A stretch of 64,000 nucleotides of DNA from positions 2,697 to 66,696 of the forward strand of contig JAGOSO010000005.1 in assembly GCA_018062285.1 (NCBI GenBank), in the 5' to 3' direction. This DNA comes from Minisyncoccota bacterium (lineage in GTDB: Bacteria > Patescibacteriota > Minisyncoccia > 2-02-FULL-40-12 > GWA2-44-9). Below, in pieces: positions 1 to 64,000 of the stretch (positions are counted from its first letter, which is position 1; every line of letters begins with the position of its first letter). The notes beneath the pieces were generated by a model. It had not been told where the DNA came from and ran no database searches. It was given only the letters and a program-made list of their open reading frames with translations. A program made the position numbers and the translations under genes.

Positions 1-219
1 ACAGAAGATGAAGATCGGCACAACTTCGAAAAAACTAAATTTTATGTAGATGCTGGATTCCATGATATCGGTTATTTGCACGACGTTTTGGAGTGGCTTT
101 ATCTGGATGCTGGCGATATCGAAAAACAGCCAGACAGCCCAGCAAGAGTTCAGTTGCGCAGTGATTATGCTAATGAGATTCTCAAGGTTCGTAATTTAAT
201 AAAACAACAAAGCAAATAA
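1..219 (+). CDS. hypothetical protein, C-terminal fragment (5' end lies outside the window)
   Basis: Frame 1 is open from base 1 to a TAA at 217-219 (72 codons: TEDEDRHNFEKTKFYVDAGFHD...KQQSK). No recognised motif. Confidence 0.3.
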   Translation, partial: TEDEDRHNFEKTKFYVDAGFHDIGYLHDVLEWLYLDAGDIEKQPDSPARVQLRSDYANEILKVRNLIKQQSK

Positions 220-234
220 TTAATAAACAAATTT

Positions 235-480
235 GTGCCAATACAAAATGGTAAAAATTGTGAGAGTTGCTTGATGCCGTTTAGTAAAGATAAGGGTCAG
301 AGAGAATCCGATAAGTATTGCAGTCTCTGCTACAAAAACGGAAAGTTGTGCTACGAAGGTAATGATGTAAAAGAATTCCAGAGAGTTTGCTACGAAAGTA
401 TGGTAAAAGGAGGCACCAACAAATTGATGGCCAAGTTTTACACCTACATGGTTAAATTCGCTCCACGTTGGAGAAAATAG
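235..480 (+). CDS. putative zinc-ribbon domain protein (81 aa)
   Basis: It has two CxxC pairs: CESC near the N-terminus and CSLC about 20 residues later (KNCESCLMPF...DKYCSLCYKNG). This is typical of small putative zinc-ribbon proteins. I prefer it to the overlapping antisense ORF 220-489. Confidence 0.5.
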   Translation: MPIQNGKNCESCLMPFSKDKGQRESDKYCSLCYKNGKLCYEGNDVKEFQRVCYESMVKGGTNKLMAKFYTYMVKFAPRWRK

Positions 481-501
481 CTTTATCAAAAGACTTAAAA
501 C

Positions 502-1314
502 ATGGGCACTGATTCAATCGTTAAGAAAGTTGGCAAACTCCCAGGTAAAACGGTTGCCGTTTTTGCTGGTGTTCACGGCAACGAAAAGGTTGGTATTTTG
601 ACATTGGATAAATTTATAAAAGAATTAGAAATAGAATCAGGAATAGCTTATTTTGTTTATGCTAATCCACCAGCCATAGAAAAAAATGTTCGAATGGTGG
701 ACAAGAATCTAAACCGCCTATTTTTTAGAGAAAACACGGGGGACACCTATGAAGATAAAAGGGCCGTTGAATTGATGGATATTCTGGACGAGTGCGAAGC
801 TCTTTTGGACTTACACTCTTATAATAGTGAATCAGGCGATCAGTTCGCCATCACTGAAGAAAACGGCTACGACTTAGTCAGCAAGATGGATTTTCCTATT
901 GTGGCCAGCGGTTTTAGTAATTTGGGCGGGGGAACTGACGGCTATATGCACAAGAAGGGGAAGATCGGTATTTGTATTGAATGCGGAACAACCAATAAAC
1001 ATGAGTCATTCCTCGGCTTGGCCGAGAATTCTATTTATCAATTTTTACAGTATTTTGGTTGCATAGAAAAAAGAGTTGAGTACTCTAATGTTTCTCAGAG
1101 ACATCTTAGGGTTAAAGAGATTATCTCTAAGAAAAATGATAATTTTAGATTTTCAAAAGAGTTTAGAACCTTTGACCTTCTCCCTGCAGGCGAGCCGTTT
1201 ATGTTTGACGGTGACGTGCAAAGAACCGCCCTTAACAACGAGTGCATATTGTTCCCACAACCAAAAACAAAAGTCGGAGACGATGCTGGTATCATCGGTG
1301 AATTCATCGACTAG
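502..1314 (+). CDS. succinylglutamate desuccinylase/aspartoacylase (AstE/AspA) family zinc hydrolase
   Basis: The N-terminal motif VAVFAGVHGNEKVG (HGNE metal-binding signature) and the 270-aa length match the AstE_AspA family. Confidence 0.65.
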   Translation: MGTDSIVKKVGKLPGKTVAVFAGVHGNEKVGILTLDKFIKELEIESGIAYFVYANPPAIEKNVRMVDKNLNRLFFRENTGDTYEDKRAVELMDILDECEALLDLHSYNSESGDQFAITEENGYDLVSKMDFPIVASGFSNLGGGTDGYMHKKGKIGICIECGTTNKHESFLGLAENSIYQFLQYFGCIEKRVEYSNVSQRHLRVKEIISKKNDNFRFSKEFRTFDLLPAGEPFMFDGDVQRTALNNECILFPQPKTKVGDDAGIIGEFID

Positions 1315-1376
1315 TAGTGCGTAACCACTTGACTAGTTATTTTTTAAAAGTATAGTTATGTTATTGGTTTTAATGT

Positions 1377-2021
1377 TTGGGGTGTAACCAAACTAAGCAC
1401 CTGACGATGTTGCAGGAATTAATCGCAGCAGTCATCCTTGGTGTTATTGGCGGTGTTATACCCGGCCCAGTTTTGGCGGCAACTTTTACAGAGATAATTC
1501 AGTCTGGCTTCATGGGGAGTTGGCGAATTATTTGGTGGGCAACCATAGCCGAAACCTCTGTCGCATTAATAAACTTAATTCTCCTCTCATCCCTTGGCTT
1601 ATCCAAGGCTTTTTTCTACTCATTTTCATTTGTTGGCGCAATTGTTCTGCTTTGGATTGCCAAGCGGTTGTGGGCAATCGCAACTTTAGACATTGAACAC
1701 AAAATACATTTCGGGGGCTGGCAGATTGCAGCCATGATTTTTACGAATGGGGCTCTTTGGATGTTTTGGATAACTGTGTGTATACCAAAAGCCATTGCCC
1801 TTGGCCAACAAGTTCCTGGGGGTCAATATTTGTTTATTACTTTTTATGAAATTGCTTGGGTTGGAACCACTGTTGCTATTGCTTATGTGTTCCATTGTTT
1901 CCGTCACTTACTTTCTCACCCAAAAACAGTACCCATTATTTTTAAAATATTTACCTTAATTTTTGTTTATTTCGCTATAAATATGATTTATTCTGGAGTC
2001 TCCTTCTTCTTGAGTAGGTAA
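1377..2021 (+). CDS. polytopic membrane protein, LysE/RhtB-like exporter family (tentative)
   Basis: About 6 predicted TM segments. An N-terminal GVIGGVIPGPV (PGP) motif is characteristic of LysE-type translocators. The start could be the internal ATG at 1407. Confidence 0.4.
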   Translation: MGCNQTKHLTMLQELIAAVILGVIGGVIPGPVLAATFTEIIQSGFMGSWRIIWWATIAETSVALINLILLSSLGLSKAFFYSFSFVGAIVLLWIAKRLWAIATLDIEHKIHFGGWQIAAMIFTNGALWMFWITVCIPKAIALGQQVPGGQYLFITFYEIAWVGTTVAIAYVFHCFRHLLSHPKTVPIIFKIFTLIFVYFAINMIYSGVSFFLSR

Positions 2022-2115
2022 TATTATCATTCTTGACGAATTAAAAAAGTGATGTTAATCTCAGGCCAGTTTTTATAGCGAGACGAACCTTTAAAACTCG
2101 CAGAAGGGTAGAGTC

Positions 2116-3114
2116 ATGACCAAGGAGATAGTTTTGTCAGGCATCCGTGCGACGGCACGATTGCACTTCGGTAATTTCTTGGGGGCAGTGAGGAATTTCG
2201 TGGATTTCCAGTCGCAGGGCTATCAGGGTCTGTATTTCATCGCCGATCTTCACACTCTCACAACCCTGAAGGATCCGGAAGAGCTCCGTCGGAATCTCAT
2301 CGAGATCACCAAGGATTACCTCGCAGCTGGACTCGATCCGAACAAGTCGATCATCTACGCTCAGTCGAGTGTTCCGGAAATTTCGGAACTCAGTCTTCTT
2401 CTGAGTATGCTCCAGCCGATGAACGAACTTGAGGGCATCGCAACTCTCAAGGATCTTGTCCGCAACTCCAAGGAGAAGGTTAACCTCGGTATGCTCACGT
2501 ATCCTGTTTTGATGGCGGCTGATATCCTTGGTCCCCAGGCGACACTTGTGCCTGTCGGGGAAGATCAGGAGCCGAACGTCGAGCTGGCACGTGAGCTTGC
2601 TCGACGGTTCAACAACCGGTTTGGTCAAACGTTTGTGGTGCCGGAGATGATGAAAGACATGGTTATGGTTCCAGGCCTCGATGGCCGGAAGATGAGCAAG
2701 TCTGATTCCGACAACACAATCGACATCAATTACACGCGAGATGAAATTTCGAAGCGATATCATGCGCGAGGCGTCACTGATACTCAGAGGTTGAGGGTCT
2801 CCGATCCTGGAGATCCTTACAATCGTTGTCGCTCGGTTTATCCTGTGCACGAAATTGTGACACCATTTGAACGGGAAAAGAGAACCATTGCCAATCTTTG
2901 CCTTGGGGGCAATATCGGGTGCAGGACCTGTAAAGGGATTCTTGTTGACAGTATCGCTGCTGTTCTTGAACCGTTTCAGGCGGCTCGGGCTGATCTGGCT
3001 AGCAAGGATGCGATGGTCCGAGAAATTCTTCATGAGGGTGGTATCAGGGCTCGGGCAATCATTCGGCCCACGCTTGAAGCTGTTCAAGACAAGATGGGTG
3101 TTGTCGTGTACTAA
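2116..3114 (+). CDS. trpS: tryptophan--tRNA ligase (class I aaRS) with C-terminal Cys4 (Fe-S-type) motif
   Basis: HIGH-region LHFGNFLGA and KMSKS (RKMSKSD) are present. Length is 332 aa. The C-terminus has C-x23-C-x6-C-x2-C (NRCRSV...NLCLGGNIGCRTCKG). The SD sequence GAAGGG lies upstream. GC is about 52%. Confidence 0.9.
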   Translation: MTKEIVLSGIRATARLHFGNFLGAVRNFVDFQSQGYQGLYFIADLHTLTTLKDPEELRRNLIEITKDYLAAGLDPNKSIIYAQSSVPEISELSLLLSMLQPMNELEGIATLKDLVRNSKEKVNLGMLTYPVLMAADILGPQATLVPVGEDQEPNVELARELARRFNNRFGQTFVVPEMMKDMVMVPGLDGRKMSKSDSDNTIDINYTRDEISKRYHARGVTDTQRLRVSDPGDPYNRCRSVYPVHEIVTPFEREKRTIANLCLGGNIGCRTCKGILVDSIAAVLEPFQAARADLASKDAMVREILHEGGIRARAIIRPTLEAVQDKMGVVVY

Positions 3115-3136
3115 TTTCGACGAAACAAAAAACAAA

Positions 3137-3165
3137 GGGGCGACCATCTGGTCGCCCCTCTTTTA
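3137..3165 (+). terminator. rho-independent terminator after trpS
   Basis: Hairpin GGGGCGACC-ATCT-GGTCGCCCC followed by TCTTTT. Confidence 0.7.
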
Positions 3166-3167
3166 AT

Positions 3168-3198
3168 AAAAAAATGCCCTCCCGTTGGTAAGGGAGGG
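3168..3198 (-). terminator. terminator hairpin downstream of tRNA-Trp (minus strand)
   Basis: CCCTCCC-GTTGGTAA-GGGAGGG stem-loop. On the minus strand it is followed by CATTTTTTT. Confidence 0.5.
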
Positions 3199-3199
3199 T

Positions 3200-3274
3200 T
3201 GGCGGGCACTGGGAGAGTCGAACTCCCGTATGCGGTTTTGGAGACCGCTGTCCTAGCCACTGAACGAAGTGCCC
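3200..3274 (-). tRNA. trnW: tRNA-Trp (anticodon CCA), CCA end encoded
   Basis: The minus-strand sequence GGGCACT-TC-GTTC-AGTGGCTA-GGAC-A-GCGGT-CTCCAAA-ACCGC-ATAC-GGGAG-TTCGACT-CTCCC-AGTGCCC-G-CCA folds as a cloverleaf. It has a 7-bp acceptor stem, U8, a GG-containing D-loop, a TTCGACT T-loop, and an anticodon loop CU-CCA-AA. Confidence 0.85.
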
Positions 3275-3319
3275 GCACGAAGGTGCAGTGACAGCATTTT
3301 AGCTCAGAGCCTTATAAAA

Positions 3320-3364
3320 GTCAATTTTTAAATAAAACGGGCGGGACCAGAAGGTCCCGCCCGG
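3320..3364 (-). terminator. terminator after the GCS2-like gene (minus strand)
   Basis: CGGGCGGGACC-AGAA-GGTCCCGCCCG hairpin at 3338-3363. On the minus strand it is followed by TTTTATTTAAAAATT. Confidence 0.5.
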
Positions 3365-3368
3365 GGGT

Positions 3369-4130
3369 TTAAAGCAGCGCGTCTTTGCAGATCTGGTGAC
3401 ACCGAATGGCCCAGGCGAGAATTTCAGTCACGTCTGGCGTTGCGCCAAACATTCTGAATTCAATTGTGCCGTGAGTCGAAATGCGGATGATGTGCCAGCA
3501 GTTCCGTGGTTTCTTCCAGAACCCGTTCTTGTTGGCGTACTTCTCGAAATCGCCCCAGTTCTTGTAGGTGGGTGGCTGGAAATTCGGCGCCATGATCTTG
3601 TAGATCTTGAGGCGTTCGCCGTTGGATTTGTCGCCGGCTGCGCACAGTTCGGGGATGTGTTTGATGGCCGCGTTGTAGGCGCGAATGGCCTGTCTTGGCG
3701 AGCCCATACCGACGTGGACATGTGTGCCAGCGACCCGGCAAGCTGCCCGGATCTTTTCCACTGTCATATCCTTCGTGATTTTCTGGTATCGACCAGTTGG
3801 ATCGGGATAGATGTCGAGTGGCATGTCGAACGGAGCCACTTCTTGGTGGAGCACCTCGAAGCCAAGGCGCACCCGGTCTTTTTCCAACATGTTCCTTAGA
3901 TCGATGAGGGCATCACCGATCATCTGGACTGGATGGGGTTTGGTCCGAGTCTCCAGCTGGCAGGCTGAGAGTTCATATCCGTACAAGCCATTGTTGGGCA
4001 GTTCGGGAATGAACTTCGGAGCGAGTGGGGAGATGATTCCATCTTTGACGAAGAAGCATTCTCTTTCAACGCCAAGATGCAGATGTCTGTCTTTGTTGAA
4101 CTCAAACTTTCTGCGAAAGGCTGCTGACAT
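3369..4130 (-). CDS. carboxylate-amine ligase, glutamate-cysteine ligase family 2 (GCS2/YbdK-like), short form
   Basis: The N-terminal HLHLGVEREC (E-x-E), the central GTHVHVGMG, and the C-terminal GTIEFRMFGATPD all match GCS2/YbdK signature motifs. SD AGGAG lies 7 nt upstream of the ATG. GC is about 53%. Confidence 0.55.
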   Translation of the reverse strand: MSAAFRRKFEFNKDRHLHLGVERECFFVKDGIISPLAPKFIPELPNNGLYGYELSACQLETRTKPHPVQMIGDALIDLRNMLEKDRVRLGFEVLHQEVAPFDMPLDIYPDPTGRYQKITKDMTVEKIRAACRVAGTHVHVGMGSPRQAIRAYNAAIKHIPELCAAGDKSNGERLKIYKIMAPNFQPPTYKNWGDFEKYANKNGFWKKPRNCWHIIRISTHGTIEFRMFGATPDVTEILAWAIRCHQICKDALL

Positions 4131-4321
4131 GGGAGCTCCTGTCCTAATTGCTTGTTAAGTTGCTTGTCTTACTGGCCCCAAACTTAACATATTTTGATTT
4201 TTTTTGTCAACCAATATCAGGTTTTTTATTCGAGATTAATTATTATAATTTGTCAAATTCATAATAAAAGAGTAAAGTTGAGCCTAAGGTCATTTGTTGG
4301 TCCCACCGCAGCTATAAAATA

Positions 4322-4981
4322 ATGGAATACCCAATCAGAATTAATAAATATGTTAGAGAGCTAGGATTGGCTTCACGACGTGAGGCCGATCTTCTTGTTG
4401 AGGAAGGTAAGGTTTTTATCAATGGCAAAAAAGCAGAGGCAGGGACAATGGTCCAAGAAAGCGACAAAGTCGTGGTAAAAGGTGAACAAAAAAAGTTTGA
4501 ATATTTGGCTTACTATAAACCTCGTGGGTTAGCCACCCAGGACTTAAAAGGCAAAAAGAGCGTCATTACTCTTTGGGAAGAAAGAGGGCTTTATCCTATC
4601 GGAAGATTAGATAAAGAATCTGAAGGGCTTTTGCTTTTAACCAATGATGGCCGTTTTGCTCGTGAAGTTTTATCAAAAGACACTAAATACGAAAAAGAAT
4701 ACGTGGTTGAGGTAAAAGAAAATATTCGAGCCGGTATTCCTGACATTTTTGCATCAGGCATGAAGACAGAAGGTCTAGGTAAGTTGTTGCCAGCCAAAGC
4801 CAAGATTATAAACCCAAATACTCTATCCGTGATTTTGATTGAAGGTAAGCGCCATCAAATCAGAGTCATGCTCAGTGAACTCAAATACACAATCACTTCG
4901 CTCAAGCGAATTAGAATCGGTGATATTAAACTCGGCAGTTTGAGGGCTAGTCAGACTCGGGCAATTACGCCCAAGATCTAG
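4322..4981 (+). CDS. rRNA pseudouridine synthase, RsuA/RluB family (S4 domain + catalytic domain)
   Basis: N-terminal S4 RNA-binding region (IRINKYVRELGLASRREADLLVEEGKVFINGK) and the catalytic motif PIGRLDKESEGLLLLTNDG. Length 219 aa. Confidence 0.8.
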   Translation: MEYPIRINKYVRELGLASRREADLLVEEGKVFINGKKAEAGTMVQESDKVVVKGEQKKFEYLAYYKPRGLATQDLKGKKSVITLWEERGLYPIGRLDKESEGLLLLTNDGRFAREVLSKDTKYEKEYVVEVKENIRAGIPDIFASGMKTEGLGKLLPAKAKIINPNTLSVILIEGKRHQIRVMLSELKYTITSLKRIRIGDIKLGSLRASQTRAITPKI

Positions 4982-5667
4982 TTGTAGCTAGGAGAATCTT
5001 TGTAGACAAACTTCTTGAACCGCGACCAGGCGGTTTTTGGTTTTTTGATTACCTGGATGACTTTGCCGTTTACTAAGTAGTTGTCTAAGTCATCGCGGTG
5101 AATAAAAATTGGAGCAAAGCTAGCACTGGATTCAGAAAGGAGGATAATGCGCTGGTTGTCACTGTCTTTGAAATAGCGTTTGATGTTAGCCATGCCATCA
5201 ATGATAGACAAGACATAATCACCGTTGTGGACACTACTAAAAGTTGGATCGACTAAAACATAATCACCATCCTCAACATTTTCACCGTTGATGTTGGCCT
5301 TGTTCATGGAATGGCCCGAAGCTTTGATGGCGAATATACCTTTTTTCTTGCTTAGGAGTTTTCCCGAGACACGGAGATAACCTTGAGCTTCTTGATCGGC
5401 GTATGCAGTGGCTGGTCCGCAGTTGGCAGTACCAAGGATGGGGATAGCCAATAGGGAATTGCGCTGTAACGCGCCAGGTCTCGTTTTAACCATGACTTTG
5501 GCCAAGCGATCCATTTGGATGAGACCGTTCTTTTCCAGCTGGAGAAGATGATGTTTAATTTTTTGGGGTGATGTTTCATTGATTAGTTTGCCTATTTCCC
5601 TAAGACTCATGTTGGCTAGATCGTTTTCTCCTGCCAGCGCTAATAATTTTTCTTGTAGATCGTGCAT
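4978..5667 (-). CDS. lexA: LexA-family transcriptional repressor (S24 peptidase) with a short C-terminal extension
   Basis: N-terminal wHTH. Ser nucleophile in ASGHSM. Lys in MANIKRY. There are about 20 extra Lys-rich C-terminal residues. It overlaps the rsuA stop by 4 nt. Confidence 0.8.
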   Translation of the reverse strand: MHDLQEKLLALAGENDLANMSLREIGKLINETSPQKIKHHLLQLEKNGLIQMDRLAKVMVKTRPGALQRNSLLAIPILGTANCGPATAYADQEAQGYLRVSGKLLSKKKGIFAIKASGHSMNKANINGENVEDGDYVLVDPTFSSVHNGDYVLSIIDGMANIKRYFKDSDNQRIILLSESSASFAPIFIHRDDLDNYLVNGKVIQVIKKPKTAWSRFKKFVYKDSPSYN

Positions 5668-5715
5668 ATGTTTATTTGAGTTAGGTTATCATGTGTCAAT
5701 TGTAACAAGTAATGT

Positions 5716-5735
5716 TGTCCACAGTCAATTGGACA
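5716..5735. promoter_or_regulatory. palindrome TGTCCA-N8-TGGACA in the lexA / arginine-kinase divergent intergenic region (candidate operator)
   Basis: TGTCCACAGTCAATTGGACA. It sits between two GTCAATTG direct repeats (5695 and 5724). It does not match the classical GAAC-N4-GTTC or CTGT-N8-ACAG boxes, so this is speculative. Confidence 0.2.
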
Positions 5736-5838
5736 CTCTTGACGGCATAAAATGTGAGCACGGCTATTTGAATATTGTTTATATTTGTGTATTATAGCCA
5801 AGCGAATATAACAAAGTCGCCTGAGGAGACACAAAACA

Positions 5839-6867
5839 ATGGACAACACAGAACAACAATCGTTGATGAAAAAGTTCTTGACCCCAGAGGTCAAGGAGAA
5901 GCTGAAGGATGTCGTTTCTCCTTCTGGTTTAGTTTTGGCTGACCTGACTCGCTCTGGTGATGAGAACCCAGACAGCAGTGTCGGTGTCTATTCAGCCGAC
6001 GAGGAGTCCTACTCTTTGTTCGCGCCGTTGTTCGACCCTGTGATCAATGAATACCATGGTCATGGAACGGAAGATCAACACAAGAGAGATCTTGATATTG
6101 CACATCTCGGTGAGATTGGCGATCTTGACCCAACCGGGGAATCGATCGTTTCAACTCGTATCCGTGTCGGGCGCAATCTCAAGGGTTTCCCATTCGCTCC
6201 GGGGATTACCCGTGAACAGCGTTTGGAAGTTGAACGTCGCGTTGTCGATGCTCTTTCGACTCTCACCGGCGATTTGGCGGGTACCTACTATCCGCTCGCT
6301 GGCATGTCCGAAGAAGTTCGTCAAAAGCTACAGGATGATCATTTCTTGTTCAAGCAAGGAGATCGGTTCCTTGCAAGTGCTGGCGCCAATCGTGATTGGC
6401 CAGAAGGTCGTGGAATTTTTCATTCCGCCGACAAGCGTTTCTTGGTCTGGGTGAACGAAGAAGACCAGCTCCGCATCATTTCGATGCAACAGGGTGGCAA
6501 CATCCGTGAGGTCTTCGCTCGTCTCGCCACAGCAATCGAGACTCTCGAGAAGAAGCTCGAGTTCGCTTACTCTGATCACCTCGGGTATCTTTCGAGTTGT
6601 CCGACCAACCTTGGCACTGCCATGCGCGCTAGCGTGCATGTGAAGTTGCCACTCTTGAGTCAGGCGCCTGATTTCAAGGCCATCTGCGCCGAGATCGGTT
6701 TGTCGGTTCGAGGTGTGGATGGAGAACACTCTGAAAGCAAGGGTGGTGTCTATGACATCTCCAACAAGCGTCGTCTTGGCATCTCTGAAGTTCAGGGTGT
6801 GCTGAATGTCGCTAGTGGTGTCTCCAGCTTGATCGAAGACGAAAAAGAACTCGCTTCAAAGCAGTAA
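5839..6867 (+). CDS. ATP:guanido phosphotransferase, eukaryote-type arginine kinase (phosphagen kinase)
   Basis: Active-site CPTNLGT followed by MRASVHVKLP. Also SRIRVGRNLKGFPF, GTYYPLAGMSEEVRQKLQDDHFLFKQGDRFL, and GRGIFHSADKRFLVWVNEEDQLRIISMQQGG. All closely track metazoan/protist arginine kinase blocks rather than McsB. SD GAGGAG. GC is about 55%. Confidence 0.85.
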   Translation: MDNTEQQSLMKKFLTPEVKEKLKDVVSPSGLVLADLTRSGDENPDSSVGVYSADEESYSLFAPLFDPVINEYHGHGTEDQHKRDLDIAHLGEIGDLDPTGESIVSTRIRVGRNLKGFPFAPGITREQRLEVERRVVDALSTLTGDLAGTYYPLAGMSEEVRQKLQDDHFLFKQGDRFLASAGANRDWPEGRGIFHSADKRFLVWVNEEDQLRIISMQQGGNIREVFARLATAIETLEKKLEFAYSDHLGYLSSCPTNLGTAMRASVHVKLPLLSQAPDFKAICAEIGLSVRGVDGEHSESKGGVYDISNKRRLGISEVQGVLNVASGVSSLIEDEKELASKQ

Positions 6868-6884
6868 AAGCCTCAGGGTTTTTT

Positions 6885-6915
6885 GGCCGGGCCTCAGTGC
6901 CCGGCCATTTTAATT
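6885..6915 (+). terminator. terminator after arginine kinase
   Basis: GGCCGGG-CCTCAGTG-CCCGGCC followed by ATTTTAATTT. Confidence 0.5.
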
Positions 6916-6966
6916 TGTTTGACTAGTAGCGTTAAAACGTGTTATTGTATTTTTAAGGAGAATCGA

Positions 6967-7419
6967 ATGAACGAAGTCGAAGAAGGGGATGTGACTGTTG
7001 TTGAAACAAAGGATTGGTTCGGGATGTTGGCGGTAAGTAACATCCTAAAGGTCGCTGATCGTCTCGCAAAGATGCTTGAGGGTCGGAAGTACACCTTCGT
7101 GTCTTTCAATGAATTCAGCCAAGAGCCACCGAAGTTCTTGCGAGGTCAGAGTCTGACACCTGAAACTGCGCCCAATGGACAAGCCGTCCGTGCCGCCATT
7201 GGAGAAGGTCTGTACAACGGTGCTCGTTTGATTGTCTGTGATTCTGCTGGTGGTTGGCAAGTGCCAACCAACATGATGAATGAACTTCAACGTCACGACA
7301 GAAAGGACTCGAAGTTCAACTTTGTTGGAGGCAGGACTTTCGTCGTGTCTTATAAGGCCGGTGCCGGCAACATGTTGATCTGGATGGTCTCCGTCGAACC
7401 CGACGAATTTGAACAGTGA
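6967..7419 (+). CDS. hypothetical protein (150 aa), GC-rich, co-located with arginine kinase
   Basis: Strong SD AAGGAG lies 7 nt upstream of the ATG at 6967. The ORF-track start at 6883 is a longer alternative. No motif recognised. Confidence 0.5.
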   Translation: MNEVEEGDVTVVETKDWFGMLAVSNILKVADRLAKMLEGRKYTFVSFNEFSQEPPKFLRGQSLTPETAPNGQAVRAAIGEGLYNGARLIVCDSAGGWQVPTNMMNELQRHDRKDSKFNFVGGRTFVVSYKAGAGNMLIWMVSVEPDEFEQ

Positions 7420-7440
7420 GCCCGCGACGAGAAAGGCCAA

Positions 7441-7467
7441 GGCCCGCCTCATCCGCGGGCCTTTTTT
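7441..7467 (+). terminator. rho-independent terminator
   Basis: GGCCCGC-CTCATCC-GCGGGCC-TTTTTT. A second hairpin, CAGACC-CGCTTGT-GGTCTG-TTTTGTTTTT, follows at about 7473-7500. Confidence 0.7.
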
Positions 7468-7522
7468 AATTCCAGACCCGCTTGTGGTCTGTTTTGTTTT
7501 TATTTATGATAGATTCACGATT

Positions 7523-8113
7523 ATGAACGATTTACCAAAGGAACAATATAAAGAATTTGCAGAGGAGTATTCAAAGACGATTGAAATCCCAGAAGAAAAA
7601 GGGAAGCAGTTTTTGCTTTGTCCTGTTGGGATAGTTGGAGCCGGCAAAACCACTGTTGTTAAGCCTTTAGCTGAAAAGTTTGGCTTAGTAAGAATCTCAA
7701 GCGATGAAATGAGAAAAATGTTGAAAGAAAAAGGCTTTAGTTACAAAGGAGTTCAAGAAATGGCTTTAATCGTTGTAAGAGACTTTATTATCAAAGGATA
7801 TGGTGTGGCAATTGACGCAGATTGCTCTAAGCCTGAGAGGAGAAAGGAGATCGAAAATTTTTCTGCCAAAACTTCAATTCCGCTTATCTGGATTCACATA
7901 AATCCACCAGAAGAGTTTATTTTAAACAAACTTAGAAACTATAAACATACTTGGTTATTTAAAGATGCCGATGAAGCAATTGGGAATTATGAATTTCGCA
8001 AACCATTACATCAAAATTTAGATTTTAATTTTACTTATACATTTGATACCTCTAAATCAAATCTCTCTGACCAAATCGAGGAAGCCTACCAGATTATTAA
8101 ATCAGCAATATAA
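7523..8113 (+). CDS. P-loop NTPase, AAA_33/zeta-toxin-like small kinase family
   Basis: Walker A GIVGAGKTT. About 196 aa from the ATG at 7523. The ORF-track start at 7409 overlaps the terminator, so I prefer the internal Met. Confidence 0.5.
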   Translation: MNDLPKEQYKEFAEEYSKTIEIPEEKGKQFLLCPVGIVGAGKTTVVKPLAEKFGLVRISSDEMRKMLKEKGFSYKGVQEMALIVVRDFIIKGYGVAIDADCSKPERRKEIENFSAKTSIPLIWIHINPPEEFILNKLRNYKHTWLFKDADEAIGNYEFRKPLHQNLDFNFTYTFDTSKSNLSDQIEEAYQIIKSAI

Positions 8114-8727
8114 TGTGGGCCACTTGTTATCCTAATCATTGTTTTTGCGAAAGTCTGCACGTGGGGGCGGTGTTCCAGCCGGCGAATACGATTTCTTCGC
8201 TGGCTTTTGTTTTGGCGGGGATTTTTGTGGCGTATAAGTATCGAAACTCATGGGGCTATATTTATGCCGTGCTTTTGGGATTGATTGGGCTTGGTTCGGC
8301 CTACTATCACGCCCGATTAGATTTTGTTGGCCAAACTATTGATGTGGCGGGGATGTATTTCTTGGTGACCTTTGTTTTGTTGGCGGTTTTAAAACAAACT
8401 CGAAAATATTTTCTCGGTTATTTTTTGGCCGGGAATGCCGTTTTAATTTCAATTCTGGTTTCAGTGCCGGTTTTGCGCCGATACATTTTTACGGGATTGG
8501 TTTTGGCTTTGATTATTACGCTTTGGAAACAAAACCTTTTCAATAAATATTTCTGGGCTAGTCTTGCGACTCTCGTCATTGCGTTTATAATCTGGAGTTT
8601 GGATATCACGGGCGTTTGGTGTAATCCCAACAGTATCTTGCAAGGGCACGCCATTTGGCACATCCTAGGAGCAATCTCAGCGGTGTTCTTGTTTGAATCA
8701 ATTAGACCAGTGTTGAATAAAAATTAA
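8113..8727 (+). CDS. ceramidase-like integral membrane hydrolase (alkaline ceramidase/CREST superfamily)
   Basis: 7 predicted TM segments. Motifs NTISSLAF, YYHARLD and GHAIWHILGA match ceramidase-family conserved Ser/His/His positions. The start overlaps the upstream stop (TAATG). Confidence 0.5.
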   Translation: MWATCYPNHCFCESLHVGAVFQPANTISSLAFVLAGIFVAYKYRNSWGYIYAVLLGLIGLGSAYYHARLDFVGQTIDVAGMYFLVTFVLLAVLKQTRKYFLGYFLAGNAVLISILVSVPVLRRYIFTGLVLALIITLWKQNLFNKYFWASLATLVIAFIIWSLDITGVWCNPNSILQGHAIWHILGAISAVFLFESIRPVLNKN

Positions 8728-9236
8728 TGGCTTCATATACTTCACTAAAAGTTCAGTTGAGAGAAAGCGAGATGGCCGGTAAGGGCCTTTTTGCGATTGA
8801 GAAAATAAACAAAGATGAGATTGTTGCCGATTACACAAATGGCTTTGGGGAATATGTTGATTTAAAAAGAGCTAACGAGATTTATGATAGTGGTTTGGAT
8901 CACATGATTCAGATTGATGACGATTTGTATTTCGCCGCCACCAATGGCAGTGAGTCAGAAGATTCAGATCATATAAATCATTCTTGTAATTCTAATTGCG
9001 GGATCAAGAGCCCGCTGGGGGTTGTGGCAATGAGAGATATCGAACCAGGCGAAGAAATAACAGTTGATTATGCGATGATTGATTCGTCTGACTATGGCTT
9101 TGATTGTAAGTGTGGGTCCCCAGATTGTCGCGGCAGGGTTACTGGCGATGATTGGAAGATCCCAGAATTGCAAAATAGATATAAAGGATATTTTTCAGAT
9201 TACCTACAAAAGAAGATAGACTTATTAAATAAATGA
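8727..9236 (+). CDS. SET-domain protein (lysine methyltransferase fold) with post-SET Cys cluster
   Basis: NHSCNSNCG (NHSC motif), a GEEITVDY region, and post-SET CKCGSPDCRG. Confidence 0.8.
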   Translation: MASYTSLKVQLRESEMAGKGLFAIEKINKDEIVADYTNGFGEYVDLKRANEIYDSGLDHMIQIDDDLYFAATNGSESEDSDHINHSCNSNCGIKSPLGVVAMRDIEPGEEITVDYAMIDSSDYGFDCKCGSPDCRGRVTGDDWKIPELQNRYKGYFSDYLQKKIDLLNK

Positions 9237-10312
9237 CCATCCTAGATATTCCGCAGATGCGGTTAAAAAATCAGGGGATTAGTGATAGGAGATTTAAGAC
9301 CGTGAAAGAGGTTGTTTCTTGGATGGGGGCGATGCAGGCGCAGGACTATAACGCTTCGTTGTGGGCGATTGGGTTACGCATGGCGGGGAATCCTAAGGTG
9401 GCAGATATAGAAAAGGCAATCAGTAAAGGAGAAATAATTCGGTTGTGGCCGATGCGGGGGACGATTCATTTTGTGGCGGCGGAAGATGCACGCTGGATGC
9501 ATTCTCTTTTAACGCCCCGTTTAAATAATACCTATAACGACAGAAGCGACAGATTGGGAATCACTCCAGAGATTATTAAACAATCCAAAGATCTATTCAC
9601 CAAAGCCTTGAAAGGCAACAAGCACTTAACTCGGGAAGCGCTTTATCAAATTTTAGAAAAAGCCGGCATCAAAACCGCCAACAGTATTGGTTTACATATT
9701 ACATATCGTTTGGCCCACGAAGGTTTAATTGTTTGTGGTCCTCGTGAAGGCAAACAACAAACCCTTGCTTTGTTTGATGAATGGGTGCCCAAAGGAAAAG
9801 AATTTTCTCGTGAAGAAGCCATCAAAGAATTAACTCTGCGGTATTTTACCAGTCATGGCCCTGCTCAAATCAAAGATCTCAACTGGTGGTCTGGTTTACC
9901 AATCAAAGATATTAAACGTGGGATTGAGTTGAATGGAAAGAAATTAACCAAAGAAACAATCGAAGGGAAGGATTATTATTTTTCAGCTTTAGAAATTAGA
10001 CCAATTAGGTCAATTAGAAATTCTCAGTCGGCTTTCTTGTTACCGGCTTTTGATGAATACATAGTGGCTTATCGTGACCGTGACGCAGTCCTTGAATCCG
10101 TACACAAGGAAAAGATAAACCCCGGTGGCAACGGCATGCTTCAGCCCGTGGTGGTTATAAACGGCCAAGTCCTCGGCAACTGGAAAAAAGTAATAAAGAA
10201 GAGTACGGTTGAGGTGGTTACGGTCCCGTTTGTGAGTTTTGGGACAGATGGTAACGTTTCAATCAAGATTGCCAGTGAGCAGTATAATTTTTTTAACAAA
10301 TTGACTAGTTAA
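9233..10312 (+). CDS. winged-helix DNA glycosylase, AlkZ/YcaQ family (HTH_42)
   Basis: N-terminal block LKNQGISDRRF...VVSWMGAMQAQDY carries the Q-x-Q catalytic motif of AlkZ-like crosslink-repair glycosylases. 359 aa. ATGA overlap with the SET gene. Confidence 0.65.
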   Translation: MTILDIPQMRLKNQGISDRRFKTVKEVVSWMGAMQAQDYNASLWAIGLRMAGNPKVADIEKAISKGEIIRLWPMRGTIHFVAAEDARWMHSLLTPRLNNTYNDRSDRLGITPEIIKQSKDLFTKALKGNKHLTREALYQILEKAGIKTANSIGLHITYRLAHEGLIVCGPREGKQQTLALFDEWVPKGKEFSREEAIKELTLRYFTSHGPAQIKDLNWWSGLPIKDIKRGIELNGKKLTKETIEGKDYYFSALEIRPIRSIRNSQSAFLLPAFDEYIVAYRDRDAVLESVHKEKINPGGNGMLQPVVVINGQVLGNWKKVIKKSTVEVVTVPFVSFGTDGNVSIKIASEQYNFFNKLTS

Positions 10313-10371
10313 TTTTTGTTATCACAGTATGGTGCAGATGTTCTGTTATTACTAAAATAATATTTACAAAT

Positions 10372-11421
10372 ATGGATCAAGAGCAAATAAAAAATTTCAT
10401 TGAGGAGTACGGCTCAAAAAGAGAACAATATAAGAATTTCTCAATACGTCTAAAAAATATAATTGAAGATATTCTCAACGTTAAAGGCCTTAGTTATTTG
10501 TCGGTTGAGTGTCGGGCAAAATCATCAGTTAGTCTTGAGAAAAAATTAGAAAAATTATCTTTTGAAAGTTTGGGTGAAGTTCAAGATTTGGCCGGTGTCC
10601 GAATCATAACTTACGTTTATAAGGACATCGAGACAATAGAAAGCGTTATCGCTGAAAATTTTTTAGCAGAACAATTAAGTGTTGAAGATAGGTTGGGGAC
10701 AGACAGAGTCGGCTACAGATCCCATCATTGGCTAATCTCATTACCAGATAATCGTCTAAAATTGCCAGAGTATGAACAGTTTGGTGGCCTCAAGGCAGAG
10801 CTTCAGATTAGTACGGTTCTTCAACATGCATGGGCACAAATTGGGCATAAGCAGGTCTATAAACCAAGTGCTATTTTACCGCGTAAGATTAAAAGGAATT
10901 TCACATTATTGTCCGGTTTATTAGAAATAGCAGACAATGAGTTCAATCGAATATCAAATGAGATACTAGAACATCAACAAGAAGTTGTTAGTGAGACTGA
11001 AAAAGGGAATTTAGAAATACCAATCGATACTGTCTCTTTAAGGCAGTATTTCGATACCAATTTTAAAAGCATTAATAACATGGACCCAAGATTTGGTCCT
11101 CATGATGACATGGCAGAAGATATAATTGAAGAATTGCGAGATCTTGGGATAACAACATTGGCTCAACTCGACAATATTATACCGAAAGATTTTATGCAAA
11201 ACCTAGCGAGTGTAGATATGGGAGAAAAAAATTATTGCGGTTTATCTAGGAATATTATGGTCATTTATAATTACAAAGAATATTTTGAAAAAGCATGGAA
11301 GAATAAGTGGGTATCTGCATCAAAATCAGAAAGTAGCACAGGTGAATTATATAAGATATACGGGATAGATTATGATGAAATAATAAAGACTTATGGCTTG
11401 AGGGTTTCTGTAAAGAAGTAG
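10372..11421 (+). CDS. RelA/SpoT-homolog synthetase-domain protein (small alarmone synthetase-like) with ~180-aa uncharacterised C-terminal extension
   Basis: Synthetase motifs are present: ECRAKSSVSLEKKLEK (RxKxxxSxxxK), DLAGVRII, GYRSHHW, and ELQISTVLQHAWAQIGH. There is no HD hydrolase domain. 349 aa. Confidence 0.75.
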   Translation: MDQEQIKNFIEEYGSKREQYKNFSIRLKNIIEDILNVKGLSYLSVECRAKSSVSLEKKLEKLSFESLGEVQDLAGVRIITYVYKDIETIESVIAENFLAEQLSVEDRLGTDRVGYRSHHWLISLPDNRLKLPEYEQFGGLKAELQISTVLQHAWAQIGHKQVYKPSAILPRKIKRNFTLLSGLLEIADNEFNRISNEILEHQQEVVSETEKGNLEIPIDTVSLRQYFDTNFKSINNMDPRFGPHDDMAEDIIEELRDLGITTLAQLDNIIPKDFMQNLASVDMGEKNYCGLSRNIMVIYNYKEYFEKAWKNKWVSASKSESSTGELYKIYGIDYDEIIKTYGLRVSVKK

Positions 11422-11439
11422 GATAAAAAAGTTATTTAA

Positions 11440-11470
11440 GTAGAAACGTGTCATAGCTCTCTACTTGCTT
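11440..11470 (+). terminator. possible terminator hairpin after the RSH-domain gene
   Basis: AAGTAGA...TCTACTT 7-bp stem with a 15-nt loop, followed by GCTTATTT. Weak. Confidence 0.25.
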
Positions 11471-11539
11471 ATTTAGGGATTAATATAAGTTTAAATATTC
11501 TCTATAAAAACATGACACAACAATCAAAATAATAAAAAC

Positions 11540-12085
11540 ATGTCCATAAAAATAACCTATTTTGTGCACGGGACGACGACGGATAATGAGAAGCATGTTT
11601 CTTCGGGTATGTATGATGTGGAATTGTCGGAGTTGGGGATTAAGCAATCAAAAGAATTAGCCGAGCAAACAAAAGATAAAAAGTTTGATGTTGTCTTTTG
11701 TTCGGATTTGAAACGGGCCGTTGATTCGGCTCATTTAACTTGGGAAGGCGTCTATCCTATCGTTGTTGATGCTCGATTGCGTGAATGTAACTACGGCACA
11801 TACAATGCCCAACTTTCTGAGGTAGTGGAACCAATGCAGGAGAAAATGATTACCGAACGCTTTCCAGAAGGCGAGAGCTATGAAGATGTAAAAGCCCGCA
11901 TTGCTGACTTCTTGGATTTTCTAAAAAAGAACTATGACGGCAAATCAGTTGCCATTGTCGGCCACAAAGCTCCCCAACTAGCCCTCGAAGTATTATTGAA
12001 TGGTAAAACCTGGGACCAAGCCTTTACTGAAGACTGGCGCAAAACCCATGCTTGGAAACCAGGTTGGGAATACGAGGTAAAATAA
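11540..12085 (+). CDS. histidine phosphatase family protein (phosphoglycerate-mutase-like/SixA-like)
   Basis: N-terminal ITYFVHGTTTDNE (RHG-type catalytic His motif). 181 aa. Confidence 0.7.
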   Translation: MSIKITYFVHGTTTDNEKHVSSGMYDVELSELGIKQSKELAEQTKDKKFDVVFCSDLKRAVDSAHLTWEGVYPIVVDARLRECNYGTYNAQLSEVVEPMQEKMITERFPEGESYEDVKARIADFLDFLKKNYDGKSVAIVGHKAPQLALEVLLNGKTWDQAFTEDWRKTHAWKPGWEYEVK

Positions 12086-12504
12086 TGGAAACAAAACTCT
12101 TTGTTGCGACAAAAGCGCTCATAGTAAACAAGCAGGGGAAGGTTTTGATTTTGCGTGAGTCGAATAAATATGTTGATGGAACCAATGTGGCTAAGTTTGA
12201 TTTGCCAGGTGGAAGAATGGAAGTTGGAAGGCCGTTTGATGAATGTTTGGTCCGTGAAATAAAAGAAGAAACTGGTCTGAAGGTTAAAATCGGCCAACCT
12301 TTTTATGTCGGCGAGTGGCGACCAGTTGTTCGAGGAGAACAATGGCAGATTGTGGCAATATTTTTTAAATGCAAAACAACTACAAGCAAAGTTAAGTTAA
12401 GTAAGGACCACGATGCTTTTGAATGGATTAATCCAAAAGATTACAAAAAATCTTCCTTGATTCCTAATTTGCAGAAAGCATTTAAAGTTTATTTGGAAAA
12501 ATAA
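12086..12504 (+). CDS. NUDIX hydrolase
   Basis: Nudix box GGRMEVGRPFDECLVREIKEETGL. SD GAGG lies 8 nt upstream. The ATG overlaps the upstream TAA. Confidence 0.8.
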
Positions 12505-12507
12505 ATT

Positions 12508-12900
12508 ATGAATTATTATTTGAGTTATTTAATGGGTGCAGGCAATATAACCGACGAACAGTTGGCGGGTTTGGGTGTGGAGATAGTCGAGAAGAAGAAA
12601 TTAAAAATACCGGCTGAAAAGTTGCAGGAATATATTGATTTAATAAAAACAGGTCTCAGCCCTGGTTTTTGGAATGAAGTAGTTGGATCCGAAGAAATTA
12701 TCTTTGTTTTTAAATTTAAAGACGAGACAATCAAAGAATTTGAACTATCAATCGATAACGAAGCCGAGATTGCCAAGCTTTGCAGTGAGTTTGCCAATGA
12801 ATCTCCAGACAAAACAAAAAATGTCTACAAATACATTTCTGAAAATAGTTTCTACCATGATTTTATGATTGAACACTATTCAAGTATGATTAATCGATAA
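12508..12900 (+). CDS. hypothetical protein (130 aa)
   Basis: ORF with tight spacing inside the operon. No motif recognised. Confidence 0.4.
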   Translation: MNYYLSYLMGAGNITDEQLAGLGVEIVEKKKLKIPAEKLQEYIDLIKTGLSPGFWNEVVGSEEIIFVFKFKDETIKEFELSIDNEAEIAKLCSEFANESPDKTKNVYKYISENSFYHDFMIEHYSSMINR

Positions 12901-12907
12901 TAAACAT

Positions 12908-13519
12908 ATGGCAGACCAAGCAACAGTCGATGCATACAACAATATAGCCGAGGAATACCATTCTCGAAATTCGGTGACGATGTACACCAAGGAGTATGGG
13001 ATTTTTGAGTCCATGTTTGGTTCAAGCAAGAGTGTTTTGGAAATTGGTTGTGGCACGGGCCGTGATTCAAAAGTGCTTATTGGTCTTGGTTTTGACCACG
13101 TTGGGATAGATGCTTCCGAAGGGATGTTAAAAATTGCACAGGAGCTTGTCCCAGAAGGAAAATTTAAAGTTGGTGATTTCTATAATCTTGAATTCTCAGA
13201 TAATCATTTTGACGGATTCTGGGCCGCTGCAACATTTTTGCATGTTCCTAAGGCCGACATGCCAAAGATTCTAGCTGAAGCCAGAAGAGTTATTAAACCA
13301 AACGGTGTCGGTTTTATTTCCGTGAAACAGAAAAAGGGCATGGATGAGGGTTACATTGAATCCAAAACAACCGGAACCAAGAGGTATTTTGCGTTTTACG
13401 AAAAAGAAGAATTTGCGAACATTCTTAAGGAAAATAATTTTGAGGTGGTTAAAATAAATGAGGATATTGAGCAAGACGGAACCCCCTGGTTTTATTATTT
13501 CGTAAAATCTTTAAAATAA
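12908..13519 (+). CDS. class I SAM-dependent methyltransferase
   Basis: Motif I VLEIGCGTGRD and a post-I acidic residue. 203 aa. Confidence 0.8.
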   Translation: MADQATVDAYNNIAEEYHSRNSVTMYTKEYGIFESMFGSSKSVLEIGCGTGRDSKVLIGLGFDHVGIDASEGMLKIAQELVPEGKFKVGDFYNLEFSDNHFDGFWAAATFLHVPKADMPKILAEARRVIKPNGVGFISVKQKKGMDEGYIESKTTGTKRYFAFYEKEEFANILKENNFEVVKINEDIEQDGTPWFYYFVKSLK

Positions 13520-13523
13520 ATAT

Positions 13524-13934
13524 ATGAGCGATAAAAAAGCTGTTATGTTGCCGGTTGTGGCTGGGGTGGTCATAAAAAAAGATGGCAAGTATCTTTTGGT
13601 CCAAGAAAATAAGAAAACTAATTACGGGTTATATAACTGGCCAGCAGGGAAGGTGGATGAAGGAGAAAGTATTGAAGAAACAGCTATTCGAGAAGCCAAA
13701 GAAGAAGTTGGCGTTGACGTTAAGCTTATTCGAAAGATAGATATTTTTCAGGCCAATATTTCTTTACCAGCCAGACATGCTTTTGAAGCCGAGATTACCA
13801 ACGGCGAACCCCAAGCCCAAGAAGGCCAAGTTCTATCAGTTGGCTGGTTCACCCCAGACGAAATGCGTGCCATGAAAGATAAACTTCGCAGTGAATGGGT
13901 TTTGGAGGCAATGGAAATGATGGAATCTAAATAA
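13524..13934 (+). CDS. NUDIX hydrolase
   Basis: Nudix box GKVDEGESIEETAIREAKEEVGV. Confidence 0.8.
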   Translation: MSDKKAVMLPVVAGVVIKKDGKYLLVQENKKTNYGLYNWPAGKVDEGESIEETAIREAKEEVGVDVKLIRKIDIFQANISLPARHAFEAEITNGEPQAQEGQVLSVGWFTPDEMRAMKDKLRSEWVLEAMEMMESK

Positions 13935-13935
13935 A

Positions 13936-15057
13936 ATGTCTTATTTTACAGGAATTATTTACAGAAATTTAATTAAGCCGGTGTTGTTTTTGTTTCCGGC
14001 GGATAAGATACACGATTTGTTTCTTGAGCAGGGAAGGTTTTTGGGCCGGAGCAATTGGGTGAAGGGGATTTTAAAAAAGATGTGGAGCTACAAGAGCCCA
14101 ATTCTTGAACAGAATTTGGCGGGACTTAATTTTAAGAATCCAATTGGTCTGGCAGCCGGTTTTGATTACGATGCAGATTTGGTAGAAATTTTGCCAAGCG
14201 TTGGATTTGGTTTTAATACTGTTGGGACTTTAACCCATGAACCATACGCGGGTAACCCACTACCAATGCTGGGACGTTTACCAAAATCAAAGTCGTTGCT
14301 GGTTAATAAGGGATTTAAAAACGAAAGCGTGAACAAAGTGTTGGCTAAAGTTAAACCCAATCATACGGGCGCGCCTCGTGGTGTCAGTATTGGTGCAACC
14401 AACAAGCCTTACCCTAATTTTGAGGCCATGGTGGATGATTTGATGACCGGTTTTAAAGAAGCCGACAAATTCAAAACTTTTGATTACTACGAATTGAACA
14501 TTAGTTGCCCTAATTTGTTGAACATCCAGAATTTGGAAGACCGCTTGGATTCTATAACCGGTTTAACTAAAACTTTGACCAGATTGAGCGAGCTTGGCTT
14601 GAGCCGCCCAGTGTTTATTAAAATGCCATTAGAACGAACATTCGAAGATGTAAAAAGTATTGCAGAGACCGCTGCCCCGTTCCCAGTTATCAAAGGATTA
14701 GTTTTTTCTAACCTCGCCAAAGATCGTAGTAATCCTGCTTTTGATTCAGAAGAAATTAAGAATGCCGGCGTTGGTAATTTTAGTGGTAAGCCATTGGAAG
14801 ATAAATCAAATGAATTGTTGGCCTATGCTTATCAGAACTATCGAGAAAGATTTATCTTGATTGGTGTGGGTGGCGTTTTCACCGCCGAGGATGCTTACAA
14901 GAAAATTAAAGCCGGTGCGTCTTTGGCCCAATTGATTACTGGCATTATATTTATGGGTCCCCAGCAAATTGGTGTGATTAACAAGGGTTTAGCTCGATTA
15001 CTAAAGAAAGACGGCTATACAAATATCTCTCAGGCGATAGGGAAGGCTATTCTCTAG
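13936..15057 (+). CDS. pyrD: dihydroorotate dehydrogenase (quinone), class 2
   Basis: GLNFKNPIGLAAGFDYDAD matches the class 2 DHODH N-terminal signature. FMN-binding C-terminal GVGGV. 373 aa. Confidence 0.8.
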   Translation: MSYFTGIIYRNLIKPVLFLFPADKIHDLFLEQGRFLGRSNWVKGILKKMWSYKSPILEQNLAGLNFKNPIGLAAGFDYDADLVEILPSVGFGFNTVGTLTHEPYAGNPLPMLGRLPKSKSLLVNKGFKNESVNKVLAKVKPNHTGAPRGVSIGATNKPYPNFEAMVDDLMTGFKEADKFKTFDYYELNISCPNLLNIQNLEDRLDSITGLTKTLTRLSELGLSRPVFIKMPLERTFEDVKSIAETAAPFPVIKGLVFSNLAKDRSNPAFDSEEIKNAGVGNFSGKPLEDKSNELLAYAYQNYRERFILIGVGGVFTAEDAYKKIKAGASLAQLITGIIFMGPQQIGVINKGLARLLKKDGYTNISQAIGKAIL

Positions 15058-15115
15058 CTGTAACAATTCATGGGTTGCCCCGTCTTAATTATCAAGGTAA
15101 TTAATATACAAAAGT

Positions 15116-15823
15116 ATGAACAAAGAAAATATTTTGACGGTGGTTGCCGTGGTGGCAGTCGCTGCTATTCTCGGATTCTGGTTGTTTTGGAAACCAGACG
15201 ACAAGATAGCCGTATCACCAAGTCCAACTCCTAGTCCAGTTGCAACAGCAACAATGATTCAATACAACCAGAGTGTCTCAGACAAAGACATTAAGGTTTC
15301 CTATTCTTCTTCTGATTTCGGCCTAGCGACTACACCAGCCCAGATCGTGGTTAAGTCTTACATCCCACCTTGCGAAACTGGTTTTGATTATTGTCTCTAT
15401 AGCAACAACGATACCTACAAAGGCACTAATTTTGAGAGTGCTGGGTTACGTATCGCACAACGCAAAGATCTTTCAACAAAGGAACAATGTTTGAATACTT
15501 TACCAACTGGCTACACAAGTCTTACCCCAGTTTCATTTACTAGTGCGAACTATGCCACTAGCGTGTTCTCGCCTTTGGGTGACGCCGCCGCTGGTCATTA
15601 TTCTTCTGGTGCCCAATATCGTCTTTGGTCTGGCAAGTCTTGCTATGAACTTGAAAGTAGAATTGGAGAAACGCAATTTGCCAACTATCCGGCAGGCTCA
15701 ATTAAGCAATTTACCGATGCTGACAGAATCAGTGTGAGAGCTCAGCTTGCCGCCATGCTTAATGCCATAACATTAACCGGTGGAGAAAAAGTTTCCTTCC
15801 CTCAGGCTAAAACAGCGCAGTAG
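15116..15823 (+). CDS. membrane-anchored/secreted hypothetical protein with Pro/Ser/Thr linker
   Basis: N-terminal TM helix (LTVVAVVAVAAILGFWLFW) followed by PSPTPSPVATAT. Confidence 0.45.
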   Translation: MNKENILTVVAVVAVAAILGFWLFWKPDDKIAVSPSPTPSPVATATMIQYNQSVSDKDIKVSYSSSDFGLATTPAQIVVKSYIPPCETGFDYCLYSNNDTYKGTNFESAGLRIAQRKDLSTKEQCLNTLPTGYTSLTPVSFTSANYATSVFSPLGDAAAGHYSSGAQYRLWSGKSCYELESRIGETQFANYPAGSIKQFTDADRISVRAQLAAMLNAITLTGGEKVSFPQAKTAQ

Positions 15824-15861
15824 TTTTAATTAAGATGAGGTCCGTACTCGTCTTTATACAC

Positions 15862-16014
15862 ATGGACGACAGAAACAATGATGGAGGAATAAGCACAATC
15901 TTGATGGTCGTACTCATTTTGATTGTAGTCGGTTTTGGGACTTGGTGGTTTGTGAATAATCGCTCTCAGTCCAATACTGCGGGCGTTAATATCACAATTC
16001 CAACGGGTAATTAA
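15862..16014 (+). CDS. possible 50-aa single-TM small protein (not in the ORF track)
   Basis: ATG at 15862 to TAA at 16012-16014. It encodes MDDRNNDGGISTILMVVLILIVVGFGTWWFVNNRSQSNTAGVNITIPTGN with a clear hydrophobic helix. I prefer it to the antisense 65-aa ORF 15826-16023. No convincing SD. Confidence 0.3.
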   Translation: MDDRNNDGGISTILMVVLILIVVGFGTWWFVNNRSQSNTAGVNITIPTGN

Positions 16015-16102
16015 TAAATACAATCAACCAAAAACCCGTCATTCGTGGCGGGTTTTTGGTTTGGCTAGGCCTTATTTTGAAAAGGGGGTATAATATTGGC
16101 AT

Positions 16103-18448
16103 ATGAATGATGTTGAATCTATCAAGAAATATGTTCGGGCAGCAAACTACGTTTCGGCAGCACAGATTTATTTGAGGGATAACTTTTTATTATCTGATAA
16201 ACTCACTTCGGATGATATTAAACCTCGCTTGCTTGGTCATTGGGGGACTTGCCCAGGGATTAACTTTTTATACGCCAACCTTAACTATTTAATTAAAAAG
16301 CACAGCATCGACATGATGTTTGTTTTGGGTCCAGGGCATGGCTTTCCAGCATTGCAGGCGAATTTGTACATGGAAGGTACGTTGAATAAGTTCTATCCAT
16401 CCGCTATCGCTAACGTTGAAGGTTTGGGCTATCTCGCTAGTCAGTTTAGTTGGCCATATGGTTTTCCAAGTCACTCTAACCCAGGCGCACCAGGCGTAAT
16501 TCTTGAAGGCGGGGAATTGGGTTATTCATTATCGACTTCTTATGGTGCTATTCTGGATAACCCAGACTTGATTGTGACTTGTTTGGTGGGTGATGGTGAA
16601 GCCGAAACTGGTCCAACGGGCACAGCTTGGCATTTGAATAAATTTATTGACCCAGCAACGAATGGGGCCGTGTTGCCAGTGCTTCATTTGAATGGCTACA
16701 AGATTTCTGGCCCAACTATTTTTGGTAGAATGTCGAATCGAGAATTAAAGTCCTTGTTCTATGGTTATGGCTATGAGCCTTTAATTGTCGAAGGCACCGA
16801 CAAGGTGATTTACGAAAAAATGGTAGACACTTTGGACAACGCCTACCGCATGATTCGTTCTATCCAGACCTCAGCCCGCAGCGGTCAGGCGATTGTGTCA
16901 CCACGTATGCCGATGATTATTTTGCGCACACCAAAAGGTTGGACAGGTATAAAAAAAATAAAGGGTGAAAAAATTGAAGGCAATGCTTTGGCCCACCAAG
17001 TTGTGGCGCCGTTAGCCAAATCTGATAAGACAGAATTAAAAGCTTTAGAAAAATGGTTGCAGTCTTACAAAATTGAAGAATTATTTAATCCCGAGACTGG
17101 TTTTTGTGAAGAAGTTAAATCTATCATCCCTGAAGAAGGATTTAAAATGGGTTCAAATCGGCACACTTTTGGTGGAGAAGTCACAAAAGATTTAATTTTA
17201 CCAAAGGTGGATGAGTTTGCTGAAGATTCTGCGGTTCCCGGTACGGTTGGTTCCAGTTCTATGGTCCGAACTGGTCTATATTTGAACGAAGTTTTTAAAT
17301 TAAATAAAGAGCAAGAAAATTTTAGATTATTCTCGCCAGATGAAACCTATTCCAATAAATTAGACACAGTTTTCCAGACTACTTCACGCGCTTTTGTGTG
17401 GCCAATCAAAGAATGGGACAAAGACATGAAGCCTAATGGCCGAGTAATTGAAATGCTTAGTGAACATTCTTTGCAAGGTTTGATGCAGGGCTATGTTTTA
17501 ACAGGCCGACATGGAATCTTTGCGACCTATGAAGCCTTTGTGCAGATTGTTTCCAGTATGTTGGATCAATACGCCAAGTTTTTGAAACAATCTAAAGAAT
17601 TCCCATGGCGTGGAGCAGTCCCATCAATCAATTATATTTTGACTTCTTCTGGTTGGCGCCAAGAACATAACGGTTTCTCGCACCAGAATCCCGGATTCAT
17701 CACCGATATTTTACAAAAGAATGGTTGCAATGCTCATGTGTATTTCCCGCCAGATGGTAATTCAACCTTGGCTGTAGTGGAAAAATGTTTAAATTCCAAA
17801 AATGGCATCAATGTTATCGTGGCCGGTAAAACCCTTGAACCACGTTGGCTAACCCCAGAGCTAGCGGCTCGTCAGTTAGAAAACGGGATGATGATTTGGG
17901 ATTTCGCCAGCGATGCGAGCCCGGACATTGTTTTCAGTGGTGTTGGAGAATATTTGACTAAGGAAGCTTTGGCGGCAATGACGATGATCAAGAATCACAC
18001 CCCAGAAGTGAAGATCAGGTTCGTAAGCATCATGGAGTTGTCTTCTTTGGGTATGGGTAACGCTGATTGCAAAGAGCCATTAAGATTTGATGAATATTTC
18101 ACAAGTGATAAGCCGGTAATATTTAATTTCCACGGTTACCCTCAAACCTTAAAACAGATTTTGTTTGATTCAGGCGAAGCCAGTTCTCGTTTCTCCGTTC
18201 ATGGCTATATTGAAAACGGTTCTACGACCACGCCATTCGATATGCATATCCGTAACCAGACCAGTCGTTATCATTTGGTCATTGATGCTTATGAAAGATT
18301 AATGAAGAGTGGGGTAGTGGACGCCAACAAAGCAGATGATATTATTGCTCAATATAAAACCAAGATTCAACAGCACAGCGAATTCATTCGTAAGAATGGC
18401 GTCGACCCTGAAGAAATTGACCAATGGGAATGGAAAAGAAAAATTTAG
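16103..18448 (+). CDS. xfp: xylulose-5-phosphate/fructose-6-phosphate phosphoketolase
   Basis: 781 aa. Phosphoketolase signature EGGELGYS. TPP-binding GDGEAETG. TATAAT lies 9 nt upstream of the ATG. Confidence 0.9.
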   Translation: MNDVESIKKYVRAANYVSAAQIYLRDNFLLSDKLTSDDIKPRLLGHWGTCPGINFLYANLNYLIKKHSIDMMFVLGPGHGFPALQANLYMEGTLNKFYPSAIANVEGLGYLASQFSWPYGFPSHSNPGAPGVILEGGELGYSLSTSYGAILDNPDLIVTCLVGDGEAETGPTGTAWHLNKFIDPATNGAVLPVLHLNGYKISGPTIFGRMSNRELKSLFYGYGYEPLIVEGTDKVIYEKMVDTLDNAYRMIRSIQTSARSGQAIVSPRMPMIILRTPKGWTGIKKIKGEKIEGNALAHQVVAPLAKSDKTELKALEKWLQSYKIEELFNPETGFCEEVKSIIPEEGFKMGSNRHTFGGEVTKDLILPKVDEFAEDSAVPGTVGSSSMVRTGLYLNEVFKLNKEQENFRLFSPDETYSNKLDTVFQTTSRAFVWPIKEWDKDMKPNGRVIEMLSEHSLQGLMQGYVLTGRHGIFATYEAFVQIVSSMLDQYAKFLKQSKEFPWRGAVPSINYILTSSGWRQEHNGFSHQNPGFITDILQKNGCNAHVYFPPDGNSTLAVVEKCLNSKNGINVIVAGKTLEPRWLTPELAARQLENGMMIWDFASDASPDIVFSGVGEYLTKEALAAMTMIKNHTPEVKIRFVSIMELSSLGMGNADCKEPLRFDEYFTSDKPVIFNFHGYPQTLKQILFDSGEASSRFSVHGYIENGSTTTPFDMHIRNQTSRYHLVIDAYERLMKSGVVDANKADDIIAQYKTKIQQHSEFIRKNGVDPEEIDQWEWKRKI

Positions 18449-19506
18449 TTATTAATTTAGGTAGTTCGTCCAAGAAGTGTGCGCTTTATGGTGAAGCCGA
18501 ACTTTGTGGCATTCATTTAGAAAAAACCAGCACCGGATTCATCGGTAACTTCTGGCAGGGTGCTGACAAAAAAGAAATTGAAGTAACCGATTCTGATTAC
18601 AATGATGCGGGCATCTTTTTGATTAAAATTTCTGGCACTGATATTGCTGATATCGCCAAGATAGGGATTAGGGTCGTTGCCCCTGGAACTTTTTTCCAAG
18701 AAGACAGATTGATTGATGATACCTACGTTTCTAAATTAACTGAGGCTCAGACCATGGCTCCGTTGCACATTGCTCCTGTCCTTGAGGAATTAAAAAAGAT
18801 TAAGGCTTGGTCCGGAGAGATTCCATTGATGGGAATTTCTGACAGTGCTTTTTATAAATCAATGCCAATTGAGGCCAAGTTGTATGGTTTGCCTAAAGAC
18901 GTAACTGAACAAAACGAAATTTACCGCTACGGCTATCACGGTATTTCGATGGCTTCAGTTTTAAGTACATTACAAAAATCAGAAGGCGGTATTCCTGAAA
19001 AAATAATCATCTGTCATTTGGGTAGTGGTTCCACAATCACCGCATTAAAGAATGGCCAGCCAGTTGATACTTCGATGGGCTTTACGCCTTTGGAGGGCGT
19101 ACCAATGGGTTCGCGCGTCGGCAATATTGATGCTTCAGCTGTTTTGTATCTTTTGAAAAAGGGGATGGATGCCAATTCTCTAGAAGAAATGTTTTATAAA
19201 AAATCTGGCTTGTTGGGCTTGAGTGGTCAGACACCTTTTGTAAAAGAATTAATTGATTTAGAAAAATCAGGTGACGCTAATGCAACCCAAGCCTTATTTG
19301 TGTACGCTCGTGCTGTTAAAAAATATATAGGTGCTTATTCTGCCTTATTGGGTGGAGTTGATTTGATTGTCTTCACGGCGACAATCGGTGAACGCTCCGA
19401 CTATATGCGCGACAAAATTACTTCTGGCTTAGAATACTTAAATACCAAAACTCTCGTCGTCCTCACAGACGAAATGTCCGAAATAGCCTCTCGACTAAAG
19501 TCATAA
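18430..19506 (+). CDS. ackA: acetate/propionate-family kinase (acetate kinase)
   Basis: NLVINLGSSSKKCALY (ASKHA N-terminus), YGYHGISM, HLGSGS, DTSMGFTPLEG, and GVDLIVFTATIGERS. The start overlaps the xfp 3' end by about 19 nt. Confidence 0.8.
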   Translation: MEKKNLVINLGSSSKKCALYGEAELCGIHLEKTSTGFIGNFWQGADKKEIEVTDSDYNDAGIFLIKISGTDIADIAKIGIRVVAPGTFFQEDRLIDDTYVSKLTEAQTMAPLHIAPVLEELKKIKAWSGEIPLMGISDSAFYKSMPIEAKLYGLPKDVTEQNEIYRYGYHGISMASVLSTLQKSEGGIPEKIIICHLGSGSTITALKNGQPVDTSMGFTPLEGVPMGSRVGNIDASAVLYLLKKGMDANSLEEMFYKKSGLLGLSGQTPFVKELIDLEKSGDANATQALFVYARAVKKYIGAYSALLGGVDLIVFTATIGERSDYMRDKITSGLEYLNTKTLVVLTDEMSEIASRLKS

Positions 19507-19511
19507 TTCTC

Positions 19512-19540
19512 TTGACGTAAAACCATTTCTGCTTTATTAT
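19512..19540 (+). promoter_or_regulatory. sigma70-like promoter (TTGACG-17-TATTAT) upstream of the small membrane protein gene
   Basis: -35 TTGACG at 19512-19517, a 17-nt spacer, and -10 TATTAT at 19535-19540. A GGAGC-GCAT-GCTCC hairpin sits in the leader. Confidence 0.45.
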
Positions 19541-19605
19541 AGCCCCACCAGGGAGCGCATGCTCCTTATGGTCGCACGTTAACAAATCGCTAAGGAGAAA
19601 GTGCT

Positions 19606-19809
19606 ATGGGTGCAAGTGCTGAAGTTGTCGCCACTGTGTTGGCCCTCGTTGTTGTTTCGGCTGGTCTCGGCTACAGGATTGCCAAAGACCAGGGCCGGAG
19701 CCCTGTGATGGGTCTCTTGGTTGGTGCTGGCCTTTCCATTTTCGGTCTCGGTATTCTGCTGATGGTTGGGAAGAAGATCCAGCATCGCAACAATCATCAT
19801 TCTCACTAA
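19606..19809 (+). CDS. small membrane protein (67 aa, 2 TM)
   Basis: SD AAGGAGA lies 8 nt upstream. Two hydrophobic helices. GC-rich. Confidence 0.5.
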   Translation: MGASAEVVATVLALVVVSAGLGYRIAKDQGRSPVMGLLVGAGLSIFGLGILLMVGKKIQHRNNHHSH

Positions 19810-19818
19810 GGAGTAGTT

Positions 19819-21333
19819 ATGGACAAGAGAAAAGCCACAGGAGTAATCCTTACCCTAGTCGGTGCCGGCATCGGCGTTTGGGTCAGTCTGATCATCGCTG
19901 ACATTCTGACGTTCTGGTGGGTCTACTCAAGTATCACCAACGTCATGTCTGATTACGGCATCAGCGAATATATCGGCAAGATTATTGCCGTTGTGTTCGC
20001 TGCCATGGTCTGCATGGTCATCAACAAGATTCTGGCCAGCATGGCCAAGCGAAACAAGAAATGGGTCCCGATGTTGGCAGGCCTCATGGCGGCGTGGTTC
20101 GTGGTCATGTACTTTGTCTCATCGCCTTACACATCAAGCTTGTTCAATCCTTTTTCTGGGAAAGCGCAGGCCGTGTACCTGAAAATGCCTGATGGGAAGA
20201 TTAAGGCTTTCCCCAAGGGCTTGAAGTTCGATCCTGACACAGGCAAACCTCTGAAGGACTTCGATCCGGCAACGGCCGAAGAGTTTCAGAAGCAGGTTGG
20301 CGCCAAGAAAACATCCTCGAGCTATTTTGGTGATTCGTCATCCATAAAACTCACGAGTTTTATGGATGACATTGAAATTCGTGTAGACAAAGTTCAAGTT
20401 GCACCCGATCGAACGGTTTTACATTTTTCTGCTGGGCCCAACAGTTCGCTCGATGCTTCAGTCGTAATGCCCAGGTCTATTTATCTGACAGACGATAATG
20501 GACGGGTGATCAATTACGTTTCTGATGATGTTGGTTACGAAAACCAGACTATCGCGCTTATTTACGATCGGAAGATACGCCCTGTCAAAGTCGGTGAGAT
20601 TTTTCACTATACGATGACTTTCGGAGCCCTGAGAGAAGGTACTAGCCAGTTGGTATTGCATTACAATCAAGAGGGAACAACAGGTTCGGATGCTGACCTT
20701 ACGGGCTTATTTTCTATGGCCGAAAATATTCCGGCCATACCCGCTCCACCTCCACCTTCTCCGCCTCCGCCATCACCACCAGTGCTGGATAAAGTTGACC
20801 TACCACCTCCACCGAAGGAAACAAGAGATGATCCAACTCTCTATGTTCTGAGTCTTGGTGCGGAGACAACTCGTTTCCATGTCAAAGACATCATCACAAG
20901 AACAGTGAAGGTTAATCGGTATCGTCGTCCCGAAGAAGCTTTTAAGCTGTATGGGTGGATCAACGAAACCAGTGAGTGCAAATTTTCCTCTGTGCCCGCT
21001 GCTGGGCCAGCCGAGGTGGAGATAACTTTTTTCAGAATCGACCCCGATGAAGTTCAGGTTGGGAAAGATTTTGAGAAGGTTTATGATGTTCTGGGTTTGA
21101 AACCAGATCCATACGCCGCAGCTGCTGCGAATGAAGCTGACCCAGATTTGGCCAGAAAATATCCAAGTATTACTCAGTGGCGACATGGTCAGAATGACTG
21201 GCAGTATCAAGTCGTTATTGCCACGACTGATTACAGGGATAAAATCACCTTCTTTTGTGGAGACACTCCCGCATCTTGGTCTTCAATTACTTCGGGGAGA
21301 ACTATTTGGTGGTACACTGGCATCAAGAAATAG
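19819..21333 (+). CDS. membrane protein with proline-rich linker and C-terminal globular domain (hypothetical)
   Basis: SD AAGGAG. 3-4 N-terminal TM helices. PAPPPPSPPPPSPPVLDKVDLPPPP. GC is about 55%. Confidence 0.5.
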   Translation: MDKRKATGVILTLVGAGIGVWVSLIIADILTFWWVYSSITNVMSDYGISEYIGKIIAVVFAAMVCMVINKILASMAKRNKKWVPMLAGLMAAWFVVMYFVSSPYTSSLFNPFSGKAQAVYLKMPDGKIKAFPKGLKFDPDTGKPLKDFDPATAEEFQKQVGAKKTSSSYFGDSSSIKLTSFMDDIEIRVDKVQVAPDRTVLHFSAGPNSSLDASVVMPRSIYLTDDNGRVINYVSDDVGYENQTIALIYDRKIRPVKVGEIFHYTMTFGALREGTSQLVLHYNQEGTTGSDADLTGLFSMAENIPAIPAPPPPSPPPPSPPVLDKVDLPPPPKETRDDPTLYVLSLGAETTRFHVKDIITRTVKVNRYRRPEEAFKLYGWINETSECKFSSVPAAGPAEVEITFFRIDPDEVQVGKDFEKVYDVLGLKPDPYAAAAANEADPDLARKYPSITQWRHGQNDWQYQVVIATTDYRDKITFFCGDTPASWSSITSGRTIWWYTGIKK

Positions 21334-21360
21334 CTGATACATGTTGTATCCAAAACTATC

Positions 21361-21390
21361 GAGCCCGCTTCGTGCGGGCTCTTTTTTTTA
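21361..21390 (+). terminator. rho-independent terminator
   Basis: GAGCCCGC-TTCGT-GCGGGCTC-TTTTTTTT. Confidence 0.7.
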
Positions 21391-22638
21391 CGCATTTTTG
21401 CCGGCGACGAAGCCGGTGGTCCAGCAGAGTTGGAGAGAATAACCGCCGGTGGGGCGGGCGATGTTTAAAATATCACCGGTGACAAAAAGATTTTGAATTT
21501 TGCGAGAGCGCATTGTTTTGAAATCAATTTCTTCTAAAGCAATACCACCGGAAGTGATAACGGCTTTCTCAGTGCCTAATAGGCCTGAGACTCGCATTGG
21601 CAAGGCTTTGATTAGTTGGACCAGGTTCAAACGGGCTTCGCGACTGACGCTGTGGCAAGGTGTTTCTGGATCGATATCAGCAAGGATGCCAAGAGTTTGC
21701 ATTAAGGCATTAGGAAATAGTTCGCTAGAAATATTTTTGAACTTTTTATTAATCTCGCCTTTGAATGATTCTAAAATCGCTGTATCAACTTGTTTGTGAT
21801 CGAGAGAGGGGAGTAAGTCAGCAACAAGAGTAACGGGGGCGTATTCCAAGCGCTCTCGGATTTCGCCGGACATATTTAAAACACCAGGACCGCTAATTCC
21901 AAAATGAGTAAAAAGAAGTTTACCTTTGTGGGTACTTTGTTTGTAGTTATTTTGCATCAAAGAGAACTTAACCATCGGCAAACTAATACCGGAAAGTTCT
22001 TTGACCCAAGACTCGCTTAGTTTAACTGGTACGAGAGATGGATTTGATTCAATAACATTGTGGCCTAAATCTTTTAACCAACCAAAGCCATCACCAGTTG
22101 AACCGGTTTCAGGATGAGACTTACCACCAGTAGCAAGAATGAAAGACTTGGCTTTAATTTCGTCGCCCATGATTCGGACGGCTTCAATCGAGCCATTTTT
22201 ATTCATTACAAAATTTTCAACGGCAGTGTAGGTTTTTATTGTGACATTGCCTTCACGCATGTAGTCGCTCAAAACATTCCAAACCGATTGGGCCTTGTCG
22301 CTAGTAGGGAAGACGCGTAACTCATTTTCAACTTTAGTGGTCATGCCTCGAGAATTAAAAAATTCTAAAGCTTGGGTGGTATCAAATTGCGAGAAAGCGG
22401 AAAATAAAAACTTACCGTCTTTGCCAAATTTTTCTAATAGTTTGCGAGTGTCGGGTTCGGCATTGGTAACATTACATCGGCCACCACCGGTAATCAAAAG
22501 CTTCTTGCCGAGTGTGGCATTCTTTTCAATTAATAAAACCTTTTTGCCGTTAATTCCTGCGGTTCCAGCGGCCATCATTCCCGCTGGTCCACCGCCAATA
22601 ACCACGACATCCCAGATTGTAGAAGCCTTAGTTTCCAT
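21388..22638 (-). CDS. NAD(P)/FAD-dependent oxidoreductase, HI0933/BaiN-like flavoprotein family
   Basis: N-terminal DVVVIGGGPAGMMAAGTAG followed by GGGRCNVTN, both typical of the HI0933 family. 416 aa. Confidence 0.8.
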   Translation of the reverse strand: METKASTIWDVVVIGGGPAGMMAAGTAGINGKKVLLIEKNATLGKKLLITGGGRCNVTNAEPDTRKLLEKFGKDGKFLFSAFSQFDTTQALEFFNSRGMTTKVENELRVFPTSDKAQSVWNVLSDYMREGNVTIKTYTAVENFVMNKNGSIEAVRIMGDEIKAKSFILATGGKSHPETGSTGDGFGWLKDLGHNVIESNPSLVPVKLSESWVKELSGISLPMVKFSLMQNNYKQSTHKGKLLFTHFGISGPGVLNMSGEIRERLEYAPVTLVADLLPSLDHKQVDTAILESFKGEINKKFKNISSELFPNALMQTLGILADIDPETPCHSVSREARLNLVQLIKALPMRVSGLLGTEKAVITSGGIALEEIDFKTMRSRKIQNLFVTGDILNIARPTGGYSLQLCWTTGFVAGKNA

Positions 22639-22730
22639 GTGTTTATTAGTGTATCATACTATTGACTTTTAGCCTAAAAACGTGCTATAATTAAGACTAA
22701 AGCTGAACCTTTTCAATCAGGGGGAAGACC

Positions 22731-23333
22731 GTGGAACATGTCAGGCTCGCCATCGCAGCGGCGGTTGTCATTATCCATGGCACCGCATTCTTTTTCTACA
22801 CCAAGCAGATGAAGCAGGGGCTGACTCGCCCCAACATCACGACTTGGAGCATTACGATGTTTCTCATGGTGCTCAACACCCTGACGTTTCGGGAGATGAG
22901 CAAGGACTTGATAGCAACGGCGCAATTGTTTATCGGCACCACAGGGTGTTCGATTGTTTTCTTTTACGCGCTAGCGAAAGGAAAGTTCTCGGCCCCAGGC
23001 AGAACGGGAGGTTGGTCACTGTTGTTTGGGGTCATTGCCGCAATCGTGTGGTATATGTTTCGAGAAGCATCATGGGCAAACATGATTGTTCTCGTGGCAT
23101 TGTTCGTGGCTCTTATACCGACTTGGGACGGCGTGTATCACGACCCATTTAAAGAGATGCCTCGATCTTGGGCTATGTGGGCATTCGCCTATCTATTAAC
23201 GACGGTGAACATGGTTCTTAATCCGTCGGTCCAACTCGTCGCTCTGGTCAATCCAATTTCTGCAGTGATTGCCCATGGGGTGGTTGCTGTTCTTTGTTCG
23301 GAATTCCGTAAGCGTAATTTCAGGATGCGCTGA
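22731..23333 (+). CDS. integral membrane protein (hypothetical), GC-rich
   Basis: About 6 TM helices. GTG start as in the ORF track. The start is uncertain. Confidence 0.4.
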   Translation: MEHVRLAIAAAVVIIHGTAFFFYTKQMKQGLTRPNITTWSITMFLMVLNTLTFREMSKDLIATAQLFIGTTGCSIVFFYALAKGKFSAPGRTGGWSLLFGVIAAIVWYMFREASWANMIVLVALFVALIPTWDGVYHDPFKEMPRSWAMWAFAYLLTTVNMVLNPSVQLVALVNPISAVIAHGVVAVLCSEFRKRNFRMR

Positions 23334-23349
23334 GGCGCGAGGAGAGGAT

Positions 23350-23754
23350 ATGGCTGTAGGTGGCAAGGCAATCGAGAAGATTTTCTATGCTTCATTGCTG
23401 GGTGTAATCATCATTTCCATCGTGACGGTTTTGTCTCTGACGAGACAGAATCAAACCCTCAAGTCAGAGAATGCGGTGCTCAGGCAGAGTCTCGCTCAGC
23501 TCGCTCGCGAGAACACCGAATCAAAGATTACGCATATCCCCCATGAGTACGACACTGCAGGCAAGGGCATCATCGGATTGGTGCTCGATGGTCGTTACAT
23601 TTTTCAAGTCCCCGGTGCCGCTTCAATAGTTGCCAACGATGTCTCGACTACCATTTTCAAAAGTTATCATGGTGGTCCACCGCCAGCGAAGATTTATGAA
23701 GTAATGCAAGACGGTAAGAAACGTCTCGGTTATGTTCAGGTACTACCTAGGTAG
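23350..23754 (+). CDS. membrane-anchored hypothetical protein (135 aa)
   Basis: SD GAGGAGAGG lies immediately upstream of the ATG at 23350. One TM helix. The ORF-track start at 23269 is less likely. Confidence 0.45.
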   Translation: MAVGGKAIEKIFYASLLGVIIISIVTVLSLTRQNQTLKSENAVLRQSLAQLARENTESKITHIPHEYDTAGKGIIGLVLDGRYIFQVPGAASIVANDVSTTIFKSYHGGPPPAKIYEVMQDGKKRLGYVQVLPR

Positions 23755-23770
23755 TGTAAGTCGGCCTCAC

Positions 23771-23819
23771 GGCCCCAACGGAAAAGGCTCCAGCGAGCCA
23801 CCATCCGTTGGGGCCTTTT
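23771..23819 (+). terminator. terminator
   Basis: GGCCCCAACGG...CCGTTGGGGCC-TTTTT. Confidence 0.6.
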
Positions 23820-23831
23820 TCATACAAAAAA

Positions 23832-23860
23832 TTGATGAAGTACAAAAAATATGTTATAGT
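23832..23860 (+). promoter_or_regulatory. sigma70-like promoter TTGATG-17-TATAGT upstream of the ABC-F gene
   Basis: -35 at 23832-23837, a 17-nt spacer, and -10 at 23855-23860. It lies 25 nt upstream of the ATG. Confidence 0.45.
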
Positions 23861-23885
23861 AGTACCTCAATAAATAACTATTTTT

Positions 23886-25334
23886 ATGGCTGGCGAGGGA
23901 ATCATCAGATTTGAAAAAGTAAGGTTTGAATACGGGCACAATAAACCCATCTTGGAAGAGGTGGATTTTTCGATTCGTCGAGGAATGAAAATGACAATCA
24001 TGGGCCAGAATGGCGCGGGGAAGAGTACAATTTTTGGACTTATCTTCGGCACTCTAAAGCCAGAATCCGGAAGAGTTGTTTTGGCTGACGGTTTAACCAT
24101 TGCGATTTCTCGCCAAGTTATTCCACGTGATCAATTAGATTTAACCGTCCGTGAATTTTTTGAAAAATGTTTTAAAGAGAAAGTTTATGATATTGACCCT
24201 CGTATCGACGATGTTTTGGAGGTCGTAAATTTGAATGCCCCTCACGATAGAATCGTTCGCTCTTTTTCTGGTGGTCAGCAAGCCCGATTGTTGTTGGCTT
24301 CAGCATTAATTCAAGATGCCGATGTTCTTTTGTTGGATGAGCCAACAAACAATTTGGACAAAGCGGGCATTAATCACTTGCGTCAGTTTTTGATTGATTA
24401 CAAAAAAACTTGCTTAGTTATTTCTCACGATGCTGATTTCTTGAATGCGTTTACTCAAGGTGTTTTGTATTTAGATTTGCGTACTCGAAAAGTAGAACAA
24501 TATCAGGGCAACTACACAAACGTGGTTGAGCAGATTGCAGCTCGTATTGAGAAAGAAAATAGTGCCAATGCTCGTTTGGCAAAAGAGGCGATTGAAAAGA
24601 AAGAAAAGGCCAACTTCTTTGCCATGAAAGGTGGACGCTTGCGTGTTTTGGCTAAGCGCATGCGCGAAGACGCTGAAGAGATGGAAGAAGAACAGGTTGA
24701 AGTCCGCAAAGAAGACAAAACGATTCGCCAGTTTACGATTCCGGCTCAAAAAGATTTAATCGGCGACATTGTTGTTTTAACTTCGGTTGGTGTTTTTAAA
24801 AATCATAAACCAGTCCAGAAAAAAGTAGATGTTAAATTAAAAAAGAATCGCCACTTACTACTAGCTGGTCCTAATGGTATTGGGAAAAGCACACTCTTGG
24901 AATCATTGGCTTCCGGTACTGCCAAAGGAGCAAAAATTGCTGAGGGGATTACTGTTGGTTATTATCGCCAAGATTTTTCTACATTGAATTTTGAAGACAC
25001 GGTTTTGCAATCACTGCGTTCAGCTGCCAAAGGTCTCGATGAGCAAGAGATTCGTTCAATTGCGGCCGGATTCTTAATTACAGGAGATGTTGTTAACACC
25101 AAAGTTGGCAGTCTCTCTGAGGGTCAAAAAGGGTTAGTTGCTTTTGCTCGTTTGGTGATGCAGAAACCTGGCCTTTTGATTCTGGACGAACCCACAAACC
25201 ATATAAATTTCCGCCATTTACCTGTAATTGCGGCTGCTTTAGACAAATACGAAGGAGCTATGATTTTGGTCAGTCACGTGCCGGAATTCGTTGAGCAAAT
25301 TAGAATTGACGACACGTTAGAGCTTGGACACTAA
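23886..25334 (+). CDS. ABC-F family ATPase (two tandem ABC domains, no TMD)
   Basis: Walker A GQNGAGKST and GPNGIGKST. Signature LSGGQ and LSEGQ. Walker B LLLDEPTNNLD and LILDEPTNHI. A charged linker lies between the domains. Confidence 0.8.
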   Translation: MAGEGIIRFEKVRFEYGHNKPILEEVDFSIRRGMKMTIMGQNGAGKSTIFGLIFGTLKPESGRVVLADGLTIAISRQVIPRDQLDLTVREFFEKCFKEKVYDIDPRIDDVLEVVNLNAPHDRIVRSFSGGQQARLLLASALIQDADVLLLDEPTNNLDKAGINHLRQFLIDYKKTCLVISHDADFLNAFTQGVLYLDLRTRKVEQYQGNYTNVVEQIAARIEKENSANARLAKEAIEKKEKANFFAMKGGRLRVLAKRMREDAEEMEEEQVEVRKEDKTIRQFTIPAQKDLIGDIVVLTSVGVFKNHKPVQKKVDVKLKKNRHLLLAGPNGIGKSTLLESLASGTAKGAKIAEGITVGYYRQDFSTLNFEDTVLQSLRSAAKGLDEQEIRSIAAGFLITGDVVNTKVGSLSEGQKGLVAFARLVMQKPGLLILDEPTNHINFRHLPVIAAALDKYEGAMILVSHVPEFVEQIRIDDTLELGH

Positions 25335-25467
25335 TTTGTGGGCTGGCTATATACAGCCTGGGGGATTAGTGGTATGCTTCAGGTAAGCAAAAACACTTAT
25401 TTCTAAAGAAGAGTCGTCGACTTCCTCAATAGTTAAATTTGCGAATTCAACTATTAACAAAACAAAT

Positions 25468-25692
25468 ATGAGTCAAGGTACAATCAAACGATTAGTTACT
25501 GACAAAGGTTTTGGCTTCATCACTCCTGATGACAAGTCAGAATTACCTGCAGGAAAAGAAGATTTGTTCTTTCATGCTACTGCCGTTATCGGTGGTGCAA
25601 GAATCGAATCTTTGCAAGAAGGTCAGCGCGTATCATACACATTAGGCGATGGTCCAAAAGGCCCTCAAGCTACTGATGTTTCTGGTATGTAA
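25468..25692 (+). CDS. cold-shock protein (CspA family)
   Basis: RNP1-like KGFGFI, and FFHATAV. 74 aa. Confidence 0.85.
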   Translation: MSQGTIKRLVTDKGFGFITPDDKSELPAGKEDLFFHATAVIGGARIESLQEGQRVSYTLGDGPKGPQATDVSGM

Positions 25693-25699
25693 TTACCAA

Positions 25700-25737
25700 A
25701 ATAAAACCGCCCCGATTTATCGGGGCGGTTTTATTTT
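25700..25737 (+). terminator. rho-independent terminator
   Basis: ACCGCCCCGA-TTTA-TCGGGGCGGT-TTTATTTT. Confidence 0.7.
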
Positions 25738-25799
25738 GGTATATATTGTTGTTTACAAATTCAAGGTAAAATCCTATCATTAAAGTAATAATACCTATC

Positions 25800-26474
25800 A
25801 TGGTTCAGCACGAGATTAATCAGCGAAAAAATTTGGCTGTTTCGCTTCGACGAGGCGGCTATTCTTATACGGAAATTCAAAAGTTTGTTCGGGTTCCAAA
25901 AGCTACACTGTCTTACTGGTTCAAAGATATTAAATTATCGGAAGCTCAAATTAAGCGTTTGGAAAAAAAGAGAGCCGAGGCTATCATCAAGGGTTCACAA
26001 GTAAGATCAAAAAAGGTTAATGAAGCAATAGAAAAAATAGAAAAAAGTTCCGCTAAAGACATAAAAGATTTATCTAAAAGAGAATTGTGGTTGATGGGCA
26101 TAATGCTTTATTGGCGAGAAAGAGTTAGTGATCGCGATGTTAAAAAAGGAGTTAAGTTTACAAGTTCGGACCCATATCTAATTAAGCTATTTTTGAAGTG
26201 GCTGATGGATGTTGGTCAATTGGGGGAGGCTGATGTTTTGTGTGATATTTTACTAGACGGCGAAAAGGGCCGAGCTGTGAATTATTGGTCCAATGTGACG
26301 GGTTTTCCAGAGTCAGTATTTTCAAGAATTTACTCACAAAAAACCAAGAAAAAAAGGAAGAAAAGGAACATTAAAAAGGCGGAATATGGACTGCTGAGGA
26401 TAAGAGTAAAAGCTAGCTCAATGTTGGCCCGGCAACTATCCGGTTGGATAAAAGCAATTCAAGAAAAAATATAA
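25800..26474 (+). CDS. HTH-domain protein with Lys-rich C-terminal region (hypothetical)
   Basis: N-terminal helix-turn-helix-like segment (GYSYTEIQKFVRVPKATLSYWFK). KKTKKKRKKRNIKK basic stretch. Confidence 0.45.
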   Translation: MVQHEINQRKNLAVSLRRGGYSYTEIQKFVRVPKATLSYWFKDIKLSEAQIKRLEKKRAEAIIKGSQVRSKKVNEAIEKIEKSSAKDIKDLSKRELWLMGIMLYWRERVSDRDVKKGVKFTSSDPYLIKLFLKWLMDVGQLGEADVLCDILLDGEKGRAVNYWSNVTGFPESVFSRIYSQKTKKKRKKRNIKKAEYGLLRIRVKASSMLARQLSGWIKAIQEKI

Positions 26475-26489
26475 TATACTATACAAAAA

Positions 26490-26520
26490 AAATCCGCTTG
26501 AAAAAAGCGGATTTTTTTTG
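26490..26520 (+). terminator. rho-independent terminator
   Basis: ATCCGCTT-GAAAAA-AGCGGAT-TTTTTTTT. Confidence 0.7.
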
Positions 26521-26535
26521 TATAGTATACATCCC

Positions 26536-27945
26536 ATGAATAATATACACACCAAAAAAGTTAAGATTGTTGCGACGCTTGGTCCGGCCAGTGATAATGC
26601 GGAAATGGTTTTGAAATTGGCTCAAAAAGGAGTCGATGTTTTTCGGTTGAATTTTTCTCATCGTTCAAGAGAAGAATCCGAAAAAAGTTTTAAATACATT
26701 AGAGAAGCTGAGGCTCTGATTGGGCGCCCTTTGGCCATTATGGGCGATTTGGCTGGGCCTAAAATAAGAATTGGCACCGTTGCGCCTGGGGTTATTCTCA
26801 AAGAAGGACAAACGATTAAGGTTGTTTCAAAGACGGTTGAGGGTAGCGATAAGGAGGTCTCGCTTAATTTTCCAGAAATTTTAAATAACCTGCAAAAAGG
26901 GGCGGAGATTTACATTGCTGATGGGACTCTTAAATTGGTTGTTGAAAAGAAAATCCCCGATGGCGTTTTGGCCAAGGTAATTATCGGTGGAGAATTAATT
27001 TCAAAGAAGGGATTTTCGGCTCAAGGTTTAGCTATTTCTGACTTCAAGCTTAGTCCAAAAGACAAAGAAGACATAAAGACTCTTGTCGATTTGGGCGCTG
27101 ATGCCATTGCTGTTTCTTTTGTTCAAACAAAGAAGGATGTTGAGTCGGTCCTAAAGTTGTTACCTGAAGCCAATAGACCGTTGGTAATTGCCAAAATAGA
27201 AACTCGGGCGGGGGTGAACAATATCGACGAAATTCTTAATGTTGCCGGAGGGATAATGGTGGCTCGTGGTGACCTTGGTTTTGCTGTCCCATTGGCCGAA
27301 TTGCCTCAAATTCAAAAGAGCTTAATCCTTAAGGGCTTGGCCATGGCCAAGCCGGTCATTACGGCCACCCAGATGCTTGAATCTATGACATATAGCCACA
27401 TGCCGACAAGGGCTGAGGTTAGTGACGTGGCCAATGCGATTCTGGATGGTACTGACGCTGTAATGCTTTCTGGTGAAACAGCATCGGGTAAATTCCCGGC
27501 TGAAGCGGTCCAGGTTATGGCGGATATCATTAAGGTTATGGCCCCCCAAGTTGCCAAAAGAGAATTTGACGAAGCAGTGAGTGTGACTGATGCTGTTAGT
27601 GCTTCAGTCGTTAAGTTGGCTGACCGCGTCAGTGCAAAATTAATAGTTGTGTTTACCAATAGTGGCTGGTCTGCTCGAAAGATTTCTTGCCATCGACACG
27701 CACAACCGATTATTGCTCTTTCCCCAAATCAGAGAACCATTCATCGGCTTAATTTTTCTTACGGCATATCGGGGAACGTGACCGAAGAGATTTCTGATGT
27801 CGATGACTTGATTAAGGTTGCTCAGAAAACAGCCCTTTCAAACCCAGTTATAAAACTTAAAAAAGGGGACTACTATGTTATCAGTGCCGGTGTTCCGTTT
27901 GGTAAAATTGGTTCGACTAATTTGGCCCTAGTTCAACAGATCTAA
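26536..27945 (+). CDS. pyk: pyruvate kinase
   Basis: KIVATLGPAS, NFSHRS, MVARGDLG, and MLESM motifs. The start is set at the Met after the terminator. The ORF-track start at 26518 lies inside the hairpin. Confidence 0.9.
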   Translation: MNNIHTKKVKIVATLGPASDNAEMVLKLAQKGVDVFRLNFSHRSREESEKSFKYIREAEALIGRPLAIMGDLAGPKIRIGTVAPGVILKEGQTIKVVSKTVEGSDKEVSLNFPEILNNLQKGAEIYIADGTLKLVVEKKIPDGVLAKVIIGGELISKKGFSAQGLAISDFKLSPKDKEDIKTLVDLGADAIAVSFVQTKKDVESVLKLLPEANRPLVIAKIETRAGVNNIDEILNVAGGIMVARGDLGFAVPLAELPQIQKSLILKGLAMAKPVITATQMLESMTYSHMPTRAEVSDVANAILDGTDAVMLSGETASGKFPAEAVQVMADIIKVMAPQVAKREFDEAVSVTDAVSASVVKLADRVSAKLIVVFTNSGWSARKISCHRHAQPIIALSPNQRTIHRLNFSYGISGNVTEEISDVDDLIKVAQKTALSNPVIKLKKGDYYVISAGVPFGKIGSTNLALVQQI

Positions 27946-27967
27946 AAGTTGGTCTTTGCAAAATAAA

Positions 27968-28000
27968 ACAGCCCGATAATTATCGGGCTGTTTTATTTTG
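27968..28000. terminator. bidirectional terminator between pyk and the GlsB/YeaQ gene
   Basis: ACAGCCCGATAATTATCGGGCTGT palindrome flanked by A/T runs on both sides. Confidence 0.7.
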
Positions 28001-28010
28001 CGTGATTTAA

Positions 28011-28268
28011 TTACTGTATGCGTCTGTTGCCAGTAAAAGCTCGAGCAATGGCAATCAAAATTATAGCACCAACAATCGCGACAACGATGCTATATAAATT
28101 GAAGCCACTAATGCCGGCTTGGCCAAAGAGGCCCATAACCATACCACCCAAGCCAGCCCCAACGATCCCTAAAACTATATCCCACAATAATCCGCTAGAT
28201 GATCCCATTAGTGTCGATGCAATCCAGCCAGCTAGTGCGCCAAAAATAATCCATACTAATATACTCAA
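28011..28268 (-). CDS. GlsB/YeaQ/YmgE family stress-response membrane protein
   Basis: 85 aa. Gly-rich TM helices WIIFGALAGWIAS and GIVGAGLGGMVMGLFG are typical of the transglycosylase-associated protein family. Confidence 0.75.
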   Translation of the reverse strand: MSILVWIIFGALAGWIASTLMGSSSGLLWDIVLGIVGAGLGGMVMGLFGQAGISGFNLYSIVVAIVGAIILIAIARAFTGNRRIQ

Positions 28269-28371
28269 TAAAATCCACCCCCTTTCATATGTATTGTCCA
28301 GGCAAATTCCATATGCTTAATCATGCTTTTGTTTTATTAGTGCATGCACTTGTTTGTGATATAATACCGGA

Positions 28372-28704
28372 ATGATTACAATCGATGATTTTAAAAAAGT
28401 AGAATTAAAAGTTGGGCGAGTCTTGAGCGCTGAACTGGTTGAAGGTTCTGAGAAATTACTGAAATTGCAGGTGAACCTTGGTTCAGAGCAAAGGCAGATA
28501 TTGTCTGGTATCGCCAAGTTCTACCAACCTGCAGATTTGGTTGGTCGCCAGATTGTGGTTATTTCTAACCTGGAGTCAAGGATGATGATGGGCCTTGAGT
28601 CCAACGGTATGGTTCTGGCTACCCATACTAAGAGTGAAGACGGAGAAGCCTTATCATTGGTTACACTCGACAAAGAAATGCCTGCAGGCACTACCCTTAG
28701 CTAG
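28372..28704 (+). CDS. tRNA-binding domain protein (CsaA/EMAP-II/MetRS C-terminal domain-like)
   Basis: DFKKVELKVGRVLSAELVEGSEKLLKLQVNLG matches the OB-fold tRNA-binding domain signature. Confidence 0.75.
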   Translation: MITIDDFKKVELKVGRVLSAELVEGSEKLLKLQVNLGSEQRQILSGIAKFYQPADLVGRQIVVISNLESRMMMGLESNGMVLATHTKSEDGEALSLVTLDKEMPAGTTLS

Positions 28705-28746
28705 TAGTTGTTTTAACTCAAATTTGGTATTCTAAAAATAAAAAAT

Positions 28747-29673
28747 ATGGATACAAACACACAAGTTGGTCGTTCAGCGCCTAGAGATGTCTTTTTGTAC
28801 CTTTTGGGACTAGTCACTTTGGTTATGAGTGCTGGGAGTTTTGGGGCCTTGATTTACTCATATATCGATATCAAGTTCCCGGACGTTTTGCGGTATGGGG
28901 CTAGTTTGGCTTCCGCTAATTATAGCCTGATTCGTTCGGCTTTGGCTGTCTTGATTGTGGCTTTCCCTGTGTTTTTCTGGGCTAGTAGAGTCTTGCACAA
29001 GGACGTTGTTAATGAGCCTGCGAAAAGAGATATTCGTGTCCGTCGCTGGTTGCTTTATTTTACTGTGTTTGTCGCTGGCCTAGTTATCATAGGGGATTTA
29101 ATCACTTTAATTCAGAGTTTTTTGAATGGTGATTTAACTACGCCTTTTATCCTCAAGGTTTTAACAGTGTTCTTTATAGCTGGGTCTGTTCTTTTCTACT
29201 ACCTTTCTGAGCTAAGAGACCGTGCGTATCCTCGCATGGTATTTCAGGCTATTATTGTTGGTATTGTTGTGCTTTCTTTGGGTTACGGTTTTTATCTTGC
29301 TGGTTCACCTCAAAATCAAAGGTTGGTTAGATTTGACGAGCAAAAAGTTTCTGATCTACAGAATATTCAGAGTTATTTGGTTTACAGTTGGTATCAACAA
29401 AAAGGATCTTTACCTAAGACTTTGGAGCAATTGAATGACCCAATTTCTTCGTTCATGGTCCCAGTTGATCCTCAAGGACAAAAATACGAATATCTTTTGA
29501 TTGGCCCACACTCTTTCCAGTTGTGCGCAACTTTTAACGGAGACACCACCGAAAAATCTGTAACAGCACCAAACGCATCGCCTTATGACAATTGGCAGCA
29601 TGGCGTAGGAAGGATTTGTTTTGATCGAAATATAGACCAGGCATTGTATCCAGTTAACCAAAAGGGGCAGTAA
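28747..29673 (+). CDS. membrane protein (hypothetical) with pseudopilin-like C-terminal DPxGxxYxY motif
   Basis: 4-5 TM helices. The C-terminus (LPKTLEQLNDP...VPVDPQGQKYEYLLI) resembles the conserved tail of type II/IV pseudopilins. Confidence 0.4.
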   Translation: MDTNTQVGRSAPRDVFLYLLGLVTLVMSAGSFGALIYSYIDIKFPDVLRYGASLASANYSLIRSALAVLIVAFPVFFWASRVLHKDVVNEPAKRDIRVRRWLLYFTVFVAGLVIIGDLITLIQSFLNGDLTTPFILKVLTVFFIAGSVLFYYLSELRDRAYPRMVFQAIIVGIVVLSLGYGFYLAGSPQNQRLVRFDEQKVSDLQNIQSYLVYSWYQQKGSLPKTLEQLNDPISSFMVPVDPQGQKYEYLLIGPHSFQLCATFNGDTTEKSVTAPNASPYDNWQHGVGRICFDRNIDQALYPVNQKGQ

Positions 29674-29698
29674 ATTAATTAATAAAACAATTAACAAT

Positions 29699-30220
29699 AT
29701 GAAAAACGTGTTTATGTATATCATAGTTATCGCGATTGTGGCTGTCGGCGCTTGGTTGTTTATGCGTAAAGGTAATGGTGGCACAGCAAGTCTTTACGAT
29801 GCTTCACCTTCGGCTACGCCAAGCCAGGAAGCATCTGTTAGTGCAACTCCAGCTTCATCGGTTGCTCCTGCTGGCCCTGTGGTTAAAACTGCCTCCGGTC
29901 TTCAGTATCAAGACGAGGTTGTGGGCACAGGTTCAGTCGCTAAGACCGGACAAATGGTCTCTGTTCAGTACACCGGCACACTAGTTAGCGGTAAAAAATT
30001 CGACAGTTCGTATGATCGTAATGAGCCATTCAGTTTTCAGCTTGGCTCAGGTCAGGTTATTAAGGGCTGGGATGAAGGCGTCGCCGGAATGAAAGTCGGA
30101 GGAAAGAGAAAGTTGATTATCCCTCCAACTCTCGGCTATGGATCTCAGGATGTTGGCAATGGATTGATTCCAGCGAATTCAACTTTAATATTTGAAGTCG
30201 AAGTTGTCGGAGTGAAGTAG
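29699..30220 (+). CDS. FKBP-type peptidyl-prolyl cis-trans isomerase, membrane-anchored
   Basis: N-terminal TM. FKBP core VSVQYTGTLVSGKKFDSSYDRNEPFSFQLGSGQVIKGWDEGVAGMKVGGKRKLIIPPTLGYG. Confidence 0.85.
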   Translation: MKNVFMYIIVIAIVAVGAWLFMRKGNGGTASLYDASPSATPSQEASVSATPASSVAPAGPVVKTASGLQYQDEVVGTGSVAKTGQMVSVQYTGTLVSGKKFDSSYDRNEPFSFQLGSGQVIKGWDEGVAGMKVGGKRKLIIPPTLGYGSQDVGNGLIPANSTLIFEVEVVGVK

Positions 30221-30236
30221 GAGATAGGCAATAAAT

Positions 30237-30270
30237 AAAAATCGGGACCACTTTGTTGGTCCCGATTTTT
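30237..30270 (+). terminator. rho-independent terminator
   Basis: AATCGGGACC-ACTTTGTT-GGTCCCGATT-TTTATTTT. Confidence 0.7.
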
Positions 30271-30352
30271 ATTTTAATGGCCAGATTGTATATCAAGAGC
30301 CCATGGTACCAACTTTACAAAACCTTAATAGACCTGTGGATAACTTTTTTGT

Positions 30353-30512
30353 TCCGAGGCAGGGGAGCCATGGATAGAAAAGTGCTCTAATTAACCTAAT
30401 TTCTAATTGATCCAAACAAAGAAAAATAATACAAGTTAGGGGTTTAGAAATTAGAAATTAGGGTTTAGAAATTGGAGTTATAACTTTTTCAAAGCTATAA
30501 CTCCCCTGCCTC
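30353..30512. repeat. nested inverted-repeat element (outer 12-bp IR GAGGCAGGGGAG / CTCCCCTGCCTC; inner 16-bp IR; internal TTAGAAATT x4)
   Basis: Outer arms at 30357-30368 and 30501-30512. The inner arm AACCTAATTTCTAATT (30394-30409) pairs with AATTAGAAATTAGGGTT (about 30448-30464). Tandem GGTTTAGAAATTAGAAATTAGGGTTTAGAAATTGGAG. Non-coding. Confidence 0.4.
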
Positions 30513-30537
30513 CCCCATTGTTATTTTTTTATTTTTT

Positions 30538-31179
30538 ATGTACAAAGAGTTCATAAATCTCCAAATGGACACTCAAGAACAGGAGCAGTTTATTCAAATG
30601 ATGACTTCCCTATTTCGTACACAAAATTCTGTGACGGATTTGTTTTTCAGCAAAAGACTAAATGAGGAAATGGAAAATATACTGAGGGACCACATTGTTT
30701 ATGGCTCGTCTCTTCCCGGTGTTGATGGCTTTGATTACTTGCGTAGCTTAAGATCTTTAGAAAAAACATTGCAAGAGATTCTGTATTTAGAAAAAGCAGA
30801 TGTCGTACCACTTAGCATTTCTCGTGAATTGGTTTTGAAGCTAATCCTTCAATTGACCAGAGGTATAAATTCGAAAAATAGAAAAAAATTAAATCCTGTT
30901 GTCGAGGTTATCAATAAGACGGGGCCTGTGGTGACCAAAACCGCAGAGGCTGTTCCTGTTCCAAGGGATAAGCCCAAAGAAAAGATTGAATTAAGTCGGG
31001 CCCAAGAAAAAATATTAGAATTTGTAAAACAAGCACCTGATTGTCGGACCAAGGAGGTTATCAATCAGTTCAGTGCTCTATCTTCTCGGACAGTAAAGCG
31101 TGGGCTCAAAGAGCTCAGCGACATCGGGAGAATTTCAAAGAGGTTTGAGGGTGGAGCTGTATACTATTCTGCGGTATAA
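30538..31179 (+). CDS. hypothetical protein with C-terminal winged-HTH-like region
   Basis: The C-terminal region (ILEFVKQAPDCRTKEVINQFSALSSRTVKRGLKELSDIGRI) looks like an HTH. Confidence 0.4.
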   Translation: MYKEFINLQMDTQEQEQFIQMMTSLFRTQNSVTDLFFSKRLNEEMENILRDHIVYGSSLPGVDGFDYLRSLRSLEKTLQEILYLEKADVVPLSISRELVLKLILQLTRGINSKNRKKLNPVVEVINKTGPVVTKTAEAVPVPRDKPKEKIELSRAQEKILEFVKQAPDCRTKEVINQFSALSSRTVKRGLKELSDIGRISKRFEGGAVYYSAV

Positions 31180-31204
31180 TTGATAGGTCATTTAAGACAA
31201 AAGA

Positions 31205-31858
31205 ATGGACCAACTCCGAAACAAGCTTTTGCTTCTTGGGGCCCTAGGTACTATTTTTGTTGTCACTCTGTTTTTTAGCTATAGCCCTCCTTTGTCTTTG
31301 GCCTCTCTCGCCTCGATTCTTGATAAGGAGCTTATTTCAGGCGAATTGTCACATGGTGACATGGTGACAAGCATGGTGACATCAGAAAAACAGGTGACAT
31401 TTAAAAATGTCACCAATGTCACCTCCGTGTCACTAGTTAGTTCTCCTGCCGCTGGTAACAATAAACTCCTTCGAGGCGTAGTACCAATAGACCAGCAACT
31501 AGTGACACCGCCAGGCCCCATAAGTGGTCCCGATACAACCCCGGCAATTGCAGTCGTGTCACCAACTTCTTTTGAGCCCCCGCTAGTATATTCGGTGACA
31601 CCTCAAATCACTCCAACCCAGACACCCCTTACCCAATCGCTAGCTCCTGTTCCTTCGGCGTCCAAGGTGAATATAAACACTGCCAACTTGAGCGAGCTTG
31701 AAAGGATTACTGGCGTCGGACCGGCCTATGCCCAAAAGATCATAGATTACCGGACGGCCAACGGACCATTTTTGAAAATAGAGGACGTCATCAACGTTAA
31801 AGGTATCGGAGATAAGACTTTTCAAAAAATGAAGGATGAAATAACGGTGGGAGCGTGA
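31205..31858 (+). CDS. comEA: ComEA-family DNA-binding competence protein (tandem HhH)
   Basis: N-terminal TM anchor. C-terminal VNINTANLSELERITGVGPAYAQKIIDYRTANGPF.IEDV.NVKGIGDKTFQKMKD (HhH x2). Confidence 0.75.
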   Translation: MDQLRNKLLLLGALGTIFVVTLFFSYSPPLSLASLASILDKELISGELSHGDMVTSMVTSEKQVTFKNVTNVTSVSLVSSPAAGNNKLLRGVVPIDQQLVTPPGPISGPDTTPAIAVVSPTSFEPPLVYSVTPQITPTQTPLTQSLAPVPSASKVNINTANLSELERITGVGPAYAQKIIDYRTANGPFLKIEDVINVKGIGDKTFQKMKDEITVGA

Positions 31859-32439
31859 TTTATCCACAATTTAGCCCTTGTTTGGATTTTCAAACGATAT
31901 ACAATTGCTAGGAAGAGGTTATATTGGGATCAATCCCAGCTGTACTTATAAACAGCAAATATAACAAAGATATATTGACTTTTGGTCCCGGTTGCGCTAG
32001 TATTAACAGGCATCGGATAAGGCAAGAATAAGCAAGTAAAACAGCCAAAATCTATGTAATAAACCCAATAAATTCCTTAATTATAACCGCTACTGGTTAT
32101 ATTTGGGTTAAGTGAGCTTCCTACCTCTGTAAACTAGCAATACGAAAACTAGTTGCCAGAGGCAGAAAGCCCAGGATCGAACATTGAAAAATAGGCTAAA
32201 AGAAAAGATTGTTCTCGATAGAGAAGGTTCTTCAATTCCCCACTTTATGATTGTGTTTAGTTTAAGTTAGGAATAAAGGCTTCTTAATTGCTTGGTCGAG
32301 GAAAAGCATAAGGAGTTTTTAAAGTGTTGGTTTCAGTGTTTAGTTTAGTAATTAAAATCCTGTTCTGTGATTTATTAAGTACCCTCGCTTCGGCGATCGG
32401 CACTAGGATCACAAAACAGATGTAAATAGTAAAAACAAA

Positions 32440-35400
32440 ATGTCTAATAACTTAATCGGAGCCCGATCAGTTTTTACAAAAACTGTTTCCGCTCTTACTT
32501 CGGTAGCGACTTTATTGACGCTATCAGGAGCTGCATACCTTGCACCTTTGGCTGCACAGGCTGCTGTTCCTTCAGACTACGGCCTTACAGAAGGCAACAT
32601 GATTAGTGCTTCTGGTTCTTCTGATCCAGACGTATACATCGTTAATGCCTATGGTTACAAGAGATTGTTCTTGAACCCAGCTATCTTCGCTATGTACGCC
32701 CACCTCGGTGGCTTTGCAAACGTGAAGAGTGTTTCAGCAGCTGCCCGCGATGCATTCCCAACCACTCAGTTGTTCCGCAATTGCGAATCAAATGATCAGG
32801 CTGTCTATGCAGTCGAAGTCAGTGGCGAAGACACTGCTACCCTTCACCATGTTGTTATGACTGGTGATGCCGCTGTTGCTCAGGATGCCAACTTCTTCAA
32901 GAAGGTCTTCTGCGTAAACAACAGAGAAGCCACTTGGTACACCATGGGTTCTGACTACACTTCATTGAGTCAGATTCCTCCATATGTACGTACCCCAGGT
33001 GCAACCCCAACTCCAACCGGTGCTGTTTCAGCAAGCTTAGCTTCTGATAACCCAGCTTCTGGTACTTTGGTAAAATCACAGGCCGCAGCAGATTTGGCAC
33101 ACTTCATGTTCACTGGTTCTGGTACTGTTACAAGTATCTCCCTCCAGAGATTGGGTGTTTCAGCCGATACAGATTTGACCAATGTCTATCTTTACGATGG
33201 CATTAAGCGTTTAACTGATGCTGCAACTGTTACCAACGGAATGATTTCATTCAACGACAGTAGTTCAACTGGTTTGTTTGCTGTGAACGGTTCTCGAAAT
33301 ATTTCAGTTCGAGCTGACCTTTCATCTTCAACTGGCCAAACTGTTGGTGTTGCTTTGAAATCTGTTAACGGTTCATCTGTTAACATTTCTGGTAACCTCT
33401 TCAACGTTGCTAACGCTGATTTGGCTACTGTTTCTTTGTCTACCTCAGTCACCCCAAGCACAAATGCCGCTCTTGATCCAGCAAGTGATGTTGTCATCTG
33501 GCAGGATACTGCCACTGTTGGTACTCGCTTTGTATCTATGAAGGCTTTGCAGCTTCGTGTCATCGGTTCTGTTTACACCACTGATCTTCAAAACTATCGC
33601 CTTTATGTCGATGGCTTGATGGTTGGTTCAGCTGTTTCTCAGTCTGATGCTAATGGTTATGTTGTATTCGATCTTTCGAATGCTCCAGTGAAACTTGAAA
33701 CTGGCGGTCGAGTATTGAAAGTTATGGCCGATGTCCTTAACGGATCAAGCCGAAACTTCACTGCTTCTCTCCGACAGGCTCCAGATTTCTTCACTGTTGA
33801 CAGTCAGTACCTCCAGCCAGTTAAAGCTACCGGTACTTTCCCTGTCAGCGCTGGTCAACAGACTATTAGTTCTGGCACACTCACAATCACCAAACTCAAC
33901 ACTTCTGCATCAGGAGATGTTGTAAAAGGTGCTTCAGGTGTCGCTTTAGCTAAATTCGAATTGAAAGCAAACGGTGAACGCATGAAGATCGAAACTCTTC
34001 GCGCTAGCTTCACTTCAAGCAACGGTGGTACAACCACTGCTTCAAACGTAGGTCAGTTACGAAATGGCGCCCTCTTCTTGGATGGCGTACAGGTTGGTTC
34101 AACTCAGTCTTTGAACGAAGACTCATGGACCACTACCTACACTGAATTCAGTCTTGGTTCTTCAGCAATTGTTAACCCAGGCCAACCACGTATCTTGGAA
34201 ATCCGATCGGATATCTACGATGCTGACGGCACTGATAACACCACTGCTAACGACACCATCATTGCTAACATTGTCGCTCAAACTTCAAACGTTCAGCGCT
34301 TGACCTCACTTGGTTACACTGACGTTACTGCTAAGACTGGTAACACCTTGACTGTAAGAACTGGTTCACTTTCTGGTGCTAAATACACTGGATTTGCTAA
34401 CCAGAGTGTTACTTCACCTGCTACTGGTGTTAAAGTTGGTCACTTCACTTTGACTCAATCTTCTTCAGAAGACGTCAACATGAACACCATCAACATCGAT
34501 GGAGACAGTGTTACTGGTACTTTCTTAATTTCTGACCTCACTGATGCATACATCAAGGTTTGGAATGATGCTGGTTCTGTAATCTACACTTCACCTGCAA
34601 AGGCGACATTGTCGGCTACTGCATCCAACAGTTACTCAGTAAACTTCACATTGCCAAAGACCAAGACCTATCAGGTTGAAGTCTGGGCCAATGTCCCATC
34701 AGGTGAAACCGCTACTCACGCTTTGAGTCTTGACATGGATGCTGCTGGTATCACTACCGGTTCAAGCACTTCAGTCACTTCAAGTGCTGTAGTTGGTCAA
34801 ACTATCACTGTGCAGACTGGTGCTTTGACTGTAAGTAATGGTTCTATTGCTACTGCTGCACTTCGTGCTGGTGGTTCAACTGTAGACAATGCTTATCAGT
34901 TCACTATCACCCCTGCCTATGACGACTTTACCCTCGATGAAGTTTATGTTGATCTTTCTTCAACTTTAGCTTCTTCAACCGGTGCTGTTGCTACCCTCCG
35001 TTTATTCGAAGGTGCAACTGAAGTCGGATCAGCAACCGTCAACGGAAGTACAGGTTCAGCTTCCTTCACTGGTCTAAATCGCACTCTTACTCAGGCAGCA
35101 GGTGTTAAGACTTATACAGTTAAAGTCTCTCTCGCTTCTGTCGGTAATGGCGCTAACGACACTTACGGAACTGTAATCGTACGATTAGATGGTTTGAAAT
35201 ACCGAACAAGTGCTGGTGCTATCACCACCACTAATGGTCTTTCTGCCTCTACTTACACCGGTAACGACAACCGTGTTGTGGCTTCTTACCCAGTATTCTC
35301 TAATGTTAACCTAGACAGTACATTATTGGCTGCTGGCGATAAGACTATCTTCAGAACTGCTATCACTGCAGCAAACACTGTAAAGTTCAAGAAAATGGCT

Positions 35401-35832
35401 TTCACAGTTACTACTGCAGCTGGCCCAGTTTTCGGAGCTACTTCTACGATTAAACTCTTAGAAGATGGTAATGACATCACTTCTGCTGGCGCATTTGCTA
35501 CTGCTAGCTACAACTTCCAATCTGGAACTGGCGGCACTGGTACCATGGCCTTCACATTCACCAACGAAAGATCTGTAGGTGGTCACACTTACGAACTCGT
35601 AGTGAATATCGCTTCTGGTGTTGGTACTGGCGACTCAATCGTTGCTAAGATTGCTAACCCATCAACCACAGCAAGCGCTCCAGATGATGCTACAACCATG
35701 GCAGCCACATCAGCTTCCTTGGTCTGGACTGACTCTTCATCTGTCAGCCACTCTACTAGTACGGATGACTGGTTCAACGACTACTTAGTTAAGACACTTA
35801 ACTCATCACAGTCATTGAACGCCCAGTTCTAA
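32440..35832 (+). CDS. large secreted surface protein (candidate S-layer protein/adhesin), 1130 aa
   Basis: Signal peptide (TLLTLSGAAYLAPLAAQAAVP). About 40% Ser/Thr/Ala/Gly. Repeated roughly 100-aa beta-rich modules. No Cys. It is followed by a strong terminator. Confidence 0.55.
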   Translation: MSNNLIGARSVFTKTVSALTSVATLLTLSGAAYLAPLAAQAAVPSDYGLTEGNMISASGSSDPDVYIVNAYGYKRLFLNPAIFAMYAHLGGFANVKSVSAAARDAFPTTQLFRNCESNDQAVYAVEVSGEDTATLHHVVMTGDAAVAQDANFFKKVFCVNNREATWYTMGSDYTSLSQIPPYVRTPGATPTPTGAVSASLASDNPASGTLVKSQAAADLAHFMFTGSGTVTSISLQRLGVSADTDLTNVYLYDGIKRLTDAATVTNGMISFNDSSSTGLFAVNGSRNISVRADLSSSTGQTVGVALKSVNGSSVNISGNLFNVANADLATVSLSTSVTPSTNAALDPASDVVIWQDTATVGTRFVSMKALQLRVIGSVYTTDLQNYRLYVDGLMVGSAVSQSDANGYVVFDLSNAPVKLETGGRVLKVMADVLNGSSRNFTASLRQAPDFFTVDSQYLQPVKATGTFPVSAGQQTISSGTLTITKLNTSASGDVVKGASGVALAKFELKANGERMKIETLRASFTSSNGGTTTASNVGQLRNGALFLDGVQVGSTQSLNEDSWTTTYTEFSLGSSAIVNPGQPRILEIRSDIYDADGTDNTTANDTIIANIVAQTSNVQRLTSLGYTDVTAKTGNTLTVRTGSLSGAKYTGFANQSVTSPATGVKVGHFTLTQSSSEDVNMNTINIDGDSVTGTFLISDLTDAYIKVWNDAGSVIYTSPAKATLSATASNSYSVNFTLPKTKTYQVEVWANVPSGETATHALSLDMDAAGITTGSSTSVTSSAVVGQTITVQTGALTVSNGSIATAALRAGGSTVDNAYQFTITPAYDDFTLDEVYVDLSSTLASSTGAVATLRLFEGATEVGSATVNGSTGSASFTGLNRTLTQAAGVKTYTVKVSLASVGNGANDTYGTVIVRLDGLKYRTSAGAITTTNGLSASTYTGNDNRVVASYPVFSNVNLDSTLLAAGDKTIFRTAITAANTVKFKKMAFTVTTAAGPVFGATSTIKLLEDGNDITSAGAFATASYNFQSGTGGTGTMAFTFTNERSVGGHTYELVVNIASGVGTGDSIVAKIANPSTTASAPDDATTMAATSASLVWTDSSSVSHSTSTDDWFNDYLVKTLNSSQSLNAQF

Positions 35833-35863
35833 CGTCTAGTTAGTTCTTAGGATCTAACGTTCC

Positions 35864-35899
35864 TAACCAAAAACCGCCTTCGGGCGGTTTTTGGTTAGG
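35864..35899 (+). terminator. strong rho-independent terminator (36-bp perfect palindrome)
   Basis: CTAACCAAAAACCGCC-TTCG-GGCGGTTTTTGGTTAG. Confidence 0.8.
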
Positions 35900-35938
35900 G
35901 TAATTGCGGGTTGTTTTTGCAGCTGTTAGAATAGATAG

Positions 35939-37639
35939 GTGATTAAATTTGGAGAATTTTTTAAGAAAAATATTGGATCCGTGGTGGCCCTTTTGGGTCT
36001 TGGTTTATTTTTGTATGCATTTAATTTGCACAATATTCTTTTTTGGGATGATGTGGATTGGATAGTTAGCAACCCATCCTTGCATGCCCTGACATGGGAG
36101 AATGTAAAATTCATCTTTACTCACGATGTCCTGGCTGGTATTGGCCAAGTTTCTAATTATTATCGTCCTTTTTTGTTTGTTACTTTTCTTTTTAATTATA
36201 TATTCTCTGGTACTGATCCAGTTTCATATCATCTTGTTTCTAACGGTATCCATGTTGTTAGCGCTTTGTTAATTTTTTACTTATTGTCACAGTGGCTTCA
36301 ATCAAGAAGAGCGGCCTTTATTGCAGGGTTGTTGTTTCTGATTCATCCATTACAGACTGAGGCTGTTGCTTATATTTCTGGCCGAGGCGACCCATTGTCG
36401 GTAATGTTTATGTTGGCTGCTATGGTGCTTTATTTTAACAGAAAGACTTGGTGGGCGTTGATCGTGGCCGTATTGGCCGTATTATCAAGAGAGACAGCAG
36501 TACTATTCCCGGTTTATCTTGGTGTCGCCTTAATTGCTTTTGAGTATAAGGGTTTGTTTATGGATAGATTTAAAAAATCATTTATAGATATATTGCCATT
36601 TGCCGGAGTCTCGGTTGTCTATGGTATCTTGCGTCTTACGACTTTGAATTTTCAGAATACGCTTAATTTTTATAATAATCAGCAGAATATTTATAGTGAG
36701 AATTTGGCTTATCGGCTCTATACTTTTTTTCATGTTATTTTGGTCTACCTCCGCATGATTATTTGGCCAACAGGGCTGCACATGGACCGGGATATTCCTG
36801 TGAGTCTGAGTATTTTTAACGGCTGGTCTTGGTTGGGTTTGTTGTTGATTTTGGCAGCCTTGGTTTTGCTTATTGTCTTATACAGAAAAGAAAAATCAAA
36901 ATCTAAAAATACCAAATTATCCCAGCGGCATAAATCAGCGAATGTCTTAGGTGCCCCACTCGTATCTTCTTTTGGTGTTTGGTTTTTTGGATTGGGAATA
37001 TTTTTTATTAGTCTTTTGCCGACCTCTGGTATTGCACCCATTAACGCGAGGATATATGAGCATTGGCTTTATTTTGCTTTGTTTGGTTTTTTCAGTGTCC
37101 TCGCTTGGTACCTTAATAATTTGTGGTCTTGGATCGAGAAAGAAAAAGTTTCGTGGCGACCGATACTGGTTTTAGTCGTTGTGGTTTACTGTTTCTTTTT
37201 TGGGGTGCAAACGATTAGAAGGAATTTGATTTGGGGAGACACGGAATCTTTTTATAAAAATATTTTGTATTATGAGCCTAAGGACGTTAGGGTTCTTAAT
37301 AATCTAGGTAATTTGTATTCAGATAGGGGTGATATTGTTTCTGCTTTGCCGTTTTATCAAAGGGCCGTAGAGGTGGATCCTGCTCAACCAGCACCATATT
37401 ACAACCTCGGCAACATAGCCAGAGATCAGAACCGATTAGAAGACGCTGTGCTTTTGTATAAAGAGGCAATCAATAAAGATAAAAATTTCCACTATGCCTA
37501 CGGCAATATTGCTCAAATTTATCTTAAGCAGAAAAGATTAAGCGAAGCCTTGGATTATTTAGTTAAATTGCAAGCTATATATCCATCTGATTCAAACCAA
37601 AAAAATATCGAGATTCTGCAGGGTATGATAGTTAAATAA
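35939..37639 (+). CDS. TPR-repeat membrane protein, TMTC/PMT-like GT-C glycosyltransferase family
   Basis: About 11 N-terminal TM helices (DUF1736-like) plus C-terminal TPR repeats (LNNLGNLYSDRGD...YYNLGNIARDQNRLEDA...). 566 aa. Confidence 0.6.
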   Translation: MIKFGEFFKKNIGSVVALLGLGLFLYAFNLHNILFWDDVDWIVSNPSLHALTWENVKFIFTHDVLAGIGQVSNYYRPFLFVTFLFNYIFSGTDPVSYHLVSNGIHVVSALLIFYLLSQWLQSRRAAFIAGLLFLIHPLQTEAVAYISGRGDPLSVMFMLAAMVLYFNRKTWWALIVAVLAVLSRETAVLFPVYLGVALIAFEYKGLFMDRFKKSFIDILPFAGVSVVYGILRLTTLNFQNTLNFYNNQQNIYSENLAYRLYTFFHVILVYLRMIIWPTGLHMDRDIPVSLSIFNGWSWLGLLLILAALVLLIVLYRKEKSKSKNTKLSQRHKSANVLGAPLVSSFGVWFFGLGIFFISLLPTSGIAPINARIYEHWLYFALFGFFSVLAWYLNNLWSWIEKEKVSWRPILVLVVVVYCFFFGVQTIRRNLIWGDTESFYKNILYYEPKDVRVLNNLGNLYSDRGDIVSALPFYQRAVEVDPAQPAPYYNLGNIARDQNRLEDAVLLYKEAINKDKNFHYAYGNIAQIYLKQKRLSEALDYLVKLQAIYPSDSNQKNIEILQGMIVK

Positions 37640-37646
37640 GCACCAG

Positions 37647-39164
37647 CTATTGGTTGGGTGTTTTTTTGTACTTATTGATGATTGGGGAATTTTCTTTACT
37701 ATTGCGGATAAAAATAGCCACAGAATCATCTTGGTATATAAGTGGCCAGTTTTTGTCTTGAGAGATAAAAGACAGGAACGTTTGGGCCCAAGGTGTAATA
37801 TCGTGGTAGTCAAAGAAGATATAGTTTATGCGGTAGATATCGTTGGCATAATAATTCCAAATATCTGGATTCTCTTGCATTGGTTTGTAGATGTCAGAGA
37901 AAAATTTTGGGGTGTAAGCTTCTGGCCGTCCATCAACAAATACTTTTTGATCTGGGTAGAGTTTCCAAATTAAATAACTGCCAACATCAAAATTATTAAA
38001 TACTGGCCCAAAGATTTTATTTTTTTTAACAAAATTAACACCACCTTCAGCACTGGTGGAAATGCTTAAACCAAAATTTTCTCTTGAATCGGCCCAGCGG
38101 TAAAAATTACTATGGACTACTGAATTGATAACGAGTATGCAGATAAGAATAAGTAGGGCGTAAAAAAAGTTTAAAATTTTTGGCTTACTAAAAACGGGCG
38201 ATAGCCATGCCTGAATATTTAAAGCCAGAATGGGAATCAATATTATTGCGTATGGTCCAAAGTTTCTAATCATATCAAAACCTAGGACTGAGAAGGCGAG
38301 ACCGGTTCCAATTTCAAATATATACCCCCTAGTACCAATTTTTTTGATAGTCGGTATGTAGCTTAGCCAGAACAATACTAGGGTTAAAATGAATATATTT
38401 ATTTGGGTCAGGAGTATCCCGTAATTTTTTAGGAATAAAACGGATTGGTTTTCTGCAATACTGTAGCCGTAATTATTAAAAATAGTTAGAGGGGCCAGGG
38501 CACCAAAAATTCCATTGGGATTGATTAATGTGGCAACCAGGGATAGTCCCGTTATCTTTGCAACAAAAGACCAATCTGATTCCTTGTTGGCCCACCTTTC
38601 CAGTGCATACAGACCAATTAGGGCTGGCCCAAGAATGAAGTAGATATGCATGTTGGTCCAAAATATTTGGGCTACGGGCAGAGCATAAAGCCATTTTGAT
38701 GTTTGGGAATATTTGGATTTTAAAATAGCAAATAAAAAATAGGCCAAAAATAGATAGCTAAATATTTCTGGTCGAACATCAGTCCTGTCGAGGATAACCA
38801 GTAATCCCAAAAGGGTGGCAACAGTAAAAGGTAGCGCTTCAACCTTATTAGACACTCCTCGCCAGAGAAGCCAAAGAGCTAAAAGAAGGACTCCGACCTT
38901 GAATAGTATCAGGCCCTTAAGTCCTATATAAATATTAAGTAAATAAAAAACAACCTCGCTTAACCAGTGGTGATTAATGAAGTGTGTTTCTGGCTCGGTA
39001 TAAGAGAATAAGTTGGTCTTGGGGATGCTGTGTGTGTCCCAGATTATTTGGCCGGTTTTAAGATGCCGGCCAATGTCTTGGTTGATCGAGCTCAGGCTGT
39101 GAGTAAAGATTGCCCCCGCGGCAATAAAAATAGCGACAAGAAGCGTAATTTTTAGAAACTTCAT
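37647..39164 (-). CDS. polytopic membrane protein, putative GT-C-type glycosyltransferase (hypothetical)
   Basis: 505 aa. More than 10 TM helices plus a C-terminal soluble domain. No specific motif. Confidence 0.4.
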   Translation of the reverse strand: MKFLKITLLVAIFIAAGAIFTHSLSSINQDIGRHLKTGQIIWDTHSIPKTNLFSYTEPETHFINHHWLSEVVFYLLNIYIGLKGLILFKVGVLLLALWLLWRGVSNKVEALPFTVATLLGLLVILDRTDVRPEIFSYLFLAYFLFAILKSKYSQTSKWLYALPVAQIFWTNMHIYFILGPALIGLYALERWANKESDWSFVAKITGLSLVATLINPNGIFGALAPLTIFNNYGYSIAENQSVLFLKNYGILLTQINIFILTLVLFWLSYIPTIKKIGTRGYIFEIGTGLAFSVLGFDMIRNFGPYAIILIPILALNIQAWLSPVFSKPKILNFFYALLILICILVINSVVHSNFYRWADSRENFGLSISTSAEGGVNFVKKNKIFGPVFNNFDVGSYLIWKLYPDQKVFVDGRPEAYTPKFFSDIYKPMQENPDIWNYYANDIYRINYIFFDYHDITPWAQTFLSFISQDKNWPLIYQDDSVAIFIRNSKENSPIINKYKKTPNQ

Positions 39165-39167
39165 TTG

Positions 39168-40331
39168 CTAGATTAGCTTTTCTATTTGTCGAATCGTCGA
39201 GTCGATATTAAAAGCAAACAAGAGTCTTTGGTGGGCTTGGATTCCCATTTCTTTGGCTCGGGACTCATTGTTTAATAAGGTCATAACTTTTCCAGCTATT
39301 TGGTCAGGGTTTCTTGGTTCAATAATAAAACCGTTTGTTCCATCTTGGATTATCTCTGGTACGGCGCCGACTCTTGTGGCAATGATGGGTAATTTTGCTG
39401 CCATTGCCTCCAAAACGGCCCAAGGGAAGCCTTCTTTAACCGAGGGCAAGAGAAATAGGTCAAAGGCGTTTAAGAAGCTTGCAGCGGGCTCTCTGCGGCT
39501 AGCAAGGAAGACTTTGTCTTTGAGATTCTTTTCGCCTATAAGTTTTTCAAACTTGGCTTTGTTGGTTCCGTTTCCGATGATGCACCAAAGGATGTTTTCT
39601 TGTTTCAGTTGGGCTGCAGCATCAATCAGATATTCTAGGCCTTTCGCTGGGTAGAAGTTGGCGATAGTGCCAATTATTTTTGGTTCTAATGATAAGCCAA
39701 GCTTGACGCGGGCACCGTCTCGAGACAAAAAATCTATTTTGTATGGATCAAGGCCATTGTGAATTAGAACAACATCTTGAGTGGGCTTGATGCCCATTTC
39801 TTTGGCCTGGTTAAGGTCGTGGTTATTATTAACAATAATAATGTCTTTCCAGCGGGCACTTAGTTTTTCTAGAAAACGCCACAAACTTTTTTGCCAGTTT
39901 GGTCGAGGGTCATTAAAACTCCAGCCACCAATGCGGTATATTACTTTTGGTCTTGGATTGCATGATTGAGCTGCAAGAGACCCGATGAAACCAGCCTTTG
40001 AGCTACTCAAGAAAAGCGTGTCTGGCTCTATTTTTTGGATTAGTTTTTTGATTTGACGGATCGATAGAAGATCCGAAAATGGGCTGATGTTTCTTTTTAA
40101 AGACGGTAGAGTGCAAACATTGATATTCATGCTTGCCAAAGTGTCCGCCAATGATCTGTCCCCGTTGGCCCCAACGGCTACAGTAAAATCATATGACTCT
40201 TTTTTTGCCTGACTTATAAACTGGAGAATAAACTGCTGAGCACCACCAAGTTCAGATTGAGTAATAATAAAGAGGACCTTCTTTTTGGGGCCGGAATTCA
40301 CTGCACCAAAAGCATTGATGTGAGAGTCCAT
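39168..40331 (-). CDS. glycosyltransferase family 4 (GT-B)
   Basis: E-x7-E motif EGFPWAVLEAMAAKLPIIATRVGAVPE. Confidence 0.8.
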   Translation of the reverse strand: MDSHINAFGAVNSGPKKKVLFIITQSELGGAQQFILQFISQAKKESYDFTVAVGANGDRSLADTLASMNINVCTLPSLKRNISPFSDLLSIRQIKKLIQKIEPDTLFLSSSKAGFIGSLAAQSCNPRPKVIYRIGGWSFNDPRPNWQKSLWRFLEKLSARWKDIIIVNNNHDLNQAKEMGIKPTQDVVLIHNGLDPYKIDFLSRDGARVKLGLSLEPKIIGTIANFYPAKGLEYLIDAAAQLKQENILWCIIGNGTNKAKFEKLIGEKNLKDKVFLASRREPAASFLNAFDLFLLPSVKEGFPWAVLEAMAAKLPIIATRVGAVPEIIQDGTNGFIIEPRNPDQIAGKVMTLLNNESRAKEMGIQAHQRLLFAFNIDSTIRQIEKLI

Positions 40332-40353
40332 TTATGGTAAAATATTAGCATAT

Positions 40354-41568
40354 ATGCAGGAGAAATCAACAGAAAACCAAGGCCGATTAAAGCACGGCCA
40401 GGAGACTATTTCGAGCAGAAAAATTTTAATCCTTGCAACATCTTATTTGCCCTTAATCGGTGGAGCTGAGTTGTCTATAAAATATCTAACCGAACATCTT
40501 CCTGAATTCTCTTTTGACCTCATAACGGCCAGAACAAATCCAAATCTTTCCGCAACAGAAAAGATAGGGAATGTTAGTGTGTTTAGGGTCGGTAACTCTT
40601 ATTCACTCTTTGATTTATTTCTTCCTAAGAATTTTCTACCACTAGCTATTTTTTTTAAAGCCAGAAAGATGCTCTCTTTGGATAGATACGATATGGTCTA
40701 TGTCCTGCAGGCTTCACAGGCTGCGGGGGCCGGCTGGCTGCTCAAGATTTCTGGCTCATTAAATCAGCCCCTTGTTGTGAATCTTCAAGAAGGTAAGGAT
40801 TTTTCTAAGCAATCTTTTTTTGTCCGTTTGTTTCGAAAATTTATTTTTAGTTCGGCTGATTATTTTACAGTCATCAGCAGCTACCTAAGGGACTTCCTTG
40901 TTTCCCAAGGCGTTAGTAAGGATAAAATATTTTATCTTCCGAATGGAGTCGATTTTTCCATAAGCCCTGCGGATAATAATTTAAGGAATACTCTTAGTTT
41001 GGGGGATGAAAAAGTAATTATTACAGTGTCTCGATTGGTTGAGAAAAATGGTCTCTCGGATTTAATTAGGGCCATGCTTTTTGTTAAGAGCAATTTTATG
41101 GGCAAGGTTAAACTTTTAATTGTTGGTGATGCTGAGCCGAAATTGAGCCTAGAGCCAGAACTTAAAAAATTGACCACAGAATTGGGCTTAGACTCTGAGG
41201 TAATTTTTGTTGGGGCCATAGACAACAAAGAAGTCTCTCGCTACCTTGCTCTCGCTGATGTTTTTGTCCGGCCTTCTTTATCAGAGGGTTTAGGGGTATC
41301 GTTTTTAGAGGCCATGGCCGTGGGTGTGCCTGTTGTCGGAACTAAGGTTGGGGGAATACCAGATTTTATTACGGATGGTGAAACAGGGTTGTTCTGTTTG
41401 GTTGGGGACAGTCAAGATATTGGTCGCAAGATAGTCGAAGTTATATCTAACAAAGAACTTAGCGATAAAATGTCCAAGGCCGGACAAGAGATGGTTAGAA
41501 ATAAATATGATTGGAATATAATTGCTGAAAATTTTAGAAATATCCATGAATCAGTTACAAAAAATTAG
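40354..41568 (+). CDS. glycosyltransferase family 4 (GT-B)
   Basis: EGLGVSFLEAMAVGVPVVGTKVGGIPDFI. Confidence 0.8.
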   Translation: MQEKSTENQGRLKHGQETISSRKILILATSYLPLIGGAELSIKYLTEHLPEFSFDLITARTNPNLSATEKIGNVSVFRVGNSYSLFDLFLPKNFLPLAIFFKARKMLSLDRYDMVYVLQASQAAGAGWLLKISGSLNQPLVVNLQEGKDFSKQSFFVRLFRKFIFSSADYFTVISSYLRDFLVSQGVSKDKIFYLPNGVDFSISPADNNLRNTLSLGDEKVIITVSRLVEKNGLSDLIRAMLFVKSNFMGKVKLLIVGDAEPKLSLEPELKKLTTELGLDSEVIFVGAIDNKEVSRYLALADVFVRPSLSEGLGVSFLEAMAVGVPVVGTKVGGIPDFITDGETGLFCLVGDSQDIGRKIVEVISNKELSDKMSKAGQEMVRNKYDWNIIAENFRNIHESVTKN

Positions 41569-42247
41569 CATCGTTATTCCGGTTTACAACGAACAAGATA
41601 CCATAGCCAAAGTTGTTGCTAGCGTGGAGAATTCGAATATTACTTTTGAAAAAGAAATTTTGATTGTTGATGATGGTTCTACTGATGGGACCCCAGAGAT
41701 ACTTAAGAACCTTGCCCCCAAACACAAGGTTATTTTTTTAAAGGATAACTGTGGGAAGGGGGTGGCTGTTAAGGCAGGCATGGCCGCCGCAACAGGCGAC
41801 GTTCTTATTATTCAGGATGCGGACTTAGAGTATGATCCTGTGGATTATCCTGTTTTACTTCAGCCCATCATTGATGGTAGGGCAGATGTTGTTTTTGGAT
41901 CTAGGTTTATTAGTTCTTATCCTCGAAGGGTTCTGCATTTTTCACATTATGTGGCTAATAGGTTTTTGACTTTTGTTTCTAATGTTTGTACTGGGCTTAA
42001 TCTTTCGGATATGGAATGTGGGTTTAAGGTTTTTAATCGCAAGTCCATAGATCTTATCTTGCCCCTTTTGAGATCTGGAAGATTTGGCATAGAGCCAGAA
42101 TTGACGGCCTACTCCGCAAAATGTAAATTGAGAATATACGAGGTGGGTATATCCTACAATGGCAGAACTTATCTAGAAGGTAAAAAAATTACTTGGCACG
42201 ACGGAGTTGCTGCTTTATGGCACATAATTAGGTTTAATTTTTTATAA
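41546..42247 (+). CDS. glycosyltransferase family 2 (Dpm1/polyprenyl-phosphate sugar synthase-like, soluble)
   Basis: ISIVIPVYNEQDTI, IVDDGSTDGT, and IQDADLEYDP (DxD). ATG at 41546. The track start at 41522 is a TTG. Confidence 0.8.
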   Translation: MNQLQKISIVIPVYNEQDTIAKVVASVENSNITFEKEILIVDDGSTDGTPEILKNLAPKHKVIFLKDNCGKGVAVKAGMAAATGDVLIIQDADLEYDPVDYPVLLQPIIDGRADVVFGSRFISSYPRRVLHFSHYVANRFLTFVSNVCTGLNLSDMECGFKVFNRKSIDLILPLLRSGRFGIEPELTAYSAKCKLRIYEVGISYNGRTYLEGKKITWHDGVAALWHIIRFNFL

Positions 42248-43413
42248 TGGATTCCACTCGAAATATAATCATAGCAACCGGCGTTTTCCCGCCAGATATT
42301 GGCGGCCCAGCTTCTTATTCTCAAACTATAGCTTCTCGTTTGGCTAAGACCAACAGGGTTATAGTTATTACTTATTCTTCGGTTTGGAAAAATGAAGAAG
42401 ATAAAAATTGCCCCTATAAGGTCGTCAGGATTTGGGCAAAATGGCCCAAGGGAATTAAGCATTTAATATATGGTCTTAAGGTTTTAATCGAAGCTAGAAA
42501 TTGCGAAGTTGTGTTTGCTCTTAATGCAGTAAGCGCCGGTGTTCCAGCACGTTTTGCTGCCCGTGTTTTTAGAAGAAAATTTGCCGTTAAGATTGTTGGG
42601 GATGCTGCTTGGGAACGGGCGATTGGGAGAGGTAAAACCCCTTTGCTTTTAAATGATTTTCAGAAATCAAAGAAGTCGGGCTGGGTTGGGGTTCTTCACT
42701 CTTTGCAATACTCCGTTTGCAAAGGAGCAAACATTGTAATTGTGCCGTCTGAGTATTTGAGCGAGATTGTTCAGGGCTGGGGAATTCCAAATGATAAAAT
42801 AAAAGTTGTTTACAATGGTTCGGACTTCAGGGCATCTGGCTTATCAAAAGAAGAAGCTAAGGCCAAGGTCGGCGTCACGGGCAATATCTTGTTTACTTGG
42901 GGCAGATTAGTTCCTTGGAAGGGTTTCAGGATGCTGATTAAGATTATGCCCAAGCTGGCCGAAGTTAGTCCTTTCTTTAAGTTGGTCATTGTTGGTTCTG
43001 GTCCCGACAAAGGTATCCTCGAAACCATGGTCAGGAATTTAAGATTAGAAAGAAAAGTTATTCTTGCTGGAAAGAAAAATTTATCTGATATTGCTGTTTA
43101 TTTGGCTGCTTCAGACATTGCCATTTTAAATACTGGTTACGAAGGTTTTTCTCATCAGATTTTAGAGGCGATGATTGCAGGGGTTCCTTTAATTACTACA
43201 AATTCAGGAGGCAACAAAGAAATAATTCATCAGGGGGAAAACGGCATGATGGTTAAATATAACGATGAGTTTAATTTGGTAGAAGTGATTAGGGCTATTT
43301 CAAACAATCCCGAAATGCAAGAACATTTTATAGAAGAAGGTAAAAAAACAGCCTCACATTTTAGCGTAGAAAAAATGTTTGATGAAACTATCGCCCTACT
43401 TTCCAGCCTATGA
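42247..43413 (+). CDS. glycosyltransferase family 4 (GT-B)
   Basis: EGFSHQILEAMIAGVPLITTNSGGNKEII. Confidence 0.8.
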   Translation: MDSTRNIIIATGVFPPDIGGPASYSQTIASRLAKTNRVIVITYSSVWKNEEDKNCPYKVVRIWAKWPKGIKHLIYGLKVLIEARNCEVVFALNAVSAGVPARFAARVFRRKFAVKIVGDAAWERAIGRGKTPLLLNDFQKSKKSGWVGVLHSLQYSVCKGANIVIVPSEYLSEIVQGWGIPNDKIKVVYNGSDFRASGLSKEEAKAKVGVTGNILFTWGRLVPWKGFRMLIKIMPKLAEVSPFFKLVIVGSGPDKGILETMVRNLRLERKVILAGKKNLSDIAVYLAASDIAILNTGYEGFSHQILEAMIAGVPLITTNSGGNKEIIHQGENGMMVKYNDEFNLVEVIRAISNNPEMQEHFIEEGKKTASHFSVEKMFDETIALLSSL

Positions 43414-45548
43414 ACAAAAACTTGTTAATGATTACAGGGATTGGTTCGGGTAAAAATTTAGCCCAGGGTAAACAGGGTGCTTTTTACCACACCCTAGATG
43501 GCTTGCACCATCATTTTGGAAGAATCGATATTATCGTCCCCAAGATTAATGGGCCGGTTGTGACAAATCTTTTTGGGAATGTTCATATCCATGTTTCTAC
43601 TTGGCCGTTATGGTTGCACCCTCTGTTTTTTATCAGTAAGGGTTTTTCTATTTCACGTAAGTATCATTTTGATTTAATGACGGTTCAAGATTTTCCTCCT
43701 TTTTATAATGGAATTGGGGCTTTCATTCTGTATTTTTTAACAGGTATTCCCTATGTCCTTGAGGTTCATCACGTGCCTGGGTATCCCAAATCAGCAACGA
43801 CAAAAGAATATCTCTATCGATTGTATACGCGCTTATTCATTGGCCTTGATGCCGCGAGAGCATTATGGGTTAGGGTTGTAAACCAGAATCAGGTTCCTGG
43901 TTTTTTGAATTGGGCCGGAATCCCTTCTTCGAAAATTAGATACGTGCCCAGCATGTATATTGATCTTGAAAAATTTAAACCATTAGAGACCTCAAAGAAG
44001 TATGATTTTATTACTGTTGCCAGATTAGAAAAAAACAAAGGTATCCCGGGCCTACTAAGGGCGATTGCTTTGATAAAAAAGACCAAACCAGATGTTTCTA
44101 TTTTGATTGTCGGTGCTGGCCCTCTTGAAAAACCCCTTAAGTTTTTGACCGAAAAAATTGGCTTATCTAAAAATGTTTCTTTTTCAGGTTGGGTATCAGA
44201 GGAAGAAAAAATTAAGTTATTGCGAGAATCCAGGGTCTTCGTCAACTCTTCTTTTAACGAAGGAGGCCCTCGTTCAGCGGTTGAGGCGATGGCTTGTGGG
44301 CTACCTATTGTGACAACAAGAGTCGGTCTGATGCTGGATATTGTAGAAGATGGCAAAAACGGTTTTTTCTGTGATTGGAATCCAAATGATATGGCAGATG
44401 TTTTGGTTCGCACTATTCATAATGATCATTTAAATAAAATTGTGGAATCTGCTCGGGCAACAGCTTCTCGGTTTGGTAAGGAGGAGGCTATACGTGATTA
44501 CGCAGATTTTTTGAAAAAATCTAATCACAATAGGTTGTTGGTGATTACTCAAAAAGTAGATAAGCATGATGTTGCTTTGGGATTCTTTATTCCTTGGCTT
44601 CAACGGCTTGGCGACCAGATCAATTGTTCTGTTCTTTGCTTGGAAAAAGGTGAATATTATTTGAAGGGGGTAAGTGTGTCTAGTATGGGCAAGGAGAATG
44701 GTAATTCTAGGATTTCTAGGTTTTTAAATTTCTATTCTTATGTTTTTAGAAATCACAATAATTACGATACCGTCCTTGTCCACATGAATCCTATTTGGGC
44801 GGTATTGGGCGGTTGGTACTGGCGCCTTCGAGGGAAGAAGGTCATTTTGTGGTATACCCACAAATCTGTAACTTGGAAGTTAAGAGTTGCCAGCTTTTTC
44901 GCTACGGTAATTTTGACAGCCTCCAAAGAAAGCTTCCGTCTTCCTTCTTCGAAGCTGATCGTTACGGGGCACGGAATTGATACTGATGTATTTAGGCCAG
45001 AAAATATAGAAAAAAATAAAGAAGAATTAAAAATTATAACTGTTGGTCGCATCGCACCTGTAAAAAATTACGAAGTTTTAATTTCTGCTGCTAAAATTTT
45101 ACACAATGAAGGGGTGCCTTTCCATTTGTCTATTGTTGGTGAGCCAGCACTCGATAAAGACATCGATTATCTAGGTGGCTTAGTGGAATCAGTATCTGTC
45201 AATGATCTAAATTCCCAGGTCTCATTCCTTGGTAAAGTTGACCATTTTAATTTGCCAGGCTTGTATGCTAAACAAGACATGTTCATACATATGTCTAATA
45301 CAGGAAGTCTAGATAAGACAATTTTAGAGGCGATGGCTTGTGGTTTGAAGGTCCTGAGTTCAAATGATGCAGCGAAAGGATTCTTGCCCCACCATCTTGT
45401 CTTCGATGGTAAAAATGCGGTTGATCTAGCCGATAAGATAAAAGATCAATCACGTTCTGATTTGGACAGTGGCTTGAGGGATTATGTAATAAAAAATCAT
45501 AATTTAGACGGATTGATTAAAAAGATTGTTTCCGTCGCTAATTCATAA
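43410..45548 (+). CDS. fused two-domain glycosyltransferase (two GT4-like GT-B modules)
   Basis: 712 aa. Two separate E-x7-E regions (EGGPRSAVEAMACGLPIVTTRVG and GSLDKTILEAMACGLKVLSSND). Confidence 0.7.
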   Translation: MNKNLLMITGIGSGKNLAQGKQGAFYHTLDGLHHHFGRIDIIVPKINGPVVTNLFGNVHIHVSTWPLWLHPLFFISKGFSISRKYHFDLMTVQDFPPFYNGIGAFILYFLTGIPYVLEVHHVPGYPKSATTKEYLYRLYTRLFIGLDAARALWVRVVNQNQVPGFLNWAGIPSSKIRYVPSMYIDLEKFKPLETSKKYDFITVARLEKNKGIPGLLRAIALIKKTKPDVSILIVGAGPLEKPLKFLTEKIGLSKNVSFSGWVSEEEKIKLLRESRVFVNSSFNEGGPRSAVEAMACGLPIVTTRVGLMLDIVEDGKNGFFCDWNPNDMADVLVRTIHNDHLNKIVESARATASRFGKEEAIRDYADFLKKSNHNRLLVITQKVDKHDVALGFFIPWLQRLGDQINCSVLCLEKGEYYLKGVSVSSMGKENGNSRISRFLNFYSYVFRNHNNYDTVLVHMNPIWAVLGGWYWRLRGKKVILWYTHKSVTWKLRVASFFATVILTASKESFRLPSSKLIVTGHGIDTDVFRPENIEKNKEELKIITVGRIAPVKNYEVLISAAKILHNEGVPFHLSIVGEPALDKDIDYLGGLVESVSVNDLNSQVSFLGKVDHFNLPGLYAKQDMFIHMSNTGSLDKTILEAMACGLKVLSSNDAAKGFLPHHLVFDGKNAVDLADKIKDQSRSDLDSGLRDYVIKNHNLDGLIKKIVSVANS

Positions 45549-46607
45549 ATGAAAATTATTTATTTCGGTGCCTATGACCCTCAGTATTCCAGAAACAGGG
45601 TATTAATAAGGGGACTAAAAGACAATGGTGTTGAGGTGGTAGAGTGTTCTGATAGGTCTCGTTCGATCTTAAAATATTTAAGACTTGTTTTTAAGTATTT
45701 TCGACTCAAGAAAGATTTTGATTTGATGGTCGTTGGCTTCCCTGGTCAGGAAGTTATGTTTCTTGCAAAAATTCTTACCAGGAAACCTATAGTATTTGAT
45801 GCCTTTACCTCTCATTATGGCGGGCACGTTTTAGACAGAGGCACATCTTCGCCTAAAAGCTTATCTGCTTTTTATTACAAATTCCTAGATAGATATTCTT
45901 GTCTTTTGGCAGACATGGTTCTTTTGGATACGAACGCTCACATAAATTTTTTCGTTGAAACATTTGGTTTACCCGTCGGTAAGTTTAAAAGGGTTTTTGT
46001 CGGCAGTGATTCGTCCGTTTTTTATCCAAGACCTGACCCCTTAAACGAAAAGGTTGTTGTCCATTTCCACGGCAACTATATTCCTCTTCAGGGTGTTCGG
46101 TATATTATTGAGGCTGCCAAGATTTTGGAAAATGAGTCGATACACTTTAACTTGATCGGCCGAGGCCAGACTTATGACAAAGACATTGATTTGGCCAAAA
46201 AGATAGGCGTTAAAAATATAACTTTTATCGATAGAGTTGGATATTCGGAGCTGGCAGATTTTATGACTCAATCCGATATCTGCCTTGGTGTTTTTGGTGA
46301 AAAAATTAAGACTGGCCTGGTTATCCCAAATAAAATTTTTGAAGCCTTGGCTATGAGTAAGCCGATTGTAACAGCCAGGACGGAAGCAATTCAGGAGTTA
46401 CTAAAAGACGAAGAAAATGTTATCCTGTGCCAGAAAGGAGATCCGAAGGATTTGGCCAACAAGATAAGAGAACTAGCTAATTCAAGGGATTTAAGGTTTA
46501 AAATCGGTTCAAATGGTGGGGATTTGTTCAGCCGGGCTTTAAAGGAAAAAATAATAGCAGGAGATTTAATTAATTGTATTTATGAGAGAGGATTATTATC
46601 AAAATAA
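45549..46607 (+). CDS. glycosyltransferase, GT-B fold (GT4-like)
   Basis: C-terminal KIFEALAMSKPIVTARTEAIQELL, similar to the GT4 donor-binding region. Confidence 0.55.
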   Translation: MKIIYFGAYDPQYSRNRVLIRGLKDNGVEVVECSDRSRSILKYLRLVFKYFRLKKDFDLMVVGFPGQEVMFLAKILTRKPIVFDAFTSHYGGHVLDRGTSSPKSLSAFYYKFLDRYSCLLADMVLLDTNAHINFFVETFGLPVGKFKRVFVGSDSSVFYPRPDPLNEKVVVHFHGNYIPLQGVRYIIEAAKILENESIHFNLIGRGQTYDKDIDLAKKIGVKNITFIDRVGYSELADFMTQSDICLGVFGEKIKTGLVIPNKIFEALAMSKPIVTARTEAIQELLKDEENVILCQKGDPKDLANKIRELANSRDLRFKIGSNGGDLFSRALKEKIIAGDLINCIYERGLLSK

Positions 46608-47226
46608 AAGTATTCATTATGGCATTGGCCACACACGCTTAAGGCGCATTCTTGGTTTGGTCGGAGACTCTGGGGGCTTAAGGGTTTTAGACGTCGGTTG
46701 TGCTAGCGGATATCTTGGTAAGCTGATCAAGGATAGGGGTAACAATGTTGATGGTGTTGAGATATCAGCTGCTGCGGCAGAGGAAGCTCGCAAGAAACTA
46801 GATTACGTTTATGTTTTAGACGTAGAGAAAGAATGGCCAGATGCTCTCCGGAAAAATGACTATGATCTATTGGTTTGCACAGAGGTTTTAGAACACGTTT
46901 TTGACCCATCAAAAGTCTTGGCTTCTGCTCGTGGGGCTCTTAAGGTCGGTGGCCATATCATCATATCAACTCCAAATTTTATGACCTGGACTCACCGAGT
47001 TAAGTTTTTGTTCGGTAAGTTTGCTTATACTGATCAAGGGATGTTGGACTTTGGTCATATTCGATTCTTCACCTACGCATACTTAAAGAAGATTTTGGCA
47101 GAAAATTATTTGGAAATAGAAGATGAAAGACACATTATATTTCCTGGTAAATTAACTAAAATCCTTAAGCTCTGGCCAAGCTTGTTTGCTGGCCAGTTCG
47201 TCCTAAAGGTTAAAAAAAATAAATAA
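46582..47226 (+). CDS. class I SAM-dependent methyltransferase
   Basis: LRVLDVGCASGYLG motif I. LLVCTEVLEHV. Confidence 0.75.
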   Translation: MREDYYQNKSIHYGIGHTRLRRILGLVGDSGGLRVLDVGCASGYLGKLIKDRGNNVDGVEISAAAAEEARKKLDYVYVLDVEKEWPDALRKNDYDLLVCTEVLEHVFDPSKVLASARGALKVGGHIIISTPNFMTWTHRVKFLFGKFAYTDQGMLDFGHIRFFTYAYLKKILAENYLEIEDERHIIFPGKLTKILKLWPSLFAGQFVLKVKKNK

Positions 47227-47228
47227 AC

Positions 47229-48410
47229 ATGAGAGTTCTCGTAACGGGGTACACTTATACCAGAGAAAATTTATTTGAAGTTTTCAATTCTTACCCAGAA
47301 AAAGATAAGTTGGCTTTTATTCTTCCAAGCAATTGGACTGCAAAAAATGGCACCGTTAAATTTAAGCCATTCAAGAAAGAGGGTTTTGAGATATATCACT
47401 CTCCTGCCTTTTTCCATCATTCAAATTTTCCAATCATTGGCGGTCTTTTCAAGGGGTGGATGCCGTTTTTTGTTTTTCGCTTATTGTATTTAAAATTTAC
47501 AAAAGGAATTGACGTTATGTTTAGCACTGGGGAGCCTAACCTCCTGTCTACGACCTACAATGCTTTATGGTCAAAATTATTGGGCATAAAATTCGTTTTT
47601 AATTATTGGGAAAATATTCCATATGAAAATAAGGATAAAGGTTCCAAATTATTTATCAAAAAAGCTATTATTAGCATGAATGTCTGGTTGAGCGATGGGG
47701 CAATTTGTGGAATGCACAAAGCCGAAGATATTTTAAGAACCTTTGGCGGTAATTTAAAAATCGGAACGTTTCTCCATGCTGGATTTAATCCAGAAAAATT
47801 TAAACCTGGACTAGATCATAAAGAATTTTCTCAAAAATATGGTCTAGAAAATAAAAAAGTATTTTTATTTGTTGGTGCTCTCGGTTATCGCAAGGGGATT
47901 CACTTGGTTTTGGATATAATCAGTAAATTAAAATCAGCTTATCCTATTAAGTTTTTGATTGTTGGGAGTGGGGAGTATAAAAAAGAGCTTGATAAAAAGG
48001 TTCAAGAATTGTCTCTGGAGAGTGATGTGGTGTTTATTCCTTGGATAGAAAATGATCGGTTGCCCATAATTTACAATTCAGCCGATATTTTCTTGTACCC
48101 AAGTATTCCTTATCAGGGCTGGGAGGAGCAGTTCGGCTATTCAATCGCGGAGGCATCTCTTTGTGGTTTGCCTGTAATCTCTACGAATACCGGATCAATC
48201 TACGAGGTGTTGTTAGATGGTAAAACTGGTTTAATGGTGGCCCCTGACAGTATTGAACAATTAAGGTCCGCAATAGTCGAGTTGGTTGATAACCCCGAAA
48301 AGTCGATAATGCTTGGCAGGTCAGGGAGAGAATTTGTAGAGAAGAATTTTAGCAATGGTGTAATTTCAAAAAAAATGTTTAGATTGTTCAGCGAAGTTAA
48401 TGAGTCATAA
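47229..48410 (+). CDS. glycosyltransferase family 4 (GT-B)
   Basis: EQFGYSIAEASLCGLPVISTNTGSIYEVL. Confidence 0.8.
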   Translation: MRVLVTGYTYTRENLFEVFNSYPEKDKLAFILPSNWTAKNGTVKFKPFKKEGFEIYHSPAFFHHSNFPIIGGLFKGWMPFFVFRLLYLKFTKGIDVMFSTGEPNLLSTTYNALWSKLLGIKFVFNYWENIPYENKDKGSKLFIKKAIISMNVWLSDGAICGMHKAEDILRTFGGNLKIGTFLHAGFNPEKFKPGLDHKEFSQKYGLENKKVFLFVGALGYRKGIHLVLDIISKLKSAYPIKFLIVGSGEYKKELDKKVQELSLESDVVFIPWIENDRLPIIYNSADIFLYPSIPYQGWEEQFGYSIAEASLCGLPVISTNTGSIYEVLLDGKTGLMVAPDSIEQLRSAIVELVDNPEKSIMLGRSGREFVEKNFSNGVISKKMFRLFSEVNES

Positions 48411-48422
48411 ATTAATAAAATA

Positions 48423-49400
48423 ATGTCTAAGATTATCTTTGGAAAGCTTGTTAGGGGCAAGAAGTTCTTGGTTACCGGTGGCGCCGGCTTTGTCGGCTCT
48501 CACATGATTGATTTGATTATAAAAAAAGGAGGGACAGTAATTTGTTTGGATAATTTATCCACTGGGAAAATGGATAACATTAAACATCTCGTTGGCTCTA
48601 GTAATTTTTCATTTTTTAATGTGGATGTTAATAATTTATCTAAAATAGAAAAGATATTTAAAGATGCGATGCCAGACTACGTAATGCATTATGCGGCCAT
48701 GGTTGGAGTGGAAAGAACAAGTCTTGACCCGCTAGGTGTTTTTGATGACATAGATGGCATAAAAAACATAGCTAAACTTTCTCAGAAGTATGGTGCTAAG
48801 AAGATTTTATTCGCCTCTTCTTCGGAGGTTTACGGTGAGCCAATAAAGATGCCAATGTCAGAGTATGATCGTTATCAGAGTCAGTGGCCCTACGGTTTAG
48901 TTAAAATATTTGCCGAGGTTTATCTGATTGCTTTTTCTAAAAAATTTAATATCCCTGTCGTTATTCCAAGATTCTTTAACGTCTATGGTCCCAGACAAGA
49001 CGATAGCCAGTTTGGTTTTGTTGTCCCTATATTTTTAAATAATGCTCTAGGTGGTGGGGAAATGGGTGTTTTTGGTGACGGTAGCCAAACAAGAAATTTT
49101 GTTTACGTTGATGATAATGTCAGGCTGTGCCTGGAAGCATTCTTCACAGAGGAAGCAAACGGTCGGCCTATGAATATTGGCTCGGGTAAGTCGGTTAAAA
49201 TAATAGACCTAGCCAAGACCATAAAGAAGATTATAAAGGAAGCAAAAATCGCTCATAAGCCATTAAGGATAGATGGCGAAATTATCTACAGAGTGCCAGA
49301 CGTAACATTTATGAAGAAGGCATTAAATGATTGGCCCAAAATAGAACTCGAAGAAGGATTAAAAAAGACAATAATCTATCTTAAAAAAAAGAATAAGTAG
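48423..49400 (+). CDS. NAD-dependent epimerase/dehydratase (extended SDR; UDP-glucuronate decarboxylase/UDP-sugar 4-epimerase-like)
   Basis: Rossmann motif VTGGAGFVGSH. YxxxK (YGLVK). 325 aa. Confidence 0.8.
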   Translation: MSKIIFGKLVRGKKFLVTGGAGFVGSHMIDLIIKKGGTVICLDNLSTGKMDNIKHLVGSSNFSFFNVDVNNLSKIEKIFKDAMPDYVMHYAAMVGVERTSLDPLGVFDDIDGIKNIAKLSQKYGAKKILFASSSEVYGEPIKMPMSEYDRYQSQWPYGLVKIFAEVYLIAFSKKFNIPVVIPRFFNVYGPRQDDSQFGFVVPIFLNNALGGGEMGVFGDGSQTRNFVYVDDNVRLCLEAFFTEEANGRPMNIGSGKSVKIIDLAKTIKKIIKEAKIAHKPLRIDGEIIYRVPDVTFMKKALNDWPKIELEEGLKKTIIYLKKKNK

Positions 49401-49426
49401 GATAACAATCATTACCTTAATTAAGG

Positions 49427-50560
49427 ATGAGAATTACATATCTAGCCAATGTTAGACTTCCGACAGAAAGAGCTTATGGAATACAGATAATTAATATGTG
49501 TCGAGCTTTTTCGTTGGCCGGTATAGATGTTTCACTTTTTTTCCCCTACCGTATTAGCAGGGCAATTAGGCAAAATATATTTGAGTATTATTCTGTTGAG
49601 GAAACTTTTAAAGCAAAAAGATTATGGGCGCTAGATTTTTATTTACCTAGTTTTTTAAATAAATTTGCGTTCCACCTCAAGAATTTTTTCTCAGCAGTTA
49701 GTCTGGCTTGGTGTGCCTTTTTTGCGAAGAGCGATTTTGTTTATTCCAGAGACGAGTTGCCTATATTTTTATTGAGTTTTTTAAGAAATAATTTGTGCTT
49801 TGAGGCGCATACATTTTCTGATGCTCGCAGATTTTATTATCGTAGGTTTAAAAATAAAAAAGTCAGAATTATTGTCATAAGCGATTCATTGAGACAGGTT
49901 TTTATACGAGAAGGTTTTGACCCAGTGAATATTATGGTGGCTCCAGATGCTGTTGATTTGGAAGTTTTTGGAAAACAATTATCTAAGACAGAATCCAGGG
50001 TGGGTGTGGGGCTGCCATTGACGGGGGACATCGTTATGTATTCCGGGCACCTTTTTGAGAAAAAAGGTGCCATCACGCTGGCTGAGTCTGCCCGCTATTT
50101 GCCAGACACCTTCTTTGTTTTTATTGGTGGAACAGAACGCGGGATTAATCAATTTAATAAAAAATATTCTAGTCGTAAAAACATAATAATTGTTGGTCAC
50201 AAGCCACACAAAGATATTCCTCGGTATCTTCAGGCGGCAGATGTTCTGGTTTTGCCAAACTCTGGGGAAGAATCAGTTTCGGACAAATTCACATCTCCCT
50301 TAAAATTGTTTGAGTACATGGCTTCGCGTCGGGTAATTATTGCTTCGGATTTGCCTGTTTTGAGAGAAGTTCTTAATGAAAGTAATTCTGTTTTGGTTGC
50401 GCCAGATAGCCCTGATATTTTGTTTAAAAATATTAAATATGTTTTGAGTAATCCTGAGCTTCAAGATAAATTATCTAATCAGGCTTACGAAGATGTTTCT
50501 GGTAAAACCTGGAACAGGCGAGCTGTTAATATTGCTAACTTTTTGTCTCAATTTGTTTAG
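49427..50560 (+). CDS. glycosyltransferase family 4 (GT-B)
   Basis: C-terminal LKLFEYMASRRVIIASDLPVLREVL donor-binding region. Confidence 0.7.
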   Translation: MRITYLANVRLPTERAYGIQIINMCRAFSLAGIDVSLFFPYRISRAIRQNIFEYYSVEETFKAKRLWALDFYLPSFLNKFAFHLKNFFSAVSLAWCAFFAKSDFVYSRDELPIFLLSFLRNNLCFEAHTFSDARRFYYRRFKNKKVRIIVISDSLRQVFIREGFDPVNIMVAPDAVDLEVFGKQLSKTESRVGVGLPLTGDIVMYSGHLFEKKGAITLAESARYLPDTFFVFIGGTERGINQFNKKYSSRKNIIIVGHKPHKDIPRYLQAADVLVLPNSGEESVSDKFTSPLKLFEYMASRRVIIASDLPVLREVLNESNSVLVAPDSPDILFKNIKYVLSNPELQDKLSNQAYEDVSGKTWNRRAVNIANFLSQFV

Positions 50561-50648
50561 TCCTGGTCTCGTTTACTTAAACTTTTTTTCGTGATAATCT
50601 GGGCCATGTTTTGTTGTGGCTCTTTGTCAATTTAACCAAGGCGGAGTG

Positions 50649-52133
50649 ATGGAAAAACCAATTTGTCTGATCATCCCGCCATCTCCATTTTTGTTGGATG
50701 AGCGGGTCTTTATGCCCTTGGGGATTCTCCGGGTGGCTGCGGTCTTGAGGGATCGTGGCTACAAGCCCGATGTCCTGGATCTTTCCGGGATAACCAACCC
50801 ACGGCAAGTCTTGCTGACCTACTTTTCGTCAGCTTCCAAAAACACTGTTTACGGTATTACCGCCACAACGCCTCAGTTGCCAGCGGCGGTATCTATCAGC
50901 GAAGAAATTCGCAAAAATAGTCCATCCTCAAAAATCATCTTGGGTGGTCCCCATGTAACCCTGACTCACGCTGCTTGGCGGCGAGAGAGAGATCGTGGAA
51001 TTGTTGGTGGCCGAGCCGGAAAGAGTTTCGACAAGATCTTAAGTAGCTTCGATGTTTTTGTTGCTGGTGATGGGGAAGAGGCGATCTTCTTGGCTCTTGA
51101 GGATTCTGCCCCAAAGTTTATTGATGCTGATGACCCAAAGTCGCAGCTATTTTTGAACGAGGAGCAACTGTCTACATTACCATTCCCTGCGAGGGATTTG
51201 GTTGATGTCGCAAGTTATCATCATGACGTTGACGGCAAAAACGCTTTAAACGTCATTTTGCAGCTTGGTTGTCCCTTTGGTTGTGGATTTTGTGGCGGAC
51301 GCCTTTCGCCATCATTCCGAAGGATCAGGCTTCGTTCTACCCAGAACGTGCTTGATGAGATCAGGCACATCTACCATGAATACGGCGCCGAGGCGCTGAT
51401 GTTCCATGATGATGAGCTCAATGTTAATCCAGAGTTTTCCAATCTTCTGCGTGGTCTGATCAAGCTCCAAGAGGAATTGGGAGTCTCATTTCATTTCCGT
51501 GGATTCATCAAGTCACAGCTTTTAACCGAAGAGCAGGCTGATTTGATGTACCAGGCTGGTTTCCGGAGAATATTGGTTGGCTTTGAAGCTGCCAGTCCCA
51601 AGATTCTCAAAAACATTCGTAAAAGTGCGACACTTGAACAGAACACGCGATGCATGGAGATTGCGGATAGGTATAACCTGAAAGTTAAGGCCCTCATGTC
51701 TATCGGTCATCCTGGTGAATCGCCAGAGACGATTGAAAACGTGAAAGACTGGCTCATCAATGTTCGTCCTCACGATTTTGACGTTACTGTCATTACTACC
51801 TACTTTGGTACACCGTATCATGATGATGCAGTGCCGCACCCTACGCTTCCGGGCGTTTGGGTCTACACCATTAACAATGATCGTTTGTACAGTCTTGATG
51901 TTGATTTCTCGGTTACAGCCGAGTACTACAAAGGGAAGCCGGATGGCGGGTATGTCGCTTATGTTTACACGGACTATATCAGCTCAGAAGAGCTGGTTGT
52001 AAGACGAGACTGGGTTGAGAGGGAAGTTCGAACGAAGCTGGGCATCCCTTACTATCAGGCCGGCCAGATTGCTCAGTACGAGCACTCGATGGGCCAAGGC
52101 CTTCCCGGTCACATCTTGAGAAGAACACTTTGA
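50649..52133 (+). CDS. B12-binding-domain radical SAM protein (class B radical SAM; possible methyltransferase)
   Basis: N-terminal cobalamin-binding-like Rossmann region. CPFGCGFC (CxxxCxxC). SD GGAG upstream of the ATG at 50649. The track GTG start is at 50616. Confidence 0.75.
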   Translation: MEKPICLIIPPSPFLLDERVFMPLGILRVAAVLRDRGYKPDVLDLSGITNPRQVLLTYFSSASKNTVYGITATTPQLPAAVSISEEIRKNSPSSKIILGGPHVTLTHAAWRRERDRGIVGGRAGKSFDKILSSFDVFVAGDGEEAIFLALEDSAPKFIDADDPKSQLFLNEEQLSTLPFPARDLVDVASYHHDVDGKNALNVILQLGCPFGCGFCGGRLSPSFRRIRLRSTQNVLDEIRHIYHEYGAEALMFHDDELNVNPEFSNLLRGLIKLQEELGVSFHFRGFIKSQLLTEEQADLMYQAGFRRILVGFEAASPKILKNIRKSATLEQNTRCMEIADRYNLKVKALMSIGHPGESPETIENVKDWLINVRPHDFDVTVITTYFGTPYHDDAVPHPTLPGVWVYTINNDRLYSLDVDFSVTAEYYKGKPDGGYVAYVYTDYISSEELVVRRDWVEREVRTKLGIPYYQAGQIAQYEHSMGQGLPGHILRRTL

Positions 52134-52134
52134 T

Positions 52135-52170
52135 CTCTAAGGACGGACAACTTCCGTTCTTAGAGATTTT
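52135..52170. terminator. bidirectional terminator between convergent genes
   Basis: CTCTAAGGACGG-ACAACTT-CCGTTCTTAGAG-ATTTTTTATTTT. Confidence 0.6.
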
Positions 52171-52806
52171 TTATTTTCTAGAATCTAGATATTCTAGAAT
52201 TTCTTTGACAGACAGAATGTCGCCTTTTTTGTGGTAGGTCTCTATCCTTTTTGTTTCTTCTTGGATTAGTTCTTTGCGGCTAGCCTCTAGTACACCCTGG
52301 GAATGAAAAACATTTGCTTGCCAGTCTTTTGGGTCTGATGGTTTGTTGTATATTTTTATACTTAAGTTCTTTTTAATTATCGAACTAACCAAGGTGGAGA
52401 AGGCTCTTACTTGGTGAAAGGGAGGGCAAATAATGGTTGCAGAACTTATCTTTTTCTGAGACATGTAATCCGTTAATGCCTCAGATTCGGTTAGGGTATT
52501 TAAATCAGCCGGTATATCAAGCGGAATAATATTTTCGGCAGGAACTCCGTTTTTTAATAGAGCACTAAGCCATGTATGGTAACCAGGATATCCATGGTTC
52601 GTCGTCCCTTGATCAATCATTATTTTTGTCGAGACTCCCATTTTATTCCACAATTCCGAGACTTCATCCAGCACCAACGATTCATTGTCTTTTGTTTGTC
52701 CAAATATGTAAATAATTTCTGTTTGTTCAGGTCTAATGTCACAAAGAATCCTGGTGTATAGCTCTAATGTTTGGTCTTGACCTTTGAAAAAAATAGATGT
52801 TTCCAT
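52171..52806 (-). CDS. hypothetical protein, possibly DUF218/YdcF-like
   Basis: 211 aa. Weak resemblance (GYPGYHTW...NTLTESEA) to the YdcF/DUF218 family. Low confidence. Confidence 0.35.
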   Translation of the reverse strand: METSIFFKGQDQTLELYTRILCDIRPEQTEIIYIFGQTKDNESLVLDEVSELWNKMGVSTKIMIDQGTTNHGYPGYHTWLSALLKNGVPAENIIPLDIPADLNTLTESEALTDYMSQKKISSATIICPPFHQVRAFSTLVSSIIKKNLSIKIYNKPSDPKDWQANVFHSQGVLEASRKELIQEETKRIETYHKKGDILSVKEILEYLDSRK

Positions 52807-52883
52807 GTTTGATTGTGCTCAATAATGAGGTATATTTGGTATACCAAAGTATATTACAGGTGGGCAGGCTAGTCTATTGAGCT

Positions 52884-53798
52884 ATGTACAGAAATTTTAA
52901 GAAGGAATTGTTTTTCTTGTCGAACTTATTGACCCGTCGTTATCCGGTGGGTTTTTATTTTAGTTATTTTAAATATCGTTTCTTCGGAGGCATGGTATTG
53001 GCCAATTTGTCACCCTATACCAAAAAAGAATTTGATAATTTTGAGGTCCACATGTTGTGCCAAGAACCTGATGTCCAAATGATTGAATGGTCAATTCGTT
53101 CTTTCTTAAAACATACAGGTTTTTATCCAAAGTTTATTATCCATGATGATGGCACAATGACCCAAAGATCAGGCAGGATTTTAGAAGAAAGATTTTCTAG
53201 TGTTGAGGTGATATTTAAATCCGAAGCCAGGAAAAGGCTACAAACAAAACCTGGCTATACGTCGCTTGTTAAAAAATTTGATGAACAGGGGAACAAGGTT
53301 TCGCTTCAGCTCATTGATTGTTATTTGCTGAGTAACACAGAAAAAGTTGTTCTTTTGGATGGGGATGTTTTGTTTTTTAAAAAACCTATCGAGCTCATTG
53401 ATTTTATTAATGGTAAAACCTCCTTTGACGCAATGGTTTCAAAACAGTACGGATCTTATGATTTAAAAGTTAAAAAAGAATATTCTGAAAAATACCATCT
53501 AGAAGACAGGCAAGCGGGTTTAATGAATCCGGGCCTAATTTCCATTAACAAGTCGGCCTTTCCTCAAGAAAAATTCATAGAGTTCCTAGAGAATACAGAA
53601 AGACCGTATGGGGATTATTTTTTGCCCATGTCGGGCTGGGGGAGTCTAATCGCTCAGACTAATTATTCTTTTTTCCCAGAGGATGGCTATATCATTAAGG
53701 GTCGCCCCACTAATCAGACAACCATGAAGCATTTTACTAGTCCACGCCGACATGAGTTCTATGCCTATGGTATCGACTTGTGCCGGATTGCTAAATAG
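52884..53798 (+). CDS. hypothetical protein, possible GT-A-fold nucleotide-sugar transferase
   Basis: LLDGDVLFF (DxD-like). Lies inside the glycan locus. Start uncertain: alternative Mets at 52992 and 53052. Confidence 0.35.
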   Translation: MYRNFKKELFFLSNLLTRRYPVGFYFSYFKYRFFGGMVLANLSPYTKKEFDNFEVHMLCQEPDVQMIEWSIRSFLKHTGFYPKFIIHDDGTMTQRSGRILEERFSSVEVIFKSEARKRLQTKPGYTSLVKKFDEQGNKVSLQLIDCYLLSNTEKVVLLDGDVLFFKKPIELIDFINGKTSFDAMVSKQYGSYDLKVKKEYSEKYHLEDRQAGLMNPGLISINKSAFPQEKFIEFLENTERPYGDYFLPMSGWGSLIAQTNYSFFPEDGYIIKGRPTNQTTMKHFTSPRRHEFYAYGIDLCRIAK

Positions 53799-53825
53799 TA
53801 TATTTTATGGTATTATAATAAACAA

Positions 53826-54806
53826 ATGACTTCTCCTCAACTATCTATTGTAGTGCCACTTTTTAATGAAGAAGAGGCTTTCCCATTGTTACTGAATAAA
53901 CTTCAGGAAGTTTGTGGTGGGCTTGGCAAGACTTATGAATTTGTTTTTGTTGACGATGGCTCAACCGACAAAACCTATAGTTTGATACAGGATGCTTCTA
54001 AAAATAATGCAAACATAAAAGCAATAAGGTTTTCGAGAAATTTTGGACATCAAGCCGCCTTTAACGCCGGCATGGATTTTTCAAGCGGAGAGATGGTCGT
54101 CACAATGGATGGGGATCTTCAGCACCCACCAGCCCTAATCCCCGAATTTATTAAAGCTATTGAACAGGGCTTCGACATAGTTATTGGAGAAAGGACTCAA
54201 AACAAGCAGAATTCGGTCCTCCGAGCTTTTGTTGGAAAATTATTTTATAAATTCTTAAGTGCGATTACTAACCTTGAATTTAAAAATGCATCTGACTTCG
54301 CGATTTATAATAGAAGGGTTATTTCTGTTCTAAAGCGCTTACCAGAAAAAGAAAGATTTTTGCGTGGTCTCGTTCAGTGGGTGGGTTTCAAAAAGAAGTA
54401 TATTCAATATGTTGCAGAAGAAAGAGTTGCTGGTGCTCCTAAATACACAATACGCAGGCTTGTCAGGCTAATCATGAGTGGGGTGACATCATTTTCAGCT
54501 TTTCCTTTACGCTTGGCTTTTTGGACAGGGACATTCATCTTTATATTTAGTATTATTTTTGCTGGTTATGTTGCCGTGGATCATTACACAAACCCCAATC
54601 CATTGCTGGCTGGCTGGGCTACTGTAGTGATACTTATATTGCTACTTGGCAGTATTCAACTCTTGGTTTTGGGCGTTGTTGGTGAGTACCTGTACAAGAT
54701 GTTTAATGAAATAAAGGGTCGCCCGCTTTATATTGTTTCTGATTCTTTGAATATGGATAATGATTCCTCTTCGCTCTCATCGTATGGATTAAACGGTCTT
54801 AGGTAA
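53826..54806 (+). CDS. polyprenyl-phosphate glycosyltransferase, GT2 (ArnC/GtrB-like) with 2 C-terminal TM helices
   Basis: LSIVVPLFNEEEAF, VDDGSTDKT, and TMDGDLQHPP. C-terminal TM helices. Confidence 0.8.
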   Translation: MTSPQLSIVVPLFNEEEAFPLLLNKLQEVCGGLGKTYEFVFVDDGSTDKTYSLIQDASKNNANIKAIRFSRNFGHQAAFNAGMDFSSGEMVVTMDGDLQHPPALIPEFIKAIEQGFDIVIGERTQNKQNSVLRAFVGKLFYKFLSAITNLEFKNASDFAIYNRRVISVLKRLPEKERFLRGLVQWVGFKKKYIQYVAEERVAGAPKYTIRRLVRLIMSGVTSFSAFPLRLAFWTGTFIFIFSIIFAGYVAVDHYTNPNPLLAGWATVVILILLLGSIQLLVLGVVGEYLYKMFNEIKGRPLYIVSDSLNMDNDSSSLSSYGLNGLR

Positions 54807-54811
54807 AATTC

Positions 54812-55612
54812 ATGGCTAAAATTAGAATTATTGCCGATGATTTAGGTCTCAATGAGCGGGTTAACGAAGGTATTTTGATAGCCCTCAAGAGTGGGTGGAT
54901 AAGCGGAGCATCTCTTATGCCAGCTGGGGATGCTTTTTTTGATGCCGTGAAATTAATTAAGGAATCACCTCAATTTGATATTGGGGTTCATGTTGTTTTG
55001 GTCGAAGAAACCCCTCTTTCTAAAAAAGAAGATATTACTACGCTTGTCGGCAAGAATGGATTTTTGCATAAAGATCATAGGGTGTTTTTTATTAGATATG
55101 TTTTGGGGCTTGTCGATATTAATGATATAGAAAAAGAATCCCGTCTTCAGATTAAAAGATGTTTGGATAGTGGTGTGACCCCCAAGTTTATTAATAGCCA
55201 TCAACACTTACATCTTTTGCCAAAAGTGTTAGATGTTTTCATAAAATTGGCCAAAGAATACGATATCCCGTATATTAGAATTGTGAATGAACCCTTTGGT
55301 GCTAGCGGTGGTATTGTTCGTCGGGTCCAATCTCTTGTGCTACGCTCTTTTTCCCATTTTGCTTATTCGAAGATCGATAGGAATGGGCTAAAGAGGAACG
55401 ATCTGTTTGTTGGTTTTTTAAATGCTGGCGGTATCACTAGTGGTGACATAAATTTTGCTAAAGAATTAAGCTATACCCGGCCCACCAAAATCATAGAAGT
55501 TGGTTGCCACCCTGGTTTTGAAAATGATGAACTACGTGAACGCTACAAGGATTGGGGAAACTATGGTTGGGAAAGAGAACTCAAGGTTCTAGAAGAGTCT
55601 AGTGATAAATAA
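54812..55612 (+). CDS. ChbG/HpnK (YdjC) family carbohydrate deacetylase
   Basis: N-terminal IRIIADDLGLNERVNEGI. Internal GVHVVL and HQHLH metal-binding motifs. Confidence 0.7.
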   Translation: MAKIRIIADDLGLNERVNEGILIALKSGWISGASLMPAGDAFFDAVKLIKESPQFDIGVHVVLVEETPLSKKEDITTLVGKNGFLHKDHRVFFIRYVLGLVDINDIEKESRLQIKRCLDSGVTPKFINSHQHLHLLPKVLDVFIKLAKEYDIPYIRIVNEPFGASGGIVRRVQSLVLRSFSHFAYSKIDRNGLKRNDLFVGFLNAGGITSGDINFAKELSYTRPTKIIEVGCHPGFENDELRERYKDWGNYGWERELKVLEESSDK

Positions 55613-55614
55613 AA

Positions 55615-56370
55615 ATGGAATCAAATTTTTATAAAACTTATTTTGAAGTAGAGAAATCGCATTGGTGGTTTCAGGGGCGGAGAAGCTTGATTAGATGGCT
55701 TCTCTCTGTTTATGTAAAAGATAAAAATGATTTTAATATTTTGGATATTGGTTCTGGTTCTGGCTACCTAGTTGGGGTTTTACAGAAAGATGGTTACGAA
55801 GTTTCCGGTGTGGACGCCTCTCTTGAGGCAATAGAATTTGGGACTAGTAAGGGAATTAAAAATCTTTCATTAGCTTCTGGCGATAAGTTGAATTTCCCCG
55901 ACGCTAGCTTCAAGTGTGTTTTATGTTTGGATACGATTGAACATATCAAGGATGATTCATTTGCTGTAAGAGAAATAGAGCGTCTCCTCGCCCCTGGTGG
56001 CTATGGTATTTTGACGGTGCCTGCATATCAGTGGATGTGGGGAGTCCAGGATGAGGTTGCCCATCATTATCGTAGATACTCTATGAAGAGTTTTTTGAAT
56101 TTGTTGAAGTCTGCCAAAAATCTTAAGGTTGTCCGAAAGAGTTATTTTAATACTTTTTTGTTTCCGGTTGTTGCCGGGGTTAGATTGGTTGGTAAATGGT
56201 TTAAAATCGAGGGGCGAGAATCCGATTTTGATATTCATAGTAATCTAATTAATACTTTGCTATTATTTATATTCAGGGCAGAGATTTGGCTTCTTAGGGT
56301 GATTGGCTATCCATTTGGTGTCTCAATCTTGTTGGTTCTGAAGAAAAATGAGCAATCCATTCAAAGATAG
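55615..56370 (+). CDS. class I SAM-dependent methyltransferase
   Basis: ILDIGSGSGYL motif I. LCLDTIEHI. Confidence 0.8.
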   Translation: MESNFYKTYFEVEKSHWWFQGRRSLIRWLLSVYVKDKNDFNILDIGSGSGYLVGVLQKDGYEVSGVDASLEAIEFGTSKGIKNLSLASGDKLNFPDASFKCVLCLDTIEHIKDDSFAVREIERLLAPGGYGILTVPAYQWMWGVQDEVAHHYRRYSMKSFLNLLKSAKNLKVVRKSYFNTFLFPVVAGVRLVGKWFKIEGRESDFDIHSNLINTLLLFIFRAEIWLLRVIGYPFGVSILLVLKKNEQSIQR

Positions 56371-58015
56371 GAGTTTTAATATATTTCTCGTAATTGTTGC
56401 GGTGTTTTTTTTGACACGATTGTTGGCTGTTGGCCAGATTTATCATCAAGATGAATATCGTTGGGCGGTTTTAACCAACCCTGTTTTTAATGCCTTTGTC
56501 AGTCCCCATCCTCCATTAACTAAATACTTCCTAAGATTTGTGGGGGAGTCATTTGGGTTTTTTAATCTTCGATACGCCATATTGTTCTTTAGTTTTTTAA
56601 ATTTGATTTTAGTTCATAAGGTTATTAAGAAAATAACCGGGCAAGTAAACATTGCGCTGTTGGGCTCTGCTCTCTTTGTTTTAAGTGCCTATGGTGCAAT
56701 TGCTGGTTTGCAGATAGATATAGACGGTGCAATTTTGCCATTTTTTGGCCTGCTTTCTTATTATGCTTATCTTCATGTTTTTGAAGATAAGAAGCGTTAT
56801 TTGTGGTGGGGTGTTTTTGCTCTGGCCTTAATCGGTGGGTTTTTAAGCAAAATAAGTTTTATCCTTTTCTTGTTGGCCATTATCGCTGACTACATATTTG
56901 TTTTGTTTGATTCTGGGAGATTTGATGCTAGGAAGATTTTTATTAAAGTTGCTAAGTTTGGCGGCACAATATTTTTAGTTGGTTTAGTGTTTTATTTTAT
57001 TTATTCGGATCGTCTCAGTAATGTTATTCAATACGCAGAGCATTTTAAATCTTTGAATTTTGGGTCACGAGCTTATTTTGATTTGGCGTTTAAGGTTATG
57101 AAATCTTTGGTCTGGTTATCACCCCTTCTTTTGTTGCCGACTGTCGCAGGTCTTTTTTCAAGAGAGATCTTTAAGAAATACAGATTCTGGTATCTCTATT
57201 TATTCTTTAATCTTATTTTCTACCTAGTTTTATTTGATTTTACCAATCTTACCATTGAGAGATATCTAATGTTTTTAATTATCCCAACGGCAATTATAAG
57301 CAGTGATGTTTTGTTTGGTTGGTTTAGAGATTTTGATTTTAAAAAATACAGCAAGACCATTATTTTTAGCCTACTCGTTTTTGTTGGTTTTACAGCTTTT
57401 GTTTTAAGTGTGCATCATGTTGCCTTGCCACTTAATCCCAAATCGGAATATGTTAATCAGATTAAACACCTAGATTTTAATTTCTTGCTGCCCTTAACAG
57501 GTGGTTCTGGCCCGGTTGGTTTCTATTTTTCAGCTAGCTTCATTTTGATATCTTGGATAGTCTCAATTATTGCTATTTTAGGTGCTGTGACTAGCAAAAA
57601 ATTGAGGAATCTTTCCATTATTATTTTTGTCATTATTGGTCTGGGGTATAACATCTTATTTTTAAATGAATATTTGTTTGGGAGTATTTTTGGTAGCGTC
57701 CCAAATATCACCAGAGATACCGTCAGTTATATTCAATCAGACCCAAAGATAACAAAAGTTATTACCTATTATGATATTGGAGCATATGACCTGACGGTTA
57801 TGGGTAAGTATTACTCAAGATTCTATACTGCGCCAAGTAGAGATTATACAAAAAAAATAACAGAATTCCGCGGGCAATATATGGTCGTAGATTTTCCGGG
57901 TATAGATAAAAATTCTTTGTACTGGAAGCTTATCACTCGTTGTCCAACAGTTAAAGAATTTAAAGACAAAGAGATAAATTCTTATGTTTTTGATTGTGGT
58001 TATGTGTATAAATAA
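56348..58015 (+). CDS. GT-C membrane glycosyltransferase (ArnT/PMT-like, GT39/GT83-type)
   Basis: 555 aa. About 12 TM helices. The first periplasmic loop has YHQDEYRW (DE motif). Confidence 0.65.
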   Translation: MSNPFKDRSFNIFLVIVAVFFLTRLLAVGQIYHQDEYRWAVLTNPVFNAFVSPHPPLTKYFLRFVGESFGFFNLRYAILFFSFLNLILVHKVIKKITGQVNIALLGSALFVLSAYGAIAGLQIDIDGAILPFFGLLSYYAYLHVFEDKKRYLWWGVFALALIGGFLSKISFILFLLAIIADYIFVLFDSGRFDARKIFIKVAKFGGTIFLVGLVFYFIYSDRLSNVIQYAEHFKSLNFGSRAYFDLAFKVMKSLVWLSPLLLLPTVAGLFSREIFKKYRFWYLYLFFNLIFYLVLFDFTNLTIERYLMFLIIPTAIISSDVLFGWFRDFDFKKYSKTIIFSLLVFVGFTAFVLSVHHVALPLNPKSEYVNQIKHLDFNFLLPLTGGSGPVGFYFSASFILISWIVSIIAILGAVTSKKLRNLSIIIFVIIGLGYNILFLNEYLFGSIFGSVPNITRDTVSYIQSDPKITKVITYYDIGAYDLTVMGKYYSRFYTAPSRDYTKKITEFRGQYMVVDFPGIDKNSLYWKLITRCPTVKEFKDKEINSYVFDCGYVYK

Positions 58016-58029
58016 TTTTTAATATTAAT

Positions 58030-59166
58030 ATGTCTTTTGTTTCTAAGATTAAAAATGGCCGATTGTTTATAAAATGTTTGGGTTATTCTCTTTTTCGTCA
58101 ATCTCCAAAAAAAACACCTCCTGATATCCGGTCGGTTATTGTTGCGCCGCTAGCCCAATTAGGAGATATGGTTTGTACTACCCCACTTTTTCGTGCTTTA
58201 AAGAAAAATAAACCAAGTTGGCACTTATCTGTGCTTGGTAAGCCCAACTATAAAGAATTATTAGCAAATAACGTTGATGTTGATGAGTATGTAAATAGCG
58301 GGGATCCTGACCATGTAATAAAAATCTTAAGAAACAAGACATATGATGTTGGCTTATTAACTATGCCGTCATTTGGTGGCCTGGCCATCCTTTATTTGGC
58401 GGGAGTTAAAATGATAATTGCCCCAAAGGTGACTGGGGGATTTAGTCCACAACAAACTTTATTGTATCGGTTGTTGCATAGACTAGTTGTTTCTGTCGAG
58501 TATCAGTACGATCGTTATGTCCCAAGAGAGCTATTAAAACTCCTAGAACCTTTGGGAATATTATCGCATACAACAAAAAAATACTTGGGCTACAGTTCAG
58601 AGGCGAGCCAGTGGGCTGATCAGCTTATCCAGGAAAAAGTTAAACCAGAGAAGTTGATAATTGGTTTATCTGTTTCTTCTGGTAACAAAATAAAAAATTG
58701 GGGAAGTGAAAAATTTGCTCGTTTGAGTGAGTATCTTTATAAAAAATACGAAGCTAATATTGTTTTAATAAGTTCTCGGGTCGACAAAGAAGAGGTCTCG
58801 GGATTTTTTAAAGAATTAGACTCAGATGTTCCTGTGCTAAGTGTTTCAGACATAACCCTTGATCAGCTTAAAGCATTGATAGCAAAGTTTAGCATGTTTG
58901 TCGGAGTTGATACGGGGCCAATTTATATCGCTGAAGCTTTTAATATTCCTACAGTAGATATTATTGGTCCAGTTTCAGAAAAAGAACAACCTCCTGTCGG
59001 CCCACTCAATCGAATTGTTTACCTAAAGAATCGCAAGTCTGCACCGGTACATATCTTTAATGCCCGTATTTTTGATAATGAGGAGGCTCGGCGCCAGTCT
59101 CAAGAAATATCATTTGAAATGGTTGCCTCCGAAATCGATAGTCTAATTCCTATGTTGATTAAGTAA
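58030..59166 (+). CDS. glycosyltransferase family 9 (heptosyltransferase-like)
   Basis: N-terminal SVIVAPLAQLGDMVCTTPLFRALKK matches the GT9 N-terminal consensus. 378 aa. Confidence 0.6.
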   Translation: MSFVSKIKNGRLFIKCLGYSLFRQSPKKTPPDIRSVIVAPLAQLGDMVCTTPLFRALKKNKPSWHLSVLGKPNYKELLANNVDVDEYVNSGDPDHVIKILRNKTYDVGLLTMPSFGGLAILYLAGVKMIIAPKVTGGFSPQQTLLYRLLHRLVVSVEYQYDRYVPRELLKLLEPLGILSHTTKKYLGYSSEASQWADQLIQEKVKPEKLIIGLSVSSGNKIKNWGSEKFARLSEYLYKKYEANIVLISSRVDKEEVSGFFKELDSDVPVLSVSDITLDQLKALIAKFSMFVGVDTGPIYIAEAFNIPTVDIIGPVSEKEQPPVGPLNRIVYLKNRKSAPVHIFNARIFDNEEARRQSQEISFEMVASEIDSLIPMLIK

Positions 59167-59172
59167 GAATTG

Positions 59173-59212
59173 AAAAAGCGGGGACCCGTAGGTCCCCGCC
59201 AGTGTTTTTTCT
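59173..59212. terminator. bidirectional terminator
   Basis: GCGGGGACC-CGTA-GGTCCCCGC followed by CAGTGTTTTTTCT. Confidence 0.7.
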
Positions 59213-60491
59213 AAAGCGGCTTTTCGCCGTCGACACTGATGATTGTTGGAACTGGCAGCGGCATGATGAGTTTGCCGCCCCGCTCAAGGAACTGCCGTTC
59301 TCTTTCCTTGAATTCAGCCGCAAAGTGCCACGGCAGAACCAGGAAGTAATCTGGCCGTTCGCTTCGGGCTTGTTCTTCGGAGATGATAGGGATTCCTGTT
59401 CCGATGGTGTACAGACCCCACTTGTCTTTGTTTCTCTCCGCAGCGGCCCCGATGAGCTTGCGGTCAAGATCAAAGTATTGAAGCAGGGTGTTCCCCTTGG
59501 TCGAGGCACCGTAGACGTAGATCTTTTTGCCGTAGAAAATTTCTTCTTGAATGAAAAACTTGATAGTTTTCTTGATTCCTTCGACCCTTTGGGAGAATGC
59601 CTGGTAGGCCTGGGCAGAATCAAGACCAAGGTTGGCCTCGTACAGACGCAGGCTTTCAAGGCGAACCTCGGAACCGATTGGTGCTTGAACCTCTCGGCTT
59701 TCTTTGTGCTTGATGTAGATCCGGAAGCTTCCACCGTTGATGTCGTTGATCTCGACATCGAAAACCTGAAGGCCGTGACGGACCAGGAGGTATTCCAGGG
59801 AAGCGAGGGAATAGTACTCCAGATGTTCGTGACAGATGTTGTCAAAAGCGTTTTGGGACAGCATCAAAGGTAGGTAGCTCATCTGAATGATGAACACACC
59901 TTCAGGATCGAGGCACTTTGCCACGTCTTTGACGAATCCGTTTGGGTCCTCCAGGTCGTAAAACATCGCGATTGCCGTGATGCCCTTGGCCTGAATTTTG
60001 CCAAACTTCTTTGCCCAAATGTCATGACTGAAAAAGTCGTTGAAAACGACGGCCGCATTCTTTTCAGTGTAGGGGATCAGGTTGCGGGCCGGCTCAAAGG
60101 CCACTGTCATCAGATCTTCGATTCCGTAGCTCTTGAGCAGGGTGCCGTCGTTGGCACCGATGTCGATCACGAAATCGCCAGGGTTGAGGCGGACAAGGTT
60201 TTTGACACGCTGAGCAATTGAGAACAGCTCATTTGTCATTGTCTTGTTCACGCCAGACCGGTACCAGTAGTTTCGGTACATGTCTTCGTGGGAAACTGTG
60301 TGGCGAAGCTGGAGTAATCCGCAACCACGATGTTCAGTAGCACAAAGAACCATTTCAAGAGGCTCTTGCTGTTTTGCTTGGGCTTCCTTGGTGAAGTCTG
60401 ACACGCAGAGCTTCCCAAGAGATAGGATTGGGGTAAGGGTCATTTGACCACAAACCCGGCATGATGTACGGGTCGTCGTTGGATTGCTCAT
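59211..60491 (-). CDS. NDP-sugar C-methyltransferase-like protein (TylCIII/TcaB9 family: N-terminal Zn ribbon + SAM MTase + C-terminal domain)
   Basis: N-terminal CRVCG...C...C. VIDIGANDGTLL motif I. DNICHEHLEYYS is conserved in sugar 3-C-methyltransferases. The start is set at the ATG with AAGGAAAGGA SD. The track start is a TTG at 60545. Confidence 0.7.
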   Translation of the reverse strand: MSNPTTTRTSCRVCGQMTLTPILSLGKLCVSDFTKEAQAKQQEPLEMVLCATEHRGCGLLQLRHTVSHEDMYRNYWYRSGVNKTMTNELFSIAQRVKNLVRLNPGDFVIDIGANDGTLLKSYGIEDLMTVAFEPARNLIPYTEKNAAVVFNDFFSHDIWAKKFGKIQAKGITAIAMFYDLEDPNGFVKDVAKCLDPEGVFIIQMSYLPLMLSQNAFDNICHEHLEYYSLASLEYLLVRHGLQVFDVEINDINGGSFRIYIKHKESREVQAPIGSEVRLESLRLYEANLGLDSAQAYQAFSQRVEGIKKTIKFFIQEEIFYGKKIYVYGASTKGNTLLQYFDLDRKLIGAAAERNKDKWGLYTIGTGIPIISEEQARSERPDYFLVLPWHFAAEFKERERQFLERGGKLIMPLPVPTIISVDGEKPL

Positions 60492-60583
60492 TTTCAAGGT
60501 CCTTTCCTTGGGACATATAGTACAACATTGTAGGCTTTTTAGCAACCTAGTTCTTTGCCTTTATATAATGTATATTGTAGATC

Positions 60584-61300
60584 ATGAAGGATATCGTCAT
60601 TATCCCAACTTATAACGAAAAAGATAATATTGAACCACTTGTTCGCGAGGTTTTTGCTACCGTGCCCGGTATTCATATTATGGTAACAGACGATAGTTCC
60701 CCAGATGGTACTGGGCAGATAGTGGAAAGACTCCAAGGTGAATTCCCAAAATTGAAGTTGTACAAGCGTTCAGAAAAGAATGGTTTAGGTGCGGCTTACA
60801 TAGCGTCATTCGCCAAAATCTTGTCTGAAGAAATTGATGTTGAACACATCATAATGATGGACGGTGATTATTCATTGCATCCTCGGTATTTGCCAGAAAT
60901 TTTAAGATTGGGGGAGAATCACGATATGGTGATTGGCTCTCGTTATATAAATGGTGGCCGTATTGAAGAATGGACATTTAGAAGACGTGTCTTAAGTTAT
61001 GGGGCGAGTATCTATTTGCGTATTCTTTTGAGTCCTAAGATTAGGGATTGGACTTGTGGCTACTGCTGCATAAAAAAATCAGCCCTTCAGAAGATTAATC
61101 TTAAAGAAATTACTTTCACTGGGTACGCATTTATTAGCGGATTAAAATACTATATCCTTAAATCTGGGGCAGATGTTGTGGAGACACCAATAACCCTAGA
61201 GGCTCGTCGTGGTGGTGAATCTAAGATGTCAGGATTCGTAATTAAGGAGGGGATAATTGGACCTTGGCAGATATTGCTAAAAAACCTAAGAAGTCGATAG
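60584..61300 (+). CDS. GT2 polyprenol-phosphate sugar synthase (Dpm1/CsbB-like)
   Basis: IVIIPTYNEKDNI, VTDDSSPDGT, and MDGDYSLHP (DxD). Confidence 0.8.
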   Translation: MKDIVIIPTYNEKDNIEPLVREVFATVPGIHIMVTDDSSPDGTGQIVERLQGEFPKLKLYKRSEKNGLGAAYIASFAKILSEEIDVEHIIMMDGDYSLHPRYLPEILRLGENHDMVIGSRYINGGRIEEWTFRRRVLSYGASIYLRILLSPKIRDWTCGYCCIKKSALQKINLKEITFTGYAFISGLKYYILKSGADVVETPITLEARRGGESKMSGFVIKEGIIGPWQILLKNLRSR

Positions 61301-63708
61301 TGTCTGTTATGATTATAAACAAAAAAACAGGTTTGATTTTATTGGCTAGTGTTGTGATGTTGGTGACCCTTTTTATTCCGCAGCTGTTTTTGAATCAAGC
61401 GTATTCTAATGGAGATGCTTTATTCGCTTTTTATCCCGCACTATCTTTTTATGCTAATCAAATAAGTTTGGGCGGTAATTTTTTGTGGTCTCATTCAATT
61501 TTGTCGGGGTTCCCGACTTATCTTGATTTGGTTGGCGGTTTTTATTCTCCGGTCACTCATTTTATTTTTAGCCACTGGAGCGTTGTTGCGGGTTACAATT
61601 TGGAAATATTTTTTAGTACTTCTCTTCTGTTTTTATTTTCTTATCTTTTTGCAAGACAATTAAAAATTTCTCAAGAAGGTTCTTTGTTGGTCGCGATATC
61701 TTATTCTTTCGGTTTTCATATGGGGCCGTGGAATAACAATATCACTGTTGTTAATGCGATGTTTGTTTTGCCAATGCTTCTTTTTTGTTTGGCGAAAGTT
61801 GGAGAGGGTAAGTACTGGTCGATTTTATTGGGCGGAGTTTTAACTGGTTACGCCTTAATCTCTGGCCAGCCGCAATGGGTTATCTTGGGTTTTGTTGGGG
61901 GAGGATTATATGTTCTGTTTAATGCGTGGAAAGATATTGTAAGTTTTAAATTTTCTCAGAAGGCTTTAATTTTAATTGGAAGTATTTTGGTGATGGCTGT
62001 TTTGGGTTTTTTGATTTCAGCTTTTCAGATTTTGCCATCACAGACAATAACTGCCCTGAGTGGACGCTCTGGTGGCTTGAGTTTCTCAGCTGCTCAAATT
62101 AATAGCCAGACCCCTTTTGACTGGCTTTGGTACTTACTGCCAGACTTAGGTTTTAAATACATCAACGGTCAAGAACCAACCTTGTATCTTGGTATTTTGC
62201 CATTAATTTTAGCTATCTTTGCTTTTTTCAAAACTAAAGGAGAGAACGAGTATTCAAAATTTGCTATTTGGCTTTTTGTTTTTGGTATAATTGCCGCATT
62301 TAAATATTCACCCCTGTTTTGGGTGATACATCAATTGCCAGTGTTCGGGTTTTTTAGAGGCTCAGACAGATGGATGTATATAGGTAATTTAGGGGTGGCA
62401 ATCCTGGCAGGTATTGGTTTGGATGCACTTCGTGTTCAAATTTCGAAAGATGTTATTTCTAGTTTAAAGAAATTTTTGGCATGGTTTGGCGGTTTTGTTG
62501 TGGTGTCGGCAAGTGTCGCCAATGTAATGTTTTTAATTTTTTCTAAGCGTTTTGAGATTTTCTTGTATAGATACTATGACTTGCATTATTATGCCCAATC
62601 AACCCACTTACCATTGGAGCATTATCATAACAGCATTAAATCTCTCGTAGATGACATATTTTGGAATATAAGTTTTTTGAATATCCGTTTCGTCTTAGCA
62701 TTGTTGTTTATTTTAGTTGGTTATTTATTTTTAAAAAATATTCAACAATCAAATAAACTGTCTTCTCGTCAGGTCGTTTTTATTATCTCTGCTTCTTTTA
62801 TAAATTTAGCCGTACTTAACTTTAATTATTATCAAATAATACCAAGTGCCTTGGTTGAAAGTAGGCCCGAACTCGCATCTTTTATTTCACAAAACATAAA
62901 CATGACTAACCCTGAAAGGTATTTTACTGTTATGCCTGGCCCAGCGGTTAATGAGATATTGCGTAGTCCAAGGGTGGGGGAAGTGACAAAGGGTGACCAG
63001 GTGGAATTCGAACGTGGAATGCTGGTTGTTAATGTTGGGATGCAATACGGGATTGATACTATTGATGGGTATAATAACTTAATGCCACAAAGGAGTGCCA
63101 AGATGCTTTCAGTCCTTGGGAGCGAGAGAACTAATATGTCTGGTTTGGCTGATAAAAAAGAAAATGTCGATGACAAGCTTAAGGAAATTTCCTCCCGCCT
63201 CCCACTACTCTCCATGTTGAACGTTAAGTATATTGTCTCCGCCTACGAACTCCCGTCATCTTCAAATCTGGTACTAATACACACAGCCCTAGTTACACGC
63301 TTTAAGATACCAATGTATTTGTATGAGAATAAGCTTGTTCTCCCAAGAGTCTACCTGGCCAATAGCATTGTCGGTATTCCAAGTGATGATGACGCTGCTT
63401 TTTTGGCAATTACTAATCAATCTAATGATTTCTCCAAGACTACATATCTAGAATGTGCAGATTGCCAGCCCAACCAACCTTCACCCAAGGATTCAATCAA
63501 AATCAATAAATACTCAGATGGCTTTCTTGGTGTGTCGGCCAACATCGCCAATGGTCGCTGGCTTGTCTTCTCAGAATCCAATCTCCCGGGCTGGAGTGTT
63601 ACAATAGATGGGCAACCAGTTGAGTCTGTCATGGCTAACTATCTATTCCATGGTCTGTATGTGCCTAAAGGGGAGCATGATATTCAATTTAATTATGTGG
63701 GGATATAG
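61264..63708 (+). CDS. YfhO-family large membrane protein (GT-C-like)
   Basis: 814 aa. More than 12 TM helices plus a large C-terminal extracytoplasmic domain. It immediately follows a Dpm1/CsbB-like GT2, as in the CsbB-YfhO arrangement. The start could be the internal Met at 61309. Confidence 0.65.
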   Translation: MADIAKKPKKSIVSVMIINKKTGLILLASVVMLVTLFIPQLFLNQAYSNGDALFAFYPALSFYANQISLGGNFLWSHSILSGFPTYLDLVGGFYSPVTHFIFSHWSVVAGYNLEIFFSTSLLFLFSYLFARQLKISQEGSLLVAISYSFGFHMGPWNNNITVVNAMFVLPMLLFCLAKVGEGKYWSILLGGVLTGYALISGQPQWVILGFVGGGLYVLFNAWKDIVSFKFSQKALILIGSILVMAVLGFLISAFQILPSQTITALSGRSGGLSFSAAQINSQTPFDWLWYLLPDLGFKYINGQEPTLYLGILPLILAIFAFFKTKGENEYSKFAIWLFVFGIIAAFKYSPLFWVIHQLPVFGFFRGSDRWMYIGNLGVAILAGIGLDALRVQISKDVISSLKKFLAWFGGFVVVSASVANVMFLIFSKRFEIFLYRYYDLHYYAQSTHLPLEHYHNSIKSLVDDIFWNISFLNIRFVLALLFILVGYLFLKNIQQSNKLSSRQVVFIISASFINLAVLNFNYYQIIPSALVESRPELASFISQNINMTNPERYFTVMPGPAVNEILRSPRVGEVTKGDQVEFERGMLVVNVGMQYGIDTIDGYNNLMPQRSAKMLSVLGSERTNMSGLADKKENVDDKLKEISSRLPLLSMLNVKYIVSAYELPSSSNLVLIHTALVTRFKIPMYLYENKLVLPRVYLANSIVGIPSDDDAAFLAITNQSNDFSKTTYLECADCQPNQPSPKDSIKINKYSDGFLGVSANIANGRWLVFSESNLPGWSVTIDGQPVESVMANYLFHGLYVPKGEHDIQFNYVGI

Positions 63709-63710
63709 AG

Positions 63711-64000
63711 ATGGAAAAAAACGAATATAAAAAAATGTTTGATTCCGAGAGCTCCTATTGGTGGTATGTGGGGCGTCGTTTTATTATTCGCGAATTCCTT
63801 AAAAAATATTTTCAGAAAAATGACAAACCAGTTCTTGATGTTGGCTGCGGCACTGGTGTAAATCTAAAATTATTAGAAGAATTTGGATCAGGAGTACTTG
63901 GTATCGATAGTTCTGAGGATGCCTTGAATTATTGTCGCTCGCGTGGCCTAAATAATGTAAGGATGATTGAGCAAGGCAAAGAATTGGCCGAACCAAACTC
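63711..64000 (+). CDS. class I SAM-dependent methyltransferase (3' end lies outside the window)
   Basis: VLDVGCGTGVNL motif I. The N-terminal WWY motif is shared with the 55615 methyltransferase (SESSYWWYVGRR vs VEKSHWWFQGRR), so the two are paralogous. Confidence 0.7.
   Translation, partial: MEKNEYKKMFDSESSYWWYVGRRFIIREFLKKYFQKNDKPVLDVGCGTGVNLKLLEEFGSGVLGIDSSEDALNYCRSRGLNNVRMIEQGKELAEPN

Follow-up and report, generated by a model that had tools for sequence, protein, structure and literature searches.

Organization of the locus

The stretch of DNA analysed here (the window, 64,000 nucleotides in its entirety) belongs to a Parcubacteria/Paceibacteria-type CPR bacterium with a tiny genome, whose LepA protein matches those of Yanofskybacteria, Paceibacterota and Parcubacteria. 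The analysis covered the window and a further 6 kb, ~70 kb of the host genome in all. A gene for tryptophanyl-tRNA synthetase (TrpRS) lies there beside a gene for tRNA-Trp and a gene for a small carboxylate-amine ligase, and this trio occupies a GC-rich patch (2100-4150). The features of the locus are as follows.

502..1314, plus strand: AstE/AspA-family zinc deacylase-like gene, 270 aa, GC 40% (PF24827, 7e-20)
1407..2021, plus strand: membrane protein, 204 aa as called in L001, with no Pfam match (the longest ORF starts at 1377)
2116..3114, plus strand: trpS, bacterial-type tryptophan-tRNA ligase, 332 aa (TIGR00233, PF00579, PDB 2G36)
2827..2931, plus strand: codons of C238-x23-C262-x6-C269-x2-C272, predicted [4Fe-4S] ligands in the anticodon-binding domain (alignment to Thermotoga maritima TrpRS)
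3136..3159, plus strand: terminator-like hairpin after trpS, bidirectional-looking (scored on the minus strand too)
3177..3198, minus strand: terminator-like hairpin and T-run directly after tRNA-Trp
3200..3274, minus strand: tRNA-Trp(CCA), G1-C72, discriminator G73, CCA end encoded (ARAGORN, Rfam)
3296..3324, minus strand: sigma-70-like promoter match upstream of tRNA-Trp, 10/12 positions, a consensus match only
3338..3363, minus strand: terminator-like hairpin after the ligase gene, 11 bp stem with 10 GC pairs
3369..4130, minus strand: mini YbdK/GCS2-like carboxylate-amine ligase, 253 aa (AF2 model, Foldseek, family profile)
4322..4981, plus strand: RluF/RsuA-like pseudouridine synthase (S4 and PseudoU_synth_2 domains), normal GC

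The trpS and tRNA-Trp genes are convergent, with a gap of 85 nt between the trpS stop (3114) and the 3' end of the tRNA (3200). The trio is held in a 5.2-kb block between a tRNA-Gln gene, which lies ~235 bp left of the window edge, and lexA, and the pseudouridine synthase gene is the last of this block. The membrane protein gene also accompanies trpS in genomes L002, L006 and L007, where the tblastn identity of its product is 79% (L002) and 60-61% (L006/L007).

A TrpRS of the Fe-S motif class and its tRNA

The window TrpRS, a class Ic synthetase, scores 253.7 bits on the bacterial TrpRS model TIGR00233 (cut-off 176.75) and matches PF00579 at 3.8e-55. The KMSKS signature is found at residues 192-196. 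The HIGH motif takes the form HFGN, as residues 16-20 (LHFGN) correspond in the alignment to LHIGH of the T. maritima enzyme (TmTrpRS). A first-pass annotation of this DNA had proposed that the protein ends with cysteines in the spacing that ligates a [4Fe-4S] cluster in TmTrpRS, and comparison with the structure of that enzyme bears out the spacing. The best PDB match is 2G36 (TM0492, E 6e-62), to which the protein aligns over its full length with KMSKS common to both, and C238, C262, C269 and C272 fall column for column on the ligands Cys236/259/266/269 (numbering of PMC2954223). In addition, the residue aligned with TmTrpRS Arg224, which contacts a cluster sulfide, is also arginine ('TDTQRLRVSDPG'). 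At x23 the first spacer exceeds that of TmTrpRS by one residue and fits the published range of C-x(21-24)-C-x6-C-x2-C (Han et al. 2010, PMC2954223). The four motif cysteines are the only cysteines in the window protein. The word ‘ends’ was loose, as the motif is situated in the C-terminal anticodon-binding third, ~60 residues before the terminus. This TrpRS thus belongs to the Fe-S motif class, and its four cysteines would be placed to hold a [4Fe-4S] cluster near the anticodon-binding surface. Unlike TmTrpRS, which has several tryptophan residues, the window protein has none, and its host is a CPR bacterium of mesophilic type, not a thermophile, with the cluster in the present case predicted from sequence.

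Given that the cysteine motif is present in all 120 of the 120 best TrpRS matches, it is the norm for this lineage. At 65-86% identity, the top matches are labelled Pacebacteria, Parcubacteria group, Kaiser-, Giovannoni- and Liptonbacteria, among other names, and the named ones among the 120 are all CPR. Proteins free of tryptophan account for 72 of the 120.

The same annotation placed a tRNA-Trp(CCA) gene with its own terminator on the opposite strand, 85 bp past trpS, and this stands on every count: ARAGORN recovers the gene, the covariance model RF00005 scores it at 60.3 bits (gathering score 29), and a hairpin with a T-run follows it directly. The 3' end reads ...GTGCCC-G-CCA, and the cloverleaf above the Rfam threshold, the CCA anticodon and the G73 discriminator all agree with the identity rule for bacterial tRNA-Trp (PMC5370408). 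It is the only tRNA gene in the 64 kb window, and the ~70 kb of host genome examined shows no second trpS or tRNA-Trp gene. Another copy may lie elsewhere in the genome; five related loci do have two TrpRS paralogues. Presumably, TrpRS charges this adjoining tRNA (CCA, G73), which might be transcribed from its own promoter and stop at its own terminator, converging with trpS.

[quoted passage not shown] 2017, PMC5370408), and the same study describes TrpRS-A2 proteins that carry a four-cysteine Fe-S motif as well as synthetases free of tryptophan. The window resembles that operon in its CPR host and in having a TrpRS gene that adjoins its cognate tRNA-Trp. However, the bacterial-type TrpRS (by TIGR00233) and the convergent gene arrangement exclude an archaeal-type module of this kind, as does G73, which is the bacterial discriminator. 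The ORF1 partner is also lacking, and in contrast to the extra archaeal-type pair of that study, the window trpS is the copy typical of its lineage.

A compact ligase with a YbdK-like fold

Whether the third member of the trio is a ‘GCS2-like ligase’, as first annotated, depends on whether fold or sequence family is considered. By curated sequence thresholds it is not: hmmscan against Pfam returns only PF12224 at 19.6 bits (cut-off 22), PF04107 is seen only as a weak precomputed match, and TIGR02050 (53.9 versus 176.4) and NF010043 (61 versus 409) both fall below their cut-offs. The predicted fold upholds the assignment. The AF2 model (pLDDT 96.3) finds its best Foldseek matches in E. coli YbdK and its Salmonella homologue (1R8G/1TT4; TMq 0.76, probability 1.0), and plant GCL and GS are also returned with probability 1.0. 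A profile of the ligase family matches YbdK (E 5e-4, YbdK residues ~6-275), and in this profile alignment GVERE, GTHVHIG and GTIEFR line up with YbdK GIELE, GQHVHVG and GTVEVR, in motif columns that are invariant in 30 homologues. As modelled, the fold is clearly YbdK-like, a catalytic fold of the glutamine-synthetase type with Glu/His/Arg motifs on the catalytic sheet.

The protein is nonetheless a reduced and divergent relative. It is 17-18% identical to YbdK and comprises 253 aa rather than ~372 aa, the C-terminal ~120 residues of YbdK being absent, such that the full-length (~370 aa) architecture is not retained. It also differs in having five family-invariant cysteines, and a hydrolase or cyclotransferase gene almost always accompanies its own. 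The family is small (686 representatives among 1.84 billion), CPR-restricted and ~245-290 aa in length, and the best matches to the window copy are all of CPR/Parcubacteria type. E. coli YbdK is a GCS2-family ligase with weak gamma-glutamyl:cysteine ligase activity. We infer that the window protein is a minimal GS-fold, ATP-dependent carboxylate-amine ligase, which might form a gamma-glutamyl- or N-acyl-type amide that is later cleaved by a partner enzyme.

A recurrent neighbourhood in Paceibacteria

To place the trio among its relatives, we draw on 80 GTDB species loci centred on ligase homologues, with the ligase ORF recovered in 79. In 66 of the 79 the ligase is directly adjoined by an amide hydrolase or cyclotransferase, and this partner may be AstE/AspA-like, gamma-glutamyl-cyclotransferase-like (GGCT/AIG2-like), of the M20 type or class-II amidotransferase-like (GATase_4, EgtC/YafJ-like). 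The AstE family is present in 48/80 loci, and by ORF clustering it is directly downstream and co-directional in 43/79. Elsewhere the AstE gene is the customary operon partner of the ligase gene, whereas in the window it lies two genes away; its distant PDB matches are succinylglutamate desuccinylase, aspartoacylase and aspartoacylase-2 (3NH4). In most relatives the ligase and an amide-cleaving enzyme constitute a two-gene cassette. Make-and-break pairs for gamma-glutamylation are familiar from PuuA/PuuD and EgtA/EgtC, which couple a GS-fold ligase to a hydrolase, and from GCL and gamma-glutamylcyclotransferase of the gamma-glutamyl cycle. The cassette is like these systems in pairing the gene of a GS-fold, ATP-dependent ligase with one whose product takes off a gamma-glutamyl or N-acyl group. 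It is unlike them in that the ligase is much smaller and is linked to trpS and tRNA-Trp instead of polyamine, ergothioneine or glutathione genes.

The link to tryptophan charging is seen in 36 of the 80 loci, where trpS lies within 6 kb of the ligase gene; chance would yield ~1, assuming ~10 kb per locus and genomes of ~1 Mb. Low-identity TrpRS neighbours were confirmed as genuine by TIGR00233. Furthermore, tRNA-Trp is encoded in 17/80 loci, making up 17 of all 41 tRNAs found there. Viewed from the synthetase, 17 metagenome loci extend 4 kb or more to either side of trpS; among these, the ligase is present in 5, AstE in 8 and tRNA-Trp in 6. Convergent tRNA-Trp genes 61-85 bp from trpS recur in L090, L106 and L107.

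The usual order in Paceibacteria is LIG> AstE> tRNA-Trp> <trpS, and that of the window is AstE> membrane> trpS> <tRNA-Trp <LIG. The window is thus a rearranged copy of a recurrent neighbourhood, in which the cassette would stand with tRNA-Trp and trpS. This recurrence, and the co-variation of trpS and ligase identities to the window copies across loci (Spearman 0.62, p 0.002), support the part of the original interpretation in which trpS, tRNA-Trp and ligase belong together, as a non-random group. The adjacency exceeds chance, tRNA-Trp being the sole tRNA gene of the 64 kb and the arrangement turning up in many other genomes. Overall, the locus is unexceptional among kinds already known. We found no description of a link between the ligase/hydrolase pair and trpS in the literature. 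This linkage is apparently undescribed and is the one open lead here.

Base composition and ancestry of the trio

The first-pass annotation saw in the GC-rich DNA around the trio a suggestion of a foreign, co-transferred charging module; we took this as a recent transfer. The patch itself is evident, at 50-54% GC against 41% for the window, with sharp edges and outer intergenic DNA of 28% GC. It includes trpS (51.5% GC, GC3 0.565) and the ligase gene (53.1%, GC3 0.657), against a window median GC3 of 0.38. The foreign origin, on the other hand, is mostly unsupported. The trio recurs in the same order, and within the same GC-rich patch, in a sister genome, L002 (GC3 0.64 for trpS and 0.69 for the ligase, versus 0.32-0.38 for core genes), and GC is patchy throughout the window, with GC3 of at least ~0.50 in 9/55 ORFs. 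TrpRS and the ligase have CPR/Parcubacteria-type matches just as the host LepA does. Divergence from L002 is that of the flanks, at the amino-acid level (TrpRS 85-86% identical, ligase 72-73%, flanking genes 66-94%) as well as at 4-fold sites (40-41% identical in the trio, mostly ~0.4 in the flanks, range 0.28-0.69), which argues against recent transfer. In the more distant L087, TrpRS is 70% identical, compared with 74% for ArgK, 71% for HI0933 and 53% for AlkZ.

We consider it probable that the trio is the organism's own tryptophan-charging locus and not an imported cassette. With the same degree of confidence, which applies to this reading as a whole, we regard the high GC content as a property of the trpS and ligase genes kept since before the split from L002. 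The nearest outgroup genomes (L083-L085, LepA 87-89% identical) have core-gene GC3 values of 0.47-0.66 and so are GC-richer, which implies that the rest of the host genome has shifted towards AT whereas trpS and the ligase gene have not. If so, both genes would have been GC-rich before L002 diverged, while other genes drifted. Across species, GC3 tends to exceed that of neighbouring ORFs, by +0.05 for trpS (82% of loci) and +0.04 for the ligase (69%), but the excess in the window (+0.2 to +0.3) is far above this average, which counts against the native-locus reading.

An unlikely competitor is an old replacement within the CPR, in which the AT-shifted ancestor of the window and L002 took the trio, or the 5.2-kb block, from a GC-richer member of the Paceibacteria and lost its own copy, leaving the patch as an incompletely ameliorated remnant. 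The sharp patch edges would fit such an event, and so would the values of 0.57-0.69 for GC3, which match those found throughout the genomes of GC-richer relatives. G-ending and C-ending codons are both raised in trpS and the ligase gene, resembling genome-type codon usage, as transfer from a GC-richer relative would give. The history of the site is also compatible with replacement. In L083, the closest relative by LepA, tRNA-Gln and lexA are 46 bp apart and the block is absent, so it must have moved, or been gained or lost, at some point, and L084 and L085 show variation at this site as well. Moreover, trpS and ligase identities co-vary, but ligase and AstE identities show no such correlation (0.04). 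TrpRS identity falls from 86% in L002 directly to 71%, whereas LepA identity declines by small steps (93, 89, 88, 87 ...), and transfer of a tRNA-Trp/TrpRS pair is documented in CPR (PMC5370408). TrpRS genes of L083-L085 were looked for and not found.

Several observations nevertheless argue against replacement. The AstE gene, the membrane gene and rluB belong to the same block yet have normal GC, and the window and L002 have diverged equally inside and outside the patch. Approximately 80% of 4-fold sites have turned over, and GC3 is still 0.57-0.69 in both genomes; a simple redraw model would need an ancestral GC3 of at least 0.83. Active maintenance of GC would therefore be needed in any case, which makes transfer unnecessary. 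Replacement also offers no identifiable donor clade, as the window/L002 branch of the TrpRS neighbour-joining tree falls outside all 118 other best matches with a normal length (root-to-tip 0.675, median 0.674). Finally, no integrase, recombinase or phage gene was detected in the 5.2-kb block (by Pfam scan, and by on-record domains for two small left-end ORFs), and neither a repeat of the tRNA-Gln 3' end within the window nor other long flanking repeats were found.

Possible coupling to tryptophan charging

It is conceivable, although we have considerable doubts, that the ligase and hydrolase act on tryptophan supply or on the charging machinery, and that selection keeps their genes beside trpS and tRNA-Trp. 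They might make and break gamma-glutamyl- or N-acyl-tryptophan for salvage or buffering in an auxotroph short of tryptophan, or modify tRNA-Trp or TrpRS; even taken together, these options strike us as rather improbable. The linkage has outlasted rearrangements and strand changes and spans two TrpRS clades, with and without the cysteine motif. The 36 loci with trpS compare with 6 that have AspRS/AsnRS-like and 4 that have TyrRS-like genes (by reading of the sequences), and the prominence of tRNA-Trp among the tRNAs points the same way, as do five related loci in which two TrpRS paralogues surround the cassette. A TrpRS free of tryptophan is expected where this amino acid is limiting (PMC5370408). 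As for chemistry, the AstE protein matches 3NH4, albeit distantly. The AspA family includes aspartoacylase-2/ACY3, which deacylates N-acyl aromatic amino acids. Conversely, all of this is evidence from gene context, the species share ancestry and are not independent observations, and gene order in CPR genomes is conserved over long blocks. In over half of the ligase loci, trpS does not occur within 6 kb, and the commonest partner of trpS is a CM_2-methyltransferase fusion (14/17 metagenome loci) rather than the ligase (5/17). In the window, the ligase, tRNA and trpS genes each have a terminator-like site and the tRNA also has a promoter-like site, and such a link lacks precedent in the literature we consulted.

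The broader proposal that the ligase and its interchangeable amide-cleaving partner form a CPR-specific system functionally tied to tryptophan charging is, in our estimation, similarly doubtful. If true, it would explain a recurrent ‘Trp island’ of Paceibacteria that comprises the cassette, tRNA-Trp, one or two TrpRS paralogues and the CM_2-methyltransferase fusion. GC retention in trpS and the ligase gene might then stem from selection acting on this island or from recombination there.

The idea that the trio is a newly integrated genomic island or phage remnant with a tRNA gene as its attachment site, prompted by a GC-rich patch beside a tRNA and a variable region in relatives, is close to refuted by the lack of integration genes and repeats noted above, by the essential housekeeping nature of trpS and tRNA-Trp, of which the ~70 kb holds no other copy, and by the equally diverged trio of L002. 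Nothing at tRNA-Trp, which the first-pass annotation had offered as an integration site, indicates such a role; the variable site adjoins tRNA-Gln(CTG) instead, the genes downstream of which differ among L001/L002, L083, L084 and L085.

Layout of the tryptophan-charging locus

Our preferred reading, which we hold with some reservation, is that the trpS gene, the adjacent tRNA-Trp gene and a small ligase gene form part of the organism's native tryptophan-charging locus. According to this reading, the tryptophanyl-tRNA synthetase (TrpRS) would charge the neighbouring tRNA-Trp and probably binds a predicted [4Fe-4S] cluster beside its anticodon-binding surface. The ligase is a predicted ATP-dependent carboxylate-amine ligase whose product would probably be a gamma-glutamyl- or N-acyl-type amide, and an AstE-like enzyme encoded elsewhere in the same block of genes could cleave the amide so made.

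Features of the locus
502..1314, + strand: AstE/AspA-like gene
about 1407..2021, + strand: membrane-protein gene
2116..3114, + strand: trpS (253.7 bits on the trpS equivalog model TIGR00233, cut-off 176.75)
3136..3159: hairpin after trpS
3198..3177, - strand: hairpin directly 3' of tRNA-Trp
3274..3200, - strand: tRNA-Trp(CCA) (60.3 bits, Rfam tRNA)
3324..3296, - strand: promoter-like site
3363..3338, - strand: strong hairpin after the ligase ORF
4130..3369, - strand: ligase ORF, 253 aa
4322..4981, + strand: pseudouridine synthase (rluB), divergent from the ligase ORF

The stop codon of trpS and the 3' end of tRNA-Trp are separated by 85 nt. This tRNA, the single one in the 64-kb window, carries G1-C72, discriminator G73 and an encoded CCA. 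An Rfam scan of the whole window at gathering thresholds returned the tRNA alone, with no T-box or other leader near trpS. The pair differs from the archaeal-type, laterally transferred tRNA-Trp(A73)/TrpRS-A operon of the candidate phyla radiation (CPR), since the tRNA here is an ordinary bacterial tRNA-Trp. Two antisense ORFs that overlap trpS (2137..3147, - strand, 336 aa) and the ligase gene (3396..3899, + strand, 167 aa) are read as shadows of the GC-rich coding strands, which leave few stop codons, and not as genes; crude longest-ORF calling had let the former displace the real trpS.

An Fe-S-type, tryptophan-free TrpRS

The first-pass annotation had assigned TrpRS to the Fe-S type from its cysteine spacing, and this assignment is borne out. 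The best solved relative is Thermotoga maritima TrpRS (2G36, E 6e-62), onto whose [4Fe-4S] ligands Cys236/259/266/269 the window residues C238, C262, C269 and C272 align, and the cluster-contacting Arg is conserved as well. The x23 spacing of the window protein falls within the motif class C-x(21-24)-C-x6-C-x2-C as published (PMC2954223). The motif does not end the protein as had been described, because about 60 residues follow. These four cysteines are the only ones in the enzyme, as is the case in most related loci checked. By its sequence, the window TrpRS can be placed in the T. maritima Fe-S class as a new member.

The motif is present in all 120 of the top database relatives (65-86% identity), and in 119 the spacing is x23. 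The window enzyme also has zero Trp residues, where about three would be expected from neighbouring proteins, and 72 of the 120 closest homologues are likewise Trp-free. The named matches belong to Pacebacteria, the Parcubacteria group and Kaiser-, Giovannoni- and Liptonbacteria, so that an Fe-S-type, Trp-free TrpRS is standard for this section of the CPR. Trp-free CPR TrpRS proteins have been noted earlier (PMC5370408), and the composition of the window protein fits enzyme synthesis under Trp starvation, as for the other CPR enzymes in that report. The Fe-S-motif class, described mainly from thermophiles and anaerobes, is thereby extended to a large group of Patescibacteria, in which it appears to be the default form of the enzyme.

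A compact YbdK-like ligase

All matches of the ligase to sequence-family models are sub-threshold. An AlphaFold model built from a 30-sequence alignment (pLDDT 96) most closely matches the structure of YbdK (1R8G/1TT4, TMq 0.76), with plant glutamate-cysteine ligase and glutamine synthetases next in rank. The family profile aligns to YbdK residues ~6-275, with the ligase motifs GVERE, GTHVHIG and GTIEFR corresponding to YbdK motifs; the ligase lacks the ~120 residues at the YbdK C terminus. It is a truncated, divergent YbdK relative, scoring below the curated sequence thresholds while sharing the fold and the motifs.

The family is a small one with sharp limits: among 1.84 billion, 686 representatives reach E <= 1e-3 and 160 reach E <= 1e-30. 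A length of 245-290 aa is usual among the best 150 members, and the named members are CPR. Five cysteines (C57, C131, C211, C244 and C248) are invariant in the same 30-sequence alignment, and two of these form a C-x3-C in the last helix; the set may constitute a metal or redox site. Our literature searches found no paper describing this family in CPR bacteria or its linkage to trpS. As a whole, the locus is largely of known kinds, and its novelty is limited to the ligase-trpS linkage and the unexplained GC retention considered below.

A lineage-typical locus, probably not a foreign module

The first-pass annotation had further proposed that the synthetase, its tRNA and the ligase constitute a foreign, co-transferred charging module. 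This proposal finds little support. The relatives of the genome's LepA, taken from an overlapping contig, are Yanofskybacteria, Paceibacterota and Parcubacteria, and the relatives of LepA, TrpRS and the ligase form one broad group. A sister genome (L002; LepA 93% identical) has the same gene order, AstE-membrane-trpS-tRNA-Trp-ligase-rluB-...-lexA. Between the two genomes, TrpRS is 85% identical, the ligase 72-73% and the flanking genes 66-94%, and 40-41% of 4-fold degenerate sites agree in the three-gene group; for the flanks, agreement ranges over 0.28-0.69, with most values about 0.4. Because both measures of divergence from the sister genome equal those of the flanks, the group is as old as the genes around it.

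Comparison with a more distant relative (L087) gives a similar result: TrpRS is 70% identical, ArgK 74%, an HI0933-like protein 71% and an AlkZ-like protein 53%, so the divergence of TrpRS tracks that of other genes. In a neighbour-joining tree, the TrpRS proteins of the window and the sister genome lie at an ordinary root-to-tip distance, and the tree points to no particular donor clade for them. The relationships of TrpRS are thus those of the lineage and GC content is patchy across the window, observations of the kind that the annotation had itself named as telling against transfer. What had seemed a striking association of synthetase, cognate tRNA and ligase in 'foreign' DNA is better seen as an arrangement typical of the lineage than as a transfer event, which advises caution against taking GC patches as signs of horizontal transfer where the base composition of a CPR genome is shifting.

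AstE was considered as a vertical control for the history of the ligase and trpS and was set aside, its identity ranks being uncorrelated with those of the ligase (rho 0.04). The AstE family probably mixes subfamilies or paralogues (one locus, L011, has two copies), and this value is not proof of separate transfer.

Apparent retention of GC in an AT-shifted clade

The compositional anomaly reported by the first-pass annotation is real. Overall GC in the window is 41%, and the GC-rich patch extends from the start of trpS to the start of the ligase gene, with 28% GC in the outer intergenic DNA on both sides. GC content at third codon positions (GC3) is 0.57 for trpS and 0.66 for the ligase in the window, and 0.64 and 0.69, respectively, in the sister genome. 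Core and flanking genes in both genomes lie lower, at 0.32-0.47 (LepA, RF, FtsE and FtsX at 0.32-0.43). In the next closest genomes (L083-L085; LepA 87-89% identical), GC3 of the core genes is 0.47-0.66 and overall GC is 46-48%. Since these are the GC-richer genomes, the clade of the window and the sister genome is the AT-shifted one, and its trpS and ligase genes stand at the level typical of the wider clade. They would have kept that composition while the rest of the genome fell by ~15-20 points at third codon positions.

A rival reading is an old replacement from a GC-richer relative within Paceibacteria. We consider this unlikely yet credible: the elevated GC3 agrees with it, and the absence of a donor clade and the flank-like divergence of the genes do not favour it. 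About 80% of 4-fold sites have apparently turned over since the window and sister genomes split, and a simple 'redraw from equilibrium' calculation from these sites implies that, for decay by itself to give the present values, the ancestral GC3 would have to be 0.83 or higher. For this reason, gene-specific maintenance seems to be required whether or not there was an old transfer. Codon selection and biased gene conversion at a recombining locus are possible causes. Translational selection alone is not convincing, because G-ending and C-ending codons are both raised in the patch and the core genes for LepA, RF and FtsE are not GC-rich. Across species, GC3 relative to neighbouring ORFs averages +0.05 for trpS, +0.04 for the ligase and -0.07 for AstE.

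GC3 reaches about 0.50 or more in 9 of the 55 ORFs of the window, including those for an arginine kinase, a B12-radical SAM enzyme and a C-methyltransferase. Further GC3-rich ORFs (0.50-0.61) lie at 19819..21333, 22731..23754, 50616..52133 and 59211..60545 (-), and the products comprise a DUF5643-like protein, two proteins without a family match, the B12-binding radical SAM enzyme and the C-methyltransferase (PF08421/PF08484). The ORFs for the last two adjoin a large glycosyltransferase cluster (39-58 kb). These further ORFs are probably accessory or transferred genes.

Recurrence of the neighbourhood across species

A search with the ligase profile of one genome per GTDB species gave 80 loci, each with up to 6 kb of flank on either side, whose labels are essentially all Patescibacteria or else doubtful automatic ones. 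A trpS gene is present in 36 of the 80, against roughly one expected by chance for ~1-Mb genomes, and even TrpRS neighbours of 33-39% identity pass TIGR00233. tRNA-Trp occurs in 17 loci and accounts for 17 of the 41 tRNAs found there. AspRS/AsnRS-like and TyrRS-like proteins, identified from their sequences, occur in six and four of the same loci. Directly beside the ligase, in 66 of the 79 loci where its ORF was recovered, is a gene for an amide-cleaving enzyme (AstE/AspA-like in 44, GGCT/AIG2-like in 10, M20 in 8 and GATase_4 in 4), nearly always co-directional. The commonest order is LIG> AstE> tRNA-Trp> <trpS (LIG being the ligase), after which the window-type membrane protein follows in L006 and L007. 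By comparison with this order, the window and sister genomes carry a rearranged version in which AstE has shifted to the far side of trpS.

The reverse view was taken from 17 metagenome trpS loci with at least 4 kb on both sides. The ligase is present in 5 of these, AstE in 8, tRNA-Trp in 6, and a fusion of a chorismate-mutase type II domain (CM_2, PF01817) with a class I SAM methyltransferase in 14. In most Paceibacteria loci this fusion (~383 aa) follows trpS at a distance of 20-90 bp (for example, L087:1569-2720 and L016:4194-5345), which suggests an operon, and it could bear on Trp or tRNA-Trp modification; the window lacks it. L090, L106 and L107 also have a convergent tRNA-Trp, located 61-85 bp beyond trpS, and G73 is present in all tRNA-Trp genes checked.

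These associations raise the question of whether the ligase cassette is functionally coupled to Trp supply or to tRNA-Trp/TrpRS, a proposal that is compatible with a native charging locus. The excess of trpS near the ligase points towards it, and the reverse count of 5 ligase genes among 17 loci is more modest; on balance we regard such coupling as improbable. The cassette itself, a compact and apparently undescribed ligase/hydrolase pair, is genetically linked to trpS and tRNA-Trp.

Five of the ligase loci (L004, L005, L033, L051 and L070) hold two TrpRS genes within ~12 kb, one with the Cys motif (47-68% identical to the window TrpRS) and one without it (35-38%). In some Paceibacteria, then, the ligase cassette has a pair of TrpRS paralogues close by. 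Dependence of the linkage on the Cys motif was rejected, as about 10 of the 36 linked TrpRS genes have no motif.

A variable chromosomal site beside tRNA-Gln

In all five related genomes, ftsX is followed by tRNA-Gln(CTG), and the genes that come next differ in each. The tRNA is at 6142-6213 of the overlapping contig (L001), ~235 bp left of window position 1, and at L083:15616-15687. In L083, FtsX, the tRNA and lexA stand in succession with a tRNA-lexA gap of 46 bp, whereas the window and sister genomes have a 5.2-6.4-kb block at this point containing two small ORFs, AstE, the membrane gene, trpS, tRNA-Trp, the ligase and rluB. In L084 and L085, the same tRNA is followed by yet other genes. 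From these differences, the site is variable and the block was relocated at some time. L084 and L087 come from one metagenome assembly (GC 0.46 and 0.47, respectively) and may be one genome.

The presence of a variable site beside a tRNA lends slight support to the alternative suggestion of a tRNA-associated integration site, but the tRNA is a different one, just outside the window, and the block has no recombinase. A search for att-type repeats of the tRNA-Gln 3' end or flanking direct repeats around the 5.2-kb block returned only pairs of chance length (14-16 nt), and half of the block genes have normal GC. A recent mobile island is very improbable.

Other genes in the window

A 342-aa metazoan-type arginine (phosphagen) kinase with domains PF02807 and PF00217 is encoded at 5839..6867 (+), with a GC3 of 0.54. 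Its score is ~390 bits with PDB arginine kinases from arthropods and ~88 bits with bacterial McsB. The gene is absent from the syntenic site of the sister genome, and L087 has a 74%-identical homologue; the protein has the look of a eukaryote-like phosphagen kinase that circulates among CPR bacteria. A bacterial SET-domain protein (8727..9236), a RelA_SpoT-domain small alarmone synthetase-like protein (10372..11421) and a phosphoketolase and acetate kinase pair (16103..19506) look like the ordinary content of a small fermentative genome.

What the first reader, a model, noticed from the sequence alone, without database searches (positions are those of the whole stretch)
2100..23760. Mosaic of short GC-rich islands (52-57% GC) in a 33-42% GC background
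Hand counts on 60-nt samples give about 52-57% GC for trpS plus the GCS2-like ligase (2.1-4.1 kb), the arginine kinase and its neighbour (5.8-7.5 kb), the two membrane proteins with a consensus promoter (19.5-21.3 kb), and the two membrane proteins at 22.7-23.8 kb. Flanking genes (rsuA, lexA, NUDIX, pyrD, xfp, the GT cluster) are 33-42%. Each island is 1.5-2 kb, is delimited by terminators, and carries no integrase or transposase. This pattern suggests repeated acquisition of single genes or pairs from a higher-GC donor. An assembly chimera is the alternative.
Basis: seen in the sequence. Interest (0 to 1): 0.55.

Follow-up and report, generated by a model that had tools for sequence, protein, structure and literature searches.

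The report
GC-rich gene patches in CPR genome
A tiny uncultured (CPR/Paceibacteria) bacterium with a 40% GC genome carries about ten genes in six short, self-contained patches at 48-53% GC; they are real, partly shared with its nearest sequenced relative, and most likely genes gained or swapped in from other CPR bacteria, which is an ordinary kind of event.

Summary
The GC steps are real at all four stated places. Only trpS/GCS2 reaches 52-55%; the other islands are 48-51%. Two more islands lie outside the range (50.6-52.1 and 59.2-60.5 kb). Island genes have GC3 0.50-0.66 against a background of 0.38±0.04 (z 3-7).

An assembly chimera is excluded for islands 1-2. An independent Logan assembly is 100% identical over window 1-9124. 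A related genome (L005/L092, 42% GC) is colinear and shows the same GC steps at the same aligned positions.

The organism is a Paceibacteria (CPR) MAG. TrpS and ArgK have only CPR-type close homologues, so no foreign-phylum donor is seen.

Island codon usage fits neither the clade's core genes nor its highly expressed cold-shock genes. In the slot between HI0933 and ABCF it is independent of the host in five genomes.

Best reading: lateral gains and cassette swaps within CPR, at several different times, into a lineage whose own background became AT-rich. "Recent, from one donor" fails. trpS-tRNA-Trp-GCS2 predates the split from the relative and stays GC-rich despite about 50% synonymous turnover per lineage, which neutral decay hardly explains.

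The kind of event is known. Interest is modest.

The parts
2116..3114 (+). trpS (tryptophan-tRNA ligase), island 1; GC 0.515, GC3 0.565
   Evidence: Pfam tRNA-synt_1b and TIGR00233. It is 100% identical to a protein NCBI labels 'MAG Candidatus Pacebacteria' tryptophan-tRNA ligase. The next hits are 86% (L005) and then at most 71%, and every hit that carries a taxon name is CPR.
3134..3161 (.). bidirectional hairpin terminator after trpS
   Evidence: the hairpin is conserved with compensatory changes in L005
3200..3274 (-). tRNA-Trp(CCA) gene between trpS and the GCS2-like gene; it accounts for the GC-rich spacer
   Evidence: ARAGORN and Rfam RF00005 at 60 bits; it is aligned with the L005 copy
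3369..4130 (-). GCS2 / YbdK-like carboxylate-amine ligase, island 1; GC 0.531, GC3 0.657
   Evidence: weak Amidoligase_2 match, GCS2, TIGR02050 at 1.6e-14; 73% identical to the L005 orthologue
5715..5735 (.). palindrome TTGTCCACAGTCAATTGGACA, a putative LexA operator overlapping the -35 of the lexA promoter, just upstream of ArgK
   Evidence: occurs once per genome, always beside lexA, in W, L005, L008, L093 and L094
5839..6867 (+). arginine (phosphagen) kinase, island 2; GC 0.514, GC3 0.539
   Evidence: Pfam ATP-gua_PtransN plus ATP-gua_Ptrans. PDB 4rf6 gives about 400 bits per domain against 88 bits for McsB. The CPR homologues are 62-77% identical.
6884..6907 (+). terminator after ArgK
6967..7419 (+). 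150-aa protein of unknown function, island 2, with its own promoter (6919-6948) and terminator (7439-7463); GC3 0.54
   Evidence: it is only 34% identical to the GC-rich 146-aa gene at the same place in L005
19512..19540 (+). promoter-like site TTGACG-17-TATTAT at the start of island 3
19606..19809 (+). 67-aa two-helix membrane protein, island 3
   Evidence: annotated in NCBI as MBP9822401.1
19819..21333 (+). 504-aa membrane-anchored protein with a Pro-rich linker, island 3; GC 0.477, GC3 0.497; terminator at 21361-21381
   Evidence: 412 representative clusters are related, the best at 40-55% identity
22662..22691 (+). resident promoter TTGACT-18-(TG)TATAAT in front of the variable slot, conserved in five genomes
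22731..23333 (+). 200-aa multi-pass membrane protein, island 4; GC 0.506, GC3 0.597
   Evidence: 25% identical to the 198-aa gene in the same slot of L092, while the flanks are 92-97% identical
23269..23754 (+). 161-aa ORF (135 aa if started at the ATG at 23347), one-helix protein, island 4; GC 0.49, GC3 0.525
50616..52133 (+). B12-binding radical SAM enzyme in the glycosyltransferase cluster, outside the finding; GC 0.485, GC3 0.502
59211..60545 (-). sugar C-methyltransferase (Methyltransf_13/_23/_14), outside the finding; GC 0.503, GC3 0.607

Best explanation
The window is a contig of a Paceibacteria (CPR/Patescibacteria) MAG. Its own genes have about 40% GC (GC3 0.38). Ten genes in six patches have 48-53% GC (GC3 0.50-0.66).

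Each patch is a self-contained transcription unit. It has an AT-rich promoter of the resident type, one or two GC-rich ORFs, and a hairpin terminator.

I read the patches as genes gained, or swapped in at fixed slots, from other CPR lineages whose codon usage is balanced (GC3 about 0.5-0.7) and prefers G-ending Lys/Glu/Gln codons. The events happened at different times:
- The gene(s) in the slot between HI0933 and ABCF, and the 150-aa gene after ArgK, were exchanged after the split from the nearest sequenced relative.
- trpS-tRNA-Trp-GCS2 became GC-rich before that split and has been inherited vertically since.
- ArgK sits in an older LexA-ArgK...HI0933-ABCF frame and was lost in the relative.

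The contrast is sharpened because the recipient lineage's background itself fell from about 0.7 to 0.4 GC at four-fold sites.

Shown: the steps; contiguity of islands 1-2; synteny; a codon signature that is foreign and independent of the host; CPR-only close homologues.

Inferred: transfer as the cause; the kind of donor; the order of events. Some further force must also keep island 1 GC-rich, such as GC-biased gene conversion or repeated re-import.
For: 1. Nine island genes are raised together in all three synonymous classes. Means are GC4 0.52, C/(C+T) at NNY codons 0.55, and G/(A+G) at Lys/Glu/Gln codons 0.55. The background means are 0.37, 0.32 and 0.36. Mann-Whitney p is about 1e-5 for each class, and no background gene is raised in all three.

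2. G-ending Lys/Glu/Gln usage is 0.33-0.36 in the core genes of W, L005, L093 and L094, although their GC4 ranges from 0.38 to 0.73. In the islands it is 0.44-0.71. The islands are therefore not leftovers of the clade's earlier composition.

3. The cold-shock genes of four genomes of the clade show GC4 0.14-0.33 and G-ending Lys/Glu/Gln 0.15-0.40. The islands therefore do not have the profile of translational selection.

4. The slot between HI0933 and ABCF has a conserved promoter and a conserved downstream ABCF promoter. The ORFs between them differ or are only 25% identical. The slot gene has G-ending Lys/Glu/Gln 0.60-0.79 against 0.28-0.38 in its flanks in all five genomes. Its GC4 is above the flanks in the low-GC hosts and below them in the higher-GC hosts.

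5. ArgK is absent at the L005 locus. It is present, with a conserved upstream box and 5' UTR, in L008, and next to HI0933 in L009.

6. The GC-normalised dinucleotide distance of islands from background is 0.146. The null distribution has mean 0.046 and maximum 0.119.

7. TrpS in two other low-GC CPR genomes is not an island.

8. Published work finds 83% of detected transfers into Patescibacteria to come from other Patescibacteria, with a mean divergence of 23.7% (PMC12455944).
Against: No donor was found. Apart from strain variants and L005, the nearest TrpS is 71%, the nearest ArgK 77% and the nearest 504-aa homologue 55% identical.

No gene tree was compared with a species tree.

There are no mobility genes, no border repeats, and no copies on plasmids or phages.

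trpS and GCS2 are as diverged from L005 as their flanks are: nucleotide identity 0.72-0.77, and four-fold-site identity 0.41 against 0.47 in the flanks. Yet both genomes keep them GC-rich. Neutral decay since a pre-split import would need an ancestral GC4 of 0.73-0.89. It would also need 0.8-1.0 G/C-ending two-fold codons, more than any relative shows.

ArgK identity to L008 and L009 (74-76%) equals that of its neighbours (69-81%), as vertical descent predicts.
Confidence: 0.55

Rival explanations
1. There was no transfer. The island genes are vertically inherited, and their synonymous sites are held GC-rich by a force specific to each locus: GC-biased gene conversion at recombination-prone loci, or selection for GC-rich mRNA. 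The rest of the genome meanwhile follows an AT-biased mutation pressure.
For: The island 1 block is colinear with L005, including its spacers. The GC profiles of the two genomes superimpose and no mosaic segment is seen.

Synonymous turnover in trpS and GCS2 equals that of the flanks, yet both lineages stay GC-rich. This is close to impossible for neutral decay.

All codon classes are raised, as gBGC predicts (Lassalle et al. 2015, PMC4450053).

ArgK is GC3-richer than its host's core genes in all four genomes examined.

The G-ending Lys/Glu/Gln usage of trpS in W and L005 (0.64-0.67) exceeds that of every other trpS sampled (0.41-0.47), which suggests the state arose within this lineage.
Against: In L093 and L094 the slot gene has lower GC4 than its flanks (p = 0.013 and 0.001). 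A force favouring GC cannot produce that.

The occupants of the slots are non-homologous, or 25-34% identical, beside flanks at 80-97%.

The short spacers inside and around the islands, apart from the tRNA and the hairpins, are AT-rich.

No recombination signal was tested at population level.
Confidence: 0.22
2. One reading: recent, repeated acquisition of single genes or pairs from one higher-GC donor, still un-ameliorated.
For: The steps are sharp and lie at gene borders. Each island has its own promoter and terminator. The slot genes and the 150-aa gene were evidently replaced after the W/L005 split.
Against: Island 1 is present and equally GC-rich in a relative at about 75% nucleotide identity.

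No island protein has a relative at 90% identity or more outside strain variants.

Signatures differ between neighbouring island genes. At NNY codons, C/(C+T) is 0.49 in trpS and 0.71 in GCS2.

All close homologues are CPR.
Confidence: 0.1
3. The islands are relics. The ancestor was GC-richer, like L093 and L094, and these genes simply lag behind the genome-wide shift towards AT.
For: The next relatives have housekeeping GC3 of about 0.6, similar to the islands. Orthologous background genes dropped by 0.2-0.27 in GC3.
Against: Core genes of L093 and L094 have G-ending Lys/Glu/Gln usage of 0.34-0.35 and GC4 of 0.69-0.73. The islands have 0.44-0.71 and 0.46-0.67, and a partial AT shift cannot raise G-ending usage.

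Synonymous turnover in the islands is as high as in the flanks, so there is no lag.
Confidence: 0.06
4. Assembly or binning chimera: GC-rich pieces from another organism were spliced into the contig.
For: None beyond the composition itself. Islands 3, 5 and 6 have no independent check of their junctions.
Against: Logan contig SRR11088367_88218 is 100% identical to window 1-9124, which covers islands 1 and 2.

L005/L092 has GC-rich genes at the same positions, with alignable junctions.

The promoter in front of island 4 is the clade's own.

The steps coincide with start and stop codons, not with arbitrary points.
Confidence: 0.02

Closest known systems
Individually transferred genes and small genomic islands in Patescibacteria (mSystems 2025, PMC12455944)
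   Same: Short regions of atypical composition in streamlined CPR genomes. The donors are mostly other Patescibacteria (83% of events). The transfers are mostly not recent (mean divergence 23.7%). The functions are metabolic and membrane-related.
   Different: Here no donor-recipient pair was identified. One island is shared by two genus-level relatives. The slots have conserved resident promoters. The GC excess persists beyond neutral expectation.
Classical genomic islands (tRNA-linked, integrase-bearing, 10-200 kb)
   Same: Atypical GC and dinucleotide signature. A tRNA gene lies inside island 1. ArgK is patchily distributed.
   Different: The patches are 1-2 kb. They have no integrase, no direct repeats at their borders and no mobility genes. 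The tRNA is internal and cognate to trpS, not a border.
Amelioration of horizontally acquired DNA (Lawrence and Ochman 1997; from my own knowledge)
   Same: Foreign genes start with donor composition and drift towards the host's. Islands with GC4 of only 0.46-0.48 but two-fold sites still GC-rich could be older imports.
   Different: For trpS and GCS2 the decay expected from the measured synonymous turnover has not happened in either of the two lineages.
GC3 heterogeneity linked to recombination through GC-biased gene conversion in bacteria (Lassalle et al. 2015, PMC4450053)
   Same: GC3 is raised gene by gene, independently of optimal codons, and even against AU-ending optimal codons.
   Different: Recombination was not measured here. 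The slot genes in the higher-GC relatives have lower GC4 than their hosts, which gBGC does not predict.
Bacterial arginine kinases of eukaryotic type (Desulfotalea psychrophila, Myxococcus xanthus, Sulfurovum lithotrophicum; from my own knowledge)
   Same: A full phosphagen-kinase architecture (N-terminal plus catalytic domain) with about 50-57% identity to animal arginine kinases. The distribution is patchy and GC is atypical.
   Different: Here it forms a clade of about 340-aa proteins at 62-77% identity, found on the CPR contigs fetched (L008-L011) and on many unnamed metagenomic contigs. It sits in a conserved position beside lexA. The paper library returned no report of it in CPR.

Membership tests
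Laterally acquired genes (intra-Patescibacteria transfer) | Composition and codon usage atypical for the recipient genome | tested here: met
   GC3 z-scores are 3-7. All three codon classes are raised. The dinucleotide distance is 0.146 against a null maximum of 0.119.
Laterally acquired genes (intra-Patescibacteria transfer) | Patchy presence, or non-orthologous occupants, among close relatives at the same locus | tested here: met
   ArgK is absent in L005. The slot genes are 25-34% identical or unrelated beside flanks at 80-97%. This is not met for trpS and GCS2, which are syntenic in L005.
Laterally acquired genes (intra-Patescibacteria transfer) | Gene tree incongruent with the species tree, or an identifiable donor | tested here: inconclusive
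   The best hits are all CPR, but none is closer than 71-77%. Identity ratios against outgroups fall within the spread of the flank genes. No species tree was available.
Classical genomic island | Integrase or other mobility gene, and flanking direct repeats | tested here: not met
   No such Pfam domains were found. There are no border repeats.
Classical genomic island | Insertion next to a tRNA gene | tested here: inconclusive
   tRNA-Trp lies inside island 1, between trpS and GCS2. It is not at a border, and it is conserved in L005.
gBGC-elevated recombining genes | GC raised at all synonymous classes, independently of optimal codons | tested here: met
   (the cold-shock gene profile differs)
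gBGC-elevated recombining genes | Evidence of intragenic recombination at the same genes | not testable with these tools
   This needs population or read data. The pairwise W/L005 scan shows no mosaic.
Translational-selection codon bias | Same codon preferences as the highly expressed genes of the genome | tested here: not met
   Cold-shock genes of W, L092, L093 and L094 have GC4 0.14-0.33 and G-ending Lys/Glu/Gln 0.15-0.40. The islands have 0.46-0.67 and 0.44-0.71.
Assembly chimera | Junctions not reproduced by independent assemblies or by relatives | tested here: not met
   The Logan contig is identical over window 1-9124. L005/L092 has the same steps. Islands 3, 5 and 6 were not checked independently.
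Phosphagen (arginine) kinase family | N-terminal helical domain plus catalytic domain, with the NEED and CPTNLGT motifs | tested here: met
   Pfam PF02807 plus PF00217. The alignment to 4rf6 shows NEEDQLRIISM and CPTNLGT.
Phosphagen (arginine) kinase family | Phosphorylates free arginine, rather than protein arginine as McsB does | not testable with these tools
   The score to arginine kinase is about 400 bits against 88 bits to McsB. All NCBIfam McsB models score below their cut-offs.

The most novel reading that the evidence does not exclude
A handful of orthologous genes (trpS, GCS2, perhaps ArgK) are held at a GC-rich synonymous equilibrium across genus-level divergence, in an otherwise AT-drifting CPR lineage. 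The force would be specific to each locus and favour GC, for example GC-biased gene conversion at loci that recombine often in naturally competent ultra-small bacteria. This would be a clean natural example of gene-specific, non-mutational control of base composition in CPR.
Probability: 0.2. Interest if true: 0.5.

Novelty: new member of a known kind. Interest (0 to 1): 0.3.

Why it matters
For annotation, the result means these GC-rich patches should not be trimmed from the MAG as contamination.

For biology, it gives a concrete case of how streamlined CPR genomes exchange single transcription units at fixed slots fronted by a promoter. It also shows that composition alone gives the wrong age for such events: the strongest island is the oldest one.

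The failure of trpS and GCS2 to ameliorate is a small but testable puzzle about what sets GC content in bacteria.

Separately, a eukaryote-type arginine kinase conserved beside lexA in a CPR clade suggests phosphagen energy buffering in fermentative episymbionts. I found no report of this.

Tried and rejected
1. A scan of metagenome contigs with TrpS alone found nothing. With a TrpS alignment it returned mostly non-CPR loci at 36-46% identity and only one CPR locus. It could not give the intended survey of trpS GC against flank GC across CPR.

2. A genome scan with RsuA gave only two distant loci.

3. The last contig look-up, for W HI0933, which was meant to test contiguity of islands 3-4 in the Logan assembly, returned no record.

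4. The 336-aa antisense ORF that covers trpS was rejected as a gene. It follows from there being a single TTA/CTA/TCA codon. Synonymous permutations give a mean open stretch of 244 aa and a 95th percentile of 325 aa. It is not open in L006, L009 or L096.

5. Amino-acid composition (GC12, FYMINK/GARP) was tried as a test of residence time. It had no power, because the background shift is almost wholly at third positions.

6. RSCU correlation to core genes of the sister lineages as candidate donors was weak (0.29-0.37). The best match is to the islands of L005 (0.68).

7. Cluster look-ups for the homologues of the 504-aa protein gave no organism names.

8. Searches of plasmids and phages with ArgK gave only McsB-type hits and one hit at 40% identity.

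9. No Rfam family other than tRNA is present in the window.

Full report
**Observation.**

The window as a whole has 41.1% GC.

Fifty background genes have GC 0.399±0.032 and GC3 0.378±0.040, with a maximum of 0.474.

The island genes have these GC and GC3 values:
- trpS: 0.515 / 0.565
- GCS2-like ligase: 0.531 / 0.657
- arginine kinase: 0.514 / 0.539
- its 150-aa neighbour: 0.49 / 0.54
- the 504-aa membrane protein: 0.477 / 0.497
- the 200-aa protein: 0.506 / 0.597
- the 161-aa protein: 0.490 / 0.525

These are 3-7 between-gene standard deviations out in GC3.

Islands 2-4 are 46-54% in windows.

Two further outliers lie outside the stated range, in the glycosyltransferase cluster. One is a B12-radical-SAM enzyme at 50616-52133. 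The other is a sugar C-methyltransferase at 59211-60545(-).

No integrase or transposase domain occurs in any ORF scanned from 0.5 to 37.6 kb.

It also missed a 67-aa ORF at the head of island 3.

**Whose genome, and is it a chimera?**

The TrpS protein is identical to one from an NCBI MAG labelled Candidatus Pacebacteria/Paceibacterota, on a 70-kb contig.

An independent Logan assembly of run SRR11088367 yields a 15.6-kb contig that is 100% identical to window 1-9124. That stretch runs across islands 1 and 2 and all their borders.

A related genome is syntenic. It is contig JAXOUH010018551, held here as loci L005 and L092, with 42% GC. It has GC-rich genes at the same places:
- trpS (GC3 0.64);
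- the ligase (0.69);
- a 146-aa gene after lexA (0.66);
- a 198-aa gene between HI0933 and ABCF (0.65).

Window 514-4962 aligns colinearly with L005 at 74.5% nucleotide identity, spacers included. The two GC profiles rise and fall at the same aligned positions.

A chimera is therefore excluded for islands 1-2 and is very unlikely for island 4. Islands 3, 5 and 6 lack an independent check of their junctions, because the last look-up failed.

**Best hits per gene.**

- TrpS: 86% to L005, then at most 71%. Every hit that carries a taxon name is CPR: Parcubacteria group, Kaiserbacteria, Giovannonibacteria, Liptonbacteria, Pacebacteria.
- Arginine kinase: a clade of about 340-aa proteins at 62-77% identity on metagenomic and MAG contigs. 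The contigs I fetched (L008-L011) have CPR-like gene content. Two-domain eukaryotic kinases follow at 46-54%.
- The flank gene HI0933: 92% to L005, 81-84% to a next clade (L093, L094), then 69-75%.
- The 504-aa protein: a diverse, unnamed family of 412 representative clusters, the best at 40-55% identity. One homologue lies on a contig of the same length (13,920 nt) as a contig that carries an HI0933 homologue at 74%.

No donor from a foreign phylum appears. No island protein has a relative at 90% or more apart from strain variants.

**The background moved.**

L093 and L094 are the next relatives. Their identities to the window are LexA 84/82%, ABCF 85/84% and HI0933 82/81%. They have 47% GC, and their housekeeping genes have GC3 near 0.6.

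Orthologous background genes in the window are 0.2-0.27 lower in GC3, with almost no change at first and second codon positions.

The mosaic is thus partly a product of the recipient lineage having become AT-rich at synonymous sites.

**What the islands are not.**

They are not relics of that earlier composition. Across the clade's core genes, G-ending Lys/Glu/Gln usage stays at 0.33-0.36 while GC4 ranges from 0.38 to 0.73. The islands have 0.44-0.71.

They are not the product of translational selection. The cold-shock genes of four genomes of the clade show GC4 0.14-0.33, C-ending NNY codons 0.53-0.67, and G-ending Lys/Glu/Gln 0.15-0.40. The islands are high in all three classes.

TrpS is not intrinsically GC-rich. 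In two other low-GC CPR genomes it sits only 0.04-0.05 above its flanks.

**Evidence for an outside origin.**

The slot between HI0933 and ABCF is the clearest case. Its anatomy is as follows:
- a promoter TTGAC-N17/18-(TG)TATAAT, conserved in five genomes;
- then one or two ORFs that differ between genomes;
- then a hairpin;
- then the conserved ABCF promoter.

The occupants of W and L092 are 25% identical, while their flanks are 92-97% identical. L093, L094 and L008 carry unrelated ORFs there.

In all five genomes the slot gene has G-ending Lys/Glu/Gln usage of 0.60-0.79, against 0.28-0.38 in its flanks. Its GC4 (0.50-0.71) is above the flanks in the low-GC hosts and below them in the higher-GC hosts L093 and L094 (p = 0.013 and 0.001).

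A composition that does not follow the host points to genes drawn from an outside pool. It does not fit a host-driven push towards GC.

Three further observations fit this:
- The 150-aa gene after ArgK is 34% identical to its L005 counterpart.
- The small GC-rich genes between lepA and divIC in the two genomes are unrelated.
- ArgK is missing at the L005 locus. In L008 it follows the same lexA-side palindrome and shares a 5' UTR motif. In L009 it abuts HI0933-ABCF.

The window therefore keeps an older LexA-ArgK...HI0933-ABCF frame, with about 14 kb of ordinary-GC genes now in between.

Signatures differ between islands. For example, C-ending NNY usage is 0.49 in trpS, 0.71 in the ligase and 0.74 in the C-methyltransferase. 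So there was more than one source or more than one history.

Published work on 125 aquifer Patescibacteria reports the same kind of exchange: mostly within the phylum and mostly not recent (PMC12455944).

**The piece that does not fit simple acquisition.**

trpS and the ligase are as diverged from L005 as their flanks are. Amino-acid identity is 86% and 73%, against 66-94% for the flanks. Nucleotide identity is 0.77 and 0.72, against 0.75-0.79.

At four-fold sites, identity is 0.47 in the flanks (n = 1309) and 0.41 in the two island genes. At two-fold sites, the excess identity over independence is 0.22 in the flanks and 0.26 in the island genes.

Each lineage has thus replaced about half of its synonymous sites. 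Under neutral relaxation towards the background, at most 47-51% of an initial GC excess would remain.

The ancestor would then have needed GC4 of 0.73 (estimated from W) to 0.89 (from L005). It would also have needed 0.8 to about 1.0 G/C-ending two-fold codons. No sampled relative reaches those values.

By Cauchy-Schwarz, variation in rate among sites only makes this bound stricter.

So island 1 has been kept GC-rich. This came about either through a force favouring GC, such as gBGC (Lassalle et al. 2015, PMC4450053), or through repeated overwriting. No donor for overwriting is visible: the next TrpS is 71% identical.

I could not separate these possibilities without population data or non-stationary models.

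**Verdict.**

The chimera alternative fails where it could be tested. The acquisition reading is partly right. It holds in the form of CPR-internal gain and cassette replacement, at several times, at slots fronted by a promoter, in a genome whose own background became AT-rich. It does not hold for a recent wave from one donor.

The kind of event is known in Patescibacteria. The specific slot anatomy and the failure of trpS and GCS2 to ameliorate are modest new details.

**Side observations.**

- The arginine kinase is of the true phosphagen type. PDB 4rf6 gives about 400 bits per domain, against 88 bits for McsB. The paper library holds no report of it in CPR.
- A palindrome, TGTCCA-N8-TGGACA, sits once per genome beside lexA in five genomes. 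It overlaps the -35 of the lexA promoter and looks like the clade's LexA operator.

Noticed in passing
window 3200-3274 (-): A tRNA-Trp(CCA) gene sits between trpS and the GCS2-like gene, with its own promoter (3324-3296) and terminator (3198-3177). The synthetase therefore lies next to its cognate tRNA. The arrangement is conserved in L005.
   Followed up: partly
window 5839-6867 (+); L008 10001-11023; L009 9053-10081; L010 10001-11011: A eukaryote-type arginine (phosphagen) kinase forms a clade of about 340-aa proteins at 62-77% identity, found on the CPR contigs fetched and on many unnamed metagenomic contigs. Its best solved relative is a two-domain arginine kinase (PDB 4rf6). The paper library returned no paper linking arginine kinase to CPR. 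In all four genomes it is GC3-richer than the host's core genes.
   Followed up: partly
window 5715-5735; L005 14703-14723; L008 9882-9902; L093 16466-16486; L094 15965-15985: The palindrome TTGTCCACAGTCAAT(T/G)(T/G)GACA occurs once per genome, always beside lexA, and overlaps the -35 of the predicted lexA promoter. It is a candidate LexA operator for this CPR clade. In W and L008 the arginine kinase is transcribed divergently from it.
   Followed up: partly
window 50616-52133 (+) and 59211-60545 (-): Two more GC-rich genes lie outside the finding's range, inside the glycosyltransferase cluster: a B12-binding radical SAM enzyme (GC3 0.50) and a sugar C-methyltransferase (GC3 0.61).
   Followed up: partly
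window 502-4130; L006 10001-13921; L096 10001-14130: trpS, an AstE/AspA-like (succinylglutamate desuccinylase / aspartoacylase family) gene and a GCS2-like ligase are neighbours in distantly related CPR genomes. In L009 and L096 a chorismate-mutase-methyltransferase fusion follows trpS. This may be a conserved functional neighbourhood.
   Followed up: no
window 32440-35832 (+): A 1130-aa protein without Pfam match has GC2 0.51, GC4 0.21 and C-ending NNY usage of 0.61. This codon profile resembles that of the clade's cold-shock genes. It may be an abundant surface protein.
   Followed up: no
window 2137-3147 (-): A 336-aa antisense ORF covers all of trpS. It is explained by the near absence of TTA, CTA and TCA codons and is not conserved outside L005. 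It is not a gene.
   Followed up: yes
L005/L092, L008, L009 (assembly GCA_034680565.1): One NCBI assembly, whose contig numbers exceed 55,000, holds three contigs of 226-336 kb with CPR-like gene content, differing GC (42-47%) and differing gene order. It is evidently a metagenome or a host-associated assembly rather than a single genome.
   Followed up: no
window vs L093/L094: The W+L005 lineage dropped from about 0.7 to 0.4 GC at four-fold sites relative to its next relatives. First and second codon positions and A/G choice at Lys/Glu/Gln codons hardly changed. This is a clean, recent shift in synonymous composition within a CPR clade.
   Followed up: partly
plasmid NZ_CP110821.1 55251-56192 (hit H1): A homologue of the arginine kinase, 40% identical, lies on a plasmid of Candidatus Bandiella woodruffii, an endosymbiont of the ciliate Euplotes. 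It is annotated as hypothetical.
   Followed up: no
window 7409-21333 vs L008/L009: About 14 kb of ordinary-GC genes separate ArgK from HI0933 here. They include AAA_33, ceramidase, SET, AlkZ, a small RelA/SpoT, NUDIX genes, pyrD, xfp and ackA. In L008 and L009 the two genes are adjacent, so this is a rearrangement or insertion in this lineage. It is partly shared with L005.
   Followed up: no

Follow-up and report, generated by a model that had tools for sequence, protein, structure and literature searches.

Arginine kinase (AK; ATP:L-arginine N-phosphotransferase) closes around its substrates, MgATP and free L-arginine, and passes the γ-phosphate to a guanidinium nitrogen. The reaction is reversible, and phosphoarginine thus acts as a fast ATP buffer. 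The animal enzymes, such as those from Limulus polyphemus (1M15, 1BG0) and Anthopleura japonica (4RF6), have a two-domain architecture. A homologous catalytic domain, PF00217, occurs in the protein-arginine kinase McsB of Bacillus and Geobacillus (6FH1, 6TV6), which carries a C-terminal domain for dimerisation and phosphoarginine binding and is encoded in a gene neighbourhood with mcsA, clpC, and ctsR. McsB is without the N-terminal domain PF02807 (PMC11492440).

According to the title of Fraga et al. 2019 (cited via PMC11492440), bacterial AKs are rare, with a distribution strongly biased towards the proteobacteria. As cited in the same source, those of cluster A include the enzymes from Sulfurovum lithotrophicum, Sulfurovum sp. 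NBC37-1, Nitratifractor salsuginis, Moritella sp. PE36, and Oceanithermus profundus (Suzuki et al. 2013, via PMC11492440), and those of clusters B and B' the enzymes from Desulfotalea psychrophila, Myxococcus xanthus, and Desulfobacterium (Andrews 2008 and Fraga 2019, via PMC11492440). The latter are genuine bacterial phosphagen kinases; whether they are ancient or arose by horizontal transfer is presented there as a matter of debate (PMC11492440). More generally, bacterial AKs have been attributed to horizontal gene transfer, or their origin has been debated (PMC6429109, PMC11492440). No paper joining arginine kinase with the CPR (candidate phyla radiation) was found in literature searches.

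Described here is an AK encoded in a 64,000-nucleotide stretch of DNA from a Minisyncoccota bacterium, hereafter referred to as the window. It is probably an AK of the bacterial branch, predicted to be functional, that resides in a CPR chromosome, is old in its subgroup, and was not recently imported from a eukaryote.

Results and Discussion

The features of the locus are as follows.

4978..5667, minus strand: LexA-like repressor (S24 peptidase), 229 aa; PF00717 4.6e-17, PF01726 1.5e-4
5714..5743, no strand assigned: candidate LexA-type operator, a conserved 30-nt block, GTTGTCCACAGTCAATTGGACACTCTTGAC; from palindrome and conservation
5768..5828, plus strand: AK promoter-like site and leader; from consensus scan and sequence
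5839..6867, plus strand: AK, 342 aa, ATG start; PF02807 and PF00217
6884..6907, plus strand: intrinsic-terminator-like hairpin after AK, 9-bp stem with 8 GC pairs, then TTTTAATTTG
6919..6960, plus strand: ORF150 promoter-like site (TTGACT-18-TATTGT, extended TG); consensus matches only, from consensus scan
6967..7419, plus strand: ORF150, lineage-restricted, 150 aa, predicted separate transcription unit; from strain variant and L087 homologue
7439-7463 and 7473-7491, plus strand: two terminator-like hairpins after ORF150; from scan and sequence

Domain structure and catalytic residues

The 342-residue reading frame named in the preliminary description is present together with the motifs listed for it (SSCPTNLGTAMRASVHVKLP, GTYYPLAGM, DDHFLFKQGDRFL, and GRGIFHSADKRFLVWVNEEDQLRIISMQ), and the encoded protein is identical to GenBank entry MBP9822384.1, which bears the title "arginine kinase [Candidatus Pacebacteria bacterium]". 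The gene itself was already on record, under a correct name. On the basis of its domains and motifs the protein is predicted to be a true two-domain phosphagen/arginine kinase, in agreement with the earlier assignment. Both Pfam domains are matched, namely the N-terminal α-helical domain PF02807 at residues 5-70 (2.5e-24, 85.9 bits against a cut-off of 25.7) and the C-terminal catalytic domain PF00217 at residues 130-337 (2.6e-76, 256 bits), and the polypeptide chain ends five residues past the latter. Animal AK structures match it over the full length with 370-407 bits, the best solved relative being the two-domain AK of Anthopleura (4rf6) at 400-407 bits per domain. The amino acid sequence identity is 51% to the Limulus enzyme (pairwise) and ~58% to either Anthopleura domain.

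A comparison with the Limulus AK reveals that 17 of 18 catalytic and substrate residues are identical: D62, S63, V65, G66, Y68, R126, R193, E225, R229, C271, T273, R280, H284, R309, E314, H315, and R330 (Limulus numbering). The one exception is the replacement G64S. In the alignment, C254 and T256 of the reactive-cysteine motif, CPTNLGT, correspond to C271 and T273. The guanidino-specificity loop (D62-S63-G64-V65-G66...Y68 in Limulus), which the preliminary description had singled out for inspection, is of the same length as that in Limulus, and the D62-R193 pair is kept. Apart from G64S, the window AK thus has the specificity loop and the transition-state-binding residues of the animal enzymes. 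Glu225 and Glu314, which we take to be catalytic, and Arg126, 229, 280, 309, and 330, which we take to bind phosphate (roles as in the 1BG0 transition-state structure), are all kept and are invariant in 131 bacterial homologues. Across these sequences, comprising 56 CPR-like and 75 other bacterial AKs, 14 of the 18 positions do not vary at all. Variation is restricted to positions 62, 64, 65, 273, and 284, with positions 62, 273, and 284 deviating in just one to three sequences.

It can be asked whether the AK fold serves another substrate here, either protein arginine, as in McsB, or some other guanidino compound. Two differences could be read in this manner: the window AK is ~17 residues shorter at the N-terminus than the arthropod enzymes, and it has a serine at position 64 instead of a glycine. 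The other bacterial AK reading frames that were extracted are, however, of similar length, mostly 336-350 aa. Position 64 is a serine in 49 of 56 CPR AKs and a glycine in 53 of the 75 other bacterial AKs, but 20 of the latter also carry the serine. Residue 64 presumably touches the substrate via its backbone. The specificity loop is full-length, and E225, C271, and E314 are kept together with the five loop residues listed above. A change of substrate is accordingly considered very unlikely, and the earlier suggestion of a kinase with a new target finds no support in a protein that keeps the residues for binding free arginine.

The assertion that the protein is not McsB is borne out. All five McsB models of NCBIfam score far under their cut-offs (75-154 bits against 381-679), with the top model at 154 bits against 385 and the Bacillus-type model at 139 against 500. 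The alignment of McsB structures is limited to residues 97-337 of the AK, with ~88 bits, and McsB does not share the PF02807 domain observed here. In further contrast to McsB, the AK has no McsA or ClpC neighbours: mcsA, clpC, and ctsR are all absent beside it, and the adjoining genes are the lexA-like gene, ORF150, and an AAA_33 kinase. Placement within McsB, which the preliminary description had named as an outcome that would count against it, came out negative.

Phylogenetic position

All AK trees were constructed by neighbour-joining. In the named tree of 37 taxa, which replaced a tree of 356 domains, the bacterial AK clade has a bootstrap value of 84%, the CPR clade within it 65%, and the subclade of the window AK 92%. 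The 84% clade groups the AK with those of Campylobacterota, Moritella, and Thermaceae, the ciliate and sponge members of cluster A being unsampled; in the larger tree the window's subclade is recovered at 76-84%, with deep nodes at or below 10%. Every named member of the CPR clade is from the CPR, and the window AK falls outside the eukaryotic groups sampled in the 37-taxon tree. On this evidence the enzyme appears to belong in the bacterial branch, adjoining the AKs of the Sulfurovum/Moritella type, and not among the animal AKs. The "animal/protist" placement proposed from motifs is not supported.

With the cluster A enzymes the window AK shares a single domain pair, its length (the Campylobacterota, Moritella, and Thermaceae reading frames are mostly 342-350 aa), 57-64% sequence identity, the 84% clade, and the same catalytic residues. 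It differs in its host, which belongs to the CPR/Parcubacteria rather than to the proteobacteria or Thermaceae, and in that the CPR AKs form a subclade of their own (65%). The cluster B/B' enzymes are more distant, the sole sample, from Desulfoluna spongiiphila, being 52% identical (Desulfotalea and Myxococcus were left out). Unlike the animal AKs, the window AK is encoded in a bacterial chromosome with bacterial signals.

No MAG named outside the CPR is among the closest relatives (60-78% identity); the labels of those named are Paceibacterota, Brennerbacteria, Jorgensenbacteria, and 'Saccharibacteria', and most of the others are metagenome sequences. Some 60 distinct clusters, defined at 90% identity, show 62-78% identity to the window AK; the catalytic residues do not vary among them, and their named MAGs bear the labels Paceibacterota, Jorgensenbacteria, and Brennerbacteria. 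The AKs of Campylobacterota and similar hosts are 57-64% identical, and those of eukaryotes at most 59%. Among phages and plasmids no carrier of a close AK was found, only ~30% McsB-like matches. One AK-like gene, 40% identical, was observed on a plasmid of a ciliate endosymbiont.

These comparisons bear on the idea that the gene came in recently, on a GC-rich genomic island, from a eukaryotic or proteobacterial donor. The 51-58% identity to animal AKs and the raised GC content of the gene would agree with such an event, and the literature invokes horizontal transfer or a debated origin for bacterial AKs (PMC6429109, PMC11492440). The CPR labels of the nearest named relatives, the lower identities to Campylobacterota and eukaryotes, the 84% bacterial clade, and the lack of close AKs on phages and plasmids all argue against it, as do the divergence of the AK in step with its neighbours (see below) and its base composition.

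Base composition

The preliminary description placed the AK and the following reading frame on an island of about 55% GC. The measured values are lower, namely 51.4% for the AK, 50.0% for ORF150, and 50.4% for positions 5839-7419. The mean of the window is 41.1%, and the per-gene mean is 41.4% with a standard deviation of 4.6. The AK does lie 9-10 percentage points above its flanks (51% versus ~42%), but it is by no means alone. Equally or more GC-rich are the genes for TrpRS (51.5%), a GCS2-like protein (53.1%), orf200 (50.6%), and a C-methyltransferase (50.3%), and in GC3 the AK ranks fifth of 58 reading frames (z = 1.8). The core gene for TrpRS, with 51.5% GC and a GC3 of 0.565, is virtually the same as the AK with 51.4% and 0.539. 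The TrpRS gene, the GCS2-like gene, and the ORF150 family are GC-rich also as orthologues in the closest relative, L087, and the AKs of two further relatives, L083 and L084, have GC contents of 52.5% and 49.6%, respectively.

A GC step in this lineage does not signal foreign DNA, and the island argument fails. No integrase or recombinase was observed among the annotated neighbours of the AK, and no direct repeats were found flanking it. As for insertion at a tRNA site, the only tRNA gene, that for tRNA-Trp at 3200-3274, is 2.5 kb away. The AK did not arrive as a fresh import from a eukaryote on a foreign island, and its recent acquisition from either a eukaryotic or a proteobacterial source is highly improbable.

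Transcription signals, lexA, and ORF150

As previously noted, the AK diverges from lexA, which lies on the minus strand. The predicted AK promoter consists of a -35 element, TTGAAT (5768-5773), and a -10 element, TATTAT (5790-5795), and is followed by a leader with the conserved block AGCCAAGCGAAT (5796-5807) and the Shine-Dalgarno sequence GAGGAG (5823-5828). Upstream of the AK in a related genome, L082, the -10 region can be aligned, as can the 12-nt leader block, and a promoter function for the site is inferred. The terminator-like hairpin at 6884-6907 suggests that the AK forms a monocistronic unit. The claim that the region is bracketed by terminators therefore holds for the downstream sides of both AK and ORF150, where hairpins are present, but not upstream of the AK, where there is none and the DNA is a divergent promoter region. 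The AK would be transcribed alone from a promoter diverging from lexA, with transcription stopping at a strong terminator.

The LexA-like protein, in which the match to the LexA DNA-binding domain is weak (PF01726, 1.5e-4), shares 76% identity with the S24 protein adjoining the AK in L082 and 94% with that of L087. The 30-nt block between the two genes includes a palindrome, TGTCCA-N8-TGGACA (5716-5735), and overlaps the -35 element of the lexA promoter as predicted. A single occurrence was counted in the 64-kb window, with a chance expectation of 0.1 (one mismatch), and no further copies that might indicate a regulon were found in the window at up to three mismatches. The core of the candidate operator is unchanged in L082 and L087, whereas the flanking intergenic DNA is unconserved. 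The exact 22-nt core was located in six metagenome contigs, always beside a lexA operon, and the gene beyond the operator varies among lineages. It is a further, speculative possibility that the position beside this candidate LexA-type operator may tie expression of the AK to a DNA-damage/stress response.

The 150-residue reading frame following the AK exists as described, and has a ribosome-binding site of its own (AAGGAG, 6955-6960). Its strain variant is 98% identical, with six synonymous and three non-synonymous codon changes, and a homologue with 34% identity (E = 3e-22) occupies the same position in L087. Searches with Pfam, NCBIfam, PHROG, and PDB profiles gave no matches; a search of 5.8 billion proteins returned only the 98% strain variant and nothing informative, and the single-sequence AlphaFold model is unusable (pLDDT 42). 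ORF150 is a real, fast-evolving gene that is predicted to be transcribed separately. It was considered as a partner gene of the AK and rejected, since by tblastn it is carried at none of 84 other AK loci; the one homologue found is that of L087, a genome without the AK at this position.

Residency and descent

That the contig might be an assembly chimera, or contaminant DNA binned in a CPR MAG, was raised at the outset; the compositional step is all that speaks for it. An independent Logan assembly (L001) is 100% identical to the window across 9.1 kb, the AK join included. A 97% strain variant from a second sample spans the 3' end of the AK, ORF150, the AAA_33 gene, and the ceramidase gene, and the lexA-AK neighbourhood is found in other contigs. 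The likelihood of such an artefact is negligible. The host is a CPR bacterium: a MAG labelled 'Candidatus Pacebacteria bacterium' encodes a protein with 100% identity to the TrpRS of the window.

The divergent lexA-AK arrangement is found again in L082 and in the P0003-bearing contig. Between the window and L082, the identities are 76% for lexA, 76% for the AK, 79% for His_Phos_1, 68.5% for HI0933, and 77% for ABC-F; between the window and L083 they are 74% for the AK, 71% for HI0933, 81% for ABC-F, and 70% for TrpRS. In these two related genomes the AK has diverged in step with lexA, ABC-F, His_Phos_1, and HI0933. The closest relative, L087, whose TrpRS and LexA are 85% and 94% identical, respectively, is syntenic from DivIC to AlkZ. 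In this single close relative compared, the DNA from the lexA operator to the homologue of ORF150 carries no AK, and consequently both loss of the gene and transfer within the CPR are compatible with the slot. Since no AK with 78%-98% identity to that of the window was found among 5.8 billion proteins, the gene is patchy among near relatives, a pattern that fits lateral transfer within the CPR as well as loss.

The AK, with or without ORF150, may accordingly have been gained from another CPR bacterium and set beside the lexA promoter, which would make it an islet relative to the nearest genome. The vacant slot in an otherwise syntenic L087 is in keeping with this, as are the near equidistance of the window AK from all known relatives (74-78%), a GC content that departs from the flanks and is near those of the L083 and L084 AKs, and the turnover of genes beyond the lexA operator. 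Yet a transferred AK is at odds with divergence equal to that of neighbouring genes in the same genome pairs and with an arrangement, AK promoter, and leader held in common with L082. ORF150 lies outside any AK insert, for a homologue of it is found in L087, which is without the AK. The GC-rich TrpRS, the high GC conserved in the L087 orthologues, and the lack of an integrase and of flanking direct repeats likewise weigh against an insertion. Transfer within the CPR is possible, if on balance unlikely, and horizontal acquisition as originally proposed is not favoured. Under the preferred reading, that of a resident gene, the AK most likely dates back to the ancestor shared by this Parcubacteria subgroup; the nearest sequenced relative would have lost it from this slot or never have had it there.

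Biological implications

The ATP sources encoded in the window, namely phosphoketolase, acetate kinase, and pyruvate kinase, all operate at the substrate level. No genes for arginine transport or catabolism were seen in the window, and CPR cells are thought to be host-dependent for arginine. From what is known of the family, the likeliest role of the AK would be to smooth the ATP supply in a fermentative host.

The AK described here is not a new kind of system. The sizeable set of AKs in CPR genomes does modestly widen the known host range, and it points to energy buffering in organisms with very limited ATP-generating capacity. It is a speculative and rather doubtful proposal that many of the fermentation-only, ultra-small CPR/Patescibacteria maintain phosphoarginine buffering as a lineage-wide trait. 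If true, the age of the CPR AK clade would bear on whether AKs are of bacterial origin or were borrowed from eukaryotes.

Identity of the Gene Product

The open reading frame at 5839-6867 (plus strand) is present, and its 342-residue translation contains every motif quoted in the preliminary description; lexA is positioned divergently on the minus strand (4978-5667), as had been noted.

Features of the lexA/arginine kinase region, in window coordinates
4978-5667, minus: lexA, an S24 peptidase with a weak LexA DNA-binding match, divergent from the arginine kinase gene
5714-5743: conserved 30-nt element (also 5881-5904 in L082, 14702-14732 in L087, and in L088-L093)
5768-5795, plus: arginine kinase promoter-like site, TTGAAT-16-TATTAT (consensus scan and sequence)
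10 nt upstream of the arginine kinase gene, plus: ribosome-binding site GAGGAG, read from the sequence
5839-6867, plus: arginine kinase, ATG start, 342 residues
6884-6907, plus: terminator-like hairpin 3' of the arginine kinase gene, 9 bp with 8 GC, followed by a T-run
6967-7419, plus: ORF150, with its own promoter-like site, AAGGAG ribosome-binding site, and two terminator-like hairpins

Given their separate promoter-like sites, ribosome-binding sites, and terminator-like hairpins, the arginine kinase gene and ORF150, the 150-residue open reading frame 3' of it, are predicted to be two separate transcription units and not an operon.

The protein carries both phosphagen-kinase domains (Pfam PF02807, 2.5e-24, and PF00217, 2.6e-76). 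The top matches among solved structures are to each domain of the Anthopleura two-domain arginine kinase (400-407 bits), followed by the crustacean and Limulus enzymes (370-390 bits, full length). Structures of McsB, the bacterial protein-arginine kinase, match only residues 97-337 with ~88 bits, and all five NCBIfam models for McsB score far under cut-off. The proposal that the protein is an arginine kinase and not McsB thus holds.

The amino acid sequence identity with Limulus arginine kinase is 51%. The Limulus reference sequence agrees end to end with 1RL9, 1P52, and 1M15, with one residue differing from 1RL9. Of 18 residues checked in Limulus numbering, 17 are the same (D62, S63, V65, G66, Y68, R126, R193, E225, R229, C271, T273, R280, H284, R309, E314, H315, and R330), the sole difference being G64S, and the guanidino-specificity loop has the full arginine kinase length. 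Across 56 CPR-like (candidate phyla radiation) and 75 other bacterial homologues, 14 of the 18 positions never vary; changes at positions 64 and 65 are conservative, and those at 62, 273, and 284 are confined to one to three sequences. By all sequence criteria, the protein is an intact free-arginine kinase. Its earlier identification was correct, and the gene is ordinary in kind and mildly notable for its host range. It is already correctly annotated in GenBank as MBP9822384.1, "MAG: arginine kinase [Candidatus Pacebacteria bacterium]".

Host and Assembly

The tryptophanyl-tRNA synthetase (TrpRS, 2116-3114) is 100% identical to the tryptophan--tRNA ligase of a "Candidatus Pacebacteria bacterium" MAG, encoded on a 70-kb contig, with Parcubacteria-group proteins as the next relatives. 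Directly past it and convergent lies tRNA-Trp (CCA anticodon, 3200-3274, minus), such that the synthetase adjoins its own tRNA.

Over 9.1 kb spanning lexA, the arginine kinase gene, and ORF150, the window is matched at 100% identity by L001, an independent Logan assembly. A second run yielded L086, a 97% variant extending from the 3' end of the arginine kinase gene through a ceramidase gene. Together these assemblies exclude a chimera or contaminant. A 514-bp stretch (8710-9223) is missing from L086, and the SET-domain methyltransferase-like gene located there (8727-9236) thus represents a presence/absence polymorphism among strains. This gene is also missing from L087, the closest syntenic relative.

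Relatives and Phylogeny

A protein search revealed ~60 clusters of 331-349 residues with 62-78% identity to the window enzyme and none at 78-98%; a different cluster bears the name "phosphagen kinase [Candidatus Jorgensenbacteria bacterium]". In GTDB, searched with one genome per species, the top five matches are CPR MAGs (Paceibacterota, Brennerbacteria, and one labelled Saccharibacteria) at 60-70%. The 75 further matches listed, at 56-63%, are mostly from Campylobacterota, with Moritella PE36, Desulfuromusa, Geobacteraceae, and Thermaceae also represented. Named eukaryotic enzymes are less similar (Percolomonas 59%, Lineus 56%, Eufriesea 54%, Gigantopelta 53%). Two MAGs labelled "Saccharibacteria" (L002) and "Paceibacterota" (L003) share ~91% nucleotide identity over >7 kb around the gene. 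One of the labels is probably wrong, and the Saccharibacteria attribution is therefore not to be trusted.

The gene had been regarded as eukaryote-type. In a neighbor-joining tree of 37 taxa with 500 bootstraps, however, all sampled bacterial arginine kinases, including that of the window, form one clade (84%). Nested within it is a CPR clade (65%), and the window sequence, its closest homologue (P0003), and those of L082, L083, and L084 form a subclade (92%). A tree of 356 domains recovers the same subclade at 76-84%, with deep nodes unresolved. Bacterial arginine kinases have been reported from Desulfotalea, Myxococcus, Moritella, and Sulfurovum, "cluster A" comprises those of Sulfurovum, Nitratifractor, Moritella, and Oceanithermus, and their origin is under debate (PMC6429109, PMC11492440). 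The window enzyme is a CPR member of this bacterial radiation. A literature search found no paper joining arginine kinase with CPR or Patescibacteria.

A full-length arginine kinase-like gene, 40% identical and annotated "hypothetical protein", is located on plasmid NZ_CP110821.1 (55251-56192) of Candidatus Bandiella woodruffii, an endosymbiont of the ciliate Euplotes. It may bear on arginine kinase exchange between ciliates and bacteria.

Base Composition

The GC step is real, though short of the 55% first reported: the GC contents of the arginine kinase gene and ORF150 are 51.4% and 50.0%, respectively, versus a window mean of 41.1%. The core gene for TrpRS is equally rich (GC 51.5%, GC3 0.565, versus GC3 0.539 for arginine kinase), as are a GCS2-like gene, orf200, and a C-methyltransferase gene. 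In L087 (42% GC), the genes for TrpRS, the GCS2-like protein, and the ORF150 homologue are again GC-rich (GC3 0.64-0.69), whereas their 14 neighbors show GC3 of 0.32-0.45. High GC is thus a heritable trait of particular genes in this lineage.

Regions of elevated GC3
Window: 2116-3114, 3369-4130, 5839-7419, 22731-23333, 59211-60545
L087: 10001-12008, 14802-15242

Since gene-specific values of 0.54-0.69, versus ~0.40, are kept between orthologues in two genomes of ~41-42% GC, GC steps are unreliable as signs of transfer here. Of 85 rows examined, 80 show a higher GC in the arginine kinase gene than in its flanks, and the gene tracks host GC from 30% to 69%. The most GC3-rich window gene encodes a short (253 residues) GCS2/YbdK-like carboxylate-amine ligase (3369-4130, minus), which lies far under every NCBIfam cut-off and is kept in L087 at 72%.

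ORF150 is a real gene: its GC by codon position is coding-like, strains differ by six synonymous and three non-synonymous codon changes, and L087 carries a positional homologue (34% identity, E = 3e-22). No match to it emerged among families or solved structures, its predicted structure model is unusable, and it is not coupled to arginine kinase in other genomes.

Gene Order and Horizontal Transfer

Composition, co-divergence, conserved arrangement, and absent mobility marks, four lines in all, speak against recent import, and the horizontally acquired island originally suspected is not sustained. Identities between the window and L082 are 76% for lexA, 76% for arginine kinase, 79% for His_Phos_1, 68.5% for HI0933, and 77% for ABC-F; those with L083 are 74% for arginine kinase, 71% for HI0933, 81% for ABC-F, and 70% for TrpRS. 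The divergent lexA-arginine kinase order is found again in L082 and in the contig carrying P0003; window and L082 can also be aligned at the arginine kinase -10 box and across a 12-nt leader block. No flanking repeats, integrase, or adjacent tRNA were found around the gene, and a phage and plasmid search revealed no close arginine kinase. With the bacterial clade and the equally GC-rich TrpRS gene also opposing it, a direct and recent eukaryotic or proteobacterial source is highly improbable.

One finding runs counter to these: L087 (TrpRS 85%, LexA 94% identical) is syntenic with the window from DivIC to AlkZ, yet in the interval from the candidate lexA operator to the ORF150 homologue it lacks arginine kinase, and an ABC transporter and a GIY-YIG gene take its place. 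This could reflect loss in L087 or gain in the window line. Acquisition from another CPR bacterium is rather unlikely, for the gene has diverged from L082 and L083 about as its neighbors have and shares its order beside lexA with L082. Long residency followed by loss in L087 is the reading we favor as probable.

In L082 and L083 the arginine kinase gene is followed directly by HI0933-like (minus) and ABC-F (plus) genes, which in the window lie ~14.5 kb downstream (21388-25334). Relative to these loci, the intervening block (6868-21387) is inserted or rearranged. A probable cell-envelope glycan locus occupies ~26 kb at 37647-63708; glycosyltransferases (GT1/GT4, GT2, GT8, GT9) dominate it, alongside methyltransferases, an epimerase, a B12-radical SAM enzyme, YdjC, and a YfhO-like membrane protein.

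A Candidate LexA Operator

The 30-nt block at 5714-5743, unique in the window, holds the palindrome TGTCCA-N8-TGGACA and overlaps the -35 element of the predicted lexA promoter. The surrounding intergenic DNA has diverged in L082 and L087, but both keep the core intact, and six metagenome contigs contain its 22-nt core, each time beside a lexA operon. Indeed, all nine distinct loci carrying the element place it there, with the gene on the far side differing (arginine kinase, the ORF150 family, or others). Most simply, it is a candidate LexA autoregulatory operator of this Parcubacteria lineage. Its center lies ~45 nt upstream of the arginine kinase -35 element, and thus LexA control of that gene is possible.

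Proposed Role

The phosphoketolase gene overlaps that for acetate kinase, with pyruvate kinase near (16103-19506, 26518-27945), forming a compact module for substrate-level ATP formation. Between this module and the arginine kinase gene are two NUDIX genes and one for a RelA/SpoT-type small alarmone synthetase (10372-11421).

Arginine kinases reversibly transfer the gamma-phosphate of MgATP to the guanidinium group of free L-arginine, and the resulting phosphoarginine serves as a quickly mobilized ATP reserve. With phosphoketolase, acetate kinase, and pyruvate kinase encoded in the window as ATP sources, we infer that the enzyme would buffer ATP when supply fluctuates.
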